Positions 1-64,000 of a stretch of DNA of 64,000 nucleotides are shown piece by piece (the first letter of the stretch is position 1; each line of letters starts with the position of its first letter). The position numbers and the translations under genes were made by a program. The DNA comes from Haplodiscus bocki (taxonomy: Eukaryota): positions 29,636,001-29,700,000 of the forward strand of contig OZ296650.1 of the NCBI GenBank assembly GCA_965655095.1. The letters run 5' to 3'. Under the pieces are notes generated by a model. The model was not told where the DNA came from. It made no database searches and worked only from the letters and a program-made list of their open reading frames with translations.

Positions 1-2
1 AC

Positions 3-689
3 AAATTCTGGAATTTTTTCAACGGAAATCAGTCTCGGCCGCTTGATCTTTTGGCGCCCACAGAAAATTTGAAAACCCTCAGGAAAGAGGCTGCAGCATC
101 AGAAGAATTGAATAAACAATTGTTTTTAGAAGTTGTAGATTTGCACGCTGTGCGTGAAAGAATCGAATACAGCACTACATTCCAAGGAAAATACTTCAAC
201 TGCCTTGGGTACGTTTTCTCACTTTACTGCATGTGGAAAATCTTCATTTGCACAGTCAATATTCTTTTCAACAGAGTGGGGAAAGTAGACCCTATAACTC
301 GGGGCTTCGACATTCTTGCACACTACCTCGGCTTCAACTTAGATGTTAGTTTTTGGTCGCAACAAGTATCATTTTTAGTTGTCGGAATTTTAGTCGTCAC
401 TTCAATTCGCGGTCTCTTATTGACATTAACCAAAATCTTTTATGCCGTTTCAAGCAGTAAATCTTCCGACATAATCATGCTGCTCTTGTCTGAAATAATT
501 GGTATGTATTTTATATCAATGGTGCTACTAATGCGTATGAATGTTCCAGAGCAGTATCGTCTCATTATTACTGAAGTTCTAGGAAAGTTGCAGTTCAACT
601 TCTATCATAGATGGTTCGATGTTATATTTTTAGTTAGCGCTTTGTCCACTATAGGCCTGCTTTATATTGTCCGGCAAAACGCTCCGTAG
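3..689 (+). CDS. GPR89: Golgi pH regulator / GPR89, C-terminal coding exon (5'-partial; frame open from window start)
   Basis: Translation has GPR89/GPHR motifs: FQGKYFNCLGYVFSLYCMWKIF, NRVGKVDPITRG, FWSQQVSFLVVGILVVTSIRGLL, YFISMVLLMRMNVP, QFNFYHRWFDVIFLVSAL. Stop TAG at 687-689. Possible AATAAA at 895-900. Confidence 0.96.
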   Translation, partial: KFWNFFNGNQSRPLDLLAPTENLKTLRKEAAASEELNKQLFLEVVDLHAVRERIEYSTTFQGKYFNCLGYVFSLYCMWKIFICTVNILFNRVGKVDPITRGFDILAHYLGFNLDVSFWSQQVSFLVVGILVVTSIRGLLLTLTKIFYAVSSSKSSDIIMLLLSEIIGMYFISMVLLMRMNVPEQYRLIITEVLGKLQFNFYHRWFDVIFLVSALSTIGLLYIVRQNAP

Positions 690-1229
690 TGTTGTGCTGC
701 ATTTATAAATTATGCGATGGTTAATATTACTTGTTATTTAACTAAATTTAGATATCTCAATACTTTCCCAATTTAATCCCTGTTCTATCAACCACTAATT
801 TCCGATGTGTAATAACCACTTTGGAACTTAGGTCGGGGTGAACTCTATATATTCAGTGTGAACGAACTCGGTCAAATAGTTGTAATCTCGGAAAAATAAA
901 CCTAGAAAAGTCCATACTTGTTTGGGTGACGAGTATAGCATCTTGCTGTTGGACATATTCATTGATAGCAAAGAGTGTATCTTGAATTTCGACGCTGTAC
1001 ATTTTATTATTTTATTGTAGCTATAAATTTCTCAATTCGGTTGTATGAACACTCCTGTTCTATTGTCTACCCACTTTGAATAATCTAATTCCAGATAAAA
1101 TGCCAAAATTGCCCGATGGATTGACCAATGTGTCGCTTTCCAGTGATAGTGAATATGGTTAGTATATTCATTTCCTTTACAGAACAAGCCGGGAAGGCTC
1201 AAATGGTATTTGCATTTTTCAAAATATAG

Positions 1230-1630
1230 TTTTAACACATTCTGACTGAAAACATGAATGTGTACTGGAAACCTGGTTGTGCTTAGTTTTTTATTCCGTC
1301 CAAAACTTACATTTTTTGACCTCATCGGGGAGTCTAGTCATCCTAGTGTAAATTGTCAAAAATGAAAGCTTTTTGACTGGTACTCGTCCATCTTCGCGTT
1401 GTTTACTGCGCACTTTTCTGAAACATTGGGCAGCAAAATGGCGTAACATGATTGACATATCAACTTTTCCAATATGAGATCCTGTGACTTTTGCGAACAA
1501 ACTTTTGATTGACAGCTGGTATTGTATTTCTAAGAGTGTCAATCACATCTCGGATTATGGTTTCAATCGTCGTTCGGGATCCGTGATCTCAACTGAGCAG
1601 AATGTGTGGTGAAGTTTCACTTCAAGTCTG
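1230..1630 (+). repeat. Diverged dispersed element, copy 1 of 4 (hairpin-ended)
   Basis: Colinear blocks (TGTA.TGGAAAC, TTTTGACCTCAT, GCAAAATGGC, GTCAATC, TGATCTCAAC at 1584, hairpin TGAAGT-TTC-ACTTCA 1610-1624) are shared with ~12250-12790, ~29325-29830 and ~58195-58685. The 5' edge is approximate. Confidence 0.75.
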
Positions 1631-1927
1631 AGTTTTATAATCGAAGTCAGTGGTATTCGTTATTGCAGTGACACCTCGTGACCTTTTTTCAGACACTAGT
1701 TTGGAAGACACTAGTTTGGAGTTATAAACTTCTAAATTGTAAAGTTGTAACTTTGGAACGTCAGCTTTTGTGTATTCTGTACGTCATCTCTATTGCTTAC
1801 CGAGATGTTGTTCACGTTGTCAACAAGTTGGAACGTCTACTTTTACAATGGACTCTTGATTTACTGCCAGCTACTGTCGAACATCCACTATGAACGTTGA
1901 AAATGTAAAGCTCTAAAATTATCCGCC

Positions 1928-1955
1928 ATGAAGGTCAAAATTGTTGTAAAATTCA
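1928..1955 (+). CDS. Speculative first coding exon of SCOC (MKVKIVVKF)
   Basis: CCGCCATG Kozak-like start, then a GTATGT donor at 1956 in phase 1, matching the phase of the 9221 acceptor. No homology support. Confidence 0.2.
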
Positions 1956-2494
1956 GTATGTAGCGAATAGCTCAAATGTGTCCAATTTAATGTCAACAGC
2001 CTGGGATATCACAAATGGCTGAATGGGGGTTTCACAAATTTATCCCTCCTTTTTTTGAAAGTGGAAAACGCTCACTTATTAAAGCCTATTTTTTATCGTT
2101 ATGATCATAACTTGCGAATGTTCCGAAGTTTTGTGCAGGCCGGATTTTGTTGTGTTGCTTTCTTCAGGCATTTCTGTTCCTAAAATAATCCAATTTTTCA
2201 TCGAATTGTACCTTTCAGCCTGTAGTATTATTAAGGAGAGCCAAATTTCGAAAAACTGTCCTTGCCGAAAAACCCATTTGTGCTCTTCCAAGAAAGCTTC
2301 AGGTGGAAATCCATGGAATAGTGGATACCCTCTTCATTAACTTCTGCAACTTACTTGACTTGTGTTTTTTGACACTGAAGGACGTTTTTTTTAGTTTCCT
2401 CCCCTGGACTGCCGGTTTCATTAGATTGATACCATCCACTGGCCAAGCGATTGATTTCTGACGAAACAAAATTGCTGCCGAGAAGCAGTTATGG

Positions 2495-5400
2495 TTATTT
2501 TCTATTTTCTTCGCGAAAATTTTCAACGTTTTCGAAACTAAAGATACTTTTACTTACCGTACGTTGAAATGATAAATCTTGTGGACTATTGGCCCGATGC
2601 CGCTCATAAAACATTGTTCTGACTAATTGATTTGGAGTAACTGCAAGTAGCAAAGGTAATATTTTTTGTACTTTTATGCGATAAACTTCAATTTCTAGTC
2701 GAATTTTTCACTTGCGCCGTTCATTAATATTGATTTTGTTGAGGACTGTTAGTCTGATTGTGCCCATGCAGCGGTTGTTGGTTTTTCAGTTCACTTGAGC
2801 ATCTGACAAAAAACGCAGTTGGTCTTATTTGCACTTTTTAAACGAAAACTTGTTGCTTGTAATCAAAAAACTCATTTTCATTTGCTCCGTTTGTTGACAG
2901 TTTGTTTCGAAGACTATTGTTCCGATTGCCTCATTCTGACGGTTAGTCGACCATTCAAGCTCAGGGCAACTCGAAAACGTCATGTTTGCTCAATTTGGTA
3001 CGTTGTTTGTGAAATTTTTCAACTTGTAATTGTCCAATCAGTCGAATTATCAATTACGTGTTTCATGAAGTTGATACTTTTTGACGAAAATTGGTCATTT
3101 TGCGTGCGCCTGGTTTTGAGAATATTTCAAATTCGTGGTCGATGGAGGCTACTCTAAGTAGCGCCGATGATTGTCTGTTTTTTGCGGAAGACTTTTGGCC
3201 TCGAGAGGGAGTTTTTTTCTTCGACTTATGTCAAGTATGTTCCCGGAAACTGTTGGTGGCACTAGGGCCATTGTGTCATGTATCGATCAAAAGTTAGGCA
3301 GAAAATCTCATTCGAGCATGAACAACTTTTCTGACATCATATGCCATTTTCTTCGAAGTTGAAAATTTGTCGCGCATTTGTTGTTTCGATGTAATTAGCA
3401 GAACCCCAGTTGTCTTCACTGTCAGCTGGGAATTGCTCCTATTGTCTCCCAAGTGGTTTGAAGCGCAGCTTGGCTTCTGTGTTATACTTGTGACTAGCAA
3501 GTGTTACGGAACGGCGTTGTCAATCACTTTCCGATATGTTCAAAACTAACAATATTTGAGTTCTCAATGGAAAAGCAAGCATTCCCTCTGGTGTTAAAAT
3601 TTGTTGATGCCGTGTCGCTGCTTGCCAAAATTTTTTAACGTGGCGTAATTTTAAATTACTTTTGAAAGAATTGAGCCATGCTGGTAAACCTTCGAGTAGA
3701 ACTTGAAGTTCAACTTGTCAATATAAAATTGGCGTTCTTATTTTCTATTTTCTTCGCGAAAATTTTCAACGTTTTCGAAACTAAAGATACTTTGACTTGC
3801 CGTACGTTGAAATGATAAATCTTGTGGACTATTGGCCCGATGCCGCTCATAAAACATTGTTCTGACTAATTGATTTGGAGTAACTGCAAGTAGCAAAGGT
3901 AATATTTTTTGTACTTTTATGCGATAAACTTCAATTTCTAGTCGAATTTTTCACTTGCGCCGTTCATTAATATTGATTTTGTTGAGGACTGTTAGTCTGA
4001 TTGTGCCCATGCAGCGGTTGTTGGTTTTTCAGTTCACTTGAGCATCTGACAAAAAACGCAGTTGGTCTTATTTGCACTTTTTAAACGAAAACTTGTTGCT
4101 TGTAATCAAAAAACTCATTTTCATTTGCTCCGTTTGTTGACAGTTTGTTTCGAAGACTATTGTTCCGATTGCCTCCTTCTGACGGTTAGTCGACCATTCA
4201 AGCTCAGGGCAACTCGAAAACGTCATGTTTGCTCAATTTGGTACGTTGTTTGTGAAATTTTTCAACTTGTAATTGTCCAATCAGTCGAATTATCAATTAC
4301 GTGTTTCATGAAGTTGATACTTTTTGACGAAAATTGGTCATTTTGCGTGCGCCTGGTTTTGAGAATATTTCAAATTCGTGGTCGATGGAGGCTACTCTAA
4401 GTAGCGCCGATGATTGTCTGTTTTTTGCGGAAGACTTTTGGCCTCGAGAGGGAGTTTTTTCTTCGACTTATGTCAAGTATGTTCCCGGAAACTGTTGGTG
4501 GCACTAGGGCCATTGTGTCATGTATCGATCAAAAGTTAGGCAGAAAATCTCATTCGAGCATGAACAACTTTTCTGACATCATATGCCATTTTCTTCGAAG
4601 TTGAAAATTTGTCGCGCATTTGTTGTTTCGATGTAATTAGCAGAACCCCAGTTGTCTTCACTGTCAGCTGGGAATTGCTCCTATTGTCTCCCAAGTGGTT
4701 TGAAGCGCAGCTTGGCTTCTGTGTTATACTTGTGACTAGCAAGTGTTACGGAACGGCGTTGTCAATCACTTTCCGATATGTTCAAAACTAACAATATTTG
4801 AGTTCTCAATGGAAAAGCAAGCATTCCCTCTGGTGTTAAAATTTGTTGATGCCGTGTCGCTGCTTGCCAAAATTTTTTAACGTGGCGTAATTTTAAATTA
4901 CTTTTGAAAGAATTGAGCCATGCTGGTAAACCTTCGAGTAGAACTTGAAGTTCAACTTGTCAATATAAAATTGGCGTTCTTATTTTCTATTTTCTTCGCG
5001 AAAATTTTCAACGTTTTCGAAACTAAAGATACTTTGACTTGCCGTACGTTGAAATGATAAATCTTGTGGACTATTGGCCCGATGCCGCTCATAAAACATT
5101 GTTCTGACTAATTGATTTGGAGTAACTGCAAGTAGCAAAGGTAATATTTTTTGTACTTTTATGCGATAAACTTCAATTTCTAGTCGAATTTTTCACTTGC
5201 GCCGTTCATTAATATTGATTTTGTTGAGGACTGTTAGTCTGATTGTGCCCATGCAGCGGTTGTTGGTTTTTCAGTTCACTTGAGCATCTGACAAAAAACG
5301 CAGTTGGTCTTATTTGCACTTTTTAAACGAAAACTTGTTGCTTGTAATCAAAAAACTCATTTTCATTTGCTCCGTTTGTTGACAGTTTGTTTCGAAGACT

Positions 5401-6221
5401 ATTGTTCCGATTGCCTCCTTCTGACGGTTAGTCGACCATTCAAGCTCAGGGCAACTCGAAAACGTCATGTTTGCTCAATTTGGTACGTTGTTTGTGAAAT
5501 TTTTCAACTTGTAATTGTCCAATCAGTCGAATTATCAATTACGTGTTTCATGAAGTTGATACTTTTTGACGAAAATTGGTCATTTTGCGTGCGCCTGGTT
5601 TTGAGAATATTTCAAATTCGTGGTCGATGGAGGCTACTCTAAGTAGCGCCGATGATTGTCTGTTTTTTGCGGAAGACTTTTGGCCTCGAGAGGGAGTTTT
5701 TTTCTTCGACTTATGTCAAGTATGTTCCCGGAAACTGTTGGTGGCACTAGGGCCATTGTGTCATGTATCGATCAAAAGTTAGGCAGAAAATCTCATTCGA
5801 GCATGAACAACTTTTCTGACATCATATGCCATTTTCTTCGAAGTTGAAAATTTGTCGCGCATTTGTTGTTTCGATGTAATTAGCAGAACCCCAGTTGTCT
5901 TCACTGTCAGCTGGGAATTGCTCCTATTGTCTCCCAAGTGGTTTGAAGCGCAGCTTGGCTTCTGTGTTATACTTGTGACTAGCAAGTGTTACGGAACGGC
6001 GTTGTCAATCACTTTCCGATATGTTCAAAACTAACAATATTTGAGTTCTCAATGGAAAAGCAAGCATTCCCTCTGGTGTTAAAATTTGTTGATGCCGTGT
6101 CGCTGCTTGCCAAAATTTTTTAACGTGGCGTAATTTTAAATTACTTTTGAAAGAATTGAGCCATGCTGGTAAACCTTCGAGTAGAACTTGAAGTTCAACT
6201 TGTCAATATAAAATTGGCGTT
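2495..6221. repeat. Head-to-tail tandem triplication, unit 1242-1243 bp
   Basis: Units start at 2495, 3738 and 4980 and are nearly identical. The same short ORFs recur at 2819/4062/5304. The junction reads GGCGTT-C-TTATTTT. Confidence 0.97.
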
Positions 6222-9220
6222 GTTTTTGTATATATTCTTGCTAGTGTTGATATTTGTTCATACCGCGCTGCTGCCTGTCAAGATTTTCTGCAACTGACTA
6301 TTATCAAGTTATTTTTGAATTGAATGAACCACGGTGTTTTAACTTTGCGGAAAACAGACAAAATAAAAAGGGACATTCACGATGTTTTTATTTGTTGGTC
6401 GCCAAAAGCGTTTTCCTTCTATACCATCGGTCGGATTACCTCCCTTCAGTAATCATTTGAATTTTCGCTATCTATTGGTCCTGTGGATTGGCATTGATTC
6501 TTGGTTTCCTGTCGATATCATTTGATTTTTCAATCGCTTTGTTTGTCGGAAATGTTTTGAATACCATCAACCAGATTCTGTGCATCCAGCACCAGAATCA
6601 ACTGATCACTGCCTGGAGCTTCCGGTGAGCAACGGTTTTGTTTTTTTTGTCATATTTTGAAGAGATTTTTTTTTGTTTTTCAAAATAACCCAAGATGCTT
6701 CAACTTATGTTATTCGTTCTCTACGTCTTGTTAAATCTATCCAGTGCTCAGTCCACTACCAGCTGCAAAAAGCTTCTGACAAGCTGCCGGGATTGAATTT
6801 TTTTCAGTTTCGTCTCTAACTACCCCTTCTTCTTTTTGAAAAATCGGAATTACTTCCGTGTAGTTCGTTAGCTTTCTAACGACTCCCGTACATTTTTCGG
6901 ATTTCAAGTATCCGAAACTGCTCAAGAACGAGCATTTTTGAGAAATTGCACGGAGACAGGTATGTCACTTTCAGCACTCAACAAGCGAAAGTTTTCGACT
7001 TTTCCGAAAAAGTTTCAATTTGCATCGTTCTTCAAAACTGGTTTCCTACCAGACTACTGATTGGATTGCAATCATCTTGTGCTCATTTTAAAGTTCGAAA
7101 GCCTGCAGTTTATGGAAGCCGTGGAGAACCGCGGATGTCTCCTGTTGTCAATTCCATGCGAAATATTTTGAATTTTAGTTAAAAGCTCGAAGAAAACTTC
7201 TTTGCGTTTCTGTTTGTAATTGTTGATACAGGAAACTACCGGTTTGAATATGGTGATTCAGTGCTTCTCCAAAAAATTTATATATCGGGAACTTGTGGAG
7301 TAACCGGTATGTCCCATTTCAGCGCCTTGGCTGCAAGTTTTCGAGTTTCATCTTCGACCGTTTTTAAAGTTGCTTTTCTTGAAGAATACTGGTAAGATTG
7401 TGGCCATGCGATGCTTTTGAGACTTGCGCATTACAGTCAATCTGAGAGAAAGCAGACATGCCCCTTTTTTATAGGTTATAGAATCCTCGGAAGAATTATT
7501 CAGATTTGTTTCTGAATGGGAAACTTTTTATTAGTGTCTTTTTTCTCGGGGACTACTGGTTGTATTCCGGCTATCCAGTGCGCATTCCAAAATCCGTCTT
7601 TCTTGATACACGTTTTTTCCATTTCCTTTTCAGTGGAGTCCTTTTCAAACTGAAAATCACAAACAGTTATACCATGTTCATCGGTTGGCAATTAGCCGAT
7701 GCCCACTTTCGTCGCAAGTATGTGGGAAGCACAGTTTGGCTGCTGTAATAATTTATATCTTAAATTTTTTGTATTGATTTCTGCTTTTACAAGCTAGTGT
7801 CACCGTTTGCTTACATTTCAAATACTTGATTCAATTATTCCCAGATTTTCCAATGCGCACCTTGTTTTCTGCTTTTTCAAACTGGTGACTATTCCTTTTG
7901 AAACTGGGTGGAAAACGTTTCCCTCGGCTCTTGGAAAGTCGCGAAAATTTCAATTCCTTCTAATAAAAGGCTATCTTCGTCTTAAAGTCTTGGTACTCAA
8001 TATTCGGCAGTTATCGCTCTTTCAGCAGAGTATCTCAACAACGTAAATGTGTGTCACTCGGAAATATTGCTGCAGAGATTACAAATGTATTTGATATATT
8101 TTGAGAGTATCACTAATTTTGATGAGATGAAGTTTTCGGCTTTTAGTAGAAATACACTTTGTGTTGTTACAAATTATGAAAGAATTGGATCTTGTTTGGG
8201 TTGCCAGATTTGCGGAGCTCAGCGTCATCACTGTTACAGTTGTGCAATCAAGTGTTGTATCACAGGCTTCTGTAGCCTTTTTTCCCCATAAGTTAACGAT
8301 TAAAGAAATTTCCGAGATTTTGATGAAAGAAAGCGCTGTGTTCGGGTTCCCAACATGCGAACTTTCGCGCCTGTCGCATCGTCTATCAACTTAATTCTTT
8401 CCGCCCGAGGATTGGCAATTTCTTTTTTCAATGTAGAGTGAATCAAATTCTATAGTCGCTTTTCCTAGCTACACTTGAATATAAATATACGAATGGACTG
8501 AGTAATTAAAATCTCTACCTTTGTTTAATCAGTTTTTGTAGTACTGTGGCCTCTTCAAAAACCAGTTATCTTTGCTCGATCTGCTCATTTGTATTCGGTT
8601 TGGGGCAAGTGTTGCGAAGCATAGCCTCACCTCCATGTCAATTTTGTGTACCATTAATCTGGCTTCTGGAGTATCGTGCTAGGAGCTGAAAATTTTACGC
8701 CAGGGGAAAGTTTGGTATCACCTTGTGAAGTTTTAGGAGTACGCAAAGTTTTCGCGAAAGTTTAGTGTTTTTCTGGCAGATTTAGTTTTCTGCAGGGGGG
8801 TTTATGAATGTTCTGGCTCTAATGTTTGCATTTGAGCGAAGCAAGTTGACTTTTTCCCACCCGGTCCTGACTTGTATTCGTTTTGAGATTTGAAAACTTA
8901 CGTTTTTTTTGATATTTTGAAAATGTCGGACCCAAAGCTTTTATTTGATAAAATGCTGCAATTCCAGTTACATTTTTAGCGAAAATTCTTGTTTATGACG
9001 AAAAGCTTCACTGTCGAATTCTTCTAAATGCGAGATTCCTTTTAGAATTGCTGAAAATTGAATACAAACAGCTGCTTATTAATTCAACAGACTTGGAATT
9101 ATATTGAAATTTCATCAAGTGAAACTACAAAAGAAAGGAAACTACAAATAGTGCTCTTGTAAATTTCAATTTTAAAACTCTTTCATTTAACTGTTAATTT
9201 CCACTTTCGTTTACGTTTAG

Positions 9221-9514
9221 ATCACGCGCTGCACGATTTGTCTTTGCAAGTGAATGCATCTGCGGAGGATTCCAAAAACGAGAACAACGCCTCGCACGAC
9301 TCGACGAACAGTCAGCCCAACTTCACAGAGGTCTCTATATACTCACGCTCAGTGGAGACGACAGGGGACACTGAGAACGGGTGTGGCACCTCCGGAGGTC
9401 AAAGTGGTGCTCCAGGGGGGCTGATTGGGGAGGCATCAACCATGCCAGTGGACGAAGAGGAAGAGGCCAACAGACTGATTGATCAAATTCTTGATCTACA
9501 GAAAACTCTAGATG
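9221..9514 (+). CDS. SCOC: Short coiled-coil protein SCOC (UNC-69 family), coding exon
   Basis: Acceptor TTTAG at 9216-9220. Encodes ...MPVDEEEEANRLIDQILDLQKTLD, matching SCOC EEKTRLINQVLELQHTLE. The GT donor at 9515 (phase 1) joins in frame to 13251. Confidence 0.88.
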
Positions 9515-12249
9515 GTCAGCAAGAACCAAACCAGTCTTTTAATTTTTAAACACTTCTTTTGATAAGGAAAGTGTCTGGAAGAGTAAATATGAAAAAAGTG
9601 AAGTGCCGAAATCACGGAGTGTCTCAGGGTAGAGCTAAATATTGACGTTTATGATCGAGTCAAGTCAAGTTCCAATTTAAAAGTTGCCGGTGTGAGGTCA
9701 AAATCTATGCCAAAGTATTAAACCGAGTAATTCGTTCAACGTATGAAGTAATTACACGAGCTAGCAAGAGAACCGAAGTGTATTACCGACTACTTTCCTT
9801 TTCAATGCATCTCCAACCCGAACTTTCTGTTAAAGTTATACTAGCAGAGGAGGTGTTCATGCGCTCTCGCTTTCTTGCAATTAATCGTGGAGTGTCAAAA
9901 ATTTTTCTTCATGTACCCTAACGAAATACAGCGGTACATTTGAAATTTCAGTAGATTATCTAATCAAGAATTCGAAAAACGGATTTCTTTGTTCGGACGC
10001 TAGTGGTCGAATTGGTTTATCCCGCTTTAGCCCGACTCCTTGCTACCTAAAGCTCCTGTGGAGTGTCAGGGGATAGCTGCTTCATGTTTTTCTTGGGAAA
10101 TTTTTTGACTCAAATTTGAACAGAGAGCATTCTTGCTTTCGTAGCTCTAAGATTTATCTGAAAAACTGCTGATCGGATTGGGCCCACCCAATGCTGATTC
10201 AACTCTTTACTTCCGTGAGCGTCTGGCTAAAAGCCTGGATGGTATATGTTCAACTTTTACCGCGGGATATCTAAACTGGTGTTGAAAAGTTGAAGATGTT
10301 TTCATTTGAGCCATTCGTCGATGGTGTTTTTCTTGAGAAGTATTGGTTGGATGTTTTCAATTCAAGGGTAAATCGACGAATCGCTGTTTGGAGGACCCAT
10401 GAAGGAGCGTGAATGGTGTGACCCAAACTTTTCCTCCAAATTATTTTGGGTTGTAATAGGCCAATCTAAGGAGTTCTTACTTTGTCTTTCGTCGGAAGCG
10501 TATTTCATCGCATTCATCCTTAAAGCTTTTGTTCGATGGGTACTTAGGCGTCTTTCAGAGTGCCAGATTTTCTCTCTTCGGTATTTCTGGCAATAATAAT
10601 TTTGACAGGCACTCCAAGAATCACCAAAATTCAAGCCGCCTGTTTCTTGCGACTTTCGTCTAAAGTAATTTCTTTTGCAATGTCCGGGTTTATTCGTTAA
10701 AAGTCTTGTGATTAGATGTGGGTTTTTGCTCGTGGATCAACGGAGAATTGAACGCTTTGATCATTTACAGGGTATCTTCTTTCTGAATGCACTGCACTTT
10801 CAATCTAATTAATTAATTGCTGGCTTTCGTTGACTTTTTTACAGTTCCGTCGAAGAAATTTTGATAACTATCTGCAGGAAGTTTGTTTTGTGTCGCGAGT
10901 TTTTTTAAATGGTTGTTTTAATGTGTGGTTAGCTTGAGTGTTGATGAGCCGACACTTTTTCTCTGACCACTTTAATGCAATTTTCTGAGCTATTCGGGCA
11001 ATCTTTCCGCAGAACAGAGTTTGTTCGCGCCGCGCTTCCACTTGATTTATCTCGTGCTGTGCGGAGCTTTCGGTCTCATTCCACACATTTGGTTTTGTTG
11101 CACGAGATATTCCAATATGTTTGTGATCGCTGGTGTTAAACTTTATTTTGAAAAATTCAACGTTGCATTAGAAATAAAAGTTATTTTTAATTGCGGTGTT
11201 CGTCAAACTTGTTTTTCTGCAAGGCTAGTGATACCAATGCCTCTATCAAGCGTTGATTGAACTCATGCCTTCAGTTTCTGCGGTGTCGCTTGAAGGGCCG
11301 TTTTCAAGTTTGTTGTTAAATGTCTTGTTCTGTCGTTGCAAAATTGCAGATTTTTATTTTCGTTCATGGATAATGATTTTCTGAATGAGGTGTGATCGGA
11401 TTTGCTCCATGAAGCTGTGATTCAACTACCTCTAGCGTACAGTTTCTGTGCGGCAGCTTGAATGGCCTCTCTTCAAAATAGTTATTGAGGAAAATCTTGA
11501 CTTCAATTAAGAGTTCGAAGCTGTTTTTACTTTTCTTCCTTTTTTGGGAGAGAGATTAGTTGTCGGATTGGCTCCGTCTAGCGCTGATTCAGCCGCGTGT
11601 GGCATAGGTTTCATATGGAGTAGTTTCGATAGCCTGTTTCCTGTTAATATTACGGAAAATGTGGAGTTAATTGAAGACTTGAAGATGAGTTTACTTTCGT
11701 TCTTTATTTCTCTCTATCCCTTGTTTTTCTCTATCCCTTGTTGTTGCGTCCTTCTTGAACTTATCCTTTCACTCGTTCCCTTGAGCTTCGGCTGAATTGA
11801 ATTGACTGAAGTAACTGCATCATATAACTCGGTAAACTTTAATCGTTTGGTGATCGAAGCTTTAGCGGAAAGATGTTTGGCACTGCATCACAGATTGCGA
11901 ATCCGAGTTGGTTTTTGTGGTACATTCGAAGAAAAAAATGTTTGGTGTTGAAGTTGTTTTCGCTTGTGTTTATTGATCTCTGAGCTCTGTGATAGGGTTA
12001 AAACTGAGGTATTTTACGTTAATTGCTTTCAAATAACTAGTTTTAATTAGCCTATCATTTTTTGGTATTGTTCTTTTTAAAAACACATCTGTAATCGGTA
12101 TATTGAGCTAGGTGTTGAAATGTATGGAATTGCTGGAGTCCTTTTAGCATCATTGACGTCGTGATTTTTTTTAGAAACTTTCGGTTCTAGCTTTTTCAAA
12201 GAAAGTTTCTATATTCCCAGGGTGTTTACGAAACTTGTGCTCCGCTGAA

Positions 12250-12790
12250 AGAATGTGCATTGAAACCGGCTGATGGCCAGTTTTTGTATGGTTTTTCAGA
12301 TTTGCATTTTTTGACGTCATGAGATGATCTAGTGTAAACGATCAAAAACGAACGTTTTTGAGAGATGTGGTTGGTACTTGCCTGTTTTCCTGTTCTGAAA
12401 ACTGCGAATTTCTAACACATTGGTCTGAAAAATAAAACATTATGGGTCCTACTAGGTCATGTTTTTGGCATGTAAAGGTTTTGCTCATGAAACAATATAG
12501 CAGGTAATTGTTCATTTTCGCGTTGCTTACTGGGCGAATCTCCTAATTATTCGGTTGCAAAATGGCTTTACTTAAAATGACTTCATTGACAGATCAACTT
12601 TTCTAGTGAGACACTGTGGCTGGTACTTGTTTCAATTCGACTTTTTTGGAGCAAGCAATCATTCAATTGACAATTGTAGTCAATCACGCCCCTGATCATG
12701 GTTTTAAATGTCTCTTAGAATCGTGGATGTGTTCTGTTTATCTTTGATCTCAACGGACAAGTCAAAGTGTTGCGAAGTTCCGCTTCGCCT
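12250..12790 (+). repeat. Diverged dispersed element, copy 2 of 4
   Basis: TGATCTCAAC at 12745; hairpin GCGAAG-TTCCG-CTTCGC at 12772-12788; upstream blocks colinear with the other copies. Confidence 0.75.
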
Positions 12791-13053
12791 TCGTGTCGTG
12801 CCGCCTTTTAAATAATCTACCAGAAAAATTTTCCTAAAATCCAATTGAATCCGCGCAAGAATCTAAGATTGTTTTTTGAAACGTATATGGTCATAGTTTT
12901 TTATATCCGAAGAATATTTTAAACTTGCAACAATATTGGAAAGCTCTGCTGATTAATTAGTGGTGTTGTTTTTGGGCCCTTTTCTGAATTAGTAGTGAAT
13001 ATTTTAACAATGATTGTAATTAGACGTGTTGGTCTCAGCGTGACGATACTGGA

Positions 13054-13143
13054 GATTTTCACCTAAATGATTTTGAGTTGGGAGATTCTGATTTAGGAGA
13101 TGTTGACCTAAGATACTACGACTTAAAAGATTTTGAGATGTAA
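13054..13143 (+). repeat. Degenerate 15-bp minisatellite, ~6 units
   Basis: gattttcacctaaat/gattttgagttggga/gattctgatttagga/gatgttgacctaaga/tactacgacttaaaa/gattttgagatgtaa. Confidence 0.55.
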
Positions 13144-13250
13144 CTAGTTTGATTTTTCGTAAGTTCCAAGCAAGAATCGAGAATTAAGAGTTTGCAAAGC
13201 TCCGCAACAAAAAAAATTAAAATTTGACTGAACTGAGTGGTTGTGCTTAG

Positions 13251-13389
13251 ATTTGACGTCACGAATGGACTCAGTGAAGGAGGACAATTTAGTGCTAAAG
13301 TCGGAGAACCAAGTGCTGAGTCAGTACATTGAGAATGTAATGCACGCTTCTTCCAGTTTCCAGCAAATGTCTCCCAAGTCTAGGAAACG
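13251..13389 (+). CDS. SCOC: SCOC coding exon (coiled-coil core)
   Basis: Acceptor CTTAG at 13246-13250. Encodes [38 protein letters not shown], matching SCOC [38 protein letters not shown]. Candidate donor GTTGGT at 13390. Confidence 0.92.
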
Positions 13390-13759
13390 GTTGGTGCTGG
13401 TTTTCTTTCTTCTGCGATTGTTCTTTTAAATAAAACGCCTTGCGTGTGAGCCTATCAGGGATATGTTCAACATTATATGTGCTAGTATTTTTCTACAACA
13501 ATAGACTATCAGTACTTTCACAAACTAAAGAGTAAATCAGTGAGATAATCTTTGAAATATCTCATTACTTTTACGACAGAGGGAAAAATTTTCCGAGGAA
13601 GTGCATAATGTCGTATAGTTTTTTTCTACCTCAAAAATCCTCGTTTTAGAAGGTCGTTTTTCGGAAAAAAAGTTTTTTCTCGTTTTCAACAGAGGTTTTC
13701 CTGAAAGTCAGCAATATATGGAAGAATTCAAATTGAACTGATTCTCGCCTGTCGTTTTT

Positions 13760-16700
13760 ATTCTCCAGATATGACGGTTAGACCTCACCAACCTACTGTG
13801 ACGAAAAATGGCTAAAATGTTGAATTTGGTAGATTTCTCTCATTTCTTTCTATCTAAGGCTGAATCGAAAGCCTATTATTTGTAGAGTGATTAAGTTGAG
13901 CTTTTTTTGAGATTTTGTTGTCTAGAAATGAATCAAACATAGCTAGAAATGCTTATGATGTCGCTTTTAGCTAGTTTTCAAAATGCCTTTTTTCCGAAAC
14001 TACCCACTTAATTCTTTTCCTTCACGGCCTAATCGACAGCTTACTTGGTCGATTCGTTCAAGTCGAGCACTTATTCTAGATTTTTTTTTCATTTTCGGGA
14101 CATCCTGGTCTAAACTTTGCTACAAATGATTCTGATTTCGATTTCTGAGAGTTTTCAAAGTACCGTTTTTCGTAATTGTTTTCATTTACAGCTGAATCGG
14201 CAGCTTGCTTTATGTCGTCGATTCTCTTAAGTTGAGTACTTTTTACCGAGCTTGTTTTTTTTCCAGACATGCTTTTGCAAATGCATCGGATGTTGATTTT
14301 ACTCAATTTTCTAAAAGGTGATGTGATGATGATCATGATCACAAAAGGTGATGTGATGAAGGGGATCTAGAGAGGATAAAATCCAAACCTTGCTTGAAAA
14401 GCGTGTGATATCGATTACAGTCAATTTTCATTTTGTTTCTCTCGAATTACTGACTCAGTTTCTCTCATCCAGTGTTTAATCAACTTCCTATTCTGGATAG
14501 ATTGATTTATCTAGTGTCAGTTTTCTAGTTTAAACGATATTATTCATGAGTAGTATATGCTGGGGGTCCCCGCAGAGTTTTATGGCTCCCGAAATTTTTT
14601 CAAAGATTTCCTTCAACTTTTGGCTCAAAATGGCCCTCAACGGTAACCAAAAGGCGCATACAGTATTTCAAGAGCGAATGCAGTGTACTGGATCCGCATC
14701 CTAAACATTTACCTCAGGGAAAAGAGCGACTTTTAACTATTATACATAGTTGTTTCATTCGACTTGATTAGAAACTACTCAAATATCAAAGTTTGAACAG
14801 CGTATAAAACTAGGCGACCCTTACTTACCAACTTAGACGTTATGAACGCAGATTAAACATCTGCTGAACAAATCTGGGACAGGACAAACCCGAATTTGAA
14901 AACAAATGAATGTTTCCTGCATGATGTCGAAAACGAAAAAACTTGCTCAAATTGTCGTTTCTTCGTAAATTCCCATAGAAAAAATGGTTCCACATATCCG
15001 AGCTCAACACAACAATCGAAATACAAACTGAGCGAGCCCAAAAACTATATTTGAAAACAAGTAAACAGTTGTTGCAGGATGCTGAAAACGAAAATACTTG
15101 CTTGAAAAGTCGTTCGTTCCCTTATAAGCATGGAAACACATGGTTTTACGGCTGCAAAACCCATTAATGGTGTCGTTTGCGCTTGGGTGAGGGCAAAACC
15201 CATATTGGAAGTTAACTAAAACTTGGTATCAACATGCTGAAAAGCAGAAGACATTCTGAAAAAGCCGTTCTATCGCAATTTCGCATGGGAAAGAAAGTTT
15301 CACACTTCCGAACTGAACTCAATCTGATGTGGAAGTTTGGGTGATCTCAATAACTATATTCGAAAACATGTCAACGATAGTGGCAGGTTGCTGAAGTTCC
15401 AGACTCTTTGAAAATGTCGTTTCTATTTCAATTGGCATCAAAAAGATAGTTTCGCAACTCCCAACTCACATAAAAATTTGACCTAGAAGTTTTGGTGAAC
15501 CTCTATTTTATAGGAACCGTTCTAAACACAATTGAAAGTGAGCTGCATTATGCTGAACGCAAAGAAAATTCCCGAAAGTGTCGTTCTTTCGCAAGTACTC
15601 ATCGAAGCAAAATCGTTTCACAAGTCCCAACCCTGAACGTTTGAAGTACAAGTTTGGGAGAGCCCAAAACCCTATTTGCAAGCTATTGAAGGTTTGTTAC
15701 ATGGTACCGAAGTAGAGAATTTTTTCTGAAACTGTCGCTTCTTCGTGGGCTCTTATTGAAAAGAGAGCCAGAACGAAGATACATTTTGAGAACACGGTTT
15801 CTTCATAAGTTGCATCAGAAATGATAGTTCTACATATCCGAAATCGCCCGAACAATTGATGTACAATTCTGGGAAGCCGAAAAAAATTTGAGAGCAAGTG
15901 AAAGATAGCTGCGCGATGCGGAAAACTAAAATATTTTCTGTCAGCTAATCGGTTGACGTAAAACTCTTGGTGAACCCTAAAAATTTACTTGGATACAAGT
16001 AAATATTGGGCTCAACATGTCAAAACAAAAAGACATTCTGAAATACTGCTCTTTCGTAAATTCGCAGCATAAGGCTTAGCTTTGCTCCTCCAACCCAAGC
16101 CAAAGAATTTCATGTACGACATTAAGCGCTTTGAGAAACCCAAAAATCATATTTGAAATGAGTGAAATGTTCTTACAACCCAAGAATCTCAAACAGTTTC
16201 TGAAAATGTCGTTCCCTCGCAACTTCAAAATGGAAAAGGTGGTTGCACAACTCTGACTTCAACTGAAAACTCGACGCTTCAGCCTAGCCCAACTAACTGT
16301 AAAAATTGACCTCGAGAACAGTTGGGACGAGCTGAAAACCAAAACTTCCGGCGAAACTTGTTTTCCCTTCGTAAGTTGGCATGGAAGAACTTTTCTAACT
16401 CAGAACTCAACCAAGCATTTGATATACAAGTGTGGAAAAGCACAAAAGCCACATTCAAAAACAAATCATCGCTAATTGCAGGATGCCGAAAACGACAATA
16501 CACTGTGGAAATTTTGTTTCTTCCTGAATTTGCAACGCAGACGATGGTGTCACAACCCTGAACTGGCAGAATACTTTTGATTTACAAATTCGCCTGCGCT
16601 CAAAAATTCTCCAGATATGACGGTTAGAGCTCACCAACCTACTATTATTTGTAGAGTGATTAAGTTGAGCTTTTTTGAGATTTTGTTGTCTAGAAATGAA

Positions 16701-19383
16701 ACAAACATAGCTAGAAATGCTTATGATGTCGCTTTTAGCTAGTTTTCAAAATGCCTTTTTTCCTAAACTACCCACTCAATTCTTTTCCTTCACGGCTTAA
16801 TCGACAGCTTACTTGGTCAATTCGTTCAAGTCGAGCAATTATTCTAGATTTTTTTCATTTTCAGGACATCCTGGTCTAAACTTTGCTACAAATAATTCTG
16901 ATTTCGATTTCTGAGAGTCTTCAAAGTACCGTTTTTCTTAATTGTTTTCATTCACAGCTGAATCGGCAGCTTGCTTTATGTCGTCGATTCTCTTAAGTTG
17001 AGTGCTTTTTACCGAGCTTGTTTTTTTCCAGACATGCTTTTGCAAATGCATCGGATGTTGATTTTACTCAATTTTCTAAAAGGTGATGTGATGATGATCA
17101 TGATCACAAAAGGTGATGTGATGAAGGTGATCTAGAGAGGATAAAATCCAAACCTTGCTTGAAAAGCGTGTGATATCGATTACAGTCAATTTTCATTTTG
17201 TTTCTCTCGAATTACTGACTCAGTTTCTTTCATCCAGTGTTTAATCAACTTCCCATTCTGGGTAGATTGATTTATCTAGTGTCAGTGTTTTAGTTTAAAC
17301 GATATTATTCATGAGTAGTATATGCGGGGGGGGGGGGGTCCCCGCAGAGTTTTATGGCTCCCGAAATTTTGTCACAGATTTTCTTGAACTTTTGGCTCAA
17401 AATGGCCCTAAACGGTAACCAAAAGGCGCATACAGTATTTCAAGAGCGAATGCAGTGTACTGGATCCGCATCCTAAACATTTACCTCAGGGAAAAGATGC
17501 GACTTTTAACTATTATAGATAGTTGTTTCATTCGACTTGATTAGAAACTACTCAAATATCAAAGTTTGAACAGCGTATAAAACTAGGCGACCCTTACTTA
17601 CCAACTTAGACGTTATGAACGCAGATTAAACATCTGCTGAACAAATCTGGGACAGGACAAACCCGAATTTGATAACAAATGAATGTTTCCTGCATGATGT
17701 CGAAAACGAAAACACTTGCTCAAATTGTCGTTTCTTCGTAAATTCCCATAGAAAAAATGGTTCCACATATCCGAGCTCAACACAACAAATGAAGTACAAT
17801 CTGAGCGAGCCCGAAAACTATATTTGAAAACAAGTAAACAGTTGTTGCAGGATGCTGAAGACGAAAATACTTGCTTGAAAAGTCGTTCGATCCCTTATTA
17901 GCATGGAAAAACATGGTTTTACAGCTGCAAAACCCACTAAATGTGACGTTTGCGCTTGGGTGAGCATAAAACCCGCATTGCAAGTTAACTAAAACTTGGT
18001 ATCAACATGCTGAAAAGCAGAAGACATTCTGAAAAAGCCGTTCTATCGCAATTTCGCATGGGAAAGAAAGTTTCACACTTCCGAACTGAACTCAATCTGA
18101 TGTGGAAGTTTGGGTGATCTCAATAACTATATTCGAAAACATGTCAACGATAGTGGCAGGTTGCTGAAGTTCAAGACTCTTTGAAAATGTCGTTTCTATT
18201 TCAATTGGCATCAAAAAGATAGTTTCGCAACTCCCAACTCACATAAAAATTTGACCTAGAAGTTTTGGTGAACCTCTATTTTATAGGAACCGTTCTAAAC
18301 ACAATTGAAAGTGAGCTGCATTATGCTGAACGCAAAGAAAATTCCCGAAAGTGTCGTTCTTTCGCAAGTACTCATCGAAGCAAAATCGTTTCACAAGTCC
18401 CAACCCTGAACGTTTGAAGTACAAGTTTGGGAGAGCCCAAAACCCTATTTGCAAGCTATTGAAGGTTTGTTACATGGTACCGAAGTAGAGAATTTTTTCC
18501 GAAACTGTCGCTTCTTCGTGGGCTCTTATTGAAAAGAGAGCCAGAACGAAGATACCTTTTGAGAACAAGGTTTCTTCATAAGTTGCATCAGAAATGATAG
18601 TTCTACATATCCGAAATCGCCCGAACAATTGATGTACAATTATGGGTAAGCCGAAAAAACTTGAGAGCAAGTAAAAGATAGCTGCGCGATGCCGAAAACG
18701 AAAATATTTTCTGTCAGCCAATCGGTTGACGTAAAACTCTTGGTAAACCCTAAAAATTTACTTGGATGCAAATAAATATTGGGCTCAACATGTCAAAATA
18801 AAAAGACATTCTGAAATACTGCTCTTACGTAAATTCGCAGCATAAGGCTTAGCTTTGCTCCTCCAACCCAAGCCAAAGGATTTCATGTACGACATTAAGC
18901 GCTTTGAAAAACACAAAAATCATAGTTGAAATGAGTGAAAGGTAGTCTCAGAACCCAAGAATGTCAAACAATTTCTGAAAATGTCGTTCACTCGCACCTT
19001 CAAAATGGAAAAGATGGTTGCACAACTCTGACTCCAACTGAAAATTCGACGCTCCATCGTAGCCCAACTAACTGTAAAAATTGCCCTCAAAAACAACTGG
19101 AACGAGCTGAAAGCAAAAACTTCCGGTGAAACTTGTTTTTCCTTCGTAAGGTGGCATGGAAAAACGTTTCTAACACAGAACTCAACCAAGCATTTGATCT
19201 ACAAGTGTGGAAAAGCACAAGAGCCACATTCAAAAACAAATCATCGCTAATTGCAGGATGCCGAAAACGACAATACACTGTGGAAATTTTGTAACTTCCT
19301 GAATTTGCAACGCAGACGATGGTGTCACAACGCTGAACTGCCAGAAAACTTTTGATGTACAAATTCGCCTGCGCTCGAAAATT
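13760..19383. repeat. Direct tandem duplication of ~2.8 kb (copy A 13760-16605, copy B 16606-19383)
   Basis: ATTCTCCAGATATGACGGTTAGA starts at both 13760 and 16606. The copies are colinear to CGCCTGCGCTC.AAAATT. Copy B lacks ~76 bp near its start. Confidence 0.95.
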
Positions 19384-20400
19384 ACATTTGAAAACAAGCA
19401 AACGCTGGTCCCATCATGCCGAATCGAAAACAATAGGTGAACAACTCCAAAATTAACTGAAGGTTAGTTGTACAAATTTGGCGCGCCCGAAAAATATTTT
19501 TCATTACAAATGAACGTTGGTAGAGCAATTCAGAAACATTGCAAACAGTCTGAACATTTCGTTCTTTCGTTGAATTCGCATCGAAGAAGATCGCTCAACA
19601 ACACCGAACTCTATACGTTTGAGGTTCGGGTTTTCCAGAGAACCGAGCCATATTTGGAAGAGTAAAAAAAAGTGGAATGATGCCAAAAAGGAAAATTGTT
19701 TGAGCTTTTTGTTTTTAGTAAAGTGTCATCAAAGCAGATGATTTTCACACCATGAAGCTCCTCGGAACTTTTGGTATACACATTTGAACGGGCCCAAAAA
19801 CCATATTTTGAAAGTCGTAAACATTACTCAAAGGATGCCGAAAAAAAAGATACTCTTGGAATGTATTCCTCGTACATTTGTACCGAAGATAGTTTTGCAC
19901 CTCCGAACACACCGAAACATTTAAAATACACAATTCGGTGAGTCCAAAAACCGTTTCCTCAAACAAATAGAAATTTTTATTCCAACATGTTGAACACCAG
20001 AAGTCATTCCGAAGACACTTGCTTTGCAAATTCGCGTATGAAACTTTATACACCCGAACCGAACAAAAGCTGATGTACAATTTTGGGCCGGCCCAATATC
20101 TACATTTGAAAACAAGTATTCATTGGTCTCAATATGCTGAAGTCCATAGCACATTCTGAAGGCTCCTTTTTTTACGCATCTGAATTCGGTTGAAAATAGT
20201 GATTCGTCAGTTTGGGCGATCTCGAAAACATACAAGAAGCCACAAATGAAAACCAATAAACGTTATTCGTGCAATGCTGGAACCTAAAAAGCTTTCATAA
20301 ATGTCGCTGCTTAGTAATTTTGAAGCCAACAGATGGTTTCGCAACACCAAACTCAACCAAATTTTAGACAGACAAGAGTTTAGTGCCCAAAAACAATATT
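14880..20400 (+). repeat. Degenerate ~155-bp tandem (satellite-like) repeat tracts: 14880-16605 and ~17655-20400, mirrored at ~25340-28095
   Basis: An ATTTGAAAACAA-like anchor recurs at 14894, 15049, 15204 and 15358, and at ~19228/19385 and ~19650/19804. Recurring ACATTCTGAAAA.GTCGTT and TTGATGTACAA.TTTGGG blocks lie between the anchors. Confidence 0.75.
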
Positions 20401-23400
20401 TTAATACAAGTGATCATTAGCAGCGCACTGGCTAAATATAAATTATGGTGTTTGGAGAAGGCTGATTATTCAGCAATAAAGACTGTCAAAGTAAATCCAG
20501 ATGTATTCTACTGCGTCTATCGGCCGTTCGCTTCCCGGATTGAGGAGAGTTGTTTAAAGTGGCCGACAGAATCGTTCAACATTCGAGACATATATGAAAG
20601 TCAAAAGATCGCTGAGAAACCGAAAGTTGTCTACATTGTTTCCAGACAAATACTGGTTCGGTAGTGTATACACGTGGCCTTAAACAAGTAACGTAGTCAC
20701 CTTTACTTTGAATATTCCGTCCCACAGATATCCAGCGAACATTCACAAGATATTTCCTCTTTCAATGAAGAAAGTCAGATTAACAAAGGTGAAAATCTCT
20801 CCTGATCAATTCCTGTAAAGCCAAACGAGCTACATAAACAAGAATGGCGTTCAAACAGGTTTTATCTGTGTTAATAAACTCTGCGAATCACTGAAAATGA
20901 AATTAGACGATAACTCCAAAACGAACGTGCTCCAGTCTGGAGCAATTGAAACTCAAGTGGGATAAGTGTTCAGTGGCAAGACAACAGAACTCAAGTACCG
21001 CATAAACCGTTATACACTATGAGAAGTCGTGCACAGTAGTATAATTTAAAGTCGACAATAGATACAACATTGACTGCACTTGCTCCCATAATAGTGCTTC
21101 AGCGGAAGCAATTGTAGTAATCTCGTTGCAAAAAGTCTACGATAAAATTGTACACTATTTTATAAGTGAATAAAACGGACGAGGTTGTTTCATTGAACGT
21201 TTGTAGAAACAGTCAGTGATTTTTGAATTGCTTTAGTTATTACCGAAGGTCCCTTCTTTGACGATGTTAGAAGATTCATCATAGACTGGCCAATTTGGGG
21301 AAAATAGTGGTAGCTACTGCATGACTTGAAGATCATCGCTTGCAAGGCTTGGAGCGAAACCTTCATTTTCCTTCTAAAGCTGAAGCGATTACAGAAACGG
21401 CTGCTGTTTGGCATCCTTAGGTTCCCAATGCGGACAGTTTGCCGAAGCATCAGCATTCTCAGAACGGAATGAACTTCCGATTTGAGGAAGAGAAGACTTG
21501 ATCACAGTATGCCGATGCTGGATCCATAAACTGGATGCCCCACAACGCTCAAAAAGACCCGAGAGCTTCAGTGGAATTTTTGAACTCTCCATCGAACGTT
21601 CTTCGAATTGAACATGCGGAATAAAAGTTTAATGAATGGAACTTCTAACTTGACGGAAACCGTGTAGTCTGACCGGCTCAAAGCAACTTGTTAGTTAACA
21701 TCTTTCCATACTTGAACTAAATCAACCTGCAGAGATCAATTGGCTGATTGAATTCGATGCAATATTTCCTTCGCAAGTTTTCAAACGAAAAACCACAGCC
21801 CTACATCAATGATGTTCATAGCTAGTGTTTCGTGAAAAACACACGACCCTCGGAGACCCATTAGGTGTTTTGCTTCACTTTCAAAGTACAAGAGGTTTGG
21901 TTTATCAAAAGTTGAATGGATGAATTGGTATAACTTTTCAATTTCCCCAGTTCCACCTGAAAAATTCAAATTCTTCTGAAAACCAAGCGGATTTCAAAAC
22001 GGTTCATACACTATTCCAGTCTGCTCTGCGTAAGTCGACGTGGTAACCCAACGCCACGTTTGAGCAAAAATGACCTGTAGCGCCTACCTGAGTGGTTTTA
22101 ACCGATTTTTTCCAGTAACTTTATTCGACAAATTGAGGTGGAACTTTCAAAAATCAAGCTTCTTTCATCTCTGGTCGAAGATGAATAGTTTCTCAAAGTG
22201 ACCGCAATCGGTTGTTTGAAATACAGCATATCAGTCCACAGCCAAACTAAAACAGTCAAACAAATGAATTTTTAGTCGAAAACTCCTTTCAGCCATCTTT
22301 GAAATTAAAGATAAGGCGAGGAAAAAGGGACGGGCTGCTGCTCTAAGATGACAACCAGAATTTCATCAAGGGGCTCAGCAGTAATGGTATCATATTTTCT
22401 ATATGATTGACTGTAACTCAAAAGAACGAAGAGTTCTACCCTTCGGATGAACAACTTTATGAGCTCGCAGAGGCACATAAACAATTTAGAAATCAAAAAC
22501 AGCACAATGTGCCTCCGGGGGATGGACAAGTATTGCTAAAATTATGTTTCCACATCATACATTCAATCAGGAAGTATTCTAAGGCTTTCAATTACAACGT
22601 AGAAAAATCAGTCAGTCATCTAGCCTAGCTGCACGAATGCAATTACTTTGGGATGATTTTAGATCCCTATCCTTTGCTTCTCGGCTCATATGAGGATTGT
22701 TGAAGTAGAAGCACTCCGTAGTAATCAGACAGAGAGTATTGATAGAAGTAATCTTTCCACAAACCCGCGCCATGTTAGATGAAAAAAACCAAAATGAATG
22801 TCAGATCTTGAAAAACCTAAATGAGCTGTGAATTCCGCTTCGGCCAGTCAAAGAACCGACAGACACTTGAAAAAAGCCTGAGGCAGGGACGACGCACTAC
22901 GTTAGAGAACACTCAGCTAAGAAGTCAGGAAACCTACCGTCTTGAGAAACAGTTTGCGGGGTTGACTACAAAACTTTAAGGTTGGTATATTCGGTTACTT
23001 AACAGATTCTAATCGTGTATATCAATAGTGTCATTAGCAAAAAATGGAGAGATCATTGCTCAGCACAGACAATGTTGAGGATTCTCTTTTCCGATGAGAT
23101 TGAATCGTTTTGAGGAAATTGGCGAGTCGTGCTGAACAATTTCGATTGCAGCACTCTTGGGTGACCCTGCTTCAAAAAAAGAACTCACCTGCTTCCAAAG
23201 AAGTCTACGCCTTTGCTGCAAGCGGAGTGATCCGAAATGCTGAATGCCGTTTTCGACTCATGTCTGGTGAGCAATATCGCCGACAAAAAGCACTGAAACA
23301 ATAAATTCTTTGAAAACAGACATTGGAGCCTATGTTTTCAAGATTGAGTAAAAGGTGCACTTTCGGTGTTGAACATTGAGAGGGATCATTTCGGAGTTTT

Positions 23401-26400
23401 CTGCTTTGAGCGTCTCTTTTTCCTCGCCGGATCTTTAATTTCAAAGATGGCTGAAAGGAGTTTTCGACTAAAAATTCAATTGTTTGACTGTTTTAGTTTG
23501 GCTGTGGACTGATAGGCTGTATTTCAAACAACCGATTGCGGTCACTTTGAGAAGCTATTCATCTTCCAACAGAGAGGAAAGAAGCTTGATTTTTGAAAGT
23601 GTCACCTCAATTTGTCGACTAAAGTTACTGGAAAAAATTGGTTAAAACCACTCAGGTAGGCGCTACAGCTCATTTTTGCTCAAACGTGGCGTTGGGTTAC
23701 CACGTCGACTTACGCAGAGCAGACTGGAATAGTGTATGAACCGTTTTGAAATCCGCTTGGTTTTCAGAAGTATTTGAATTTTTCAGGTGGAACTGGGGAA
23801 ATTGAAAAGTTATACCAATTCATCCTTTCAACTTTTGATAAACCAAACCTCTTGTACTTTGAAAGTGAAGCAAAACACCTAATGGGTCTCCGAGGGTCGT
23901 GTGTTTTTCACGAAACACTAGCTATGAACATCATTGATGTAGGGCTGTGGTTTTTCGTTTGAAAACTTGCGAAGGAAATATTGCATCGAATTCAATCAGC
24001 CAATTGATCTCTGCAGGTTGATTTAGTTCAAGTATGGAAAGATGTTAACTAACAAGTTGCTTTGAGCCGGTCAGACTACACGGTTTCCGTCAAGTTAGAA
24101 GTTCCATTCATTAAACTTTTATTCCGCATGTTCAATTCGAAGAACGTTCGATGGAGAGTTCAAAAATTCCACTGAAGCTCTCGGGTCTTTTTGAGCGTTG
24201 TGGGGCATCCAGTTTATGGATCCAGCATCGGCATATTGTGATCAAGTCTTCTCTTCCTCAAATCGGAAGTTCATTCCGTTCTGAGAATGCTGATGCTTCG
24301 GCAAACTGTCCTCATTGGGAACCTAAGGATGCCAAACAGCAGCCGTTTCTGTAATCGCTTCAGCTTTAGAAGGAAAATGAAGGTTTCGCTCCAAGCCTTG
24401 CAAGCGATGATCTTCAAGTCATGCAGTAGCTACCACTCTTTTCCCGACATTGGCCAGTCTATGATAAATCTTTCTAACATCGTCAAAGAAGGGACCTTCG
24501 GTAATAACTAAAGCAATTCAAAAATCACTGACTGTTTCTACAAACGTTCAATGAAACAACCTCGTCCGTTGTATTCACTTGTAAAACAGTACAATTTTAT
24601 CGTAGACTTTTTGCAACGAGATTACTACAATTGCTTCCGCTGAAGCACTATTATGGGAGCAAGTGCAGTCAATGTTGTATCTATTGTCGACTTTGAAATA
24701 TACTACTGTGCACGACTTCTCATAGAGTGTATAACGGTTTATGCGGTACTTGAGTTCTGTTGTCTTGCCACTGAACTCTTATCCCACTTGAGTTTCAATT
24801 GCTCCAGACTGGAGCACGTTTGTTTGAGTTCTCGTCTAATTTCATTTTCAGTGACTCACAGAGTTTATTACCACAAATAAAACCTGTTTGAACGCCATTC
24901 TAGATTTATGTAGTTCGTTTGCTTTTACAGGAAATGATCAGGAGAGATTTTTCACCTTTGTTAATCTGACTTTCTTCATTGAAAGAAAAGACATCTCGTG
25001 AATGTTCGCTGGATATCTGTGGGACGAATTATTCAGAGTAAAGGTGACTACGTTACTTGTTTAAAGGAGACCCCGTGTAAATGTTAGCGAACCAGTATTT
25101 ATCTGGAAACAATGTACAGAGTTTTCAGTTTCTCAGCGATCTTTTCACTTTCATTTTTGTGTCGAATTTTGAACGATTATGTCAGCCTTTTTAAACAACT
25201 CTTCAATACGCGAAGCGAACGGTCGATAGACGGAGCAGAATACATGTGGCTTTACTTTGACAGTCTTTGTTGAAGAATAATCAGTCTTCTCTAAACACCA
25301 TAATTTATATTTAGGCAGTGCGCTGCTAAAGATCACTTGTATTAAAATATTTTTGGGCAGTAAACTCTTTTCTGTCTAAGATTTGGTTGAGTATGGTGTT
25401 GCGAAACCATCTGTTGGCTTCAAAATTGATAAGCAACGACATTTATGAAAGTCTTTTAGGTTCCAGCATTGCACGAATAACGTTTATTGGTTTTCATTTG
25501 TGGCTTTTTGTATGTTTTCGAGATCACCCAAACTGATAAATTACTATTTTCAATCGAGTTCAGATGCGTAAAAAAAAGAGGAGCCTTCAGAATGTCCTAT
25601 GGTCTTCAGCATAATGAGACCAATGATTCCTTGTTTTCAAAAGTAGTTATTGGGCCCACCCAAAGATGTACATCAGATTTTTCCCAGTTCGGGGGTGTAA
25701 AAATTTTTCATATTCGAATTTGCGAAGCAAGTGTCTTCGGAATGACTTCTGGTGTTCAACATGTTGGAAGAAAAACTTTTGTTTGTTTGAGAAAACGGTT
25801 TTTGGACTCACCAAATTGTGTTTGTTAAATGTTTCGGTGTGTTCAGAGGTTTAAAACTATCTTTGATACAAATGTACGAGGAATACATTCCAGGAGAGTA
25901 TGTTCATTTTCGGCATCCTTTGAGTAATGTTTACCACTTTCAAAATATGGTTTTTGGGCCCATCCAAATGTGTTTACCAAAATTTCAGAGGAGCTTCATG
26001 GTGTGAAAATCATCTGCTTTGATGCCACTTTACTAAAAACAAAAAGCTCAAACAATTTTCCTTTTTGGCATCATTCCACTTTTTTTACTCTTCCAAATAT
26101 GGCTCGGTTCTCTGGAAAACCCGAACCTCAAACGTATAGAGTTCGGTGTTGTTGAGCGATCTTCTTCGATGCGAATTCAACGAAAGAACGAAATGTTCAG
26201 ACTGTTTGCAATGTTTCTGAATTGCTCTACCAACGTTCATTTGTAATGAAAAATATTTTTCGGGCGCGCCAAATTTGTACAACTAACCTTCAGTTAATTT
26301 TGGAGTTGTTCACCTATTGTTTTCGATTCGGCATGATGGGACCAGCGTTTGCTTGTTTTCAAATGTAATTTTCGAGCGCAGGCGAATTTGTACATCAAAA

Positions 26401-28994
26401 GTTTTCTGGCAGTTCAGCGTTGTGACACCATCGTCTGCGTTGCAAATTCAGGAAGTTACAAAATTTCCACAGTGTATTGTCGTTTTCGGCATCCTGCAAT
26501 TAGCGATGATTTGTTTTTGAATGTGGCTCTTGTGCTTTTCCACACTTGTAGATCAAATGCTTGGTTGAGTTCTGTGTTAGAAACGTTTTTCCATGCCACC
26601 TTACGAAGGAAAAACAAGTTTCACCGGAAGTTTTTGCTTTCAGCTCGTTCCAGTTGTTTTTGAGGGCAATTTTTACAGTTAGTTGGGCTACGATGGAGCG
26701 TCGAATTTTCAGTTGGAGTCAGAGTTGTGCAACCATCTTTTCCATTTTGAAGGTGCGAGTGAACGACATTTTCAGAAATTGTTTGAGATTCTTGGGTTGT
26801 GAGACTACCTTTCACTCATTTCAACTATGATTTTTGTGTTTTTCAAAGCGCTTAATGTCGTACATGAAATTCTTTGGCTTGGGTTGGAGGAGCAAAGCTA
26901 AGCCTTATGCTGCGAATTTACGTAAGAGCAGTATTTCAGAATGTCTTTTTGTTTTGACATGTTGAGCCCAATATTTATTTGCATCCAAGTAAATTTTTAG
27001 GGTTTACCAAGAGTTTTACGTCAACCGATTGACTGACAGAAAATATTTTCGTTTTCGGCATCGTGCAGCTATCTTTTACTTGCTCTCAAGTTTTTTCGGC
27101 TTACCCATAATTGTAAATCAATTGTTCGGGCGATTTCGGATATGTAGAACTATCATTTCTGATGCAACTTATGAAGAAACCTTGTTCTCAAAAGGTATCT
27201 TCGTTCTGGCTCTCTTTTCAATAAGAGCCCACGAAGGAGCCACAGTCTTAGAAAAAAATTCTCCATTTCGGTATCATGTAACAAACCTTCAATAGCTTGC
27301 AAATAGGGTTTTGGGCTCTCCCAAACTTGTACTTCAAACGTTCAGGGTTGGGACTTGTGAAACGATTTTGCTTCGATGAGTACTTGCGAAAGAACGACAC
27401 TTTCGGGAATTTTCTTTGCGTTCAGCATAATGCAGCTCACTTTCAATTGTGTTTAGAACGGTTCCTATAAAATAGGGGTTCACCAAAACTTCTAGGTCAA
27501 ATTTTTATGTGAGTTGGGAGTTGCGAAACTATCTTTTTGATGCCAATTGAAATAGAAACGACATTTTCAAAGAGTCTTGAACTTCAGCAACCTGCCACTA
27601 TCGTTGACATGTTTTCGAATATAGTTATTGAGATCACCCAAACTTCCACATCAGATTGAGTTCAGTTCGGAAGTGTGAAACTTTCTTTCCCATGCGAAAT
27701 TGCGATAGAACGGCTTTTTCAGAATGTCTTCTGCTTTTCAGCATGTTGATACCAAGTTTTAGTTAACTTCCAATATGGGTTTTGCCCTCACCCAAGCGCA
27801 AACGACACCTTTAATGGGTTTTGCAGCTGTAAAACCATGTGTTTCCATGCTTATAAGGGAACGAACGACTTTTCAAGCAAGTATTTTCGTTTTCAGCATC
27901 CTGCAACAACTGTTTACTTGTTTTCAAATATAGTTTTTGGGCTCGCTCAGTTTGTATTTCGATTGTTGTGTTGAGCTCGGATATGTGGAACCATTTTTTC
28001 TATGGGAATTTACGAAGAAACGACAATTTGAGCAAGTTTTTTCGTTTTCGACATCATGCAGGAAACATTCATTTGTTTTCAAATTCGGTTTTGTCCTGTC
28101 CCAGATTTGTTCAGCAGATGTTTAATCTGCGTTCATAACGTCTAACTTGGTAAATAAGGGTCGCCCAGTTTTATACGCTGTTCAAACTTTGGTATTTGAG
28201 TAGTTTCTAATCAAGTAGAATGAAACAACTATCTATATTAGTTAAAAGTCGCATCTTTTACATGAGGTAAATGTTTAGGATGCGGATCCAATACACTGCA
28301 TTGGCTCTCGAAATTTTTTATGCGCCTTTTGGTTACCGTTTAGGGCCATTTTGAGCCAAAAGTTGAAGAAAATCTTTGACAAATTATCGGGAGCCATAAA
28401 ACTCTGCGGGGGTCCCCCAGCATATACTACTCATGAATAATATCGTTTGAACTAGAAAACTGACACTAGATAAATCAATCTACCCAGAATATGAAGTTGA
28501 TTAAACACTGGATGAAAGAAACTGAGTCAATAATTCAAGAGAAAAAAAATGAAAATTGACTGTAATCGACATCATACGCTTTTCAAGCAATGTTTGGTTT
28601 TTATCCTCTCTAGATCACCTTCATCACATCACCTTTTGTGATCATCATCATCATCACATCACCTTTTAGAAATTTGAGTAAAATCAACATCCGATGCATT
28701 TGCAAAAGCATGTCGGGAAAAAACAAGCTCGGTAAAAAGTGCTCAACTTAAGAGAATCGACGACATAAAGCAAGCTGCCGATTCAGCTGTTAATGGAAAC
28801 AATTAAGAAAAACGGTACTTTGAAAACTTTCAGAAATCGAAATCAGAATCATTTGTAGCAAAGTTTAGACCAGGATGTCCCGAAAATGAAAAAAAAAATC
28901 TAGAATAAGTGCTCGACTTGAACGAATCGACCAAGTAAGCTGTCGATTAAGCCGTGAAGGAAAAGAATTGAGTGGGTAGTTTAGGAAAAATGGC
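16753..28994. repeat. Giant inverted repeat P1: arms 16753-22332 and 23411-28994 (~5.6 kb each), spacer ~1.08 kb
   Basis: The arms are reverse complements along their length. Mirrored ORFs include 19087-19401(-)/26349-26663(+) and 21781-21969(-)/23774-23962(+). Inner ends: GGCGAGGAAAAAGGGACG / CGTCTCTTTTTCCTCGCC. Confidence 0.97.
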
Positions 28995-29324
28995 GAAACG
29001 GTGAAAATTATTGTGGAAAAATTGTTGCTTTTTTGGCATGGATATACGTCTGTTTTTTTTTGCAGTGAGTTTGCGTTGGCGAAGATTGGTAAATTGAAAG
29101 ATCTGAGTTTTTTCTTGGGCGCAGATACTTCTGCACCGTCTAAGTACGTATGCCATCGTTTTATCAGAGCCTGATGAATTTTTTAACTGGCCCCTCAAAT
29201 GTTAAAAAGAACCATCATTTGGGTTCTTTTTAACATTCAAAAGAAACATTCAAAATTTTGAATGATATTGCCAAAATTATTCCAATATAAAGAAAATTAC
29301 CCTCAAAATTTGATTATATGGGGG

Positions 29325-29830
29325 ACAATTTACATTTTTTTACCTCATCCGAGAGTCTAGTAGACGGTCTAAAAGGACCTTTTTTTGAGACATTTGTTTG
29401 GCAGGTAGTTGTTTATCTTCGAGTTCTAAAATGTGCTAGTTTTATAAACTTGTGGTTTGAAACAAATGAACAACAGCGGTCTAAAAAGTCATGTTTTGCA
29501 TATCAAGGTCTTAAAATATGAAACTCTGTTGGTAGTATGTTGTTCTTTTTTCGCGTTGTTTGCTGTGGAAATTTCTTAAACTTCGGGCTGCAAAATGGCA
29601 AAACCTTAAAAAGGCATGATTGACAGATTAAATGAGTATGAGGCACGATGACAGGTTTTGTCTCAATTCGATTTTTTCGAAAAACTTGGATTGAAAGACG
29701 ATGTAGTTTTTCTAGAGGTTCCAATCAGATCTCCGATCATGTTTTCAAACATCTCAGGACCTTTGAGGCGTAATCTTTATCTTTGATCTCAACTTACCAG
29801 TCAGAATGTGTTGTGAAGTTCCGCTTCGCT
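29325..29830 (+). repeat. Diverged dispersed element, copy 3 of 4
   Basis: TGATCTCAAC at 29784; hairpin GTGAAG-TTCCG-CTTCGC at 29813-29829; GCAAAATGGC and TGATTGACAGAT blocks upstream. Confidence 0.75.
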
Positions 29831-30099
29831 TGTGTAAAAAAAGGTTGATAATTACTTGACACGGGCATTTTAAAACCTGGTTTCAATTAAATAATTTTCA
29901 GACGTTTCACACCAAATTTCTATTGGATCAGTATGGCGTAAATTATAGTTTTTTTTAAAAAAAATCAATTGAATTTTATAAAACTTTGAAAATTTTAATA
30001 CATTCTGCGATCAACGATTGATTTTATTTCGTTCTTTGTCCGCAGCCATGCAGATACAAACTTGTGATTTGAAAATAATTTTTCATCTATTTTTTCTAG

Positions 30100-30121
30100 C
30101 TCTCGAAACGCAAAAAGATGA
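30100..30121 (+). CDS. SCOC: Probable terminal coding exon of SCOC (R-SRNAKR-stop), followed by a 3' UTR
   Basis: Strong pyrimidine tract plus CTAG acceptor (AG at 30098-30099). Phase 2 matches the 13390 donor. Gives a short basic C-terminus like SCOC's ...KSKRK. The alternative is read-through to the stop at 13429. Confidence 0.6.
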
Positions 30122-30529
30122 AAAGTGAAGAATTACATGGAAGATTGAGGGGACAGTACACCATGCGTTTCCCTTCGGAGCAATATTGGCATGTGGAACA
30201 AAGAAAATAGAGGGACATTGTGATCGTGTCTACTCCTCAACTGATGGTGCATGGAAGTTGCCGCTTAGCGGTCTCATCAAAAACACAATTAGTTCCAAAA
30301 AATGCAAATATCAAACCTTTTTTTGTAAAACTTATGTTGTGATAGATTGAATGAATAGAGCGAAAAATATTTTGGAATGTTGCAAACTTAGTACAATTTT
30401 GTCCTGTGATGTCTGTTTCTTGAACTACCCATTATGTTTTGTACATTACTGTTTGAATCCCCGACATTGAGTCTCAGTCTCTTCCAATTCTAGTCTGCAT
30501 TTTATTGTTTTCCGCCCACATTTCTAATA

Positions 30530-30983
30530 TGGAAGGAAAATCATCCACTCAACGTGAACGAGGTGCAATTTTTTTTATGTTTACTTGCCAATTGTCCGAG
30601 CAGAATGACCGAAGGACAATTCTGAATTTGTAAAATTTTTATCACCAAATTTTGGCAAATTTGTCGTAGAATGGGATGAATAGTAAGATTTCTCAAATAA
30701 ATACGAAAGTTGGGTTTCTTGAAAAAGTTGGGTTTCTTGAAAAAGTTGGTTTTTTTTTCCAAAAGCTGTAAAGGTGGCAAATTTGCTGTAGAATGCGTAT
30801 CAGATTATATTATTCCTAGAAAATGTCTTTTCCACCTTAATTGTGTTTTCCGGAAAAAATTCTGGGAAATAACTAGATTTGATGAAGACAGTATTTTTCG
30901 AAAAAAGGAAGCTTTCCTCCTTTTGGAAGGCATCTTGAATTTGGTGGGCCAAAAATATGCCGGCAGTAGCCGACCGTCTTGTT
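30530..30983 (+). mobile_element. Non-autonomous Helitron/Helentron-like repeat
   Basis: GC hairpin CGGC-AGTA-GCCG (30961-30972) lies just before CTTGTT (30978-30983). Internal GGCAAATTTG subrepeats and an 18-bp tandem at ~30705-30749. A homologous inverted copy starts at 62187. The class assignment is inferred. Confidence 0.45.
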
Positions 30984-31182
30984 ATTTTCCGTTGTAATTT
31001 ATTACGAAAGGAAAATTTTCCCTCAGTAGGTTGACTTTTTCTCTGGAATTTGCCAATTCGGAGAGAACATGTTCAAGATTTTTTAAACACCAAAATGTTC
31101 CTATGTACTCGTGGAATGCTGTTCTGACAATCTCGACTAAATAATTTCGCGGAAAGGCCGAACATTTTTCGCCCAAATTCCG

Positions 31183-34100
31183 AGTCAATTTGCAGCCCTG
31201 TAAGAAGAAACAAATGACATAATAAGACCAAAAACGCGATCAATCTGATGAAATTAGTTCCAACTTCCAAGTTTCTTTCGCAGGAAAAAAACCGAAGAAA
31301 ACCTCGGGCCACAACCCGAACTGAGTGTGCAATAACAAAAGTCTCCCTGCTCAGGTCAGCTTGTGCAAAATTCAGCCCATTTGGATTCCTACATTCGACT
31401 TTATTGCAGAGGAAAATATCCGAAAATTCTGGTACTGCAAACCAGGAACTCGGACATAGAAGTTCTCGCCAGCGTTGTCAAAATTGCTTTGTGCTTATAC
31501 TGAAAAATATTTTTGGGAAAAACAAATTTCAGGAAAAATCGAGAATCCGAAAAATCTGCGTTCAAAAAATGAAAACCTCGTAGGAGTGGATAACGGACGT
31601 TCAAAATAGTTTGGCGTTATAAGCACTCCATCCCTGAACCTTGTTTTCAGGATCAAAGGTGCTGCAGAGAAACGACGAAAAGATGTTTAGAACTATGTGG
31701 CTATTAGTATTAAGGACATGGGGCGGGTTTAAATGAAAGTTTTGACTCACAAACCAAAAAAAAACTTGATTTCAAGAAGTTCGAATTCAACGGAACCTGA
31801 AATTCGTTGACTGAGTACACAGTAAAACAACACTCCGAATTCGTTGACAATGCAAATTTTTTACGTAGACCTGACAGTTTTACAATTGTTCCCTTGAACA
31901 ATTTTGACTTCTGTTAGCGAGTTTTCCATTATAAGACTAATGCTTCTTCATTGACTAATGATACAATTTTGAGAGGAAAAACATCATTTTTCAAACACCC
32001 CACATTTTGTACGTTTTAGAACTACTTAGTCGCACTCTGCAAATGAAGAAATCCTAAACTCAAGAACGGAAAGTAGCATCACCTTGGACGTTATCAATTG
32101 ACAAATTGAAATTCAAAAGGACACGTGAAAAAAGATTGATCAATATCGCATTTGATGTCATGATTTTCCTTTCACATTTGTTTTTGGGTGAAAAGTCAAA
32201 ACAGTCTGAGCGAGTCCAAGACACGAAATGGGCAAAACCTAAATGTTAATTTTAAAATGCGTTAAACCAAAAAAAACATTCTGCAAAGCCGTGGTTTAGC
32301 AAATTCACACCAGAAGAGATAATTCAGAAACTCCTAACTCGGTTGAACATTTGATGCAAAACTGTGGCTGGTCCCAAAAACATACTGCGAAACAATTAAA
32401 CAGCAGTCTGACAAGGTTCAAAAACCAAAAATTTTGAAAAGTTTGGACTGAGACTAAAATTACCCAAGCAAACTAACCGTTCCAGGAAGAAATGTGGGAG
32501 AGGCCAAAAGCATATTGGAAAAACAATTGAACGTTAGTGTTACAACGCCTCAACTCGACGGACCTTCGGAATAAGCTGCTGTTCCATGAAACCACATCAA
32601 AACGTTACTATTACAATTCGAACTTGATTAATTGTTCGTGGGTGAGTCTGGAAACTGAAAAAAAATCCCAGCTCGCTTAAATTTGTATTGCACTGGCTTG
32701 AGAAACCGCAAGACCAATTGGTAGCAAAAAAACGAAACTGTTATAAAAAAAGAAAACTAAATGTATCTTTGAAAATGCCTTGCTTTGCAAAAATGTCAAA
32801 ATGGTTGCGGTAGACCTGCAATGAAAACACTTGTTATACTAGTCTTGAAGAGCAATAGCCATCTTCTGAGAAAATTCAAAGCAGGTTTCAATGCCAATGA
32901 CGTAAAAAGTTGTTGAAAACTGCAATGTTTCTTTTCAATAAACATCAAGAAACGAGGCTTCACACAGTTAATTTTTTCAAATTATCATTCTTTTCGCTAC
33001 ACTTAAAAACCCAAAAACTTTATTGAAAATTAACTGCGCGTTTCTATCATACTATATGAAACCAAAACAAGTTCTAAAAATGCTGTTCCCTTGCAAACTA
33101 AGCATCAAAGAGTGCTTCAGTTCCGTGATTTGTACTACACTTTTGGATGGCCTTTTGAAAGCGCAAAAGAAGTTTCGGAGCTACGAATTATTCCTACTAT
33201 GTAACAGTAAACCCAAAGTCTCTCTGAAAATGCGGTGCATTTGATAATTACTTTTTTAAAAGTGAATCGACACTTTCGACCTCAACTAAACAGGTACGTA
33301 GAATATGTAAAAGTACCGATTACACCAAAAACATAATGAAAACAGTTGACCGTTAGCTTCATTTTTTACCAAACGAAGCTCTTCTCATAAAACACCATCT
33401 TGTGGCGAAGTCCCAACCGGGAAGGTGTATCTAGTCGTCTGCACAAAACTAAGAATTCAATGTACAACCTTGCAAAGGCCAAAAAACAAACTGTAAGCTT
33501 TGAAAAGTTACTCTTGATTTGCGGCAAACACAAATTTGTCTGTGTCTTTTTCTGCAAATTCACATCAAAAGGTTGTTGTAGAGCTCTGATTTTAGGTAAA
33601 CAAATGACCTACAAGTCTGAAGGAGCTCACAAAGCAACATGGAAAATATTTCAGCACAATTCCAACAACTCAGTAAATGAAAGTCCTGAAAATGAAGCAT
33701 TTCTGCAAGCTAACATCAAAAATGCAACTTGAGTTGAAGCATACGTTTCCTGTACAATTCGTGTTGAACTCAAAAGAAAATTATGAAACACTACAGTTAG
33801 TTCACGCTTCAATGAATCTTTCTAGAGTGCCGCACCTCCCGCATTTTGGAGCAGAGGTGGTTATAGTCTTGATAGTGCAATCAAAAAAATTTCAGAGGAA
33901 TTCTGGGACAAATCTAGAAACCACGTGAGGAAAACAATTCAACGTAAATGGGCATCAGGTTTACTCAAAAGATTTTTTCAAAAAAAACCACGGCTGTTTC
34001 TTGAAAAAAAAACATGAAAATGTTCGAAGTCAAACACTCAAATACAATTGAATTAAGGTACTGCTTTATCGATTGAGCATGAACAGCACAAGGACTGCAA

Positions 34101-37100
34101 ACCAAAGTTGAATTCATGGTAGCTAGAAGCAAGATTTCCTGAAAAATCGAATCCGTTGCCAGCACACAACAAAAAAAATTCCAGTACACTTCACTGGAGT
34201 ATCGTTGTTTTTAAAGACGTTTAACAGTCTAACGACCAGTTTTAAAACTGAAAAGTTCAATGCAAACTGATAAGTCATTCAAGAAGTACCTTTTTTCTCT
34301 GAAACAACAACACGACCGGTGGTTGTAAACATTCGTTATCAACTGAAAACTCGATGTGCAGAACAGTGCGACCTCAAAAACTCTCATTTTTTTGGTAAAC
34401 TCTCATTGTATTCATGACAATGTATTCACAGCGAATTACAATAAAAGCGGGAACAGGTCTAAAAAATGTTTTTTAATTAGCTTCCAAGTTAGAAAAGAGA
34501 GAAGTGGACAACATTTTTTCACTGGGAAGCAATTTTTTCTAGCATTTATGAGCAATCTTAGTACAAACAGCGGCTCAACAGAAATTTCGCTTTTACAGTC
34601 CCCACTCTATTCTGGTGCAAAAAATAGGTGCGTGAAAATAGTGTTGATCACTGCTGCCGCAGAAGGAAGCTGTTGTTTTATTTTGTTATGTGGAAAAACT
34701 GATGAAACTGAACTGTACGGTACTAACAACAAAAGATGACTCGATGTGAATGGATACAAGCAACACCTCTGTTTGAACTTCTGAGAGTTCGCCCATTTTC
34801 TTCCTAAATTATATAAACATTGGGTTTTCTAGAAGATCAGCTCTTGCATCCCCAACGTTTTTCGACTGTGAAATTTAGCTGCGTCAAAACAGTTTGGAAA
34901 AGTACTGCCACAAAAGTAAGCTGCATTTTGGTTTTGATCAGTGGATAATTTGGTGAAACTCAAATGTATGGAAGTAATTACGTTTATTTGATCTGAGTGA
35001 ATGCAAGAAACAGCGCTGCTTGAAGTTCTGAACAATTGCCCGCACTGTTCCAAGTTTCACATCAAACTAACTGATTACTCAATTTGACTAAAGGATCAAC
35101 AAAAACCAGTTCAAAACATGAAATTGTTGATGTGCTGAAACAAAAGAAACGGAAACGCTTCGCAAGAAATATCGTCAGCAATTCAATTCTCAACTTTCAA
35201 AATGTTTCTAAGCCTGTTTCAAAACTCACCTCTAATCGACCACATCAGAGGTCATGAAAGGCAGTCCTGAAACACCTGGTGAAGAATAGCGATTTGAGGA
35301 TTGAGAGTCAAAAAAGCTCGACTCGGAGAATCCATAAATCAAGAACCCTAAAAAAGGCAGCTCCATTGAAAATGTTGCATATCGATATTATTCCTAAAAA
35401 GTCTGTCTGAATGTCTGAATGCCTCTATCAGCAGAACTTCAAACCTGACTTGGAACATTGAACATTTGGGATTTTCCCTTTAATTTTCTGTCTTCCAATA
35501 CTTAGGGAAGAGAGGCATCTTGATTTTGTTCAGTGATGAAGTCCCCAGTGCTCTCTAAACTGAAAAGTTCTTCAAATTTTTGAGAGGTAGTACCGTACTT
35601 CAGAGGGTAAGAAAGGGCGAAGCGAACTTTGGGCAAGGCAGCGAGTGGATCCCAGGAGGCTTCGTTTTCGACGCTGTTTCCCAGCCCCTCAACTATCGTA
35701 CCTTGAAGAAAAAATTGCGCAGTCTTCCACAAGAAAACTTCGACTTTAGGCTAATTCTGCTTTTTTAAATTGTTTGTAGTAGAAGTGTTCTATGAATATT
35801 AGCATTTGCTGTAATGCAGTCGACCATTTTTTGTTTCCTTTCGAAATACGTTTTCAAGCAACTCCTAATACCTTTCTTCAATGCGCATCTTGGATTCATC
35901 CTTTTGGAGATGAACCACTTTTTAGTTGGAACTTAACGAGTAAAATAGAGTCTGAATAGTTGGACTTTTTACTGCAGACGCTGGTTGTCTTTTTCAGTAA
36001 CTCTCGATTCAAATCTGACTGTTTTACAACTCGGCAGAAACAATATGAGCAGACACTTTTTCACCAAGCCAATTTTCAACGCTTTGAATAAAAGGGATCC
36101 TCTTATGCAAGCTATCTGATAGGCTCTACTGAGGTTGAAAAACTGCTTGTTGCTTTTGATCCTAGATAATTTCGCTGCTTGAAACTCAATAAACAATCAA
36201 GCATGAGTGCTTGAGCTAACAAATTGTGTCCATCAATCCAAATGACTGAGGCTCATTAACATTATTTGCCTTTTATTGCAATTTTTTCATATTCACGGTT
36301 TATCGTCTGTGGGAAGAATTTGGCAACTAACCAAACTTGAAAACAGCGATTGCTCCTTGAAAGTTTCCATATGAGGTACATATGCCACTCTCTTTTAGAG
36401 GCACCTCACAATATGAGTCGGATCGAATATTGGAACTGTGCACTGTTTGTTTCTCAAAATTTCGCAGCTAACATCGAAGGGTCTGCAAAAGGTTCAAGTT
36501 GGAAAATTCAAAAAAAAGTCTTCCTCCGAATTGGATGAAGGCTCCTGCAAAAAATGTAGTGTAACCGCGAGGAGAAAGATTTTCAAGCTCTTGACTGACC
36601 TAATTTTGATTGGATCAAATCGTTGGACTGATGATTCGCTCAAATGACGTCCGTCTGAAGTTATTACCAATTCGTGGCGATTGAAAAACTGCAAAATGAA
36701 ACCAAGCGTGAAGACAGAGATTTCTAACTTTTTCATATCTTGTTCTTTCCGTACTGAAGAAGCACCTTCTAGAAAAAGCACAAAATATTTCTTTTCCCCC
36801 TATGTATAATATATTCGACTGTAAATCTTTGTTCCTGCGTTTGCTAAAGGAGGCATCTTTGTCCAGGCGAAAGTCACAAACAGCATTAATCAATTGTATT
36901 TTCTCCGCTTTCAACAGTTGATTCAGGATCTCCTTGAAAGTCTTCAGTTTTGGTTGCCCAAAAACACAGCAACAAAACAATGCAATTTCGATCAGCCATA
37001 GTTTCAAAAGAATGCGAAGTCATCAGAATGCTAACTCACTAACGAAAGATTTTGAGTAACCACTTGCAGCCAGAAAAAGGGGAAACCTACAAAACCTAGA

Positions 37101-40100
37101 TGCGGAAATGCGCATTGCTGACTGCCAAAAACATAGATTAGCGATATCTATTGAAAACGCTGAATGTCAAATTTTGATGACTTCGCATTCTTTTGAAACT
37201 ATGGCTGATCGAAATTGCGTTGTTTTGTTGCTGTGTTTTTGGGCAACCAAAAACTGAAGAGTTTTAAGGAGATCCTGAATCAACTGTTGAAAGCGGAGAA
37301 AATACAACTGTTCAATGCTGTTTGTGACTTCCCCCTGGACAAAGATGCCTCCTTTAACAAACGCAGGAACAAAGATCTACAGTCGAATAAATTATACATA
37401 GTGGAAAAGAAATGTTTTGTGCTTTTTCTAGAAGGTCCTTCTTCAGTATGGAAAGAACACGATTTGAAAATGTTAGAAATCTCTGTCTTCACGCTTGGTT
37501 TCAATTTGCAGTTTTTCAATCGCCACGAATTTGTAACGACTTCAGACAGATGTCAATTGAGCGAATCATCATTCCAACGATTTGATCCAATCAAAAATAG
37601 GTCAGTCAAGAGCTTGAAAATCTTTCTCCCCGCGGTTACACTACATTTTGTGCAGGAGCCCTCATCCAATTCGGAGGAAGACTTTTCTTGAATTTTCAAC
37701 TTGAACCTTTTGCAGACCCTCCGATGTTAGCTGCGAAGTTTTGAGAAACAAACAGGGCACAGTTCCAATAGTCGATCCGACTCATATTGTGAGATGCCTC
37801 TGAAAGAGAGTGGCATGTGTGCCTCATATGGAAACTTTCAAGGAGCAATCGCTGTTTTCAAGTTTGGTTAGTTGCCAAATTCTTCCCACAGACGATGAAC
37901 CGTGAATATGAAAAAATTTGCATTAAAAGGCAAATATTGTTAAGGAGCCTCAATCATTTGGATTGATGGACACACTCTGTTAGCTCAAGCACTTACGCTT
38001 GATTGTTTATTGGTTTCAAGCAACGAAATTATCTAGGATCAAAAGCAACAAGCAGTTTTTCAACCTCAGTAGAGCCTATCAGAAAGCTTGCATAAGAGGA
38101 TCCCTTTTATTCAAAGCGTTGAAATTTGGCTTGGTGAAGAAGTATCTACTCATATTGTTTCTGCCGAGTTGTAAAACCGTCAGACTTGAATCGAGAGTTA
38201 CTGGAAAAGACAACGAGCGTCTGCAGTAAAAAGTCAAACTATTCAGACTCTATTTTACTCGTTAAGTTCCAACTAAAAATTGGTTCATCTCCAAAAGGAT
38301 GAATCCAAGATGCGCATTGAAGAAAGGTATTAGGAGTTGCTTGAAAAAGTATTTCGTAAGGAAACAAAAAATAGTCAACTGCATTACAGCAAGTGCTAAT
38401 ATTCATAGAACACATCTACTACAAACAAGTTAAAAAAGCAGAATTAGCCTAAAGTCGAAGTTTTCTTGTGGAAGACTGCGCAATTTTTTCTTCAAGGTAC
38501 TATAGTTGAGGGGTTGGGAAAGAGCGTTGAAGACTAAGCTTCCTGGGATCCACACGCTGCCTTGCCCGAAGTTCGCTTCGCCCTTCCTTACCCTCTGAAG
38601 TACGGTACTACCTCTCAAAAATTTGAAGAACTTTTCAGTTTAGAGAGCACTGGGGACTTCATCACTGAACAAAATCAAGATGCCTCTCTTCCCTAAGTAT
38701 TGGAAGACGGAAAATTAACGGGAAAATCCCATTTGTTCAGTGTTCCAAGTGAGGCTTGAAGTTCTTCTGATTGAGGCATTCAGACATTCAGACAGACTTT
38801 TTAGGAATAATATCGATATGCAACATTTTCAATGGAGCTGGTCTTTTTAGGGTTCTTGATTTATGGATTCTCGGAGTCCAGCCTTTTTTGACTTTCAATG
38901 CTCAAATCGCTATTCATCACCAAGTTTTTCAGGACTGCTTTTCAAGACCTTTGATGTGGTCGATTAGAGGTGAATTTTGAATCAGGCTTAAAAACATATT
39001 GAAAGTTGAGAATTGAATTGCTGACGATATCTCTTGCGAAGCGTTTCTATTTTTTTGTTCTAACACAACATTAATTTCATGTTTTGAACTGGTTTTTGTG
39101 GATCCTTCAGTCAAATTGAATGTTTAATAAGTTTGATGTGAAACTTGGCACAGTGCGGGCAAATGTGCAGAAATTCAAGCAGCTCTGTTTCTTGCATTCG
39201 CTCAGATCAAGTAAACGTGTTCATTTTCATACATTTGAGTTTCACCAAATTATCCACTGATCAAGACAAAACAGCAACTTGCTTTTATTGCAAAACTTTT
39301 CCAAAATGTTTTGATGCAGCTAAATTTCACAGTATAATAGCGTTGGGGATGCAATAGCTGATTTTCTAGAGAACCCAATGTTCAAACAATTTAGGAAGAA
39401 AATGGGCGAACTCTGAGAAGTTCAAACAGAGCTGTTGCTTGTATCCATTCACATCGAGTCAACATTTGTTGTTAGTACCGTACAGTTCAGTTTCATCAGT
39501 TTTTCCAAATATCAAAATAAAACAGCAGCTTCCTTCTGCGGCAGCAGTGATCAACACTATTTCCACGCACCTAATTTTTACACCAGAATGGAGTGGGGAC
39601 TGCAAAAGCGAAAGTTCTGTTGAGCCGCTGTTTGGACTGAGATTGCTCATAAATGCTAGAAAAAATTGCTTCCCAGTGAAAAATTGTTGTCCACTTCTCT
39701 CTTTTCTAACTTGGAAGCTACTTAAAAAACATTTTTTAGACCTGTTCCCGCTTTTATTGTAATTCGCTGTGAATACATTGTCATGAATACAATGAGAGTT
39801 TACCGAAAAAAATGAGAGTTTTTGAGGTCGCACTGTTCTGCACATCGAGCTTCCAGTTGATAACGAATGTTTAAAACCACCGGTCCTGTTGTTCTTTCAG
39901 AGAAAAAAGGTACTTCTTGAATGACTTATCAGTTTGCATTGAACTTTTCACTGTTTTGAAACTGGTCGTTAGACTGTTAAACGTCTTTAAAAACAACGAT
40001 ACTCCACTGAAGTGACCTTGAAATTTTTTTGTTGTGTGCTGGCAACGGATTCGCTTTTTCAGGAAATCTTGCTTCTAGCTACCATGAATTCAACTTTGGT

Positions 40101-43081
40101 TTGAAGTCCCTGTGCTGTTCATGCTCAATCGATAAAGCAGTACCTTATTTCAATTGTATTTGAGTGTTTGACTTCGAACATTCCGATGTTTTTTTCATGA
40201 AACAGCTGCTGTTTTTTTTAATAAAAAATCCTTTGAGTAAACCTGATGCACAATTACGTTGAATTGTTTTCCTCACGTGGCTTTTAGACTTGTCCCAGAT
40301 TTCATCTGAAGTTTTTTTTATTGCACTATCAGGACTATAACCACCTCTGCTTCAAAATGCGGGAAGTGCAGCACTCTAGAAAGATTTTTTGAAGCGTGAA
40401 CTAACTTTAGAGTTTCATAATTTTGTCTTGAGTTCAACACGAATTGTACAGGAAACGTATGCTTCAACTCAAGTTGCATTTTTGATGTTAGCTTGCAGAA
40501 ATGCTTCATTTTCAGGACTTTCATTTACTGAGTTGATGGAATTGTGCTGAAATATTTTCCATGTTGCTTTGTGAGCTCCTTCAGACTTGTAGGTCATTTG
40601 TTTACCTAAAATCAGAGCTCTACAACAACCTTTTGATGTGAATTTGCAGAAAAAAACACAGACAAACTTGTGTTTGCCGCAAATCAAGAGTTACCTTTCA
40701 AAGCTTTCAATTTGTTTTTTGGCTTTTGCAAGGTTGTACATCGAAATCCTAGTTTTGTTCAGACGACTAGATACACCTTCCCGGCAGGGACTTTGCCACA
40801 GGATGGTGTTTTATGAGAGGAGCTTCGTTTCGTATAAAATGAGGCTAATGGTCAACGGTTTTCCAGTATGGTTTTGTTGTAAACGGTACTTGTAAATCTT
40901 GTACTTGCCTGTTTAGTTGAAGCCGAAAGTCTGGATTAACTTTTAAAAGAAGAATTATTAGGAGCACCGCAATTTCAGAGAGTTTTTGGGTTTACCGTTA
41001 CATAGTAGGAATGCTCATAGCTCCTAAATCTCTTTTGCGCTTGCAAAAGGCCAACCAAAATTGTAGCACAAATCACCAAACTGAAGCACCATTTGATGAT
41101 GAATTTGCAAGGGGAACAGCGTTTTTAGAACTTGTTTTGGTTTTATATAGTATGATAGCAACGCTCAGTTAATTTTCAATAAAGTTTTAGGGTTTTTAAT
41201 TGTAGCGAAGAGAATGTTAATTTGAAAAAATTAACTGTGTGAAGCCTTGTTTCTTGATGTGTATTGGAAAAAAAACATTGCAGTTTTCAACAACCTTTTT
41301 CGTCATAGGCGTTGAAAGTTGCCTTGATTTTTCTCAGAAGATGGCTTTTGCTCTTCAAAACTAGTATAACAAGTGTTTTCATTGCAGGTCTACCGCAACC
41401 ATTTTGACGTTTTTGCAAAGCAAGGCATTTTCAAAGAGACATTTTGTTTTTTCGTTTTATATCAGTTGCGTTTTTTTGCTACCAATTGGTCTTGCGGGTT
41501 CCCCAAGCCAGTACAATGCAAATTTAGGCGAGCTGGGATTTTTTTTCAGTTTTCAGACTCGCCCACGAACATTTAATCAAGTTCGAATTGTAATAGTAAC
41601 GTTTTGATGTGGTTTTGTGGAACAGCAGCTTATTCAGAAGGTCCGTCGAGTTGAGGCGTTGTAACACTAACGTTCAATTGTTTTTCCAATATGCTTATGG
41701 ACTCTCCCACATTTCTTCCTGGAACGGTTAGTTTGCTTGGGTAATTTTAATCTCAGTCCAAACTTTTCAAATTTTTTGGTTTTTGAACCTTGTCAGACTG
41801 CTGTTTAATTGTTTTGCAGTATGTTTTTGGGACCGGCCACGGCTTTGCATCAAATTTTCAACCAGGTTAGGAGTTTCTGAATTATCTCCCTTTGTGTGAA
41901 TTTGCTAAAACACGGCTTTTCAGAATGTTTTTTTTTGGTTTAACGCATTTTAAAATTAACATTTAGGTTTTGCCCATTTCGTGTCTTGGACTCGCTCAGA
42001 CTGTTTTGACTTTTCACCCAAAAACAAATGTGAAAGGAAAATCATGCCATCAAATGCGATATTGAACAATCTTTTTTCACGTGTCCTTTTGAATTTCAAT
42101 TTGTCAATTGATAACGTCCAAGGTGACGCTACTTTCCGTTCTTGAGTTTAGGATTTCTTCATTTGCAGAGTGCGACTAAGTAGTTCTAAAACGTACAAAA
42201 TGTGGGGTGTTTGAAAAATGATGTTTTTCCTCTCAAAATTGTATCATTAGTCAATGAAGAAGCATTAGTCTTATAATGGAAAACTCGCTAACAGAAGTCA
42301 AAATTGTTCAAGGGAACAATTGTAAAACTGTCAGGTCTACGTAAAAAATTTGCATTGTCAACGAATTCGGAGTGTTGTTTTACTGTGTACTCAGTCAACG
42401 AATTTCAGGTTCCGTTGAATTCGAACTTCTTGAAATCAAGTTTTTTTTGGTTTGTGAGTCAAAACTTTCATTTAAACCCGCCCCATGTCCTTAATACTAA
42501 TAGCCACATAGTTCTAAACATCTTTTCGTCGTTTCTCTGCAGCACCTTTGATCCTGAAAACAAAGTTCAGGGATGGAGTGCTTATAACGCCAAACTATTT
42601 TGAACATCCGTTATCCACTTCTACGAGGTTTTCATTTTTTGAACGCAGATTTTTCGGATTCTCGATTCTTTTCCTGAAATTTGTTTTTCCCAAAAATATT
42701 TTTCAGTATAAGCACAAAGCAATTTTGACAACGCTGGCGAGAACTTCTATGTCCGATTTCCTGGTTTGCAGTACCAGACTTTTTGGATATTTTCCTCTGC
42801 AATAAAGTCGAACACCGAACGACTTCTGGTCAAAATGGCTGAAAAAGTTATTTTCCGAATGTAGGAATCCAAATGGGCTGAATTTTGCACAAGCTGACCT
42901 GAGCAAGGAGACTCTTTTTTATTTTTGCACACTCAGTTCGGGTTGTGGCGCGAGGTTTTTTTCGGTTTTTTTTCCTGCGAGAGAAACTTGGAAGTCGGAA
43001 CAATTTTTTTTCATCAGACTGATCGCGTTTTGTCTCTTAATATACGTCATTTGTATCTTCTTACATGTCTCCATATTGACT
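31183..43081. repeat. Giant inverted repeat P2: arms 31183-37029 and 37171-43081 (~5.9 kb each), spacer ~140 bp
   Basis: The arms are reverse complements. Mirrored ORFs: 34356-34739(+)/39459-39845(-), 35580-35768(+)/38430-38618(-), 36615-37007(-)/37215-37691(+). Centre: GAATGCGAAGTCATCA ... TGATGACTTCGCATTC. Confidence 0.97.
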
Positions 43082-46000
43082 GACTGTTGCACAGACTGAA
43101 CGAAGAGACATTGTCTTACGACACATTTTCTTTGCTTGAGGTCTGACAATTTTTCGATAAATTCGTTTGCAATAGAAACTTGAAAACTGAGCTCTTTTTG
43201 ACCCATTCAAACAATTTTACATTCTACGGTTGTTGTTTTTCTATATGCAGGTGTCCAAATTAACTGTTTATTCTGCAAGCTAAACGAGGAGATTTTTACT
43301 CATTGCACATTCGAAATCGGTTGTCATCCCGCATTTTATCGGTTTTTTCTGCAAGAAAACCTAAAAATCGAGCTAATTTCAAGTGGGTCGACATTGTCTG
43401 TCGTAAAAAAAATCTTTTGTTTCCAGATTTAGGGCTCCAAATGATTCGATTTTGAAAATTTTTCAAATTACGGCTTTTTTGTTGCTCATTAATTGCAGTT
43501 TCGGTCCGAAATTTTTTCGAATGTGTATTTTGCGCGAAAACATCTTGAAATTTTAGCTTTTGTCGAAATAATATTGGAGCTCCAATTTTTTTCTTTTTGC
43601 GTAATTTTCTTCAGTTTACTATAATTCCGTAAGTTAAAACAGTAGGACTAAAATCGATCATATGATGGGTTTTATTGCGACCAGATCTAGAAAACGAGCT
43701 TTTTTCAAACTTTTAAGTCAAACTGCAGACCCTGTTCAAAAAGCAAGTCCCATTAAAACGCTTTTCCCCATGGCTATAGCAGCAGTCGTACGCTATCAAT
43801 CTCCTACTTTTTAGTTGCTCAGGAAAAGTTTCGTTAGGCTTCTATCCGAAAAAATCAATAAACTCGAGCTTCTTTTAGTCTCTCGAAAATGTATTTATCT
43901 TCCAAGTCTTGTGTCATGGCCCCTAGGTCTACACCTGAAATTGAGTTCTTCATAAATTAAACCGATGACTCTCCTCTGTGACATCTTAGTTTGTCGGTTT
44001 GGTGTTAAAATTTCTAGAAAGGTTTTTTCTTGCGAAAAATTATGAAAACCGAATCCTTCTGACTTTTTTGTCAACTTAGAGTAATATATACTCGAAATAA
44101 CCGCCAAGCAATTTCTTTTTCTAAGGAGAACTAAGATAAGCGTTGTTCTAATAACTTCTACGGTGTTGCTCTGGCCACAGAATAAGGTAATTTTTGATAG
44201 ATATCCAACGAGAGAAATTACAGCTTTTTCTCGGTAGTTTCGAACTTTTTTCGTCGATTCTTGTACAATGTCCCAAAAGACAGGACTAATAATAGCCCAG
44301 TATTTCCATTGCCAAAACAAAAGGACTGTTTTTCCAACTGCTAATTTTTTCTGAGGTGAGGCATTTTTGCCATGCTTTTTGGCAACAGAACTTGACACTC
44401 GAGCTGTTTTTGATTTTTTGTAGTTGCGAACTTTCATTATCTTGGGCAGTTGAGTCTGAAAAATTTCTCAAATAAAAAAGCAAGGACGCGCCACTCAATT
44501 ATTTTTTGTTTAGGGTCAGAAAAATTATCGATAAACGTTTAACGAAAAAAACTTTCAGATTGAGACATTTTGGTCTTGTGAAGTTGTAACGAATCTTAAA
44601 CCTATATCCTGGAAGCAAGGGTTGCATTCGAAGATAATTTGGCATTGCAAGAAAAAAGACACCCCAGTGTTTTGCACAGTGTTTTTTAAAGGCAGTCAGG
44701 ATTTTTTCGATAGGTTTCCGAAAAACGTTTAAAACGAGCTTTTTTAAATACTTTTAAAAAGCGTTGGTTTTTAAAAAACTCTGTAAAACGCCGACGTGTG
44801 AGGTAACAACTGATGGCATGTTCTCTTTTTATTTTGGCAAGCTGCTACCTGCAAGCCCAGCACTGAAGCCATGGTGCGGATCTTCTTGTTTCCGATTCGT
44901 AGCAGGCCGAAAATGACAAAAATGTTAATTTTTACATCCAGGTTTCCGAAACTGTTTTCCTCTATTATTGCCAATTTCAATTCTTCCATCAACGGCTCAG
45001 GCAACATTTTTTTTAAACTTGAGGAAGACTCTTCAACTGAAAAAAACATGATTAGTGATTTTTGGGTTGGAGTGCTGTTAGTCCAAGAATGCTGAATATT
45101 GATAAGAAATACGACACTTCACTATGCTCAACTTCTCATTTCTCCAAAACTAATAGTTTCACTGCTATCAAGGTGTTATTTGATAGCTTCACTTCTACAG
45201 AATGGCTTTCCGATTGAATTTCCTTTATTTCTGGACAGTCAACATTATGGTCATGATAGGCCAAAAAAACCGAAAAAAAATCAATCTATTGGTAATTTGT
45301 CCATTTTCAAACTCAAAATTTTCTAAAGGTCTGCGATATGCAAATGCTTGTGCCAGTGTAATAGATTTTATCATAAACCAATTTCGATACAAATTCACAA
45401 ATTAAAGAATCAAGCAATAAATTCAAAGATTGAATTCTTCGGATAATGTGTCAATCCAAAAGCAACTTCTATGTTCGACAATTCAGTGCTACAGGCTTCG
45501 TCGGAGAATATCGCAATGCGACTGCGCCTCTTGTTTTTTATTCACTTGTTCCCTCGTGAACATTTTCGTCTTCGTAGGAAGCGTACTCACTTTTTGGTTC
45601 CAATCTGCAATGGTTCAATGGTTTAACAAGCGCAGTTTGCTGTTTTTGAGGAAAGGCTTGATTGGTGTATATACTTGATTTTTTTTTTGCATTCACCGCG
45701 CAATATTATTAAACACTTGCTACCAACATCCGAGATGTACACAGTCTGTGCTTATAGATGAATTGCAACGGGAAAAAAGGAAGAATTCCGTTAAATAATC
45801 AAGGCGTCAAGTACGTTTTCGGTCTTTTTCCGCGTCCAAAATTTTTTATTCCCTGGTAATCCTAAAAATTAGCGGTCAAAAACGCTAGAAACATTATCTT
45901 TGGAGGGAAATTCTTCATTTTTGGAATTCCCTAGTTTGTTTTCAAACATTCCATAGATTTCAAAACATTGCAGTGACAAATGGCAACTTTTTCCTGTGTC

Positions 46001-46239
46001 CCTTCACAAAATGCCAAATGTATACTCCAATTGAATTTTAAACGGACGAAATTGTTTCGGAATGTTTCTAAAATTTTTTGGAGAAATGTTGCCTAATACT
46101 ACCAAAAATAATCCATTATACAGAAATTCACGAAAATATGTGCAAAAATGCGTGTGGTGTGGCGGGGGAGCCTACAAATCAACTGAAACGTGTTTTTCTA
46201 GTGACTCTAACTTTCAAGTTCCTCTCATCTTGAGCTGGT

Positions 46240-47916
46240 CCCGAGCGATGAAATGCATTCATCTGAATCATTTTACGCAGATGATGAAGACTTAATGGAT
46301 ACCAAACCCGAACAATTAAAATTTATACAAGAAAAAACTTCCATTTTGAAGAAATACAATCTCCACGCAAATCCAGAAAAACCGAAATCACCATCTTTAA
46401 AAGAGATGCAGTGAAGATGAACAGAAAATGGCGAAGAATTAAAAAATTCGGATCGCTTTCAGGCGGTGAAGAAGATATCAATAGAAAAATCCTAGCTACC
46501 GCAGCCCTTTCTAGACTACAAAAAATCTAGAAAAGAAGTGCTAAAATTACATTCAGAAAAAGAATTCTTATTTACAATTCTCTCGTCAATTCAATCCTTT
46601 TGTGTAATGCTGAAACTTGGCGTTTAGGCCAGACAGAAGAAAGAAATTGAACGCATTCAACAGACAACAATTACGAATTATTCTTCATATCAAGTACCCA
46701 CACCGAATTTCAAACAAATGTCTATATGAAAAGTGCAATAGCAATACCATGGGATCAGAAATACGAAAACGGCGATGGGAGTTACTCGGACACGTCCTTC
46801 GAATGGATGAAAACGTGCCTACACACAAAGTCATGGTACATTATTTCACCACAAGTCGAGGAAATAAATTCAGAGGACGACCCAGAACAACTATCATAAC
46901 CATAAATGAAGATATACTTCGATGGAGATAGCGCATTCCTCGTGAGTCCAGAGCTATGGAACTCCTCAGCACTATGGACGATTTAATTCACATGACAATA
47001 CAAGCAAGAGATCGTGATGGATGGCGACAGATATGGAGAACAATGTGTGTGGCTGCCTGATGCGAGTACATTGATTTAAATACAGTAGTGTCAGAAAAAT
47101 GAATCTTTATTTGTGAATTAATACTGGAACGCTATATATACTTGCGTATTACTCAAAAACAACTGAAAATCACAAATTATGTTCAAAAAAAAGTTTCTTA
47201 GAATTTTATCTAGTTTACAATGGTGTTTGTTTGAAACTTCTAGGATCACTATCATAGAAGTTGGGAGATTTTGCACCTCCATGTATTAAGATAGGAGGTT
47301 GATTTTGCGTCACAACTTTCGATGTTTTAAGTAGTACCTTCTACTCCGTTTTTGTTTTTCATTTCATATACTGTTAATATATGCCTTCCATCTACTGATT
47401 ACACTCAGAAATTGACAGCTCCCCAGTGTTTACACTATCAAAATGTGGAGACATTTCTTGAGCAAAAGTAGTCATTCCCAATGTCAATACGTTGTAAAAG
47501 GTGTCATTTCAGAGAATGTCTCCGCATTTTGATAGTGTAAACACTGGGGAGCTGCCAATTTCTTAGTAATCAGTAGATGGAAGGCATCTTAACAGTATAT
47601 GAAATGTAAACAAAAACAGAGTAGAAGGTACTTAAAACATCGAAAGTTGCAACGCAAAATCAACCTCGTATCTTAATACATAGAGGTACAAAATCTCCCA
47701 ACTTCTATAATAGTGATCCTAAAAGTTTCAAACAAGCACCATCGTAAACTAGATAAAATTCTAAGAAACTTTTGCTTCGAACATAATTTGTGATTTTCAG
47801 TTGTTTTTGAGTATTACGCAAGTATATGTAGCGTTCCAGTATTAATTCACAAATAAAGGTTCCTTTCTTTTCTGACACTACTTTATACTGGCGAAAGGCT
47901 AGGATGATGATGATGA
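46240..47916 (+). mobile_element. 5'-truncated, decayed RTE-clade non-LTR retrotransposon with (GAT)n tail, interrupted by a MITE
   Basis: RT motif YADD at 46274-46285. C-terminal motifs NAETW, RRWELLGHVLRM and RGRPRTT. Frameshifts and stops present. (GAT)4 tail at 47903-47916. Confidence 0.85.
47083..47883. mobile_element. Foldback MITE, Tc1/mariner-like; arms ~370 bp, spacer ~60 bp, TA target duplication
   Basis: TA|CAGTAGTGTCAGAAAA on the left; TTTTCTGACACTACTT|TA on the right (terminal base mutated). Arms 47083-47455 and 47515-47883 are reverse complements. No ORF. Confidence 0.85.
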
Positions 47917-48063
47917 AGTTCCTTTCAATGCTTACTGAACTTTTTAATTATGAGTTTTGTTCGTGTGGTTGTTTCATTCTGCATGTTTTGCAATGCTTCG
48001 CCTCGGAGTGTCAATTTTTTTGCAGTCCCGTGAAGATTTCATTACATTTAATTTCAGGCAATC

Positions 48064-48645
48064 ATGAAACTGCATGGCTTTGAGTTTTGGGACAACATAG
48101 GGCGACCCAAGTATGTACTTGCCCCCATGGTCGAACACAGCGAGCTTGCGTGGAGACTGCTGAGCAGAAAATATGGCGCCCAGTTAACTTACACACCCAT
48201 GATAAATTCATCAATCATTCTAACTGATGAAACATATCGCAAAAAAATGATGCAAATGCACAAATCGGATTGGCCCTTGATTGTCCAGTTCTGTGGAAAT
48301 GATCCGCACACTTTATTGAAAGCTGCCAAAATTGTGGAGCCTTTTTGTGAAGCTGTTGATTTGAATTTGGGTTGTCCCCAAAATATTGCCAAAAGAGGTC
48401 ATTATGGGGCGTTTTTAGAAGAATGGGATCTGATTCACAAAATTGTAAATACTCTTCATACTGGGCTGGAAACTATACCTGTAACGGTTAAATTCAGAGT
48501 ATTCGACTCCACGGAGTCAAGCTGTGAGTTTGCGAAAATGTTGGTCAAAGCAGGAGCCTCGGTTTTGGCTGTGCATGGACGTACCCGCGAACAGAAGGGT
48601 CCGCTCACCGGGTTGGCTGATTGGCAGAAAATTGCTGAGATAAAA
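48064..48645 (+). CDS. DUS1L: tRNA-dihydrouridine(16/17) synthase DUS1-like, coding exon 1
   Basis: Motifs LAPMVEHSELAWRLLSR, YTPM, PLIVQFCGND, DLNLGCPQNIAKRGHYGAFL, VTVKFR, VHGRTREQKG, ADW. TTTCAG acceptor ends at 48057. Donor GTTAGT at 48646 (phase 0). Confidence 0.95.
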
Positions 48646-48993
48646 GTTAGTTTAAGGACATTGCACGAAGAGATGCAGATTTTCGAGGGAGTTGCGTCAA
48701 CTTTAGATCAGGAAACTATGTACATGCTGTAAATCTTTGTATCATCTCTGGGTAGTTATAGTTTAATTTAAAAAGCAATTAACTAAGTTGAGTAACCATC
48801 ATTCCAAATGAATATCAAACGAGAGTTTTTTATACATATTATGGAAAGTAATATGAACAGAATAAAGCTGCAGTGAGTCTCCAGCTCTTGCAGCTGGGCC
48901 TCACATCTATAATAGTGAAGTTTTGAAACCGGAGACTTTTTTCAGATCTCTTTGCTTCTCTTCTGCTAAGTCAATTAATTTCAGCTTGCTACT

Positions 48994-51800
48994 TTAAAGG
49001 GTGTTGGCCATAATGTTGATGTCACATTCATTTATTGGCGTGGTTCTCAAGACATTTTTCCGTTTTCCTCTCAAAGCAATAAGTGCTGTACCTTTTTTAA
49101 TGAAGATGCGAGGGAGAGTGATCCCATCGACGAAAAGTCGTCAATCCACAACAACAACAATAATGGTTAAAAAAATCCGTTTTCGAATGAGCGTGATTGC
49201 CTCGACCTATGAGGATTGTCTTTTCGCTCAATTTTTCAGCCCAAAACTTTGTGAAAATGAGTTGCCTCTTCACTTGTAGCACCGTTAGTGCTAAAGACGA
49301 GTGGGGTGAAGCTAGAGTTTTCAATTTCACGTACACGTTCATTGTATTGGGTCTTTTTAATTGTTTCATTCTGTTTCAGGATTGTTTTCTGAGGTTTATT
49401 CACGTGACTGGGACAGTTTGAGTGGGTTACTCTGACGTCGAAAAAAAGTTCTCCAGAGGTCGCCAGAAACTTTGGCATAATACGTCGAGCCTCGCATTTT
49501 CATCCGAATTAGCTCTGCGAGAGAGAATATCTCTGAGTTTAAAGGTATCAGCCGGTTCAATTCCGACGTCTTTGCATACGTTCGATAGTAACTCCGCTTC
49601 AAGATCTCGTATCGCGTTATGCCTTAGGATTACAAATTCTCCAAGTTGACATATCATTGCCTGATCATTGATGTTTTCCTTCCCGCATTCACATAGGCGA
49701 TGGAGATCTTTAATACCCCACTCGTATCTCAAATGTATTGCATCTTTGAACTTTGCTCTGTTGAAGTACATTCCTTGTTCTTTGGATAGTAATGACGTCA
49801 ACCATGTTGAGTTCCTTCCGTTTGCAATAGTTCTAAGTGTCTCTGCATTTTATCTTCGCTTTTTCCTAGTACTTCCTCGTAGGAAATTTTGGCTGATTGC
49901 AGTATGTTTTCACATTTTCAATTTCCGGTCAGGATCAGATTGAAAAGCTTCTCCAGATATGATATCTCGCTTCTTGTAATTCTTCAGTTAAAAAATTGGA
50001 ATCACGGAATTGTTGCCGGCATCGTTGAGACGGATTTGGAACCCCCAGTCCTCCATACCGAGTATGTAGGGCAGTAATATCTCTATCCGTATCAGAAATG
50101 TTTTGACGTCCTGTGATAACCTCCACGAAGCTACAATTTTCTCCTTGTAAGTGTTTCATCAAATCGCTCACCCTGTCAAGGATGCTGTTGAAATACTTCC
50201 ACCTGTTCCGGAGAATTCGCGTGTACACTATGTAGCTGAGATGGGGCTCGGATTGCGCTGCTATTGAAAATGCCCTAACTTGTTTTCTCCAGGTTTTGTT
50301 TTTGTCCTCTCCGAACTTCCTGCAAGGTTGTATTTCACCTATAACGGCTCCCAAATGTTTCGGTGCGGTTTGAGTGCTGCTCTTTCCGGTTTTTTCCGAA
50401 AATTCTCTTAGCTTCAGTTGCTATTTCTTCAGACTTGCAGATAAGCCTACATTTAGATGCCTTGGGAAAGTAACCATAATTTCGGCCAAACTCGTTTATC
50501 TGATCCCACCATTTCTTTACAGGCAAAATTTCACTCAGGCATTCAACTTCATCCGCAAACCATTCCAGTACTATTTTTCTTCGATCGAGTCTGTCCATCA
50601 AGTGTTTCATACCGATAGCGTTATAGCCCCTTGCGATGTTGTCCTCTTGTATAGTGCCTTCTTGCGATTGAAGTTTCCTGCCTTTCCGGATGAACGGGCG
50701 TGCTGCTTTCTGGTAGGCGTTCATAAGATAGCAATGGATTTTGGGACAGATGAACTGAGCATTATGTAGGTATCATTCTCGATTATCGAAAGCGTTTGAT
50801 GCGTCTATCTGAAGCATGCATTCCGTTGAAGTTAAACCATAGATTTTTGTGGCCCCTTGGATAGCAGCTACGATGTCATCTTCTTGTCCACCGCAGTTTT
50901 GTCGGACGCCATCTGTTTCGTCCACATCCGCTTTCAGAAGCTTGGAAACTGTTTTACCGATGACTCTTCGTAGGACTTCTATGCCGATCGGTGTAACAGT
51001 TCCTTGGCCATCCTTTTCCAAAGCAATAGTTTGCATGCGGTGTAGGTCTCAAGTGCCACCGGATCAACTTTTTCACAACGTATTTTTCCGGCAATTTTAG
51101 ACACGGTGTTGCAAAGCTTACTTGTTTGGATTTGTTCGATCAGGCCATTCGTCGAAAATTCGCCGCGTCTGGACCACTGGGTCCTTTAGATCCTTGCGTC
51201 TGCATTGCCGCGTGGTATATTTCGGAGTGGTTCTTGGATTCAAAGACAACGGGGTTAATTTCCACTGGTGATCCCTGAATCGTTTGGGATGTCAGTACTT
51301 GTCGACGTGGCGGACGCAGTTTTTGTAATTCTTTCATCACATTTTCATTTGGCTGTAGGACACCTTTGGAATCCTCTTGTTCAATGAGATTCATTGCTGC
51401 TGTCAACTTTCCTTCAAGCACTAGTTTGGCGAATGCTTCATTGATACTTGACTGGCATGTTGTAGATTTGTGCAGCTCTTGTTGGATTGCTTCACATTCC
51501 TTATAAATCAGATCGGTTTCCCCATCAATCCACCAATTCAGTCGTTTCTCTAAAATTTTCGAATGATCTTTCGATATCTTGAAAGGTTTTTGTATCAACA
51601 TGCAGTAGACATGGAAGATTTTTCGTGATTTGTGGTGCAGGGAGGAGTTTTCGACGAAGAGGTGGAGGATTCAGCCAGCTTGTTGAACAAAACCACTGCA
51701 TTACCCTGTGGTAGATCAAACGCTTTTCATCCAAGACAGCTTCCTCGTAAATATCATCAATTCTCCGATAAAATATTTCGTCTTTGCTCATCGGAGTGCT
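48994..51800 (-). mobile_element. Decayed CRE-like non-LTR retrotransposon ORF (RT plus restriction-like endonuclease), in DUS1L intron
   Basis: Ordered fragments: LIQKP..KDHSKILEKRL, PSGPDA, PIGIEVLRRVIGK, DASNAF, SQEGTIQ, WFADE, YGYFPKASKC, GAVIG, RYGGLG, RHNAIRD, ARLDV, FFDVRVTH, FTPLVFSTNG. Many frameshifts. Confidence 0.85.
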
Positions 51801-52289
51801 TGGTTCCGACCAACGCGAGGTAATTCAGAGCACTTGCATGCCCTGGGTTATACCACCCGAGACATCATTTTCGTATCTGGTGTCATTTTTCAGGGGCATC
51901 CATCCCTTGAGCCATCCCTTGAGTAAGGCCGGAGTGTAAATCTTGACATTTTTTTGCATATGAAATCGCTGGTCCATTTTTTCGCCGATGAAAGTCCACT
52001 GAACATGACATGGACATAACCACATAGATGCCACCAAAGACCTTGATTTTTTTTCGAAACACCATTACATGAACTTCATTTCATTTGATCGGCCATTTTA
52101 TTGTTACTCAAATTCTCGTTCGTGATCTGTGCTAATGAAAGCTACGAAGATCAAAAAGAGCCTATGTTGAATCAGTTGCGAGATGTTGTCTTCTTCTCTT
52201 TCTGCCAATATTCTCAAGATCAGATAGTTGTTAAAAATACTTAAATGAATTGTCGTTCTAGCTGAAGGTTCAAATGAACTTAGCCGAGT

Positions 52290-52745
52290 TCATTTCGCAC
52301 GCTGGCATCAGTTTTCTCACGATATTATATCAATTTTTCTCAAGGTCGATAATGTGAGTACCAGTTTCCAGTAGCTTGTGGTATATACTCGTAGCTTTGT
52401 GGCGTTGACAGTGCAGAATTGAGCGGACACGTGGTTTGAAGGAGCGGAGGAGAGAGCAAAGTTCTTCGGGATCGGCAGTTGGGTAGTCTTTTCTGGGATC
52501 GTTTGTTTTGGATTGGGATAACGAGATCGGATGTTGCTTATAATGTCGTGCCAAATTATGAGGTCAGACTTGCATCTCAATGTTTAGTCGTTGTTCAGTA
52601 GAAATTGCAATAGCTGTTTCGGATTGGGATGATGTGGGTTGAGCCCAATCCCTGGAATTGCTTTTAAATGTCCTCTGAGATATTTGTTTTCTTTTTCGGC
52701 TTTTTTGGCGAATAGTCTGAGTAAGCTAGCTGCAATTATATGCAT
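52290..52745 (-). pseudogene. Disrupted ORF upstream of the CRE-like RT, possibly an SGNH-esterase-like ORF1
   Basis: Manual translation: MHIIAASLLRLFAKK...KAIPGIGLNP...QFLLNND*TLRCKSDLIIWHDIISN..., then a frameshift to ...EELCSLLRSFKPRVRSILHCQR. The fold call is inference. Confidence 0.4.
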
Positions 52746-53273
52746 GTCCAAGTGTGAAACAATTAATTTGAAACAAAACGTGATAAACCTATCAAATATT
52801 TCTTTCTAATAAGTTTATCACTACAATTAGTCTAATAGTTTTATTCTAATTCAAATAACGATTGATACTTTTGGAGTTTAAATAAGTGTAAAGCATGAAT
52901 CGGTGAAAGTATCAAACTGGTTGAGTTTTCAACAATCTACAATCCCACCTGCCAATAACCGAAAACTTGTGTTCCATGGCGATAATTGTGATGTGCTTGC
53001 CTCGCATTTATTAACTTTTTGAGCCGGAAATTAACTCTTTTGGGAGACAGCAAGCAGCAACCAGGGTTAAGTTTTTCAAGCATGAGGACTTGGAACGGTC
53101 GCCAGTAAAATCAGCGGACAGAATCGAAAATAATTAGTTTTTTTTCAATCCTGCCGGGCATTAAATGGGGCAAGACAATGAGCTCCCCAATAACGCTTAT
53201 AAATTCGGGAAACTCTGAACTATGCCGCTCCCTCCTAGACACCCAACCCATCAGACACGAACGGGTAGAAAGG

Positions 53274-53275
<2 letters not shown>

Positions 53276-53336
<61 letters not shown>
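53276..53336. repeat. (GA)n microsatellite, ~30 units
   Basis: Perfect AG run, read directly. Confidence 0.99.
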
Positions 53337-53339
<3 letters not shown>

Positions 53340-53349
53340 TCCCTCTTAT

Positions 53350-56300
53350 GCTGAAAAGGTGAAACTCACTCCAGATACTACTAACGCTACGAAGTTTCAG
53401 CGATCAAGATACCCGCAAGAGAAATTGATAAACCAGTTGTTTCCTTATATCAAGCTCGACTACAGTTTCGCTACTAAAACTGGTAAAGTTGTATTGCTCT
53501 TCAACAATGCTGATGATTGTGGAAAAGTCTTCACTGGTTGGAATCCCATTTTTTGGGAAACTCTACCGAAGCAGTCTATAATGAAGCGTCTAACAAGAAG
53601 CTTTTTGTCGTAATTAAAGATGTTTCAATTGAACTTTCGAATCATGTAATCGAGAAAGATTTTGGGAACTACATTGAGTTTAAACGACATCAACGTAGCA
53701 GTCGCCCTCTTCCTGTTTTAAAACTACTTTTCAAGTCAAAAACCGAATATGATATTGCTATCATTAGTGGAAGAAACATTGCAAATATGCATTTCAAAAT
53801 GGAAGCGAAAATCGATATAATTAAATTGATTCAATGTTCCAATTGTCAGAAATGGGGAAATCACATCTCCAAAATGTTCAAATTTCAACCAGTTTGTGCT
53901 ATTTTTGGCTACGACCGTCCTTCGAAATGTCATATTGATTGTTTTTGCTCCCATTGACCACTGCGACAAATGTATACCACTTGATTATATGTACTGCATA
54001 AATTGTCATGGTAACACCCTGCATTTGATAAAAGATGCAAAGTTTCAAAGGAGTATACGCTCGAGTTGCTTCAGAATTCAATGGATAATTCCACTTCTAA
54101 CCTCGCACTGATGCAAGTGAACATTGCAGGATTTTCGTTGCGTTCAATTTCGTCTCTGGATCGCTACATAAATGATAATAGTATTCATCTAGTTGCTGTG
54201 TCGGAATCTCATGGTCGAATGTTAGGATTCAAAAATTACGATGTGTACAAGTCTCGAGTGCAAACAAATGGATGAGTCTTGTTAGTAAACAATCATCTAA
54301 AATCCTATGAGGTGACAGAACGTGTTTTTGGATATTTATACGTCGTTTTTGTCTTTATAAAGTCTCGCGATACAGAATTTCTAGTCGGGTCAATATATGC
54401 TGGCTTGTCTGATGTTTTATGAGTTTTCATGAATTTGATTAGCTTTTTCAAAATTCTTCGCTGCAAAAACCAGCTCAAAGGTCCAGTTGTTCCGGGAAAT
54501 TTCAACGCACGGCATACGGCCTGGGGTGACACTACGTCTAATGGATGTGGAAAATTTATTTACCTTTTTTCGGTAATGAGGGCTTTGTTGTGTCATCTCC
54601 CTACGAAGCTACATTTGGTAAAAGCTATGTCAATGGTGGAAGTGTTATTAACTTCTGCCTGGGCGGGTCTTCAGTGTGCAATTTACTCTCTGATGCATTG
54701 GTTGTTACGGAGGTCGAACTCTTTACTGGTGCGCCTTCCGTTGGTCATTGGCCAATCTGTTATGAATGGAACATCACCAAACCTCTAAAATATTCGAGTT
54801 AGACATGTCCTTGTTCGTGTAAACTGGGATTATCATATTTTCTGTCTTGGAGGTGGACGTTGAGGTAAATTTCGATGTTTTGATTAAGCAATTCCCTTCA
54901 TAACTTCTACAAGCAATGAACGAACGTATCGATAAATGTAATCAGCTCATCTCACAAAATCGTGTCGACCCATTCAAAACCATCTTGGATTGCTAAATTG
55001 AGTGACCCAGCTCTGGATATCAATAAGGTGCGACGAAGGCTCAAGTGGAATTAAACTCCGTCTAATAAAGAAATCTTGGTCGATCTTAAACTGAGAATGA
55101 AGGAGGAAATTGGGAAAAACATCAACCAGTGGACTGAAGAAACTCTAAATGTGCTGAATGACACGAACAGTGGTAGATACTTCAGAGCGGTCAAACGCTT
55201 CAATGAGAACAGCTCATCAGAAAATGTTCCTATTTCGATTCACATTGGGAAAACGTAAGTTCTGACGCGGATAAGGCTAAAGTTCTCGAGAAAGTCTTTC
55301 TCCAAGGCGGACACCTCCGGAACAAATGTTTTGATGAATCTTTTCTCAATGGTGCTGTGTCAGTGGTTAATGTGGCTTTTATTGAGTCTAGAAACATTTT
55401 TGAACGAAATTCAATCATTGATATTTGCTTTGATATCAACAGAATAACTATGAATGAATTGGTTTCTGCAATTCATAGGGTTTATAGTATAAGGGTGCTG
55501 ATCCTCATAGCCTACACCCGCGATTTTTGAAGTTTTGTAAGTTTTTTACGCTCAGCTTTTTTTACACCTTTTTAACACGTGTTTAGATACGGGTTTCTGG
55601 CCTTTCAAAGAGGTGTCCGTTAGGCTCTTGAAAAAAGCGGGAAAAGTGTATTCAAATGCTACTTCTTATAGACCCATCTGGTTAGCTTCTCTTTTGTGCA
55701 AAGTATTGGAACGTAATTTCGATGAAAGTTTGAGAAAGCCAAAGCGCATCAAATTGGAGGCTGAGCAATACGGCTTCAGGGAGGACGTTCAACTATGAAT
55801 TATCTTTACCAGCTGATATGATCTAAAAACCAGGATTGCTTCTAAGGATTTCTGTGTGGCCACTTTCTACGACTTAGCAAAAAGCTTTCTTATCAATAAA
55901 TGATAAGTTCTTCTATTGTTCGCTAAAAATTGGTTTGCATGTAAGAATCGTACCTCTAACTTATAGTTTTTTCAAAAACAAGTGCTCGCTTTGAAGTGAA
56001 CCAGTCTTTGGGGAATTTTTTACTCCATCCATTAGTGTACCGCAACGTGCAGTCCTTTCTCTATCACTAATCATAGTTTTCTTATCCGATTTTCTGAAAA
56101 ACTATGAAACGAAATATAAGTATGCTGATGATACTACGAGACTATGTTCTCCTTTTGAATCCGTCACGCAGTATGAAACTCCCGAAGAGTTTTGCAAAAC
56201 CTGGAGATTGGTCATTAACAGTACTAAAACTGAGCAAATGCTTATCAATACTGTTGCAAGTTCGGCAAAGTATCCAATTACGGATGTTGTCAAAGTTCTT

Positions 56301-57000
56301 GGTGTTAAAGTAGGTCGACAATTGAAGTTTAGAAGTCATGTTGACCTTTTGACGGCCTTCAACCTATTCACTGGGAATAATTTTATATGTATTATGAATA
56401 GAGGCATTAAGCCGACTTTCTTAATTATCTCACAGCTCGGGCTCAAAAATCAACTTTGCTATTATGCATTTTGAAGGAGCATGTAACTATCTGTAGGTCT
56501 TCTTTAAAATTCAATGATTGTCGCTTATCGCGAGATTATGATAAATTGCTTGAAGACTTCGATTTTTTTGTTGCAGCAGGACTCGAGGAAGTATTCTAGT
56601 TATAATTCATACGTGTTACACACATATTTGACAAAGAGAAACTGACAGTAAATAATTTCTACTGAATACAAGGGACTGATTGTAGGAAATAAACTTCTCG
56701 AAATATCGGATCGTAATAATGTGTCTACCAATTACCAGATCCTTACATTAAGGATATTAGTCAATGATTTTGGATTGAACATGTTGAAATACGATACGTG
56801 GAGTGCTGAACTCCCGCTCTGTGAGTGCGATGAATATGATACAGATGAGCATATCATTTTTTAACGTCAACGTATAAGTAGGCGCGTTAAAAAATTTTTT
56901 GATGGAGGAAGAAATGCCGTCTTGTCTGGTAGCTCCTATCAATTGTAAAAATGAGAAACCAATAAGGGCGTTTATCGACCTATTGAAGGTGAATGAAAGT
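53350..57000 (+). mobile_element. Decayed near-full-length APE-type LINE (I/Jockey-like): ORF1 with zinc knuckles, ORF2 APE-RT-CCHC
   Basis: ORF1 IQCSNCQKWGNH and CINCHGN. APE motifs LMQVNIAG, VAVSESH, GNFNARHTAWG, GHWPI. RT motifs YRPIWLASLLCKVLER, QYGFR, YADDT (56121-56135). C-terminal PLCECDEYDTDEHIIF at ~56815-56860. Confidence 0.85.
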
Positions 57001-58194
57001 TTTCTTGACTCCTGCGACACTTCATGAAAAATTGAACTCCAATCCATAATCTGTTGACACATGTACTCGTGCAACAAAGACAATAAAAGATTCTCTCTCA
57101 AGAAGCAGCACCACGGGATCTGTTTGAGCAAATTTTTCCAAAAATCTTCTGTTTTTTAATTCTTCTGGTGCGAACAACAAGAACTGAGTGAAGACATTCA
57201 ACAGATAGTATCGGGACCAGGAGAAAAAAACAGTGTTTGGTTTAAATCCGAATTGGAAAAAGTGGTCAATTTTGGTATTACACAAGGAAGTAGTGGAAGA
57301 CTATATTGAGTTAAGCAAGACTGCCAGGTCATTGAAGAAAAAAACTGCCATATCAATAGAAGACTTCGACTTTTCATGATCGACACGAAATTGTTTGGCA
57401 TATTGTCTTAGGGGACACTGTTCTATACTGATTTTTCAACATGATACACAGTGTATCAAATTCATTAGCTGAGTACCTTGTGACACAGACCACCGCTCTT
57501 CGAACAACAAAAATTCCACGAATCTTACTAGAGGAGCAGTGGCCTACCTTACGTCAGCAGCAAATCCCAGAAATGAATTTTTAGATACAACCTGGCAAGT
57601 TTTAGTTTTTGAATGGGGTAGAAATTTTCTTCGATAATTTCGGAAACTTTATTGTTTTTGATAGGCTTTTATCTGGTTTTGATTGTTGTTGCTGTACCGA
57701 ACTTTCGGTCTGAAGGATTTCATTTTACCGGCTTTGAGAAGCTCCGCATCGCCTCTCCGGTACACTTCCGCAATTAAGTGGTGTTTTGCAGGCTTTTCCC
57801 ACACGTTTCCGATGCGTTCACAACTCACTTTAGTTCATGAGCTTTCGCTTTTTGGCGAAAATTTGTTCATGAGGTTTCGGTGACTTGCAAAATTCTATTC
57901 ATATAGCCTGTTTTCCCGCGTCAGTGTTTGTTTTAATTATAAAGTGAATTAACTGAGTTTTGTTTAATCTGTACTTTTCGTTGTAACGTGGCCCCCTCAA
58001 ATATCCTGTATGCTTGCTCGATTCGTTCACTATTGTTCCGTTGGCGCAAGTGTTTCGAAACAGAGCTTCACCTCTGTGTTTAAAACCCGCAGTATAAGAA
58101 GTCTGCGGAGTATCAAAGACGTACTGTTTCACACTTTGCACAGGAAATTTTTTGACTTTCAGTTTCAAATTGGAAAACATTTATCTTGCTTCTT

Positions 58195-58685
58195 TTTTAC
58201 ACATTCTACCTGAAAGGTAGAAGGTGTATAGGAAACTGGTTTATGTTTAGTTTTCGTATCCTGTCCAAAACTTGATATTTTTAACGTGATCAGAGATCAT
58301 AGTCATCAAGTGTAAACGGTCAAAATGGCCTGTTTTCGGCAGGTACGTGTTTATTTTCGCGCTGCTTTATGTGCAAACTATCAAAAAATTGGACGGCAGC
58401 AGCGTAACTTGAAGAGGCGTGATTGGCGTATCAATTTTTGTGACCAATGAGACAGTGTGGAAAGTAATTGTTCATTTTTGCGTTTCTTACTGTGCAAAGA
58501 AATTCCTTAACATTGGGCATCAAATAAATAACGTAACCTGAAAAGACATCATTTGCATATCAAATTTTCGAGTATTTCTAAAACTGTCAATCGTATCTCC
58601 GATCATGGTTTCAAATGTCGTTTGGGATCCGTGATCTCAACTGAGAAGTCAGAATGTTTTGCGAAGTTGCGCTTCGCCTCTGTGT
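58195..58685 (+). repeat. Diverged dispersed element, copy 4 of 4
   Basis: TGATCTCAAC at 58632; hairpin GCGAAG-TTGCG-CTTCGC at 58661-58677. GGGATCCGTGATCTCAACTGAG is identical to copy 1. Confidence 0.78.
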
Positions 58686-59011
58686 TCAAACCTGTTCTCG
58701 GAGATTATTGGTTGGATTGCAGCCATCCAATGATTAATTTGAGTCCTGTTAACTAGAATTGCTTCTGAGCAGCTGTGTTTTGCATTTCATGTTCAGTGGA
58801 AACATGCTTCTATAAAATTTGCTATTAAGGAAACTTTACAAGAATAACTTGATCCGTTTGTCGTCGGTGGGCAATTAGTCGATGCCTTTCCTCACCATCG
58901 CAAGTGTATGCGAAGCACAGCTTGGCCTCTCTGTGTTGTTTTAGTACGAGTTTTCAAAAATTTTATTGTGCATTCACATGTTGAAATGTACATTTGCTGC
59001 CTGTGTTTTAG

Positions 59012-59453
59012 AAAGCAGTGGACGTTCCAGTGATAGCGAACGGAAACATTCTTTGTTTCCAAGACATTCACAAGTGTCTGGATGCTACAAACGCCGATGC
59101 TGTCATGTCTGCTGAAGGCAACCTCCATGACCCTGCAGTTTTTCATCCCACCTTGAATGTCAGAGTGGTAGACGCAGTCTCAGAGTATCGCAGGATTTGT
59201 GTACTCCATCCTCCAGCTTCAATGTCTTCAGTTCGTGGTCATGTTTTCAAAATGTGCTTCCATATTTTGCAGTATGAACAGTTTCTCTACCTCCGTGACG
59301 TCATCGCCGAAATTAAGACTGTGAATGATGTCGCAGGTTTCATCTCGAAATTAAAGGACGCTCTGGAAAAGAATAGTGAACTTGTGGAAAAGTCCAATGG
59401 CAGTGTTGTTGATATATGCAAAAAATGGGGTGGAGAATCTCATCATGATTTAA
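59012..59453 (+). CDS. DUS1L: DUS1L coding exon 2 (3' boundary uncertain; ORF stays open to 59584)
   Basis: Acceptor TTTTAG ends at 59011. KAVDVPVIANGNI...ADAVMSAEGNLHDPAVF...VRGHVFKM continues exon 1 in frame. Best phase-1 donor is GTGAGC at 59454. Confidence 0.85.
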
Positions 59454-60022
59454 GTGAGCTAGAAATTAGGAAAAATTTTCAAGTTGAAAAATGCTCTACT
59501 TTACTGAAAGATTCGTTATCGGGAAATTCCAAAGACCTATGCAAAAATGTACTGATAAGGTCACTCGTTGATCATCGGATATGAATAACAGTATTTCAGA
59601 AGCCAACTCAATTTTGTCTTTTCTAGTCTAAATTTATTTCAACTGATAGTCGGCAAATCCCATATAAATCTCAATAAGCCGGTAATGGCATGAATTCGGG
59701 ACAGCCTGTTTCTACTATACGTGTATATGCATTAGAAAGCAAAGAACCAAAGCCAATTTCTTGTGTCAGTCAAAGTTGTCAGTACACATCGATTGAAAAA
59801 GTCTTTCTAATCCTCCGACTTGTTTCAGGCGCCAACTATTAAGCAAAATTGGTGCTTAAAAATTCAATTGGATATACATTTCAAATTAATTTGTGAGCCA
59901 TTTCCCAATTTTATTGGTGAACATTACTTTGAGCTTCAGTTTCGAAGGCCTACAACAATGACTCTGATGGTCTATTTTTTGATATATTTCAAAAGAAAAC
60001 TTTTTAACAACACTACCTAAAG

Positions 60023-60405
60023 GTGATATGGGTCTCAACATCACATATTGCCAATCTCGGATCAGATGTTCAAATGATAACCAAACATCGAAAACTCAAA
60101 ACTTGCAGTTTTCTAGAGAAGACAGAAAAAGGACTCTTGCCAATATTCAGGCGACCCACGGTGGAATATCCAAGAAACAAGCTAAGCAAATCTTGAGAAA
60201 TCCCGACAGAACTCTGAGAGTGAGCAACAGAACGTGGCTGTACTGTGAGTGCAGACAACCCAAAAGCCAAGAGTGTGTGCACGAGAAATGCAAAATATGT
60301 TGCAGAAAGCTTTGTGCCGAAACTGATGTCAAATGCGAAAAACACCGCATCAGAACTCCGAAATTTGAGATTGGAAAAGCAGCAACTGCATTAAAAGCAA
60401 GTTAG
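60023..60405 (+). CDS. DUS1L: DUS1L terminal exon with Cys-rich C-terminal domain
   Basis: YCQSRIR, ISKKQAKQILRNP and CECRQPKSQECVHEKCKICCRK...CEKH resemble the metazoan DUS1L tail (SKNKQKKQLRNP; C..C....C...C..CC). Candidate acceptor AG at 60021-60022. Confidence 0.8.
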
Positions 60406-61500
60406 AAGTCCCGGTTTTGATTTTTTCGGCAATGATGTTTCAAAAAAGCTTCTGAATTGTGGTGCCCAAGATGAAATTGATCGGACAGTTACTTCAAGTT
60501 GAGAGAACTTGTTGTTTATTGGCAGCGTGGTCAATGAGGAACAACAATTGGCGGACTGACGAAACATGGATGGTCATTAGTAACGGACATTCAATTTGTA
60601 AAAGTTGATCTAATCTATTTTTTTCTGATGAATATAGTTTGAAATAGTGAATGGTTTTCTCACTGTAAACCCATGTGGTTAATACTGAGAAGTCGCGAGG
60701 AAAATTTCAAAATACACTCAACCGAAAATCAATATTTTCACCTGTGACATCCTTTTTGAATACACATATGGCATTGCTTTTGGGAATATTTCTGCCGATA
60801 GTAAAAAAAATCTGAGGGTAAAACAACCTCATGGTAACCCTGGAGTAGGTTTGATAGTACTGACTATTCCAGGGATTTGTATTAAGATCCAAAGTTCTAA
60901 TGTTGCACTATATCCCGTTTTCTTTTCTCAGTATTTCGCCGGAAAAACGAATGTGCACTGAAGGTGTTGGTTAGTGGCCCTGTATTTGAGTGGGGCAGTC
61001 ACAAAAAACAAGCTGAGAACGGCCAATGTTGATGCCGCCCGTAAGGCTCAAAATATTTGAAGGGGGCTTGGGTGTGTTGGATAGTTTTGATTACTCGGAA
61101 AAGTTTGATGGAACGTTACAAAAATTTTGATCTCAGAATCGAAAAAATATCACAGGTTGCTTTCTGCTAAATTTTGGAATTTGTATTTTGCAAAAACACG
61201 GTAATTTTTTGCGAGCTAGGCAGGTGTTCGCATTTTTGAAAAAAATGGGATAATTAAAGCGTTTTAGCGAGAATTTTTGAAAGCATTTGCTTTTCAAAAA
61301 AGTGATCATTTTCTGGTATTCGTTTTCTCGAACATATGGTGTATGTTAATATGCACTGCCGAAGTGAGTGTTTTGAAAGCCAATATCGCAATAAGTATTT
61401 GGGACTGAAAGAAAAAAACGTATGCAATGTGATATATTTCATCTAGAAAATACCTCATCTTAATGTTCTGTAATAGCCGGGCTAGAGAACCATTACTCAG

Positions 61501-61764
61501 GTGCTGAGTGAAAAGTTAAACGAGCACCCTAACAATACGTTTCAGATAGATATGGTGAAGCCTTCAACCAGCGCATCTGCAGTCTCTTCCCAGCCAGCCA
61601 TCGTGATTCACTCGGGGGGCTCTGTCGGCAACAGTGGGGGTGTTTCTCTGCACCAATCATGCGACGACCTTTCTGCCGATTCCAAATTTGAATTTGATTG
61701 CTCATCAGGGGCTGTTCCTGATATTCAGGCATTCCGATCCACTGATGACAATGGAACTGGAAAG
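61501..61764 (+). CDS. Probable exon of an unidentified downstream gene (Ser/Gly-rich; possible ATG at 61552)
   Basis: CTCAG acceptor ends at 61500 and AAG|GTTGGT donor is at 61765. The open frame is GC-richer than its flanks. No recognised family. Confidence 0.55.
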
Positions 61765-62186
61765 GTTGGTAGTTCATTAATTTCATACATATCAACCAAC
61801 TTTTATTTTCAAAAAGTTGCAGAGGATTTTGAATGTTTGAACAGTTTGTATAAACTTTTTCAAAAATCCTGCCATCACTTTTTTGAACTGCAATTAATTG
61901 GCGAGATTTGTAGTTTTTTTTCAAATTTGGAAATGGGTTATAAACCTGTGAAACGCGTAGCCAAATGGGGCCCTTGGAGTTTCTGAAGCCCCTGGTATGT
62001 TTGATCCAAACGTTTGATGAATTTAAAGTTGACCCTGGTGTATCCTTTTGTCATTTGTAAAACGTGTCAGTTCTATCGGTGCTAATGTGGAAAGGAAGGA
62101 TTCTTTGATATTTTATTATACCATTGACCTCTAGGTGGTAGTTTTGGAGTAGGATTGGAAGGAAAAGTGATTTGTTTGGAAGCAAG

Positions 62187-62900
62187 ACAAGACGGCAGGA
62201 TGTCACCAGCATCTTTCGCGCCTTCCCATTTTTGTAAAGAAGGCTTTTAAAAGATGAGAACGTTTTTTTTCTCAAAAAAACACTCCTTCTTCATCATATG
62301 CCTTAGTTAACAGATGATCTTGAACTTAGAATTCCTTGACCTTTAAACTATTTAACAATAAACTTTAAGCAATTCATGTAATTTATTCACAATTTATTTA
62401 ATGGGTAATAATACTGAGCATAAAATAACGAGCTCAGAAGAGTAATAATTCAATAATTGAAAGGTTCGTTTTATAAATAACAAAAAGGATCGTGACTCAA
62501 GCATCTGAAGCTTTTGTCCGCTCAGCTAAAATAGTTTTCTCGTTCCGAACTAGAAAAACAATCAAGACCTGAAATACAAGTATTGAAGTTCAAATTTTTT
62601 AATTATTCCAACGTTGAAAATTTCATGATTTTTTGCCAAAGCAACCCTCATAATTAGGGCGGAAAAGAAATTTTTAATATATCTTCCCATTTGGTAGGCA
62701 ATCTACAGCAAATTTGCCACCTTTAACGATTTCAAAAAAAATTCAAGTGTTTTCGAAAAGCCCATATATTTCTTCAAAAGCCCCAAATTTTGAACGTTTT
62801 GAGAACTCTTGCTATTTCAGTCGCCTTCTATGGCAAATTTGCTACAATTTGTTGAAAAAAGTTCACGCTCAGAAACGTGAACGAACATCGTGAACGCAAC
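62187..62900 (-). mobile_element. Second, inverted copy of the Helitron-like repeat at 30530-30983
   Basis: ACAAGACGGCAGGATGTCACCAGCAT resembles the reverse complement of 30957-30982. CTACAGCAAATTTGCCACCTTTA (~62703) is the reverse complement of ~30769-30791. Confidence 0.55.
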
Positions 62901-63515
62901 TGACAGACATTGGGTTAAAAAGCTCATAGGCTGCAAATACTCATAGGACGGAGTTGATTTTGATGTCTGAATAACTTTTTGGTATAAAATAGGAAGAGAC
63001 ATAGTTTCTGGTGGGATTCGATACCGCTACCTTTCGACTCGATTGATTTTATAAGGGGGTATCACGAAAAATATTTTGGACTGAAGTTTCAATTTTCTTT
63101 TTGAAAAAAATTAGATTTTTTGCACGTTCTGATTGCACAAGTCGGTTTCCAATACACATTTTCAATCAGAACGTGCAAAAAATCTAAGTTTTTTCGAAAA
63201 GAAAATTGAAACTTCAGTCCAAAATATTTTTCATGATACCCCCCTTATAAAATCAACCGAGTCGAAAGGTAGCGGTATCGAATCCCACCAGAAACTATGT
63301 CTCTTCCTATTTTATACCAAAAAGTTATTCAGACATCAAAATCAACTCCGTCCTATGAGTATTTGCAGCCTATGAGCTTTTTAACCCAATGTCTGTCAGT
63401 TGCGTTCACGATGTTCGTTCACGTTTCTGAGCGTGGACTTTTCTCAACAAATTGTTGCAAATTTGCCATACACTAAAAAAACTATGCACAAGTCGGCTTC
63501 CAATACACATTTTCA
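62829..63515. repeat. Inverted duplication P4: arms 62829-63135 and 63163-63470; the spacer recurs directly at 63485-63515
   Basis: The arms are near-perfect reverse complements. TGCACAAGTCGG(T/C)TTCCAATACACATTTTCA occurs at 63134-63164 and again at 63485-63515. Confidence 0.93.
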
Positions 63516-64000
63516 TAGTTCTTTTCTACTGTTGGTGCAAACGGAGGGTTTTAATTTATGATTCGCTTTGTCACTTGAATAACTCTCAAAAAATGCTCTC
63601 AAATGAAGCTAAATTTCAGAGAGTTCTTTTATGATGATGAAAAATTTGTTTTGAGCGATTTCACAGCTAATTTTTCCAGAGTTAAATTCGGGAATCTTTG
63701 TCGGTTGACTTTTTTGCGTGAGTTTTTGTGGAGAAAAGTGAGGAATGAAGAGAAAGACTGCTACCGTTTCCTCTTCCCGCATTGGATTTGGGATGATTGC
63801 TTGCTTTGCTCTCCAGCTCAGGACAGTTTTTCTGTCACGTAGCTTTTTTTCTATCGACTGAGCTTTAAAGGAGTCTCAATTTACAATTTTATGCGAGCGC
63901 GTTGATTTTTTTCGCTGAGAAAATAAAAAAGTCGAGATAATTCTGCTTTAGCAAATTTCCCTTGATAATATCCTTTTGGAATTCGAACTAAATTAAATGG

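What the first reader, a model, noticed from the sequence alone, without database searches (positions are those of the whole stretch)
1230..58685. Old hairpin-ended element repeatedly found in sense orientation just upstream of long-intron splice acceptors
Seen: four strongly diverged copies (~1230-1630, 12250-12790, 29325-29830, 58195-58685), all on the transcribed strand. Each keeps an invariant TGATCTCAAC and a terminal stem (GCGAAG-N5-CTTCGC twice, one G-U variant, and TGAAGT-TTC-ACTTCA). Three end 463, 271 and 335 bp before the acceptors at 13251, 30100 and 59012. The fourth is ~300 bp before a speculative SCOC start exon. I saw no copy deep inside the ~40 kb of intron or intergenic filler. 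Inference: a cis-element marking the 3' end of giant introns, an intronic structured RNA, or a TE end retained preferentially near exons.
Basis: partly seen in the sequence, partly recalled or inferred. Interest (0 to 1): 0.72.

Follow-up and report, generated by a model that had tools for sequence, protein, structure and literature searches.

The report
Decayed rolling-circle transposon copies in introns
The four "hairpin-ended elements" are old copies of an abundant non-coding rolling-circle transposon (a Helentron derivative, DINE-1-like), not a splicing signal, but in a small genome-wide sample its copies near genes all point the same way as the gene, and that is unexplained.

Summary
The four same-strand copies, the TGATCTCAAC motif, the 3' stems and the distances to three acceptors are real.

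**What they are.** They belong to one interspersed family of about 10^4 copies with a ~560-bp consensus. Its layout matches the published non-autonomous Helentron (HINE, DINE-1-like):
- a T-run at the 5' end
- a 12-bp subterminal inverted repeat
- hairpins at both ends
- two ~120-bp central tandem units
- a T flank and no target-site duplication

The "terminal stem" is the element's 3' hairpin (in Helitrons, a transposition terminator). Across 27 copies it decays as neutral drift predicts. Rfam finds nothing.

**Why they sit near acceptors.** Younger repeats and palindromes fill two of the three introns. Without them, the introns were about 1.7, 2.6 and 3.7 kb. A retrocopy puts SCOC exon 1 at 9354-9514. 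Copy 1 therefore lies behind the upstream gene, not before a SCOC start exon.

**What survives.** Sense orientation holds outside the window in 9 of 9 gene-linked copies (p = 0.002). Acceptor proximity does not: 7 of the 9 lie after an exon and 2 before one.

**Verdict.** This is an ordinary transposon family.

The parts
1230..1633 (+). HINE copy 1, with one central unit. T-run and 5' subTIR lie at 1230-1246. The 3' hairpin TGAAGT-TTC-ACTTCA lies at 1610-1624. It sits behind the GPHR gene's 3' end, not in a known intron.
   Evidence: 78-82% identical to the consensus; gene context
12225..12796 (+). HINE copy 2, from an older or different subfamily (67% to the consensus). The 3' hairpin lies at 12772-12788. 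The copy ends about 455 bp before the SCOC exon 2 acceptor, inside a 3.7-kb intron.
29307..29835 (+). HINE copy 3. It lacks the 5' subTIR and is 70% identical to the consensus. The 3' hairpin at 29813-29829 has one T-G mismatch. The copy ends about 265 bp before the acceptor at 30100.
58193..58685 (+). HINE copy 4, full length. T-run lies at 58193-58198 and the 5' subTIR at 58199-58210. The 5' hairpin folds at -10.5 kcal/mol. The 3' hairpin lies at 58661-58677. The copy ends about 327 bp before the DUS exon 2 acceptor.
51..689 (+). Last coding exon of an ABA_GPCR / Golgi pH regulator-type gene. AATAAA lies at 895.
   Evidence: PF12430, E 1.5e-39
9354..9514 (+). SCOC exon 1, with ATG at 9442 and donor 9514|GT.
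   Evidence: alignment of the processed retrocopy L043
13251..13375 (+). SCOC exon 2, the coiled-coil core.
   Evidence: (PF10224, 42.8 bits)
30100..30165 (+). Start of the SCOC last exon. It encodes 7 codons, a stop and 3' UTR. Only the part covered by the retrocopy is given.
48064..48645 (+). DUS (dihydrouridine synthase) coding exon 1, with donor GTTAGT at 48646.
59012..59584 (+). DUS last coding exon.
13903..28897 (.). Young palindrome complex (arms 91-99% complementary) that fills 15.0 of the 16.7 kb of SCOC intron 2.
48777..52830 (.). Another interspersed repeat inside the DUS intron. It is 78-88% identical to its other copies, which makes it less diverged than the HINE family.
53420..57099 (.). 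A second interspersed repeat inside the DUS intron, 80-84% identical to its other copies.
63135..63529 (-). Two ~50-nt HINE-like 5'-end fragments on the minus strand, at 63135-63186 and 63456-63529, at the small palindrome.

Best explanation
The four elements are decayed copies of one abundant family of non-autonomous Helentron-type rolling-circle transposons (HINE, DINE-1-like).

**Shown**
- The conserved 3' stem is the element's terminal hairpin. In Helitrons this hairpin acts as the transposition terminator.
- TGATCTCAAC is part of the conserved 3' block next to the 3' subterminal inverted repeat.
- The copies landed in introns or gene flanks that were then short (about 1.7-3.7 kb). Younger repeats, a tandem array and giant palindromes were added later and inflated two of the three introns. 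That is why the old copies seem to hug exon edges and are absent from the 'filler'.
- The family shows a sense-strand bias relative to genes, in a small sample.

**Inferred**
- The bias arises mainly at integration. A HUH-type single-strand transposase with an asymmetric T|T target would prefer the T-rich, exposed non-template strand.
- Selection against antisense copies may add to it.

I find no evidence that the host uses these copies for splicing or as an RNA.
For: **Abundance**
- A DNA search of the own genome gives 4971 first-look candidates. The 40 scored are 69-87% identical.
- The 35-nt 3' motif with up to 3 mismatches occurs 1730 times, against 0 for the reversed control.
- There is 1 copy in 100 kb of arbitrarily chosen DNA.

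**Anatomy, from 21 full copies**
- The 5' end carries a T-run of usually 4-5 bases.
- The subTIR ACACATTCTGAC pairs with GTCAGAATGTGT near the 3' end.
- A 5' inverted-repeat partner follows 8-11 nt after the subTIR.
- Two central units of about 119 bp are 96% alike in the consensus, and copy length ranges from 404 to about 800 bp.
- The 3' hairpin GCGAAG-N5-CTTCGC lies 8-9 nt from the end.
- The first base after the element is T in 19 of 19 copies, and no target-site duplication is seen.
- The longest open frame is 60 aa.
- These features are the published definition of HINE/DINE-1 (PMC4067079; PMC7492417).

**Hairpin decay.** Across 27 copies the mean best stem is 3.9 bp, and 22% have 6 bp or more. 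Neutral simulation at 10-15% divergence gives 3.8-4.3 bp and 16-30%.

**Inflated introns**
- The palindrome at 13903-28897 fills SCOC intron 2.
- Two younger repeats take 7.7 kb of the 10.4-kb DUS intron.

**Orientation**
- 3 of 32 kinase exons have a copy within about 1 kb, and all three are sense.
- 6 of 29 genome copies have a host exon within 1.5 kb with a Pfam match (five over the family cut-off; Tcp11 just under, E 1e-5). All six are sense and none antisense.
- Flanks of 24 of 29 copies are T-rich on the element strand (p = 2e-4). Sense strands of introns are T-rich in the same way.

**Precedent.** Helraiser prefers gene bodies of expressed genes, and its 3' hairpin is a terminator (PMC4778049).
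Against: - No autonomous partner with the same ends was shown. None of the 55 perfect 3' motifs lies near a Rep hit.
- No empty site was examined, so the exact ends (uncertain by about 8 nt at the 3' end) and the T|T target are inferred from alignments only.
- All three acceptors in the window have a copy 265-455 bp upstream. Even within the deflated introns, all three copies sit in the 3' third (p about 0.03, post hoc).
- The stems are intact in 3 of the 4 window copies, against about 25% expected (p about 0.05).
- The sense bias rests on 9 independent copies.
- T-run asymmetry on the sense strand is only 1.1- to 1.5-fold. That predicts about 60% sense, so base composition alone does not explain 9 of 9.
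- The 29 loci were picked by similarity to one sense intronic copy, which could bias them slightly.
- Enrichment near exons is only suggestive: 3 copies in 65 kb of exon flanks against 1 in 100 kb of arbitrarily chosen DNA.
Confidence: 0.85

Rival explanations
1. The element is a host cis-element that marks or helps recognise the 3' end of very long introns. It would act, for example, as a recursive-splicing or acceptor-definition aid in sense orientation.
For: - All three confirmed acceptors in the window have a sense copy 265-455 bp upstream.
- Two of 32 kinase exons elsewhere have a sense copy 120-230 bp upstream of the acceptor.
- Orientation is sense in every gene-linked case.
Against: - About 10^4 copies exist, including tandem and segmentally duplicated ones.
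- In the copy-centred sample, all 6 exons with a Pfam match lie upstream of the element, so the element follows a donor. Another copy sits 63 bp after a kinase exon.
- Copy 1 lies behind a gene's poly(A) signal.
- One of the three introns is only 3.7 kb, and the other two were about 1.7 and 2.6 kb before younger insertions.
- The hairpin and the 10-mer decay at the neutral rate.
- 29 of the 32 sampled exons have no copy.
Confidence: 0.03
2. The copies encode an intronic structured RNA whose terminal stem is kept by selection.
For: - Stems are present in all four window copies, with one apparent compensatory C-G to T-A change in copy 1.
- The whole copy 4 folds somewhat better than shuffles, with z = -2.4.
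Against: - No Rfam family reaches its threshold anywhere in the window, and no tRNA-like part is found.
- Half of 27 genome copies have a stem of 3 bp or less, as neutral decay predicts.
- The fold signal comes from the transposon's own inverted repeats and end hairpins.
- No RNA run holding the locus is on record, so expression is untested.
Confidence: 0.02
3. Same transposon, but the sense bias and exon proximity come only from post-insertion filtering. Antisense copies are removed because they disturb splicing. Copies far from exons are lost to deletion, so that old copies survive in the deletion shadow of exons. Integration itself is random.
For: - The family is old, at 13-33% from the consensus, so selection had time to act.
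- The antisense strand carries a good acceptor-like TTCTTCCTTTCAG at the element's 5' end.
- Intron interiors are dominated by younger DNA.
Against: - The sense strand also carries an acceptor-like site, and neither strand has a poly(A) signal or a strong donor in the consensus.
- As far as I know, selection-driven orientation biases described for intronic transposons are moderate, whereas here it is 9 of 9 (lower 95% bound about 72%).
- Neighbouring copies are always co-oriented, also where no gene was found.
Confidence: 0.25
4. It is a different kind of short repeat: a classical TIR MITE, a SINE, a canonical Helitron or an 'introner' element.
For: It is short and non-coding, has inverted repeats, is frequent in introns and runs in sense orientation.
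Against: - The inverted repeats are subterminal and asymmetric, and no target-site duplication is seen.
- There is no tRNA-like head and no A-rich or simple-repeat tail.
- The ends are not 5' TC ... CTRR 3', and the flanks are T...T rather than A...T.
- The element ends lie 60-460 bp from splice sites rather than at them.
Confidence: 0.03

Closest known systems
HINEs, Helentron-associated interspersed elements (DINE-1/INE-1 of Drosophila, HINE-Mo of a mite, HINE-Cq of Culex; Thomas et al. 2014, PMC4067079)
   Same: - A 12-13-bp subterminal inverted repeat a few bases from the 5' end and tens of bases from the 3' end.
- A second 5' inverted-repeat partner.
- A short 3' stem-loop 8-35 bp from the end.
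- Central tandem repeats of variable number.
- T-runs at the boundaries and a T-rich/TT target.
- No target-site duplication and no coding capacity.
- Thousands of copies, many in introns and within 1 kb of genes (PMC2374699).
   Different: - The sequence is unrelated to those families as far as seen.
- The autonomous partner was not identified here.
- A strict sense-strand bias relative to host genes is not reported in the papers I read.
Cg_HINE elements of the Pacific oyster, which carry satellite-like arrays (PMC7492417)
   Same: - A left flank, an array of 100-500-bp monomers and a right flank.
- The array is always in one orientation.
- TT/T-rich insertion without duplication.
- Copies occur in non-coding parts of genes.
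   Different: - Here there are only 1-4 units of about 120 bp.
- The oyster paper reports integration in both orientations on the assembly and did not analyse orientation relative to genes.
Canonical Helitrons and the reconstructed Helraiser (PMC4778049)
   Same: - Rolling-circle logic.
- A 3' hairpin a few bases before the end acts as the transposition terminator.
- Integration is enriched in bodies of expressed genes.
   Different: Canonical Helitrons have 5' TC and 3' CTRR ends, insert between A and T, and lack subterminal inverted repeats. None of this fits the element here.
IS200/IS605 (IS608) single-strand HUH transposons of bacteria
   Same: - End hairpins.
- An asymmetric short target.
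- A strand-specific orientation bias, because the target must be single-stranded (the lagging-strand template). This serves as a mechanistic analogy for the sense bias seen here.
   Different: They are prokaryotic, use a Y1 transposase and are coupled to replication. No homology or shared ends were tested or claimed here.

Membership tests
HINE / non-autonomous Helentron (DINE-1-like) | Subterminal inverted repeats of about 12-13 bp, the 5' one a few nt from the terminus and the 3' one tens of nt from the terminus | tested here: met
   ACACATTCTGAC lies 4-5 nt from the 5' end. Its complement GTCAGAATGTGT lies about 30-37 nt from the 3' end.
HINE / non-autonomous Helentron (DINE-1-like) | Short stem-loop 8-35 bp from the 3' terminus | tested here: met
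   A 6-bp stem with a 5-nt loop ends 8-9 nt before the alignment-defined end.
HINE / non-autonomous Helentron (DINE-1-like) | A second short inverted repeat at the 5' end, with one arm nested in the 5' subTIR | tested here: met
   ACACATTCT ... AGAATGTGT folds at -6.3 to -10.5 kcal/mol, with z = -3.4 to -5.3.
HINE / non-autonomous Helentron (DINE-1-like) | Central tandem repeats or microsatellite of variable length | tested here: met
   Two units of about 119 bp are 96% alike in the consensus. Copy lengths run from 404 to about 800 bp. TRF misses them in decayed copies.
HINE / non-autonomous Helentron (DINE-1-like) | Insertion in TT or T-rich sequence, T-runs at the boundaries, no target-site duplication | tested here: inconclusive
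   T follows the element in 19 of 19 copies, a T-run precedes it, and no direct repeat is seen. No empty site was examined, and the 3' end is uncertain by about 8 nt.
HINE / non-autonomous Helentron (DINE-1-like) | An autonomous Helentron (Rep/helicase with endonuclease) in the same genome sharing the termini | not tested
   Rep (PF14214) ORFs with up to 2225 aa of open frame exist.
Canonical Helitron | 5' TC and 3' CTRR ends, insertion between A and T | tested here: not met
   The 5' end is a T-run plus ACACATT, the 3' end is CTCTGTG(T), and the flanks are T...T.
TIR MITE | Terminal inverted repeats at the very ends, flanked by a target-site duplication | tested here: not met
   The repeats are subterminal and asymmetric, and no duplication is seen in 19 copies.
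SINE | A pol III (tRNA, 5S or 7SL) head and an A-rich or simple-repeat tail | tested here: not met
   ARAGORN finds nothing, Rfam finds nothing, and the 3' end is a hairpin plus CTCTGTG.
Introner element | Element ends coincide with the splice sites of the intron it creates | tested here: not met
   Element ends lie 60-460 bp from donors and acceptors in the window, L012, L018, L026, L030, L056, L059 and L070.
Known RNA family (Rfam 15) | A match at the gathering threshold | tested here: not met
   There are 0 matches in the whole window on both strands.

The most novel reading that the evidence does not exclude
Helentron/HINE integration may be strand-specific relative to gene transcription, or relative to co-oriented replication. 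The HUH transposase would paste the element's top strand into the exposed, T-rich non-template strand of germline-expressed genes. Copies would then end up almost exclusively in sense orientation. This would be a eukaryotic counterpart of the lagging-strand bias of IS608. Sense copies, being T-rich, would be tolerated in introns and would then persist next to exons.
Probability: 0.3. Interest if true: 0.65.

Novelty: new member of a known kind. Interest (0 to 1): 0.35.

Why it matters
**As posed, the finding mostly dissolves.** The element is not a signal for giant introns. It is an old rolling-circle transposon, and younger repeats later inflated two of the three introns around it. This is useful for annotating this repeat-rich genome in three ways:
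- It gives a family definition.
- It corrects the SCOC and DUS exon structures.
- It explains why old repeats hug exons.

**The strand bias is the part worth following.** A strict sense bias of a HUH-type eukaryotic transposon inside genes would bear on an open question, namely what single-stranded target Helitron-like elements use in vivo. The question could be tested at once in annotated genomes with DINE-1 or HINE families, such as Drosophila, Culex and oyster.

Tried and rejected
**Limits I ran into**
I did not try to obtain the letters another way. As a result the orientation sample stayed small, and the ends of the Rep-encoding elements were not compared.
- No run on record as RNA holds the locus, so read laying was not used and expression and strand are untested.
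- The organism was not identified. Earlier scan notes say 'probably a coral', which I did not check.

**Searches that found nothing**
- TRF found no tandem units in the decayed copies. The units show up only in the consensus and in the repeat finder family D15.
- Rfam and ARAGORN found nothing.
- PDB sequence searches of three flanking ORFs without a Pfam domain found nothing. Whether those ORFs are exons downstream of the element stays open.
- Earlier findings searched by sequence, and by the combined words, gave nothing.

**Explanations tested and found wanting**
- I looked for asymmetric poly(A), donor or acceptor signals in the consensus that could drive selection against one orientation. 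There is none of note: one acceptor-like site on each strand.
- T-run asymmetry of sense strands was tested as the sole cause of the bias. It is too weak, at 1.1- to 1.5-fold.

**Classifications rejected:** canonical Helitron, TIR MITE, SINE and introner (see the membership test).
Full report
**1. Observation.** The four regions are homologous. MAFFT gives 63% mean column identity. A profile built from them finds only these four substantial matches in the window, all on the + strand. TGATCTCAAC occurs four times, on the + strand only, against 0.23 expected. Refined ends are 1230-1633, 12225-12796, 29307-29835 and 58193-58685. Two weak 50-nt matches to the 5' end lie on the minus strand at 63135-63186 and 63456-63529.

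**2. Genes in the window.** All known genes run on the + strand.
- ORF 51-689 is the last exon of an ABA_GPCR/GPHR-type gene. AATAAA lies at 895.
- A processed SCOC retrocopy on another chromosome (L043) aligns to the window in three blocks: 9354-9514, 13250-13375 and 30100-30165. This proves both SCOC splice junctions and places exon 1 (ATG at 9442) at 9354-9514. The 'start exon near 1930' does not exist.
- DUS has two coding exons, 48064-48645 (donor GTTAGT) and 59012-59584.
- The three introns are therefore 3.7, 16.7 and 10.4 kb. Each has a sense copy ending 455, 265 and 327 bp before its acceptor. Copy 1 lies behind the upstream gene's poly(A) signal.

**3. What the element is.**
- *Copy number.* A DNA search of the own genome (1.5 Gb) with copy 4 gave 4971 first-look candidates; the 40 scored are 69-87% identical. 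The 35-nt 3' motif with up to 3 mismatches occurs 928 + 802 times, against 0 for the reversed control, and 55 of these are perfect. One copy turned up in 100 kb of arbitrarily chosen DNA. The family therefore has on the order of 10^4 copies.
- *Layout.* Twenty-one full copies give a consensus of about 560 bp, and the copies are 76-87% identical to it. It reads: a T-run; ACACATTCTGAC; its own partner AGAATGTGT 8-11 nt later; about 110 nt; two units of about 119 bp that are 96% alike; about 150 nt ending in TGATCTCAAC-TGACAA; GTCAGAATGTGT, the complement of the 5' repeat; the hairpin GCGAAG-TTCCG-CTTCGC; and CTCTGTG(T).
- *Flanks.* The next base is T in 19 of 19 copies, and no target-site duplication is visible.
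- *Coding.* The longest open frame is 60 aa.
- *Match to the literature.* This is feature for feature the published structure of non-autonomous Helentrons (HINEs, DINE-1-like): subTIRs, a nested 5' inverted repeat, a 3' stem-loop, central repeats, T-runs, a TT target and no duplication (PMC4067079; oyster Cg_HINEs, PMC7492417).
- *Other classes.* The ends do not fit a canonical Helitron, a TIR MITE or a SINE. Rfam and ARAGORN find nothing.
- *Gap.* Rep (Helitron_like_N) ORFs with up to 2225 aa of open frame exist in the genome.

**4. Is the stem or the motif kept by the host?** No.
- In 27 copies the best stem averages 3.9 bp; 22% have 6 bp or more and 48% have 3 bp or less. Neutral decay of the consensus at 10-15% divergence gives 3.8-4.3 bp, 16-30% and 41-55%.
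- TGATCTCAAC is intact in about 5 of 24 genome copies, as expected for a 10-mer at this divergence.
- The window copies are a little better than average, with three of four stems at 6 bp (p about 0.05). I treat this as chance.
- Copies 2 and 3 belong to an older or different subfamily (67-70% to the consensus). Copies 1 and 4 are at 78-94%.

**5. Why near acceptors of 'giant' introns?**
- SCOC intron 2 holds a palindrome complex at 13903-28897, with arms 91-99% complementary. Without it the intron is 1.7 kb, and the element makes up 31% of that.
- The DUS intron holds two other interspersed repeats, at 48777-52830 and 53420-57099. They are 78-88% identical to their best relatives, so they are less diverged than the HINE family. 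Without them the intron is about 2.6 kb.
- SCOC intron 1 is only 3.7 kb.
- The interval between GPHR and SCOC holds a tandem array with a 1243-bp period at 99-100% identity.
- In short, old copies sit in old DNA, and the old DNA is what lies next to exons.

**6. Genome-wide test of position and strand.** I ran two small, independent samples.
- *(a) Exon-anchored sample.* I took 32 kinase-domain exons located by Pfam in the own genome and fetched them with 0.9-1.1 kb on each side, 65 kb of flank in all. Three carry a copy, and all three are in sense.
  - In L059 the copy's 3' end lies at most 230 bp before the exon.
  - In L070 a 3'-truncated copy ends about 120 bp before the true acceptor.
  - In L056 the copy starts about 63 bp after the exon.
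- *(b) Copy-centred sample.* I screened the 1.5-kb flanks of 29 genome copies with a codon log-odds score and then with Pfam.
  - Host exons with a Pfam match were found at six loci.
  - They are a TAF1-like double bromodomain (L012), a myosin head (L026), AAA_34/SBNO (L030), a kinase (L004), MAPEG (L020) and Tcp11 (L018, E 1e-5, just under the cut-off).
  - All six are on the element's strand, and all lie upstream of the element, so the element follows the exon by roughly 80-1100 bp. The donor sites visible are consistent with this.
  - No antisense candidate was confirmed.
  - The same screen on 100 kb of arbitrarily chosen DNA gave two host-like exons plus LINE ORFs.
- *Result for orientation.* It is sense in 9 of 9 copies outside the window (one-sided p = 0.002), and in 13 of 13 with the window.
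- *Result for position.* It is not acceptor-specific. Outside the window, 2 copies lie before an exon and 7 after one.
- *Result for enrichment.* Enrichment near exons is only suggestive: 3 copies in 65 kb against 1 in 100 kb, and 6 of 29 against 2 of 33 three-kb windows.
- *Supporting pattern.*
  - The flanks of 24 of 29 copies are T-rich on the element strand (AT skew -0.02 upstream and -0.06 downstream, p = 2e-4).
  - This equals the skew of known sense strands around exons (-0.06 on the acceptor side and -0.02 on the donor side).
  - Extra copies within 1.5 kb of a copy are always co-oriented. The 10 kb after the window adds two more + copies.

**7. Mechanism.**
- *Shown.* The element is a HINE-type transposon with neutral decay of its hairpin. 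Two of the three introns were inflated by less-diverged DNA. There is a sense bias in a small sample.
- *Established elsewhere.* The 3' hairpin of Helitrons acts as the transposition terminator, and Helraiser integrates preferentially into bodies of expressed genes (PMC4778049). DINE-1 is frequent in introns and within 1 kb of genes (PMC2374699).
- *Inferred.* The sense bias is set at integration. TT and T-runs are only 1.1- to 1.5-fold more frequent than AA and A-runs on sense strands. That predicts about 60% sense, and 9 of 9 has p about 0.01 under that figure. Composition alone is therefore not enough.
- *Two candidate causes.* One is a single-strand target exposed on the non-template strand, or on one replication template, as in IS608. 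The other is selection against antisense copies. The consensus offers no clear asymmetric splice or poly(A) signal, which weakens the selection idea without excluding it.
- *My split for the cause of the bias.* About 50-55% integration, 25-30% selection, and the rest sampling or ascertainment.

**8. Comparison and novelty.** The element is a new member of a known kind (HINE). The papers I read describe gene proximity and T-rich targets but give no orientation analysis relative to genes. My library search for such a bias in Helitron-like elements found none. That is not proof that none exists.

**9. Limits.**
- There is no gene annotation and no run on record as RNA for this organism.
- Fetching was capped at about 300 kb.
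- No empty sites and no autonomous partner were examined.
- The organism is unidentified.
- All statistics rest on small samples and one hypothesis-generating window.

Noticed in passing
L043 (G000:C6:19186400-19186760, minus strand) versus window 9354-9514, 13250-13375 and 30100-30165: A processed, intron-less retrocopy of SCOC, about 84-86% identical to the three parental exons. It still has an open frame of at least 83 aa. It served here as proof of the splice junctions.
   Followed up: partly
window 13903-28897 and 31534-42670: Two giant palindrome complexes with arms 91-99% complementary. The first is built largely of 155-bp-period repeats and fills SCOC intron 2. The second lies between SCOC and DUS.
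   Followed up: partly
window 2495-6200: A tandem array with a 1243-bp period, at least three units at 99-100% identity. It lies between the GPHR gene and SCOC exon 1.
   Followed up: no
window 49229-51038 versus G000:C1:123074122-123122909: Part of the repeat that fills the DUS intron forms a tandem array on another chromosome. The array has a period of about 2.66 kb and at least 18 units, 82-83% identical to the window copy. An interspersed element has turned satellite-like.
   Followed up: no
window 62829-63529: A small palindrome (arms 62829-63059 and 63240-63470, 98% complementary). Two minus-strand fragments in and next to it match the HINE 5' end (T-run, subTIR-like GCACGTTCTGAT, AATGTGTATTGGAAACCG). 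They may be a sister family sharing the 5' terminus.
   Followed up: partly
own genome: Many protein-kinase domains lie in single open frames of 400-2400 aa. Many genes therefore have few, large exons despite the 1.5-Gb genome. DUS has only two coding exons.
   Followed up: no
L012:1-2884: A TAF1-like exon (zinc knuckle plus two bromodomains) is followed by a donor about 120 bp before a full HINE copy. A 238-aa open frame without a Pfam match starts 157 bp after the copy. If that frame is the next exon, the element makes up most of an intron of about 800 bp.
   Followed up: partly
L009 and L010 (G000:C1:94.61 Mb and 94.54 Mb); L023 and L024 (C3:132.12 Mb); C2:135966349, 135971705 and 135977062: HINE copies are carried along in segmental or tandem duplications with periods of about 2.7-5.4 kb. 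This inflates the copy counts and may explain part of the forward/reverse imbalance (928 against 802).
   Followed up: no
own genome: There are 23 strong Helitron_like_N (Rep) matches in two score classes. Several lie in open frames of about 2000 aa or more (C1:147369799, C6:63147355, C2074:9264), so apparently intact autonomous rolling-circle elements are present.
   Followed up: no

What the first reader, a model, noticed from the sequence alone, without database searches (positions are those of the whole stretch)
16753..43081. Two adjacent ~12-kb non-coding palindromes built to a shared plan: candidate giant foldback family
Seen: P1 (arms ~5.6 kb) and P2 (arms ~5.9 kb) are 2.2 kb apart, similar in size, and have no recognisable transposase. 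They are not copies of each other, yet both carry the same degenerate ~155-bp repeat in the same orientation in the left arm. Compare 32280-32400 (acattctgcaaagccgt...aacatttgatgcaaaactgtggctggtcccaaaaacata) with 15250-15360. Known: foldback elements such as Drosophila FB have long inverted repeats containing internal tandem repeats, and long palindromes with short spacers are normally unstable. Inference: this is either a family of very large foldback elements or a genome-wide process that turns satellite-containing DNA into palindromes and keeps them.
Basis: partly seen in the sequence, partly recalled or inferred. Interest (0 to 1): 0.82.

Follow-up and report, generated by a model that had tools for sequence, protein, structure and literature searches.

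The report
Giant palindromic Maverick-linked transposon relics
The two 12-kb mirror-image DNA blocks are real. They are gene-less members of a family of jumping elements built as giant palindromes, apparently derived from virus-like Maverick/Polinton transposons that are very abundant in this worm's genome.

Summary
Both palindromes are in the sequence as described. P1 has arms 16753-22332 and 23411-28994, 95.3% identical, with a 1078-bp loop. P2 has arms 31183-37029 and 37171-43064, about 93.5% identical, with a 141-bp spacer. The arms differ mainly by substitutions, so this is not read error.

Each palindrome belongs to a dispersed repeat family (72-81% identity between loci). Many other members are also palindromes.

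- Six P1-family copies on different contigs share the same arm|loop|arm junction, so the palindromic plan is inherited.
- The two families share a conserved end (AGTAGTA..., a G-run, and a 26-mer with 177 genome hits).
- Two P1-family copies carry 6-bp target-site duplications.
- The same end bounds about 15.4-kb units, and one of these holds an intact 1335-aa protein-primed DNA polymerase frame.
- In a related organism's assembly, complete 17-kb palindromic elements start AGTAGT, have perfect 6-bp duplications and carry a Maverick-type polymerase in each arm.

Best reading: P1 and P2 are non-coding, centre-deleted foldback derivatives of Maverick/Polinton-lineage elements. Their arms are kept alike by gene conversion.

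Unexplained: both palindromes extend about 0.5 kb beyond the element end, and they sit side by side.

The scan had already noted this same stretch (s1-382625, s1-382717) and another palindrome elsewhere in the genome (s1-376771).

The parts
13873..16608 (+). Partial tandem duplicate of the outer part of P1's left arm: 676 bp of flank, an element end at 14549, then about 2.06 kb of element
   Evidence: 95.7% identical to 16642-19383 and 95.5% to 28994-26367. The end core AGTAGTATATGC is at 14549.
16753..22332 (+). P1 left arm. 16753-17313 is DNA outside the family end. The family end is at 17314. The degenerate 155-bp array is at about 17617-20419.
   Evidence: Family matches elsewhere start at arm position about 558-562.
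22333..23410 (.). P1 loop (1078 bp), which is part of the family. At least 7 further genomic places match it, and wherever the neighbourhood could be read it lies between inverted arms.
   Evidence: The junction between the arm end (about arm position 5552-5580) and the far loop end (query position 6658, counted from the start of the left arm through the loop) recurs in the window, C1443, C3275, C8:62.45M, C3:5.27M and C6:2.39M.
23411..28994 (-). P1 right arm, with the family end at 28431 on the minus strand. The last 560 bp mirror the left flank.
31183..37029 (+). P2 left arm. 31183-31704 lies outside the family end and includes an unrelated short dispersed repeat of about 190 bp. The family end (variant type) is at about 31702-31705. 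The shared repeat zone is at about 32205-32544.
37030..37170 (.). P2 spacer (141 bp). It is homologous, in inverted orientation, to sequence that lies 93-211 bp further in towards the centre in other P2-family copies, so it is the remnant of a central deletion or rearrangement.
37171..43064 (-). P2 right arm, with the family end at 42499 on the minus strand
13232..13426 (+). Context: the last coding exon of the SCOC gene, ending 444 bp before the first palindrome-related sequence
   Evidence: PF10224, E 2.6e-11, profile positions 34-72 of 75

Best explanation
P1 and P2 are old, gene-less members of two sister families of palindromic (foldback-type) transposons. These families use the ends of a Maverick/Polinton lineage.

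Shown:
- The palindromes are real.
- Each belongs to a dispersed family.
- The arm-loop-arm plan of P1 is inherited, not made anew at each locus.
- Both families share one conserved terminal module that starts AGTAGTA.
- Family members integrated with 6-bp target-site duplications.
- Within a locus the arms are 93-99.7% identical, against 70-81% between loci.
- The same terminal 26-mer bounds units of about 15.4 kb, and one of these contains an intact protein-primed polymerase frame.
- A related organism has complete 17-kb elements that are palindromic over their whole length, start AGTAGT, have 6-bp duplications and carry a Maverick-type polymerase in each arm.

Inferred:
- A strand-displacing, end-primed polymerase switched template during replication (copy-back). 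This gave a molecule with the same functional end on both sides.
- Such molecules were integrated by the Maverick machinery.
- Deletions at the unstable centre removed the genes, leaving non-coding palindromes such as P1 and P2 that were moved in trans.
- After insertion, arm-to-arm gene conversion kept the arms similar in patches.
For: Real, not error:
- Arm differences are 228 and 349 substitutions against 17 and 19 indel events.
- Short contigs that match each arm variant exactly are present in four runs from two samples.

Family:
- P1-arm matches at 72-81% identity lie on at least 12 contigs. At least 9 of about 21 loci are inverted pairs.
- P2-arm matches include the palindromes L013 (99.7% arms), L015, L019 and L020.

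Inherited plan:
- The loop and its junction are homologous in six loci.

Shared ends:
- Searches show the common terminal module.
- The 26-mer has 177 genome hits within 2 mismatches, against 0 for the control. Seventy hits are exact, although the element bodies are about 25% diverged.
- In the listed rows, 14 end pairs face each other and 2 face apart. Five of the facing pairs are spaced 15.37-15.52 kb.

Target-site duplications:
- L004 has GACATG/GATATG and L012 has GACGTG/GACATG, in direct orientation (sequences printed).

Polymerase link:
- A PF03175 hit at C12:38557672-38559045 (E 3.5e-21, 1335-aa open frame) lies inside the end-bounded unit C12:38547622-38563088.
- A polymerase fragment lies 1.3 kb inward of a P2-family arm in L016.
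- In this genome that polymerase occurs in at least 28 (-,+) pairs, 9-34 kb apart, against one (+,-) pair.

Related assembly:
- Two complete elements of 17.03 and 17.06 kb have arms 95-98% identical, ends starting AGTAGT, and perfect duplications CAGGTA and ATCATA.
- Three further polymerase loci were read. Two show the same layout and two show the end.

Polymerase identity:
- Alignment A3 shows the family-B motifs KLLNNAFYGKTMEN and YMDTDS.
- The A3 profile finds proteins of 1150-1430 aa, among them ones carrying PF03175 (E 1.8e-25) or PF02945.
- Insect Maverick polymerases have the same two domains (PMC5803895).
Against: - P1 and P2 themselves have no testable target-site duplication. In both, the inverted homology runs about 0.5 kb past the family end into DNA not shared with other members. 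Simple transposition of a palindrome does not predict this.
- The link to Mavericks rests on one polymerase hit in 11 end-bounded units. Only 91 of 10,958 first-look candidates were scored, and that hit lies on the strand opposite to the one seen in the palindromic relatives.
- Beyond AGTAGT and a G-run/C-run, the ends in this genome and in the related assembly do not align.
- No integrase was recognised in the palindromic relatives.
- L010 shows no duplication.
- No read spanning either centre could be shown.
- Copy-back is an inference from structure only.
Confidence: 0.6

Rival explanations
1. Local palindrome formation: single-arm repeat copies, with their flanks, were turned into palindromes where they sit. 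This would be a general chromosomal process such as fold-back repair of a break, a replication U-turn or break-induced replication. The family would then be ordinary, and only the palindromes would be secondary.
For: - The inverted homology includes non-family flank DNA in P1 (560 bp), P2 (about 520 bp), L009 (about 1 kb) and L011 (about 50 bp).
- The window holds two more small palindromes, and L019 holds another.
- P1 also carries a partial tandem duplication.
Against: - The same loop and junction occur in six dispersed, 70-77%-identical copies.
- L004 and L012 have 6-bp duplications around whole palindromes.
- The related assembly has complete palindromic elements with perfect duplications.
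- Facing end pairs outnumber pairs facing apart 14 to 2, with a sharp size mode.

A local process probably acts in addition to transposition, but it is not the origin of the plan.
Confidence: 0.15
2. Classical foldback DNA transposons of a cut-and-paste superfamily: FB/MULE-like, or Galileo/P-like. These would have long, internally repetitive inverted ends and would be unrelated to Mavericks.
For: - The arms are long and carry internal tandem repeats.
- Copies vary through central deletions.
- The arms are non-coding.
- The overall resemblance to FB, Galileo and Tetris elements (PMC4079207, PMC3573991).
Against: - The duplication is 6 bp. From memory, FB makes 9 bp and Galileo 7 bp.
- No Tnp_P_element match exists anywhere in the genome.
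- No scored MULE hit lies in any end-bounded unit (only 150 of 598 candidates were scored).
- The AG start, 6-bp duplication and polymerase association fit Polintons instead.
Confidence: 0.1
3. Assembly artefact: fold-back chimeric reads, or two haplotypes joined in opposite orientation.
For: - 200-N scaffold gaps sit at palindrome centres or arm ends in 5 of the 20 loci fetched.
- L001 ends in a 260-bp fold-back right at a gap.
- No spanning record could be shown.
Against: - The arms differ by 5-7%, almost all substitutions, in a patchy pattern.
- P1 and P2 are gap-free.
- The architecture is shared by copies about 25% diverged.
- The same architecture, with target-site duplications, appears in a separate assembly.
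Confidence: 0.03

Closest known systems
Polinton/Maverick self-synthesising transposons (Kapitonov & Jurka 2006; Pritham et al. 2007; reviewed in PMC6431247)
   Same: - Ends start AG.
- 6-bp target-site duplications.
- Inverted terminal repeats.
- Units of 15-17 kb.
- A protein-primed family-B polymerase with an endonuclease-VII-like part, as in insect Mavericks (PMC5803895).
   Different: - P1 and P2 have no genes at all, and their inverted repeats take up the whole element apart from a short centre.
- In the palindromic relatives every gene is present twice, in mirror image.
- No integrase, packaging ATPase, protease or capsid gene was recognised in those relatives.
- Whole-length palindromic Mavericks were not found in the papers searched.
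Foldback elements: Drosophila FB, Galileo and Tetris (PMC4079207, PMC3573991, PMC4168063)
   Same: - Long inverted arms with internal tandem repeats.
- Short or absent middle.
- Many internally deleted, non-coding copies.
- Ends conserved better than the interior.
   Different: - The arms here are 5-8 kb. Galileo's are about 1.2 kb.
- The duplication length differs.
- No MULE or P transposase is linked to these ends.
- The associated protein is a DNA polymerase.
Copy-back or snap-back defective genomes of linear replicons, and the inverted chimeras made by phi29 polymerase in multiple-displacement amplification (from my own knowledge, not checked here)
   Same: - One genome end is duplicated in inverted orientation around a short loop, so both ends carry the same origin.
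- A strand-displacing, end-primed polymerase is involved.
   Different: Those are extrachromosomal or test-tube products. Here the products are integrated, inherited, multiplied to families and millions of years old.
Large chromosomal palindromes kept alike by arm-to-arm gene conversion (for example sex-chromosome palindromes; from my own knowledge)
   Same: - Arms are much more alike than independent copies are.
- Identity is patchy, with perfect blocks next to diverged ones.
   Different: Those palindromes are single-locus gene amplicons, not mobile families with conserved ends.

Membership tests
Foldback-type transposon (structural class) | Inverted repeats make up most of the element, with a short or absent middle | tested here: met
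   P1: 2 x 5.58 kb plus 1.08 kb. P2: 2 x 5.9 kb plus 0.14 kb.
Foldback-type transposon (structural class) | Dispersed copies with conserved ends and unrelated flanks | tested here: met
   Ends were aligned in more than 15 loci whose flanks differ. The terminal 26-mer has 177 hits against 0 for the control.
Foldback-type transposon (structural class) | Target-site duplication around the whole palindrome | tested here: inconclusive
   Met at 5 of 6 bases in L004 and L012, absent in L010. Perfect in two elements of the related assembly. Not testable for P1 and P2 because their flanks are themselves mirrored.
Foldback-type transposon (structural class) | Tandem sub-repeats inside the arms | tested here: met
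   P1 has about 18 degenerate 155-bp units. P2 has only about 2.
Polinton/Maverick | [quoted passage not shown] | tested here: inconclusive
   Absent from P1 and P2. Present in one of 11 end-bounded units and in all palindromic relatives read. Its identity is supported.
Polinton/Maverick | Retrovirus-like (rve) integrase | tested here: not met
   No integrase domain was found in the frames of the 17-kb relatives. The 15.4-kb units of this genome could not be read.
Polinton/Maverick | 6-bp target-site duplication and 5'-AG ends | tested here: met
   All ends start AGTAGT.
Polinton/Maverick | Capsid, packaging ATPase and protease genes | not tested
None was seen among the relatives' frames scanned against Pfam.
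Helitron/Helentron | Rep/helicase gene linked to the ends | tested here: not met
   150 of 181 Helitron_like_N candidates were scored, and none lies inside an end-bounded unit.
P superfamily (Galileo-like) | P-type transposase | tested here: not met
   PF12017 has no match in the genome. The control genomes were also silent, so this is weak evidence.
MULE/FB | MULE transposase linked to the ends; 9-bp duplication | tested here: not met
   No scored MULE hit lies in the units (150 of 598 scored). The duplication is 6 bp.

The most novel reading that the evidence does not exclude
Acoel genomes carry a large, unreported lineage of Maverick/Polinton-derived elements whose normal integrated form is a whole-length palindrome, with every gene mirrored and the polymerase reading outward in each arm. 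These elements would replicate by hairpin or copy-back synthesis rather than by the standard two-ended protein-primed mode, and the endonuclease-VII-like part of the polymerase might act on cruciform or hairpin DNA. P1 and P2 would be gene-less survivors of this lineage. They show that one functional end plus a fold-back is enough for propagation.
Probability: 0.3. Interest if true: 0.88.

Novelty: new variant of a known kind. Interest (0 to 1): 0.72.

Why it matters
Long palindromes with short spacers are usually unstable. Here they are heritable, multiplied to families, and tied to a self-replicating virus-like transposon.

If the copy-back reading is right:
- It gives a simple route by which a linear, end-primed replicon produces foldback transposons.
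- It explains why both ends are identical.
- It offers a natural system for studying palindrome maintenance, through arm-to-arm conversion, central deletion and assembly breaks.

It also matters in practice:
- These elements break assemblies. Scaffold gaps sit at their centres.
- They may form kilobase-long hairpin RNAs when transcribed, for example downstream of SCOC.
- They could make up a sizeable share of this 1.5-Gb genome.

Tried and rejected
- TRF does not report the 155-bp array. It only appears with a low-stringency self-BLAST.
- Pfam on the longest frames of the arms and of family copies found nothing meaningful. tblastx between diverged P2 arms scores all six frames alike, so the arms are non-coding.
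- Rfam found no family in the arms. In particular there is no hammerhead, which argues against my early Penelope-like idea.
- My early reading of P2 as LINE-like, with variable starts and a constant end, was an artefact of where my query ended. Other copies continue 450-730 bp further.
- An automated exact search for target-site duplications found none. The 6-bp duplications appeared only after the end was redefined as AGTAGTA.
From then on only coordinates came from this genome. Letters for comparison came from ENA contigs of a related organism through the look-up of encoding contigs.
- Helitron, MULE and P-transposase searches gave no link to the end-bounded units.
- A metagenome scan for the end motif found nothing. 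The findings index searched by sequence and by words also found nothing.
- Read laying returned only short Logan contigs, with none shown to bridge the P2 centre.
- Pfam, PHROGs and PDB sequence searches on the polymerase fragments were silent or sub-threshold.
- The AlphaFold model was too poor to use (pLDDT 41), so no fold search was run.
- Two ENA look-ups failed because the called genes were not continuous frames.


Full report
**1. Observation**

The window contains no N. A self-comparison finds two large imperfect palindromes.
- P1 is 16753-22332 against 28994-23411, 95.3% identical, with a 1078-bp loop.
- P2 is 31394-37029 against 42812-37171, 93.5% identical, with a 141-bp spacer.
- Alignment of the outer edges extends P2 to about 31183/43064, across a 47-bp indel.
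- The outer 2.7 kb of P1's left arm is also tandemly duplicated: 13873-16608 matches 16642-19383 at 95.7%.

The arms differ by 228 (P1) and 349 (P2) substitutions but only 17 and 19 indel events. The transition/transversion ratio is about 1. Blocks of 100% identity lie next to blocks of 84-88%. That is the pattern of real divergence with patchy homogenisation, not of long-read error.

No long open frame lies in the arms. There is no Pfam domain and no Rfam family.

P1 and P2 share only weak similarity in one zone. That zone is a degenerate 155-bp array with about 18 units in P1 and about 2 in P2. TRF does not see it.

**2. Both arms are dispersed repeats, and the relatives are palindromes too**

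The window is C3:29636001-29700000 of a 1.5-Gb, 6626-contig genome. Earlier scan notes call the organism an acoel worm. I did not check that.

The P1 arm matches about 20 other loci at 72-81% identity. The P2 arm matches many more; 1521 first-look candidates were found and 34 scored.

In the 20 loci I fetched, P1-family matches always begin at arm position about 558-562. Flanks beyond that point are unrelated between loci, which defines an element end.

At least nine P1-family loci are inverted pairs. Many have asymmetric central deletions: both outer ends are intact and the middle is missing (L004, L009-L012). P2-family palindromes are L013, L015, L019 and L020.

Within every palindromic locus the arms are 93-99.7% identical, although different loci are only 70-81% alike.

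**3. The palindromic plan is inherited**

P1's loop is itself a family sequence with at least 7 further genomic matches.

The junction between the arm end (about arm position 5552-5580) and the far loop end (query position 6658, counted from the start of the left arm through the loop) is homologous, base for base, in six loci: the window, C1443, C3275, C8:62.45M, C3:5.27M and C6:2.39M. These copies are 70-77% identical, so the arm-loop-arm layout predates their divergence and was copied around the genome as a unit.

This also rules out an assembly artefact as the source of the architecture.

For P2, other copies run 450-730 bp further towards the centre than the window copy. The window's 141-bp spacer is an inverted piece of that extension. 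So P2 carries a central deletion or rearrangement.

**4. A shared end**

P1-family ends read (CATG)AGTAGTATATGC, then a G-run, then TCCCCGCACAGTTTCATGGCTCCCTA.
- Three P2-family copies (L013, L016, L019) carry this same module.
- The others, including the window's P2, carry a variant that starts TAGTAGTAAGG followed by a G-run.

In the window the ends lie at 14549(+), 17314(+), 28431(-), 31705(+) and 42499(-).

The 26-mer has 177 genome matches within 2 mismatches, against 0 for the reversed control. Seventy matches are exact, even though the element bodies are about 25% diverged. So the end is under constraint.

Among the listed matches, 14 pairs face each other and 2 face apart. Five of the facing pairs are spaced 15.37-15.52 kb, and four more 13.9-15.9 kb.

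**5. Target-site duplications**

With the end set at AGTAGTA, the six bases outside the two ends are direct repeats.
- L004: GACATG / GATATG.
- L012: GACGTG / GACATG.
- L010: none.

These sequences are printed. Several independent left flanks end in GACATG, which suggests a target preference.

**6. Link to Maverick/Polinton elements**

Searches of this genome:
- Helitron: no hit inside the end-bounded units.
- MULE: no scored hit inside them.
- P-transposase: no hit in the genome at all.
- PF03175 (protein-primed polymerase): one hit, C12:38557672-38559045, E 3.5e-21, in a 1335-aa open frame. It lies inside the unit C12:38547622-38563088, which is bounded by exact inverted 26-mers.

With 91 scored hits and about 170 kb of such units in 1.5 Gb, about 0.01 such coincidences are expected by chance. 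This is still a single case. The hit reads inward, as in a canonical Maverick with its polymerase on the opposite strand.

A polymerase fragment also lies 1.3 kb inward of a P2-family arm in L016.

Using that fragment to search the genome gave 150 scored matches out of 18,829 loose candidates. At least 28 pairs lie in (-,+) orientation, 9-34 kb apart (mostly 12-16 kb), with near-equal scores. Only one pair is (+,-). So these polymerase genes sit in mirror-image pairs reading outward.

**7. Complete examples from a related assembly**

The word search returned 1318 relatives, all from one ENA assembly (ERZ26859043) and all unnamed. The tool states that records of the window's own genome may be left out. 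The best identity was 86%, so I treat this assembly as a related organism.

- Contig ctg68032 holds a 17.03-kb element. Its arms are about 8.3 kb and 97-98% identical (157 substitutions, 8 indel events). The centre is about 0.2-0.5 kb. Each arm carries a polymerase reading outward plus a 181-aa frame. The ends start AGTAGTAGGCATAATCGC, with GGGGGACCC further in. The duplication CAGGTA/CAGGTA is perfect.
- Contig ctg88819 holds a 17.06-kb element with ends starting AGTAGTGTGTATAATCG and a perfect duplication ATCATA.
- Three more polymerase loci were read. Two show a palindrome centre 4-6 kb upstream of the polymerase, and two show the same kind of end 0.9-1.5 kb after it.

I only observed and described these copies. 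I built no consensus and repaired no frame.

**8. Identity of the polymerase**

Pfam, PHROGs and PDB searches on the fragments were silent or sub-threshold. The structure model was unusable.

Other evidence identifies it:
- The 42-sequence alignment shows family-B motifs B and C.
- The language-model atlas places both halves next to clusters carrying PF03175 and PF02945.
- An exhaustive profile search found 17,716 cluster representatives, typically 1150-1430 aa. Of seven that I scanned against Pfam, one has PF03175 (E 1.8e-25) and two have Endonuclease_7.
- The same two-domain make-up is reported for insect Maverick polymerases (PMC5803895).

No integrase was recognised in the palindromic relatives. 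By the published definition, a Polinton has a polymerase plus an rve integrase (abstract of PMC5499653, listed). On that definition the relatives are not full Polintons.

**9. Mechanism**

Shown: palindromic units with conserved AG ends were integrated with 6-bp duplications and multiplied. Gene-less versions (the P1 and P2 families) share the ends of about 15.4-kb units, at least one of which has a polymerase.

Inferred:
- A strand-displacing, end-primed polymerase switches template and copies back. This gives a molecule with the same end on both sides, so both ends are competent for replication and integration.
- Deletions at the centre then strip out the genes.
- Trans-mobilisation spreads the short forms.
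- In the chromosome, conversion between the arms keeps them alike in patches.

Estimated confidence:
- The palindromes are real: about 0.9.
- They form a mobile palindromic family: about 0.85.
- They are of Maverick lineage: about 0.6.
- They arose by copy-back: about 0.35.

**10. What does not fit**

- In P1, P2, L009 and L011 the mirrored sequence runs 50-1000 bp beyond the family end. In P1 and P2 those outer parts contain other short dispersed repeats. I could not decide between them.
- P1 and P2, from different families, lie 2.2 kb apart. That is unlikely by chance at the observed density.

**11. Reads and assembly**

Four runs from two samples of one study hold the P2 centre region, but only as short contigs. 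Contigs that match each arm exactly are present. None was shown to bridge the spacer.

Scaffold gaps of 200 N lie at the centre of two palindromes (L011, L013) and at arm ends in three more loci. So these structures break assemblies, and very young, near-identical ones are probably under-represented.

**12. Literature**

Full-text searches found foldback elements (FB, Galileo, Tetris) and many Polinton papers. None describes Mavericks that are palindromic over their whole length, or gene-less palindromic derivatives of them. The library does not hold most subscription journals, so this is not proof of novelty.

**13. Verdict**

The 'giant foldback family' reading is supported and sharpened. 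I class it as a new variant of a known kind.

Noticed in passing
window 13232-13426 (+): This is the last coding exon of SCOC (PF10224, E 2.6e-11, profile positions 34-72 of 75). The palindromes begin 444 bp after its stop. They are therefore downstream of the coding part, in the 3' UTR or intergenic DNA.
   Followed up: partly
window 47080-47886 and 62829-63470: Two small self-palindromes (807 bp at 88% and 642 bp at 95%). The second matches plant miRNA hairpin models below their thresholds, which is simply the signature of a long hairpin. Their ends do not carry the AGTAGTA motif.
   Followed up: partly
window 2495-6239: A 1.24-kb unit is repeated three times head to tail at 99.4-99.6% identity.
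   Followed up: no
G000 C4:89626760-89648685 (L006); C4:19190564-19241677; C7:24783995-24794594: Truncated family arms are amplified as head-to-tail arrays. One array has a 5.73-kb period. The terminal 26-mer recurs every 2.19 kb over at least 51 kb, and every 2.117 kb at a third site. This looks like satellite formation from the element end.
   Followed up: no
G000 C3:133755737-134306972, C9:1745968-1829638, C1:21122427-21241465: Helitron-like Rep hits sit in open frames of 1600-2780 aa and are arranged in arrays with a period of about 15-17 kb.
   Followed up: no
L001, L011, L013, L014, L019: 200-N scaffold gaps lie exactly at palindrome centres (L011, L013) or where an arm stops (L001, L014, L019). 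The assembler breaks at these structures.
   Followed up: partly
G000, whole genome: The loose first look found 10,958 (PF03175) and 18,829 (L016-type fragment) polymerase candidates. Only 91 and 150 of these were scored. If most are real, Maverick-lineage DNA makes up a substantial share of the genome.
   Followed up: no
L019:71-559 (+): A frame resembling the C-terminal end of the polymerase (judged by eye only, with no database support) lies 1 kb outside the end of a P2-family palindrome. This suggests nesting of one element in another.
   Followed up: no
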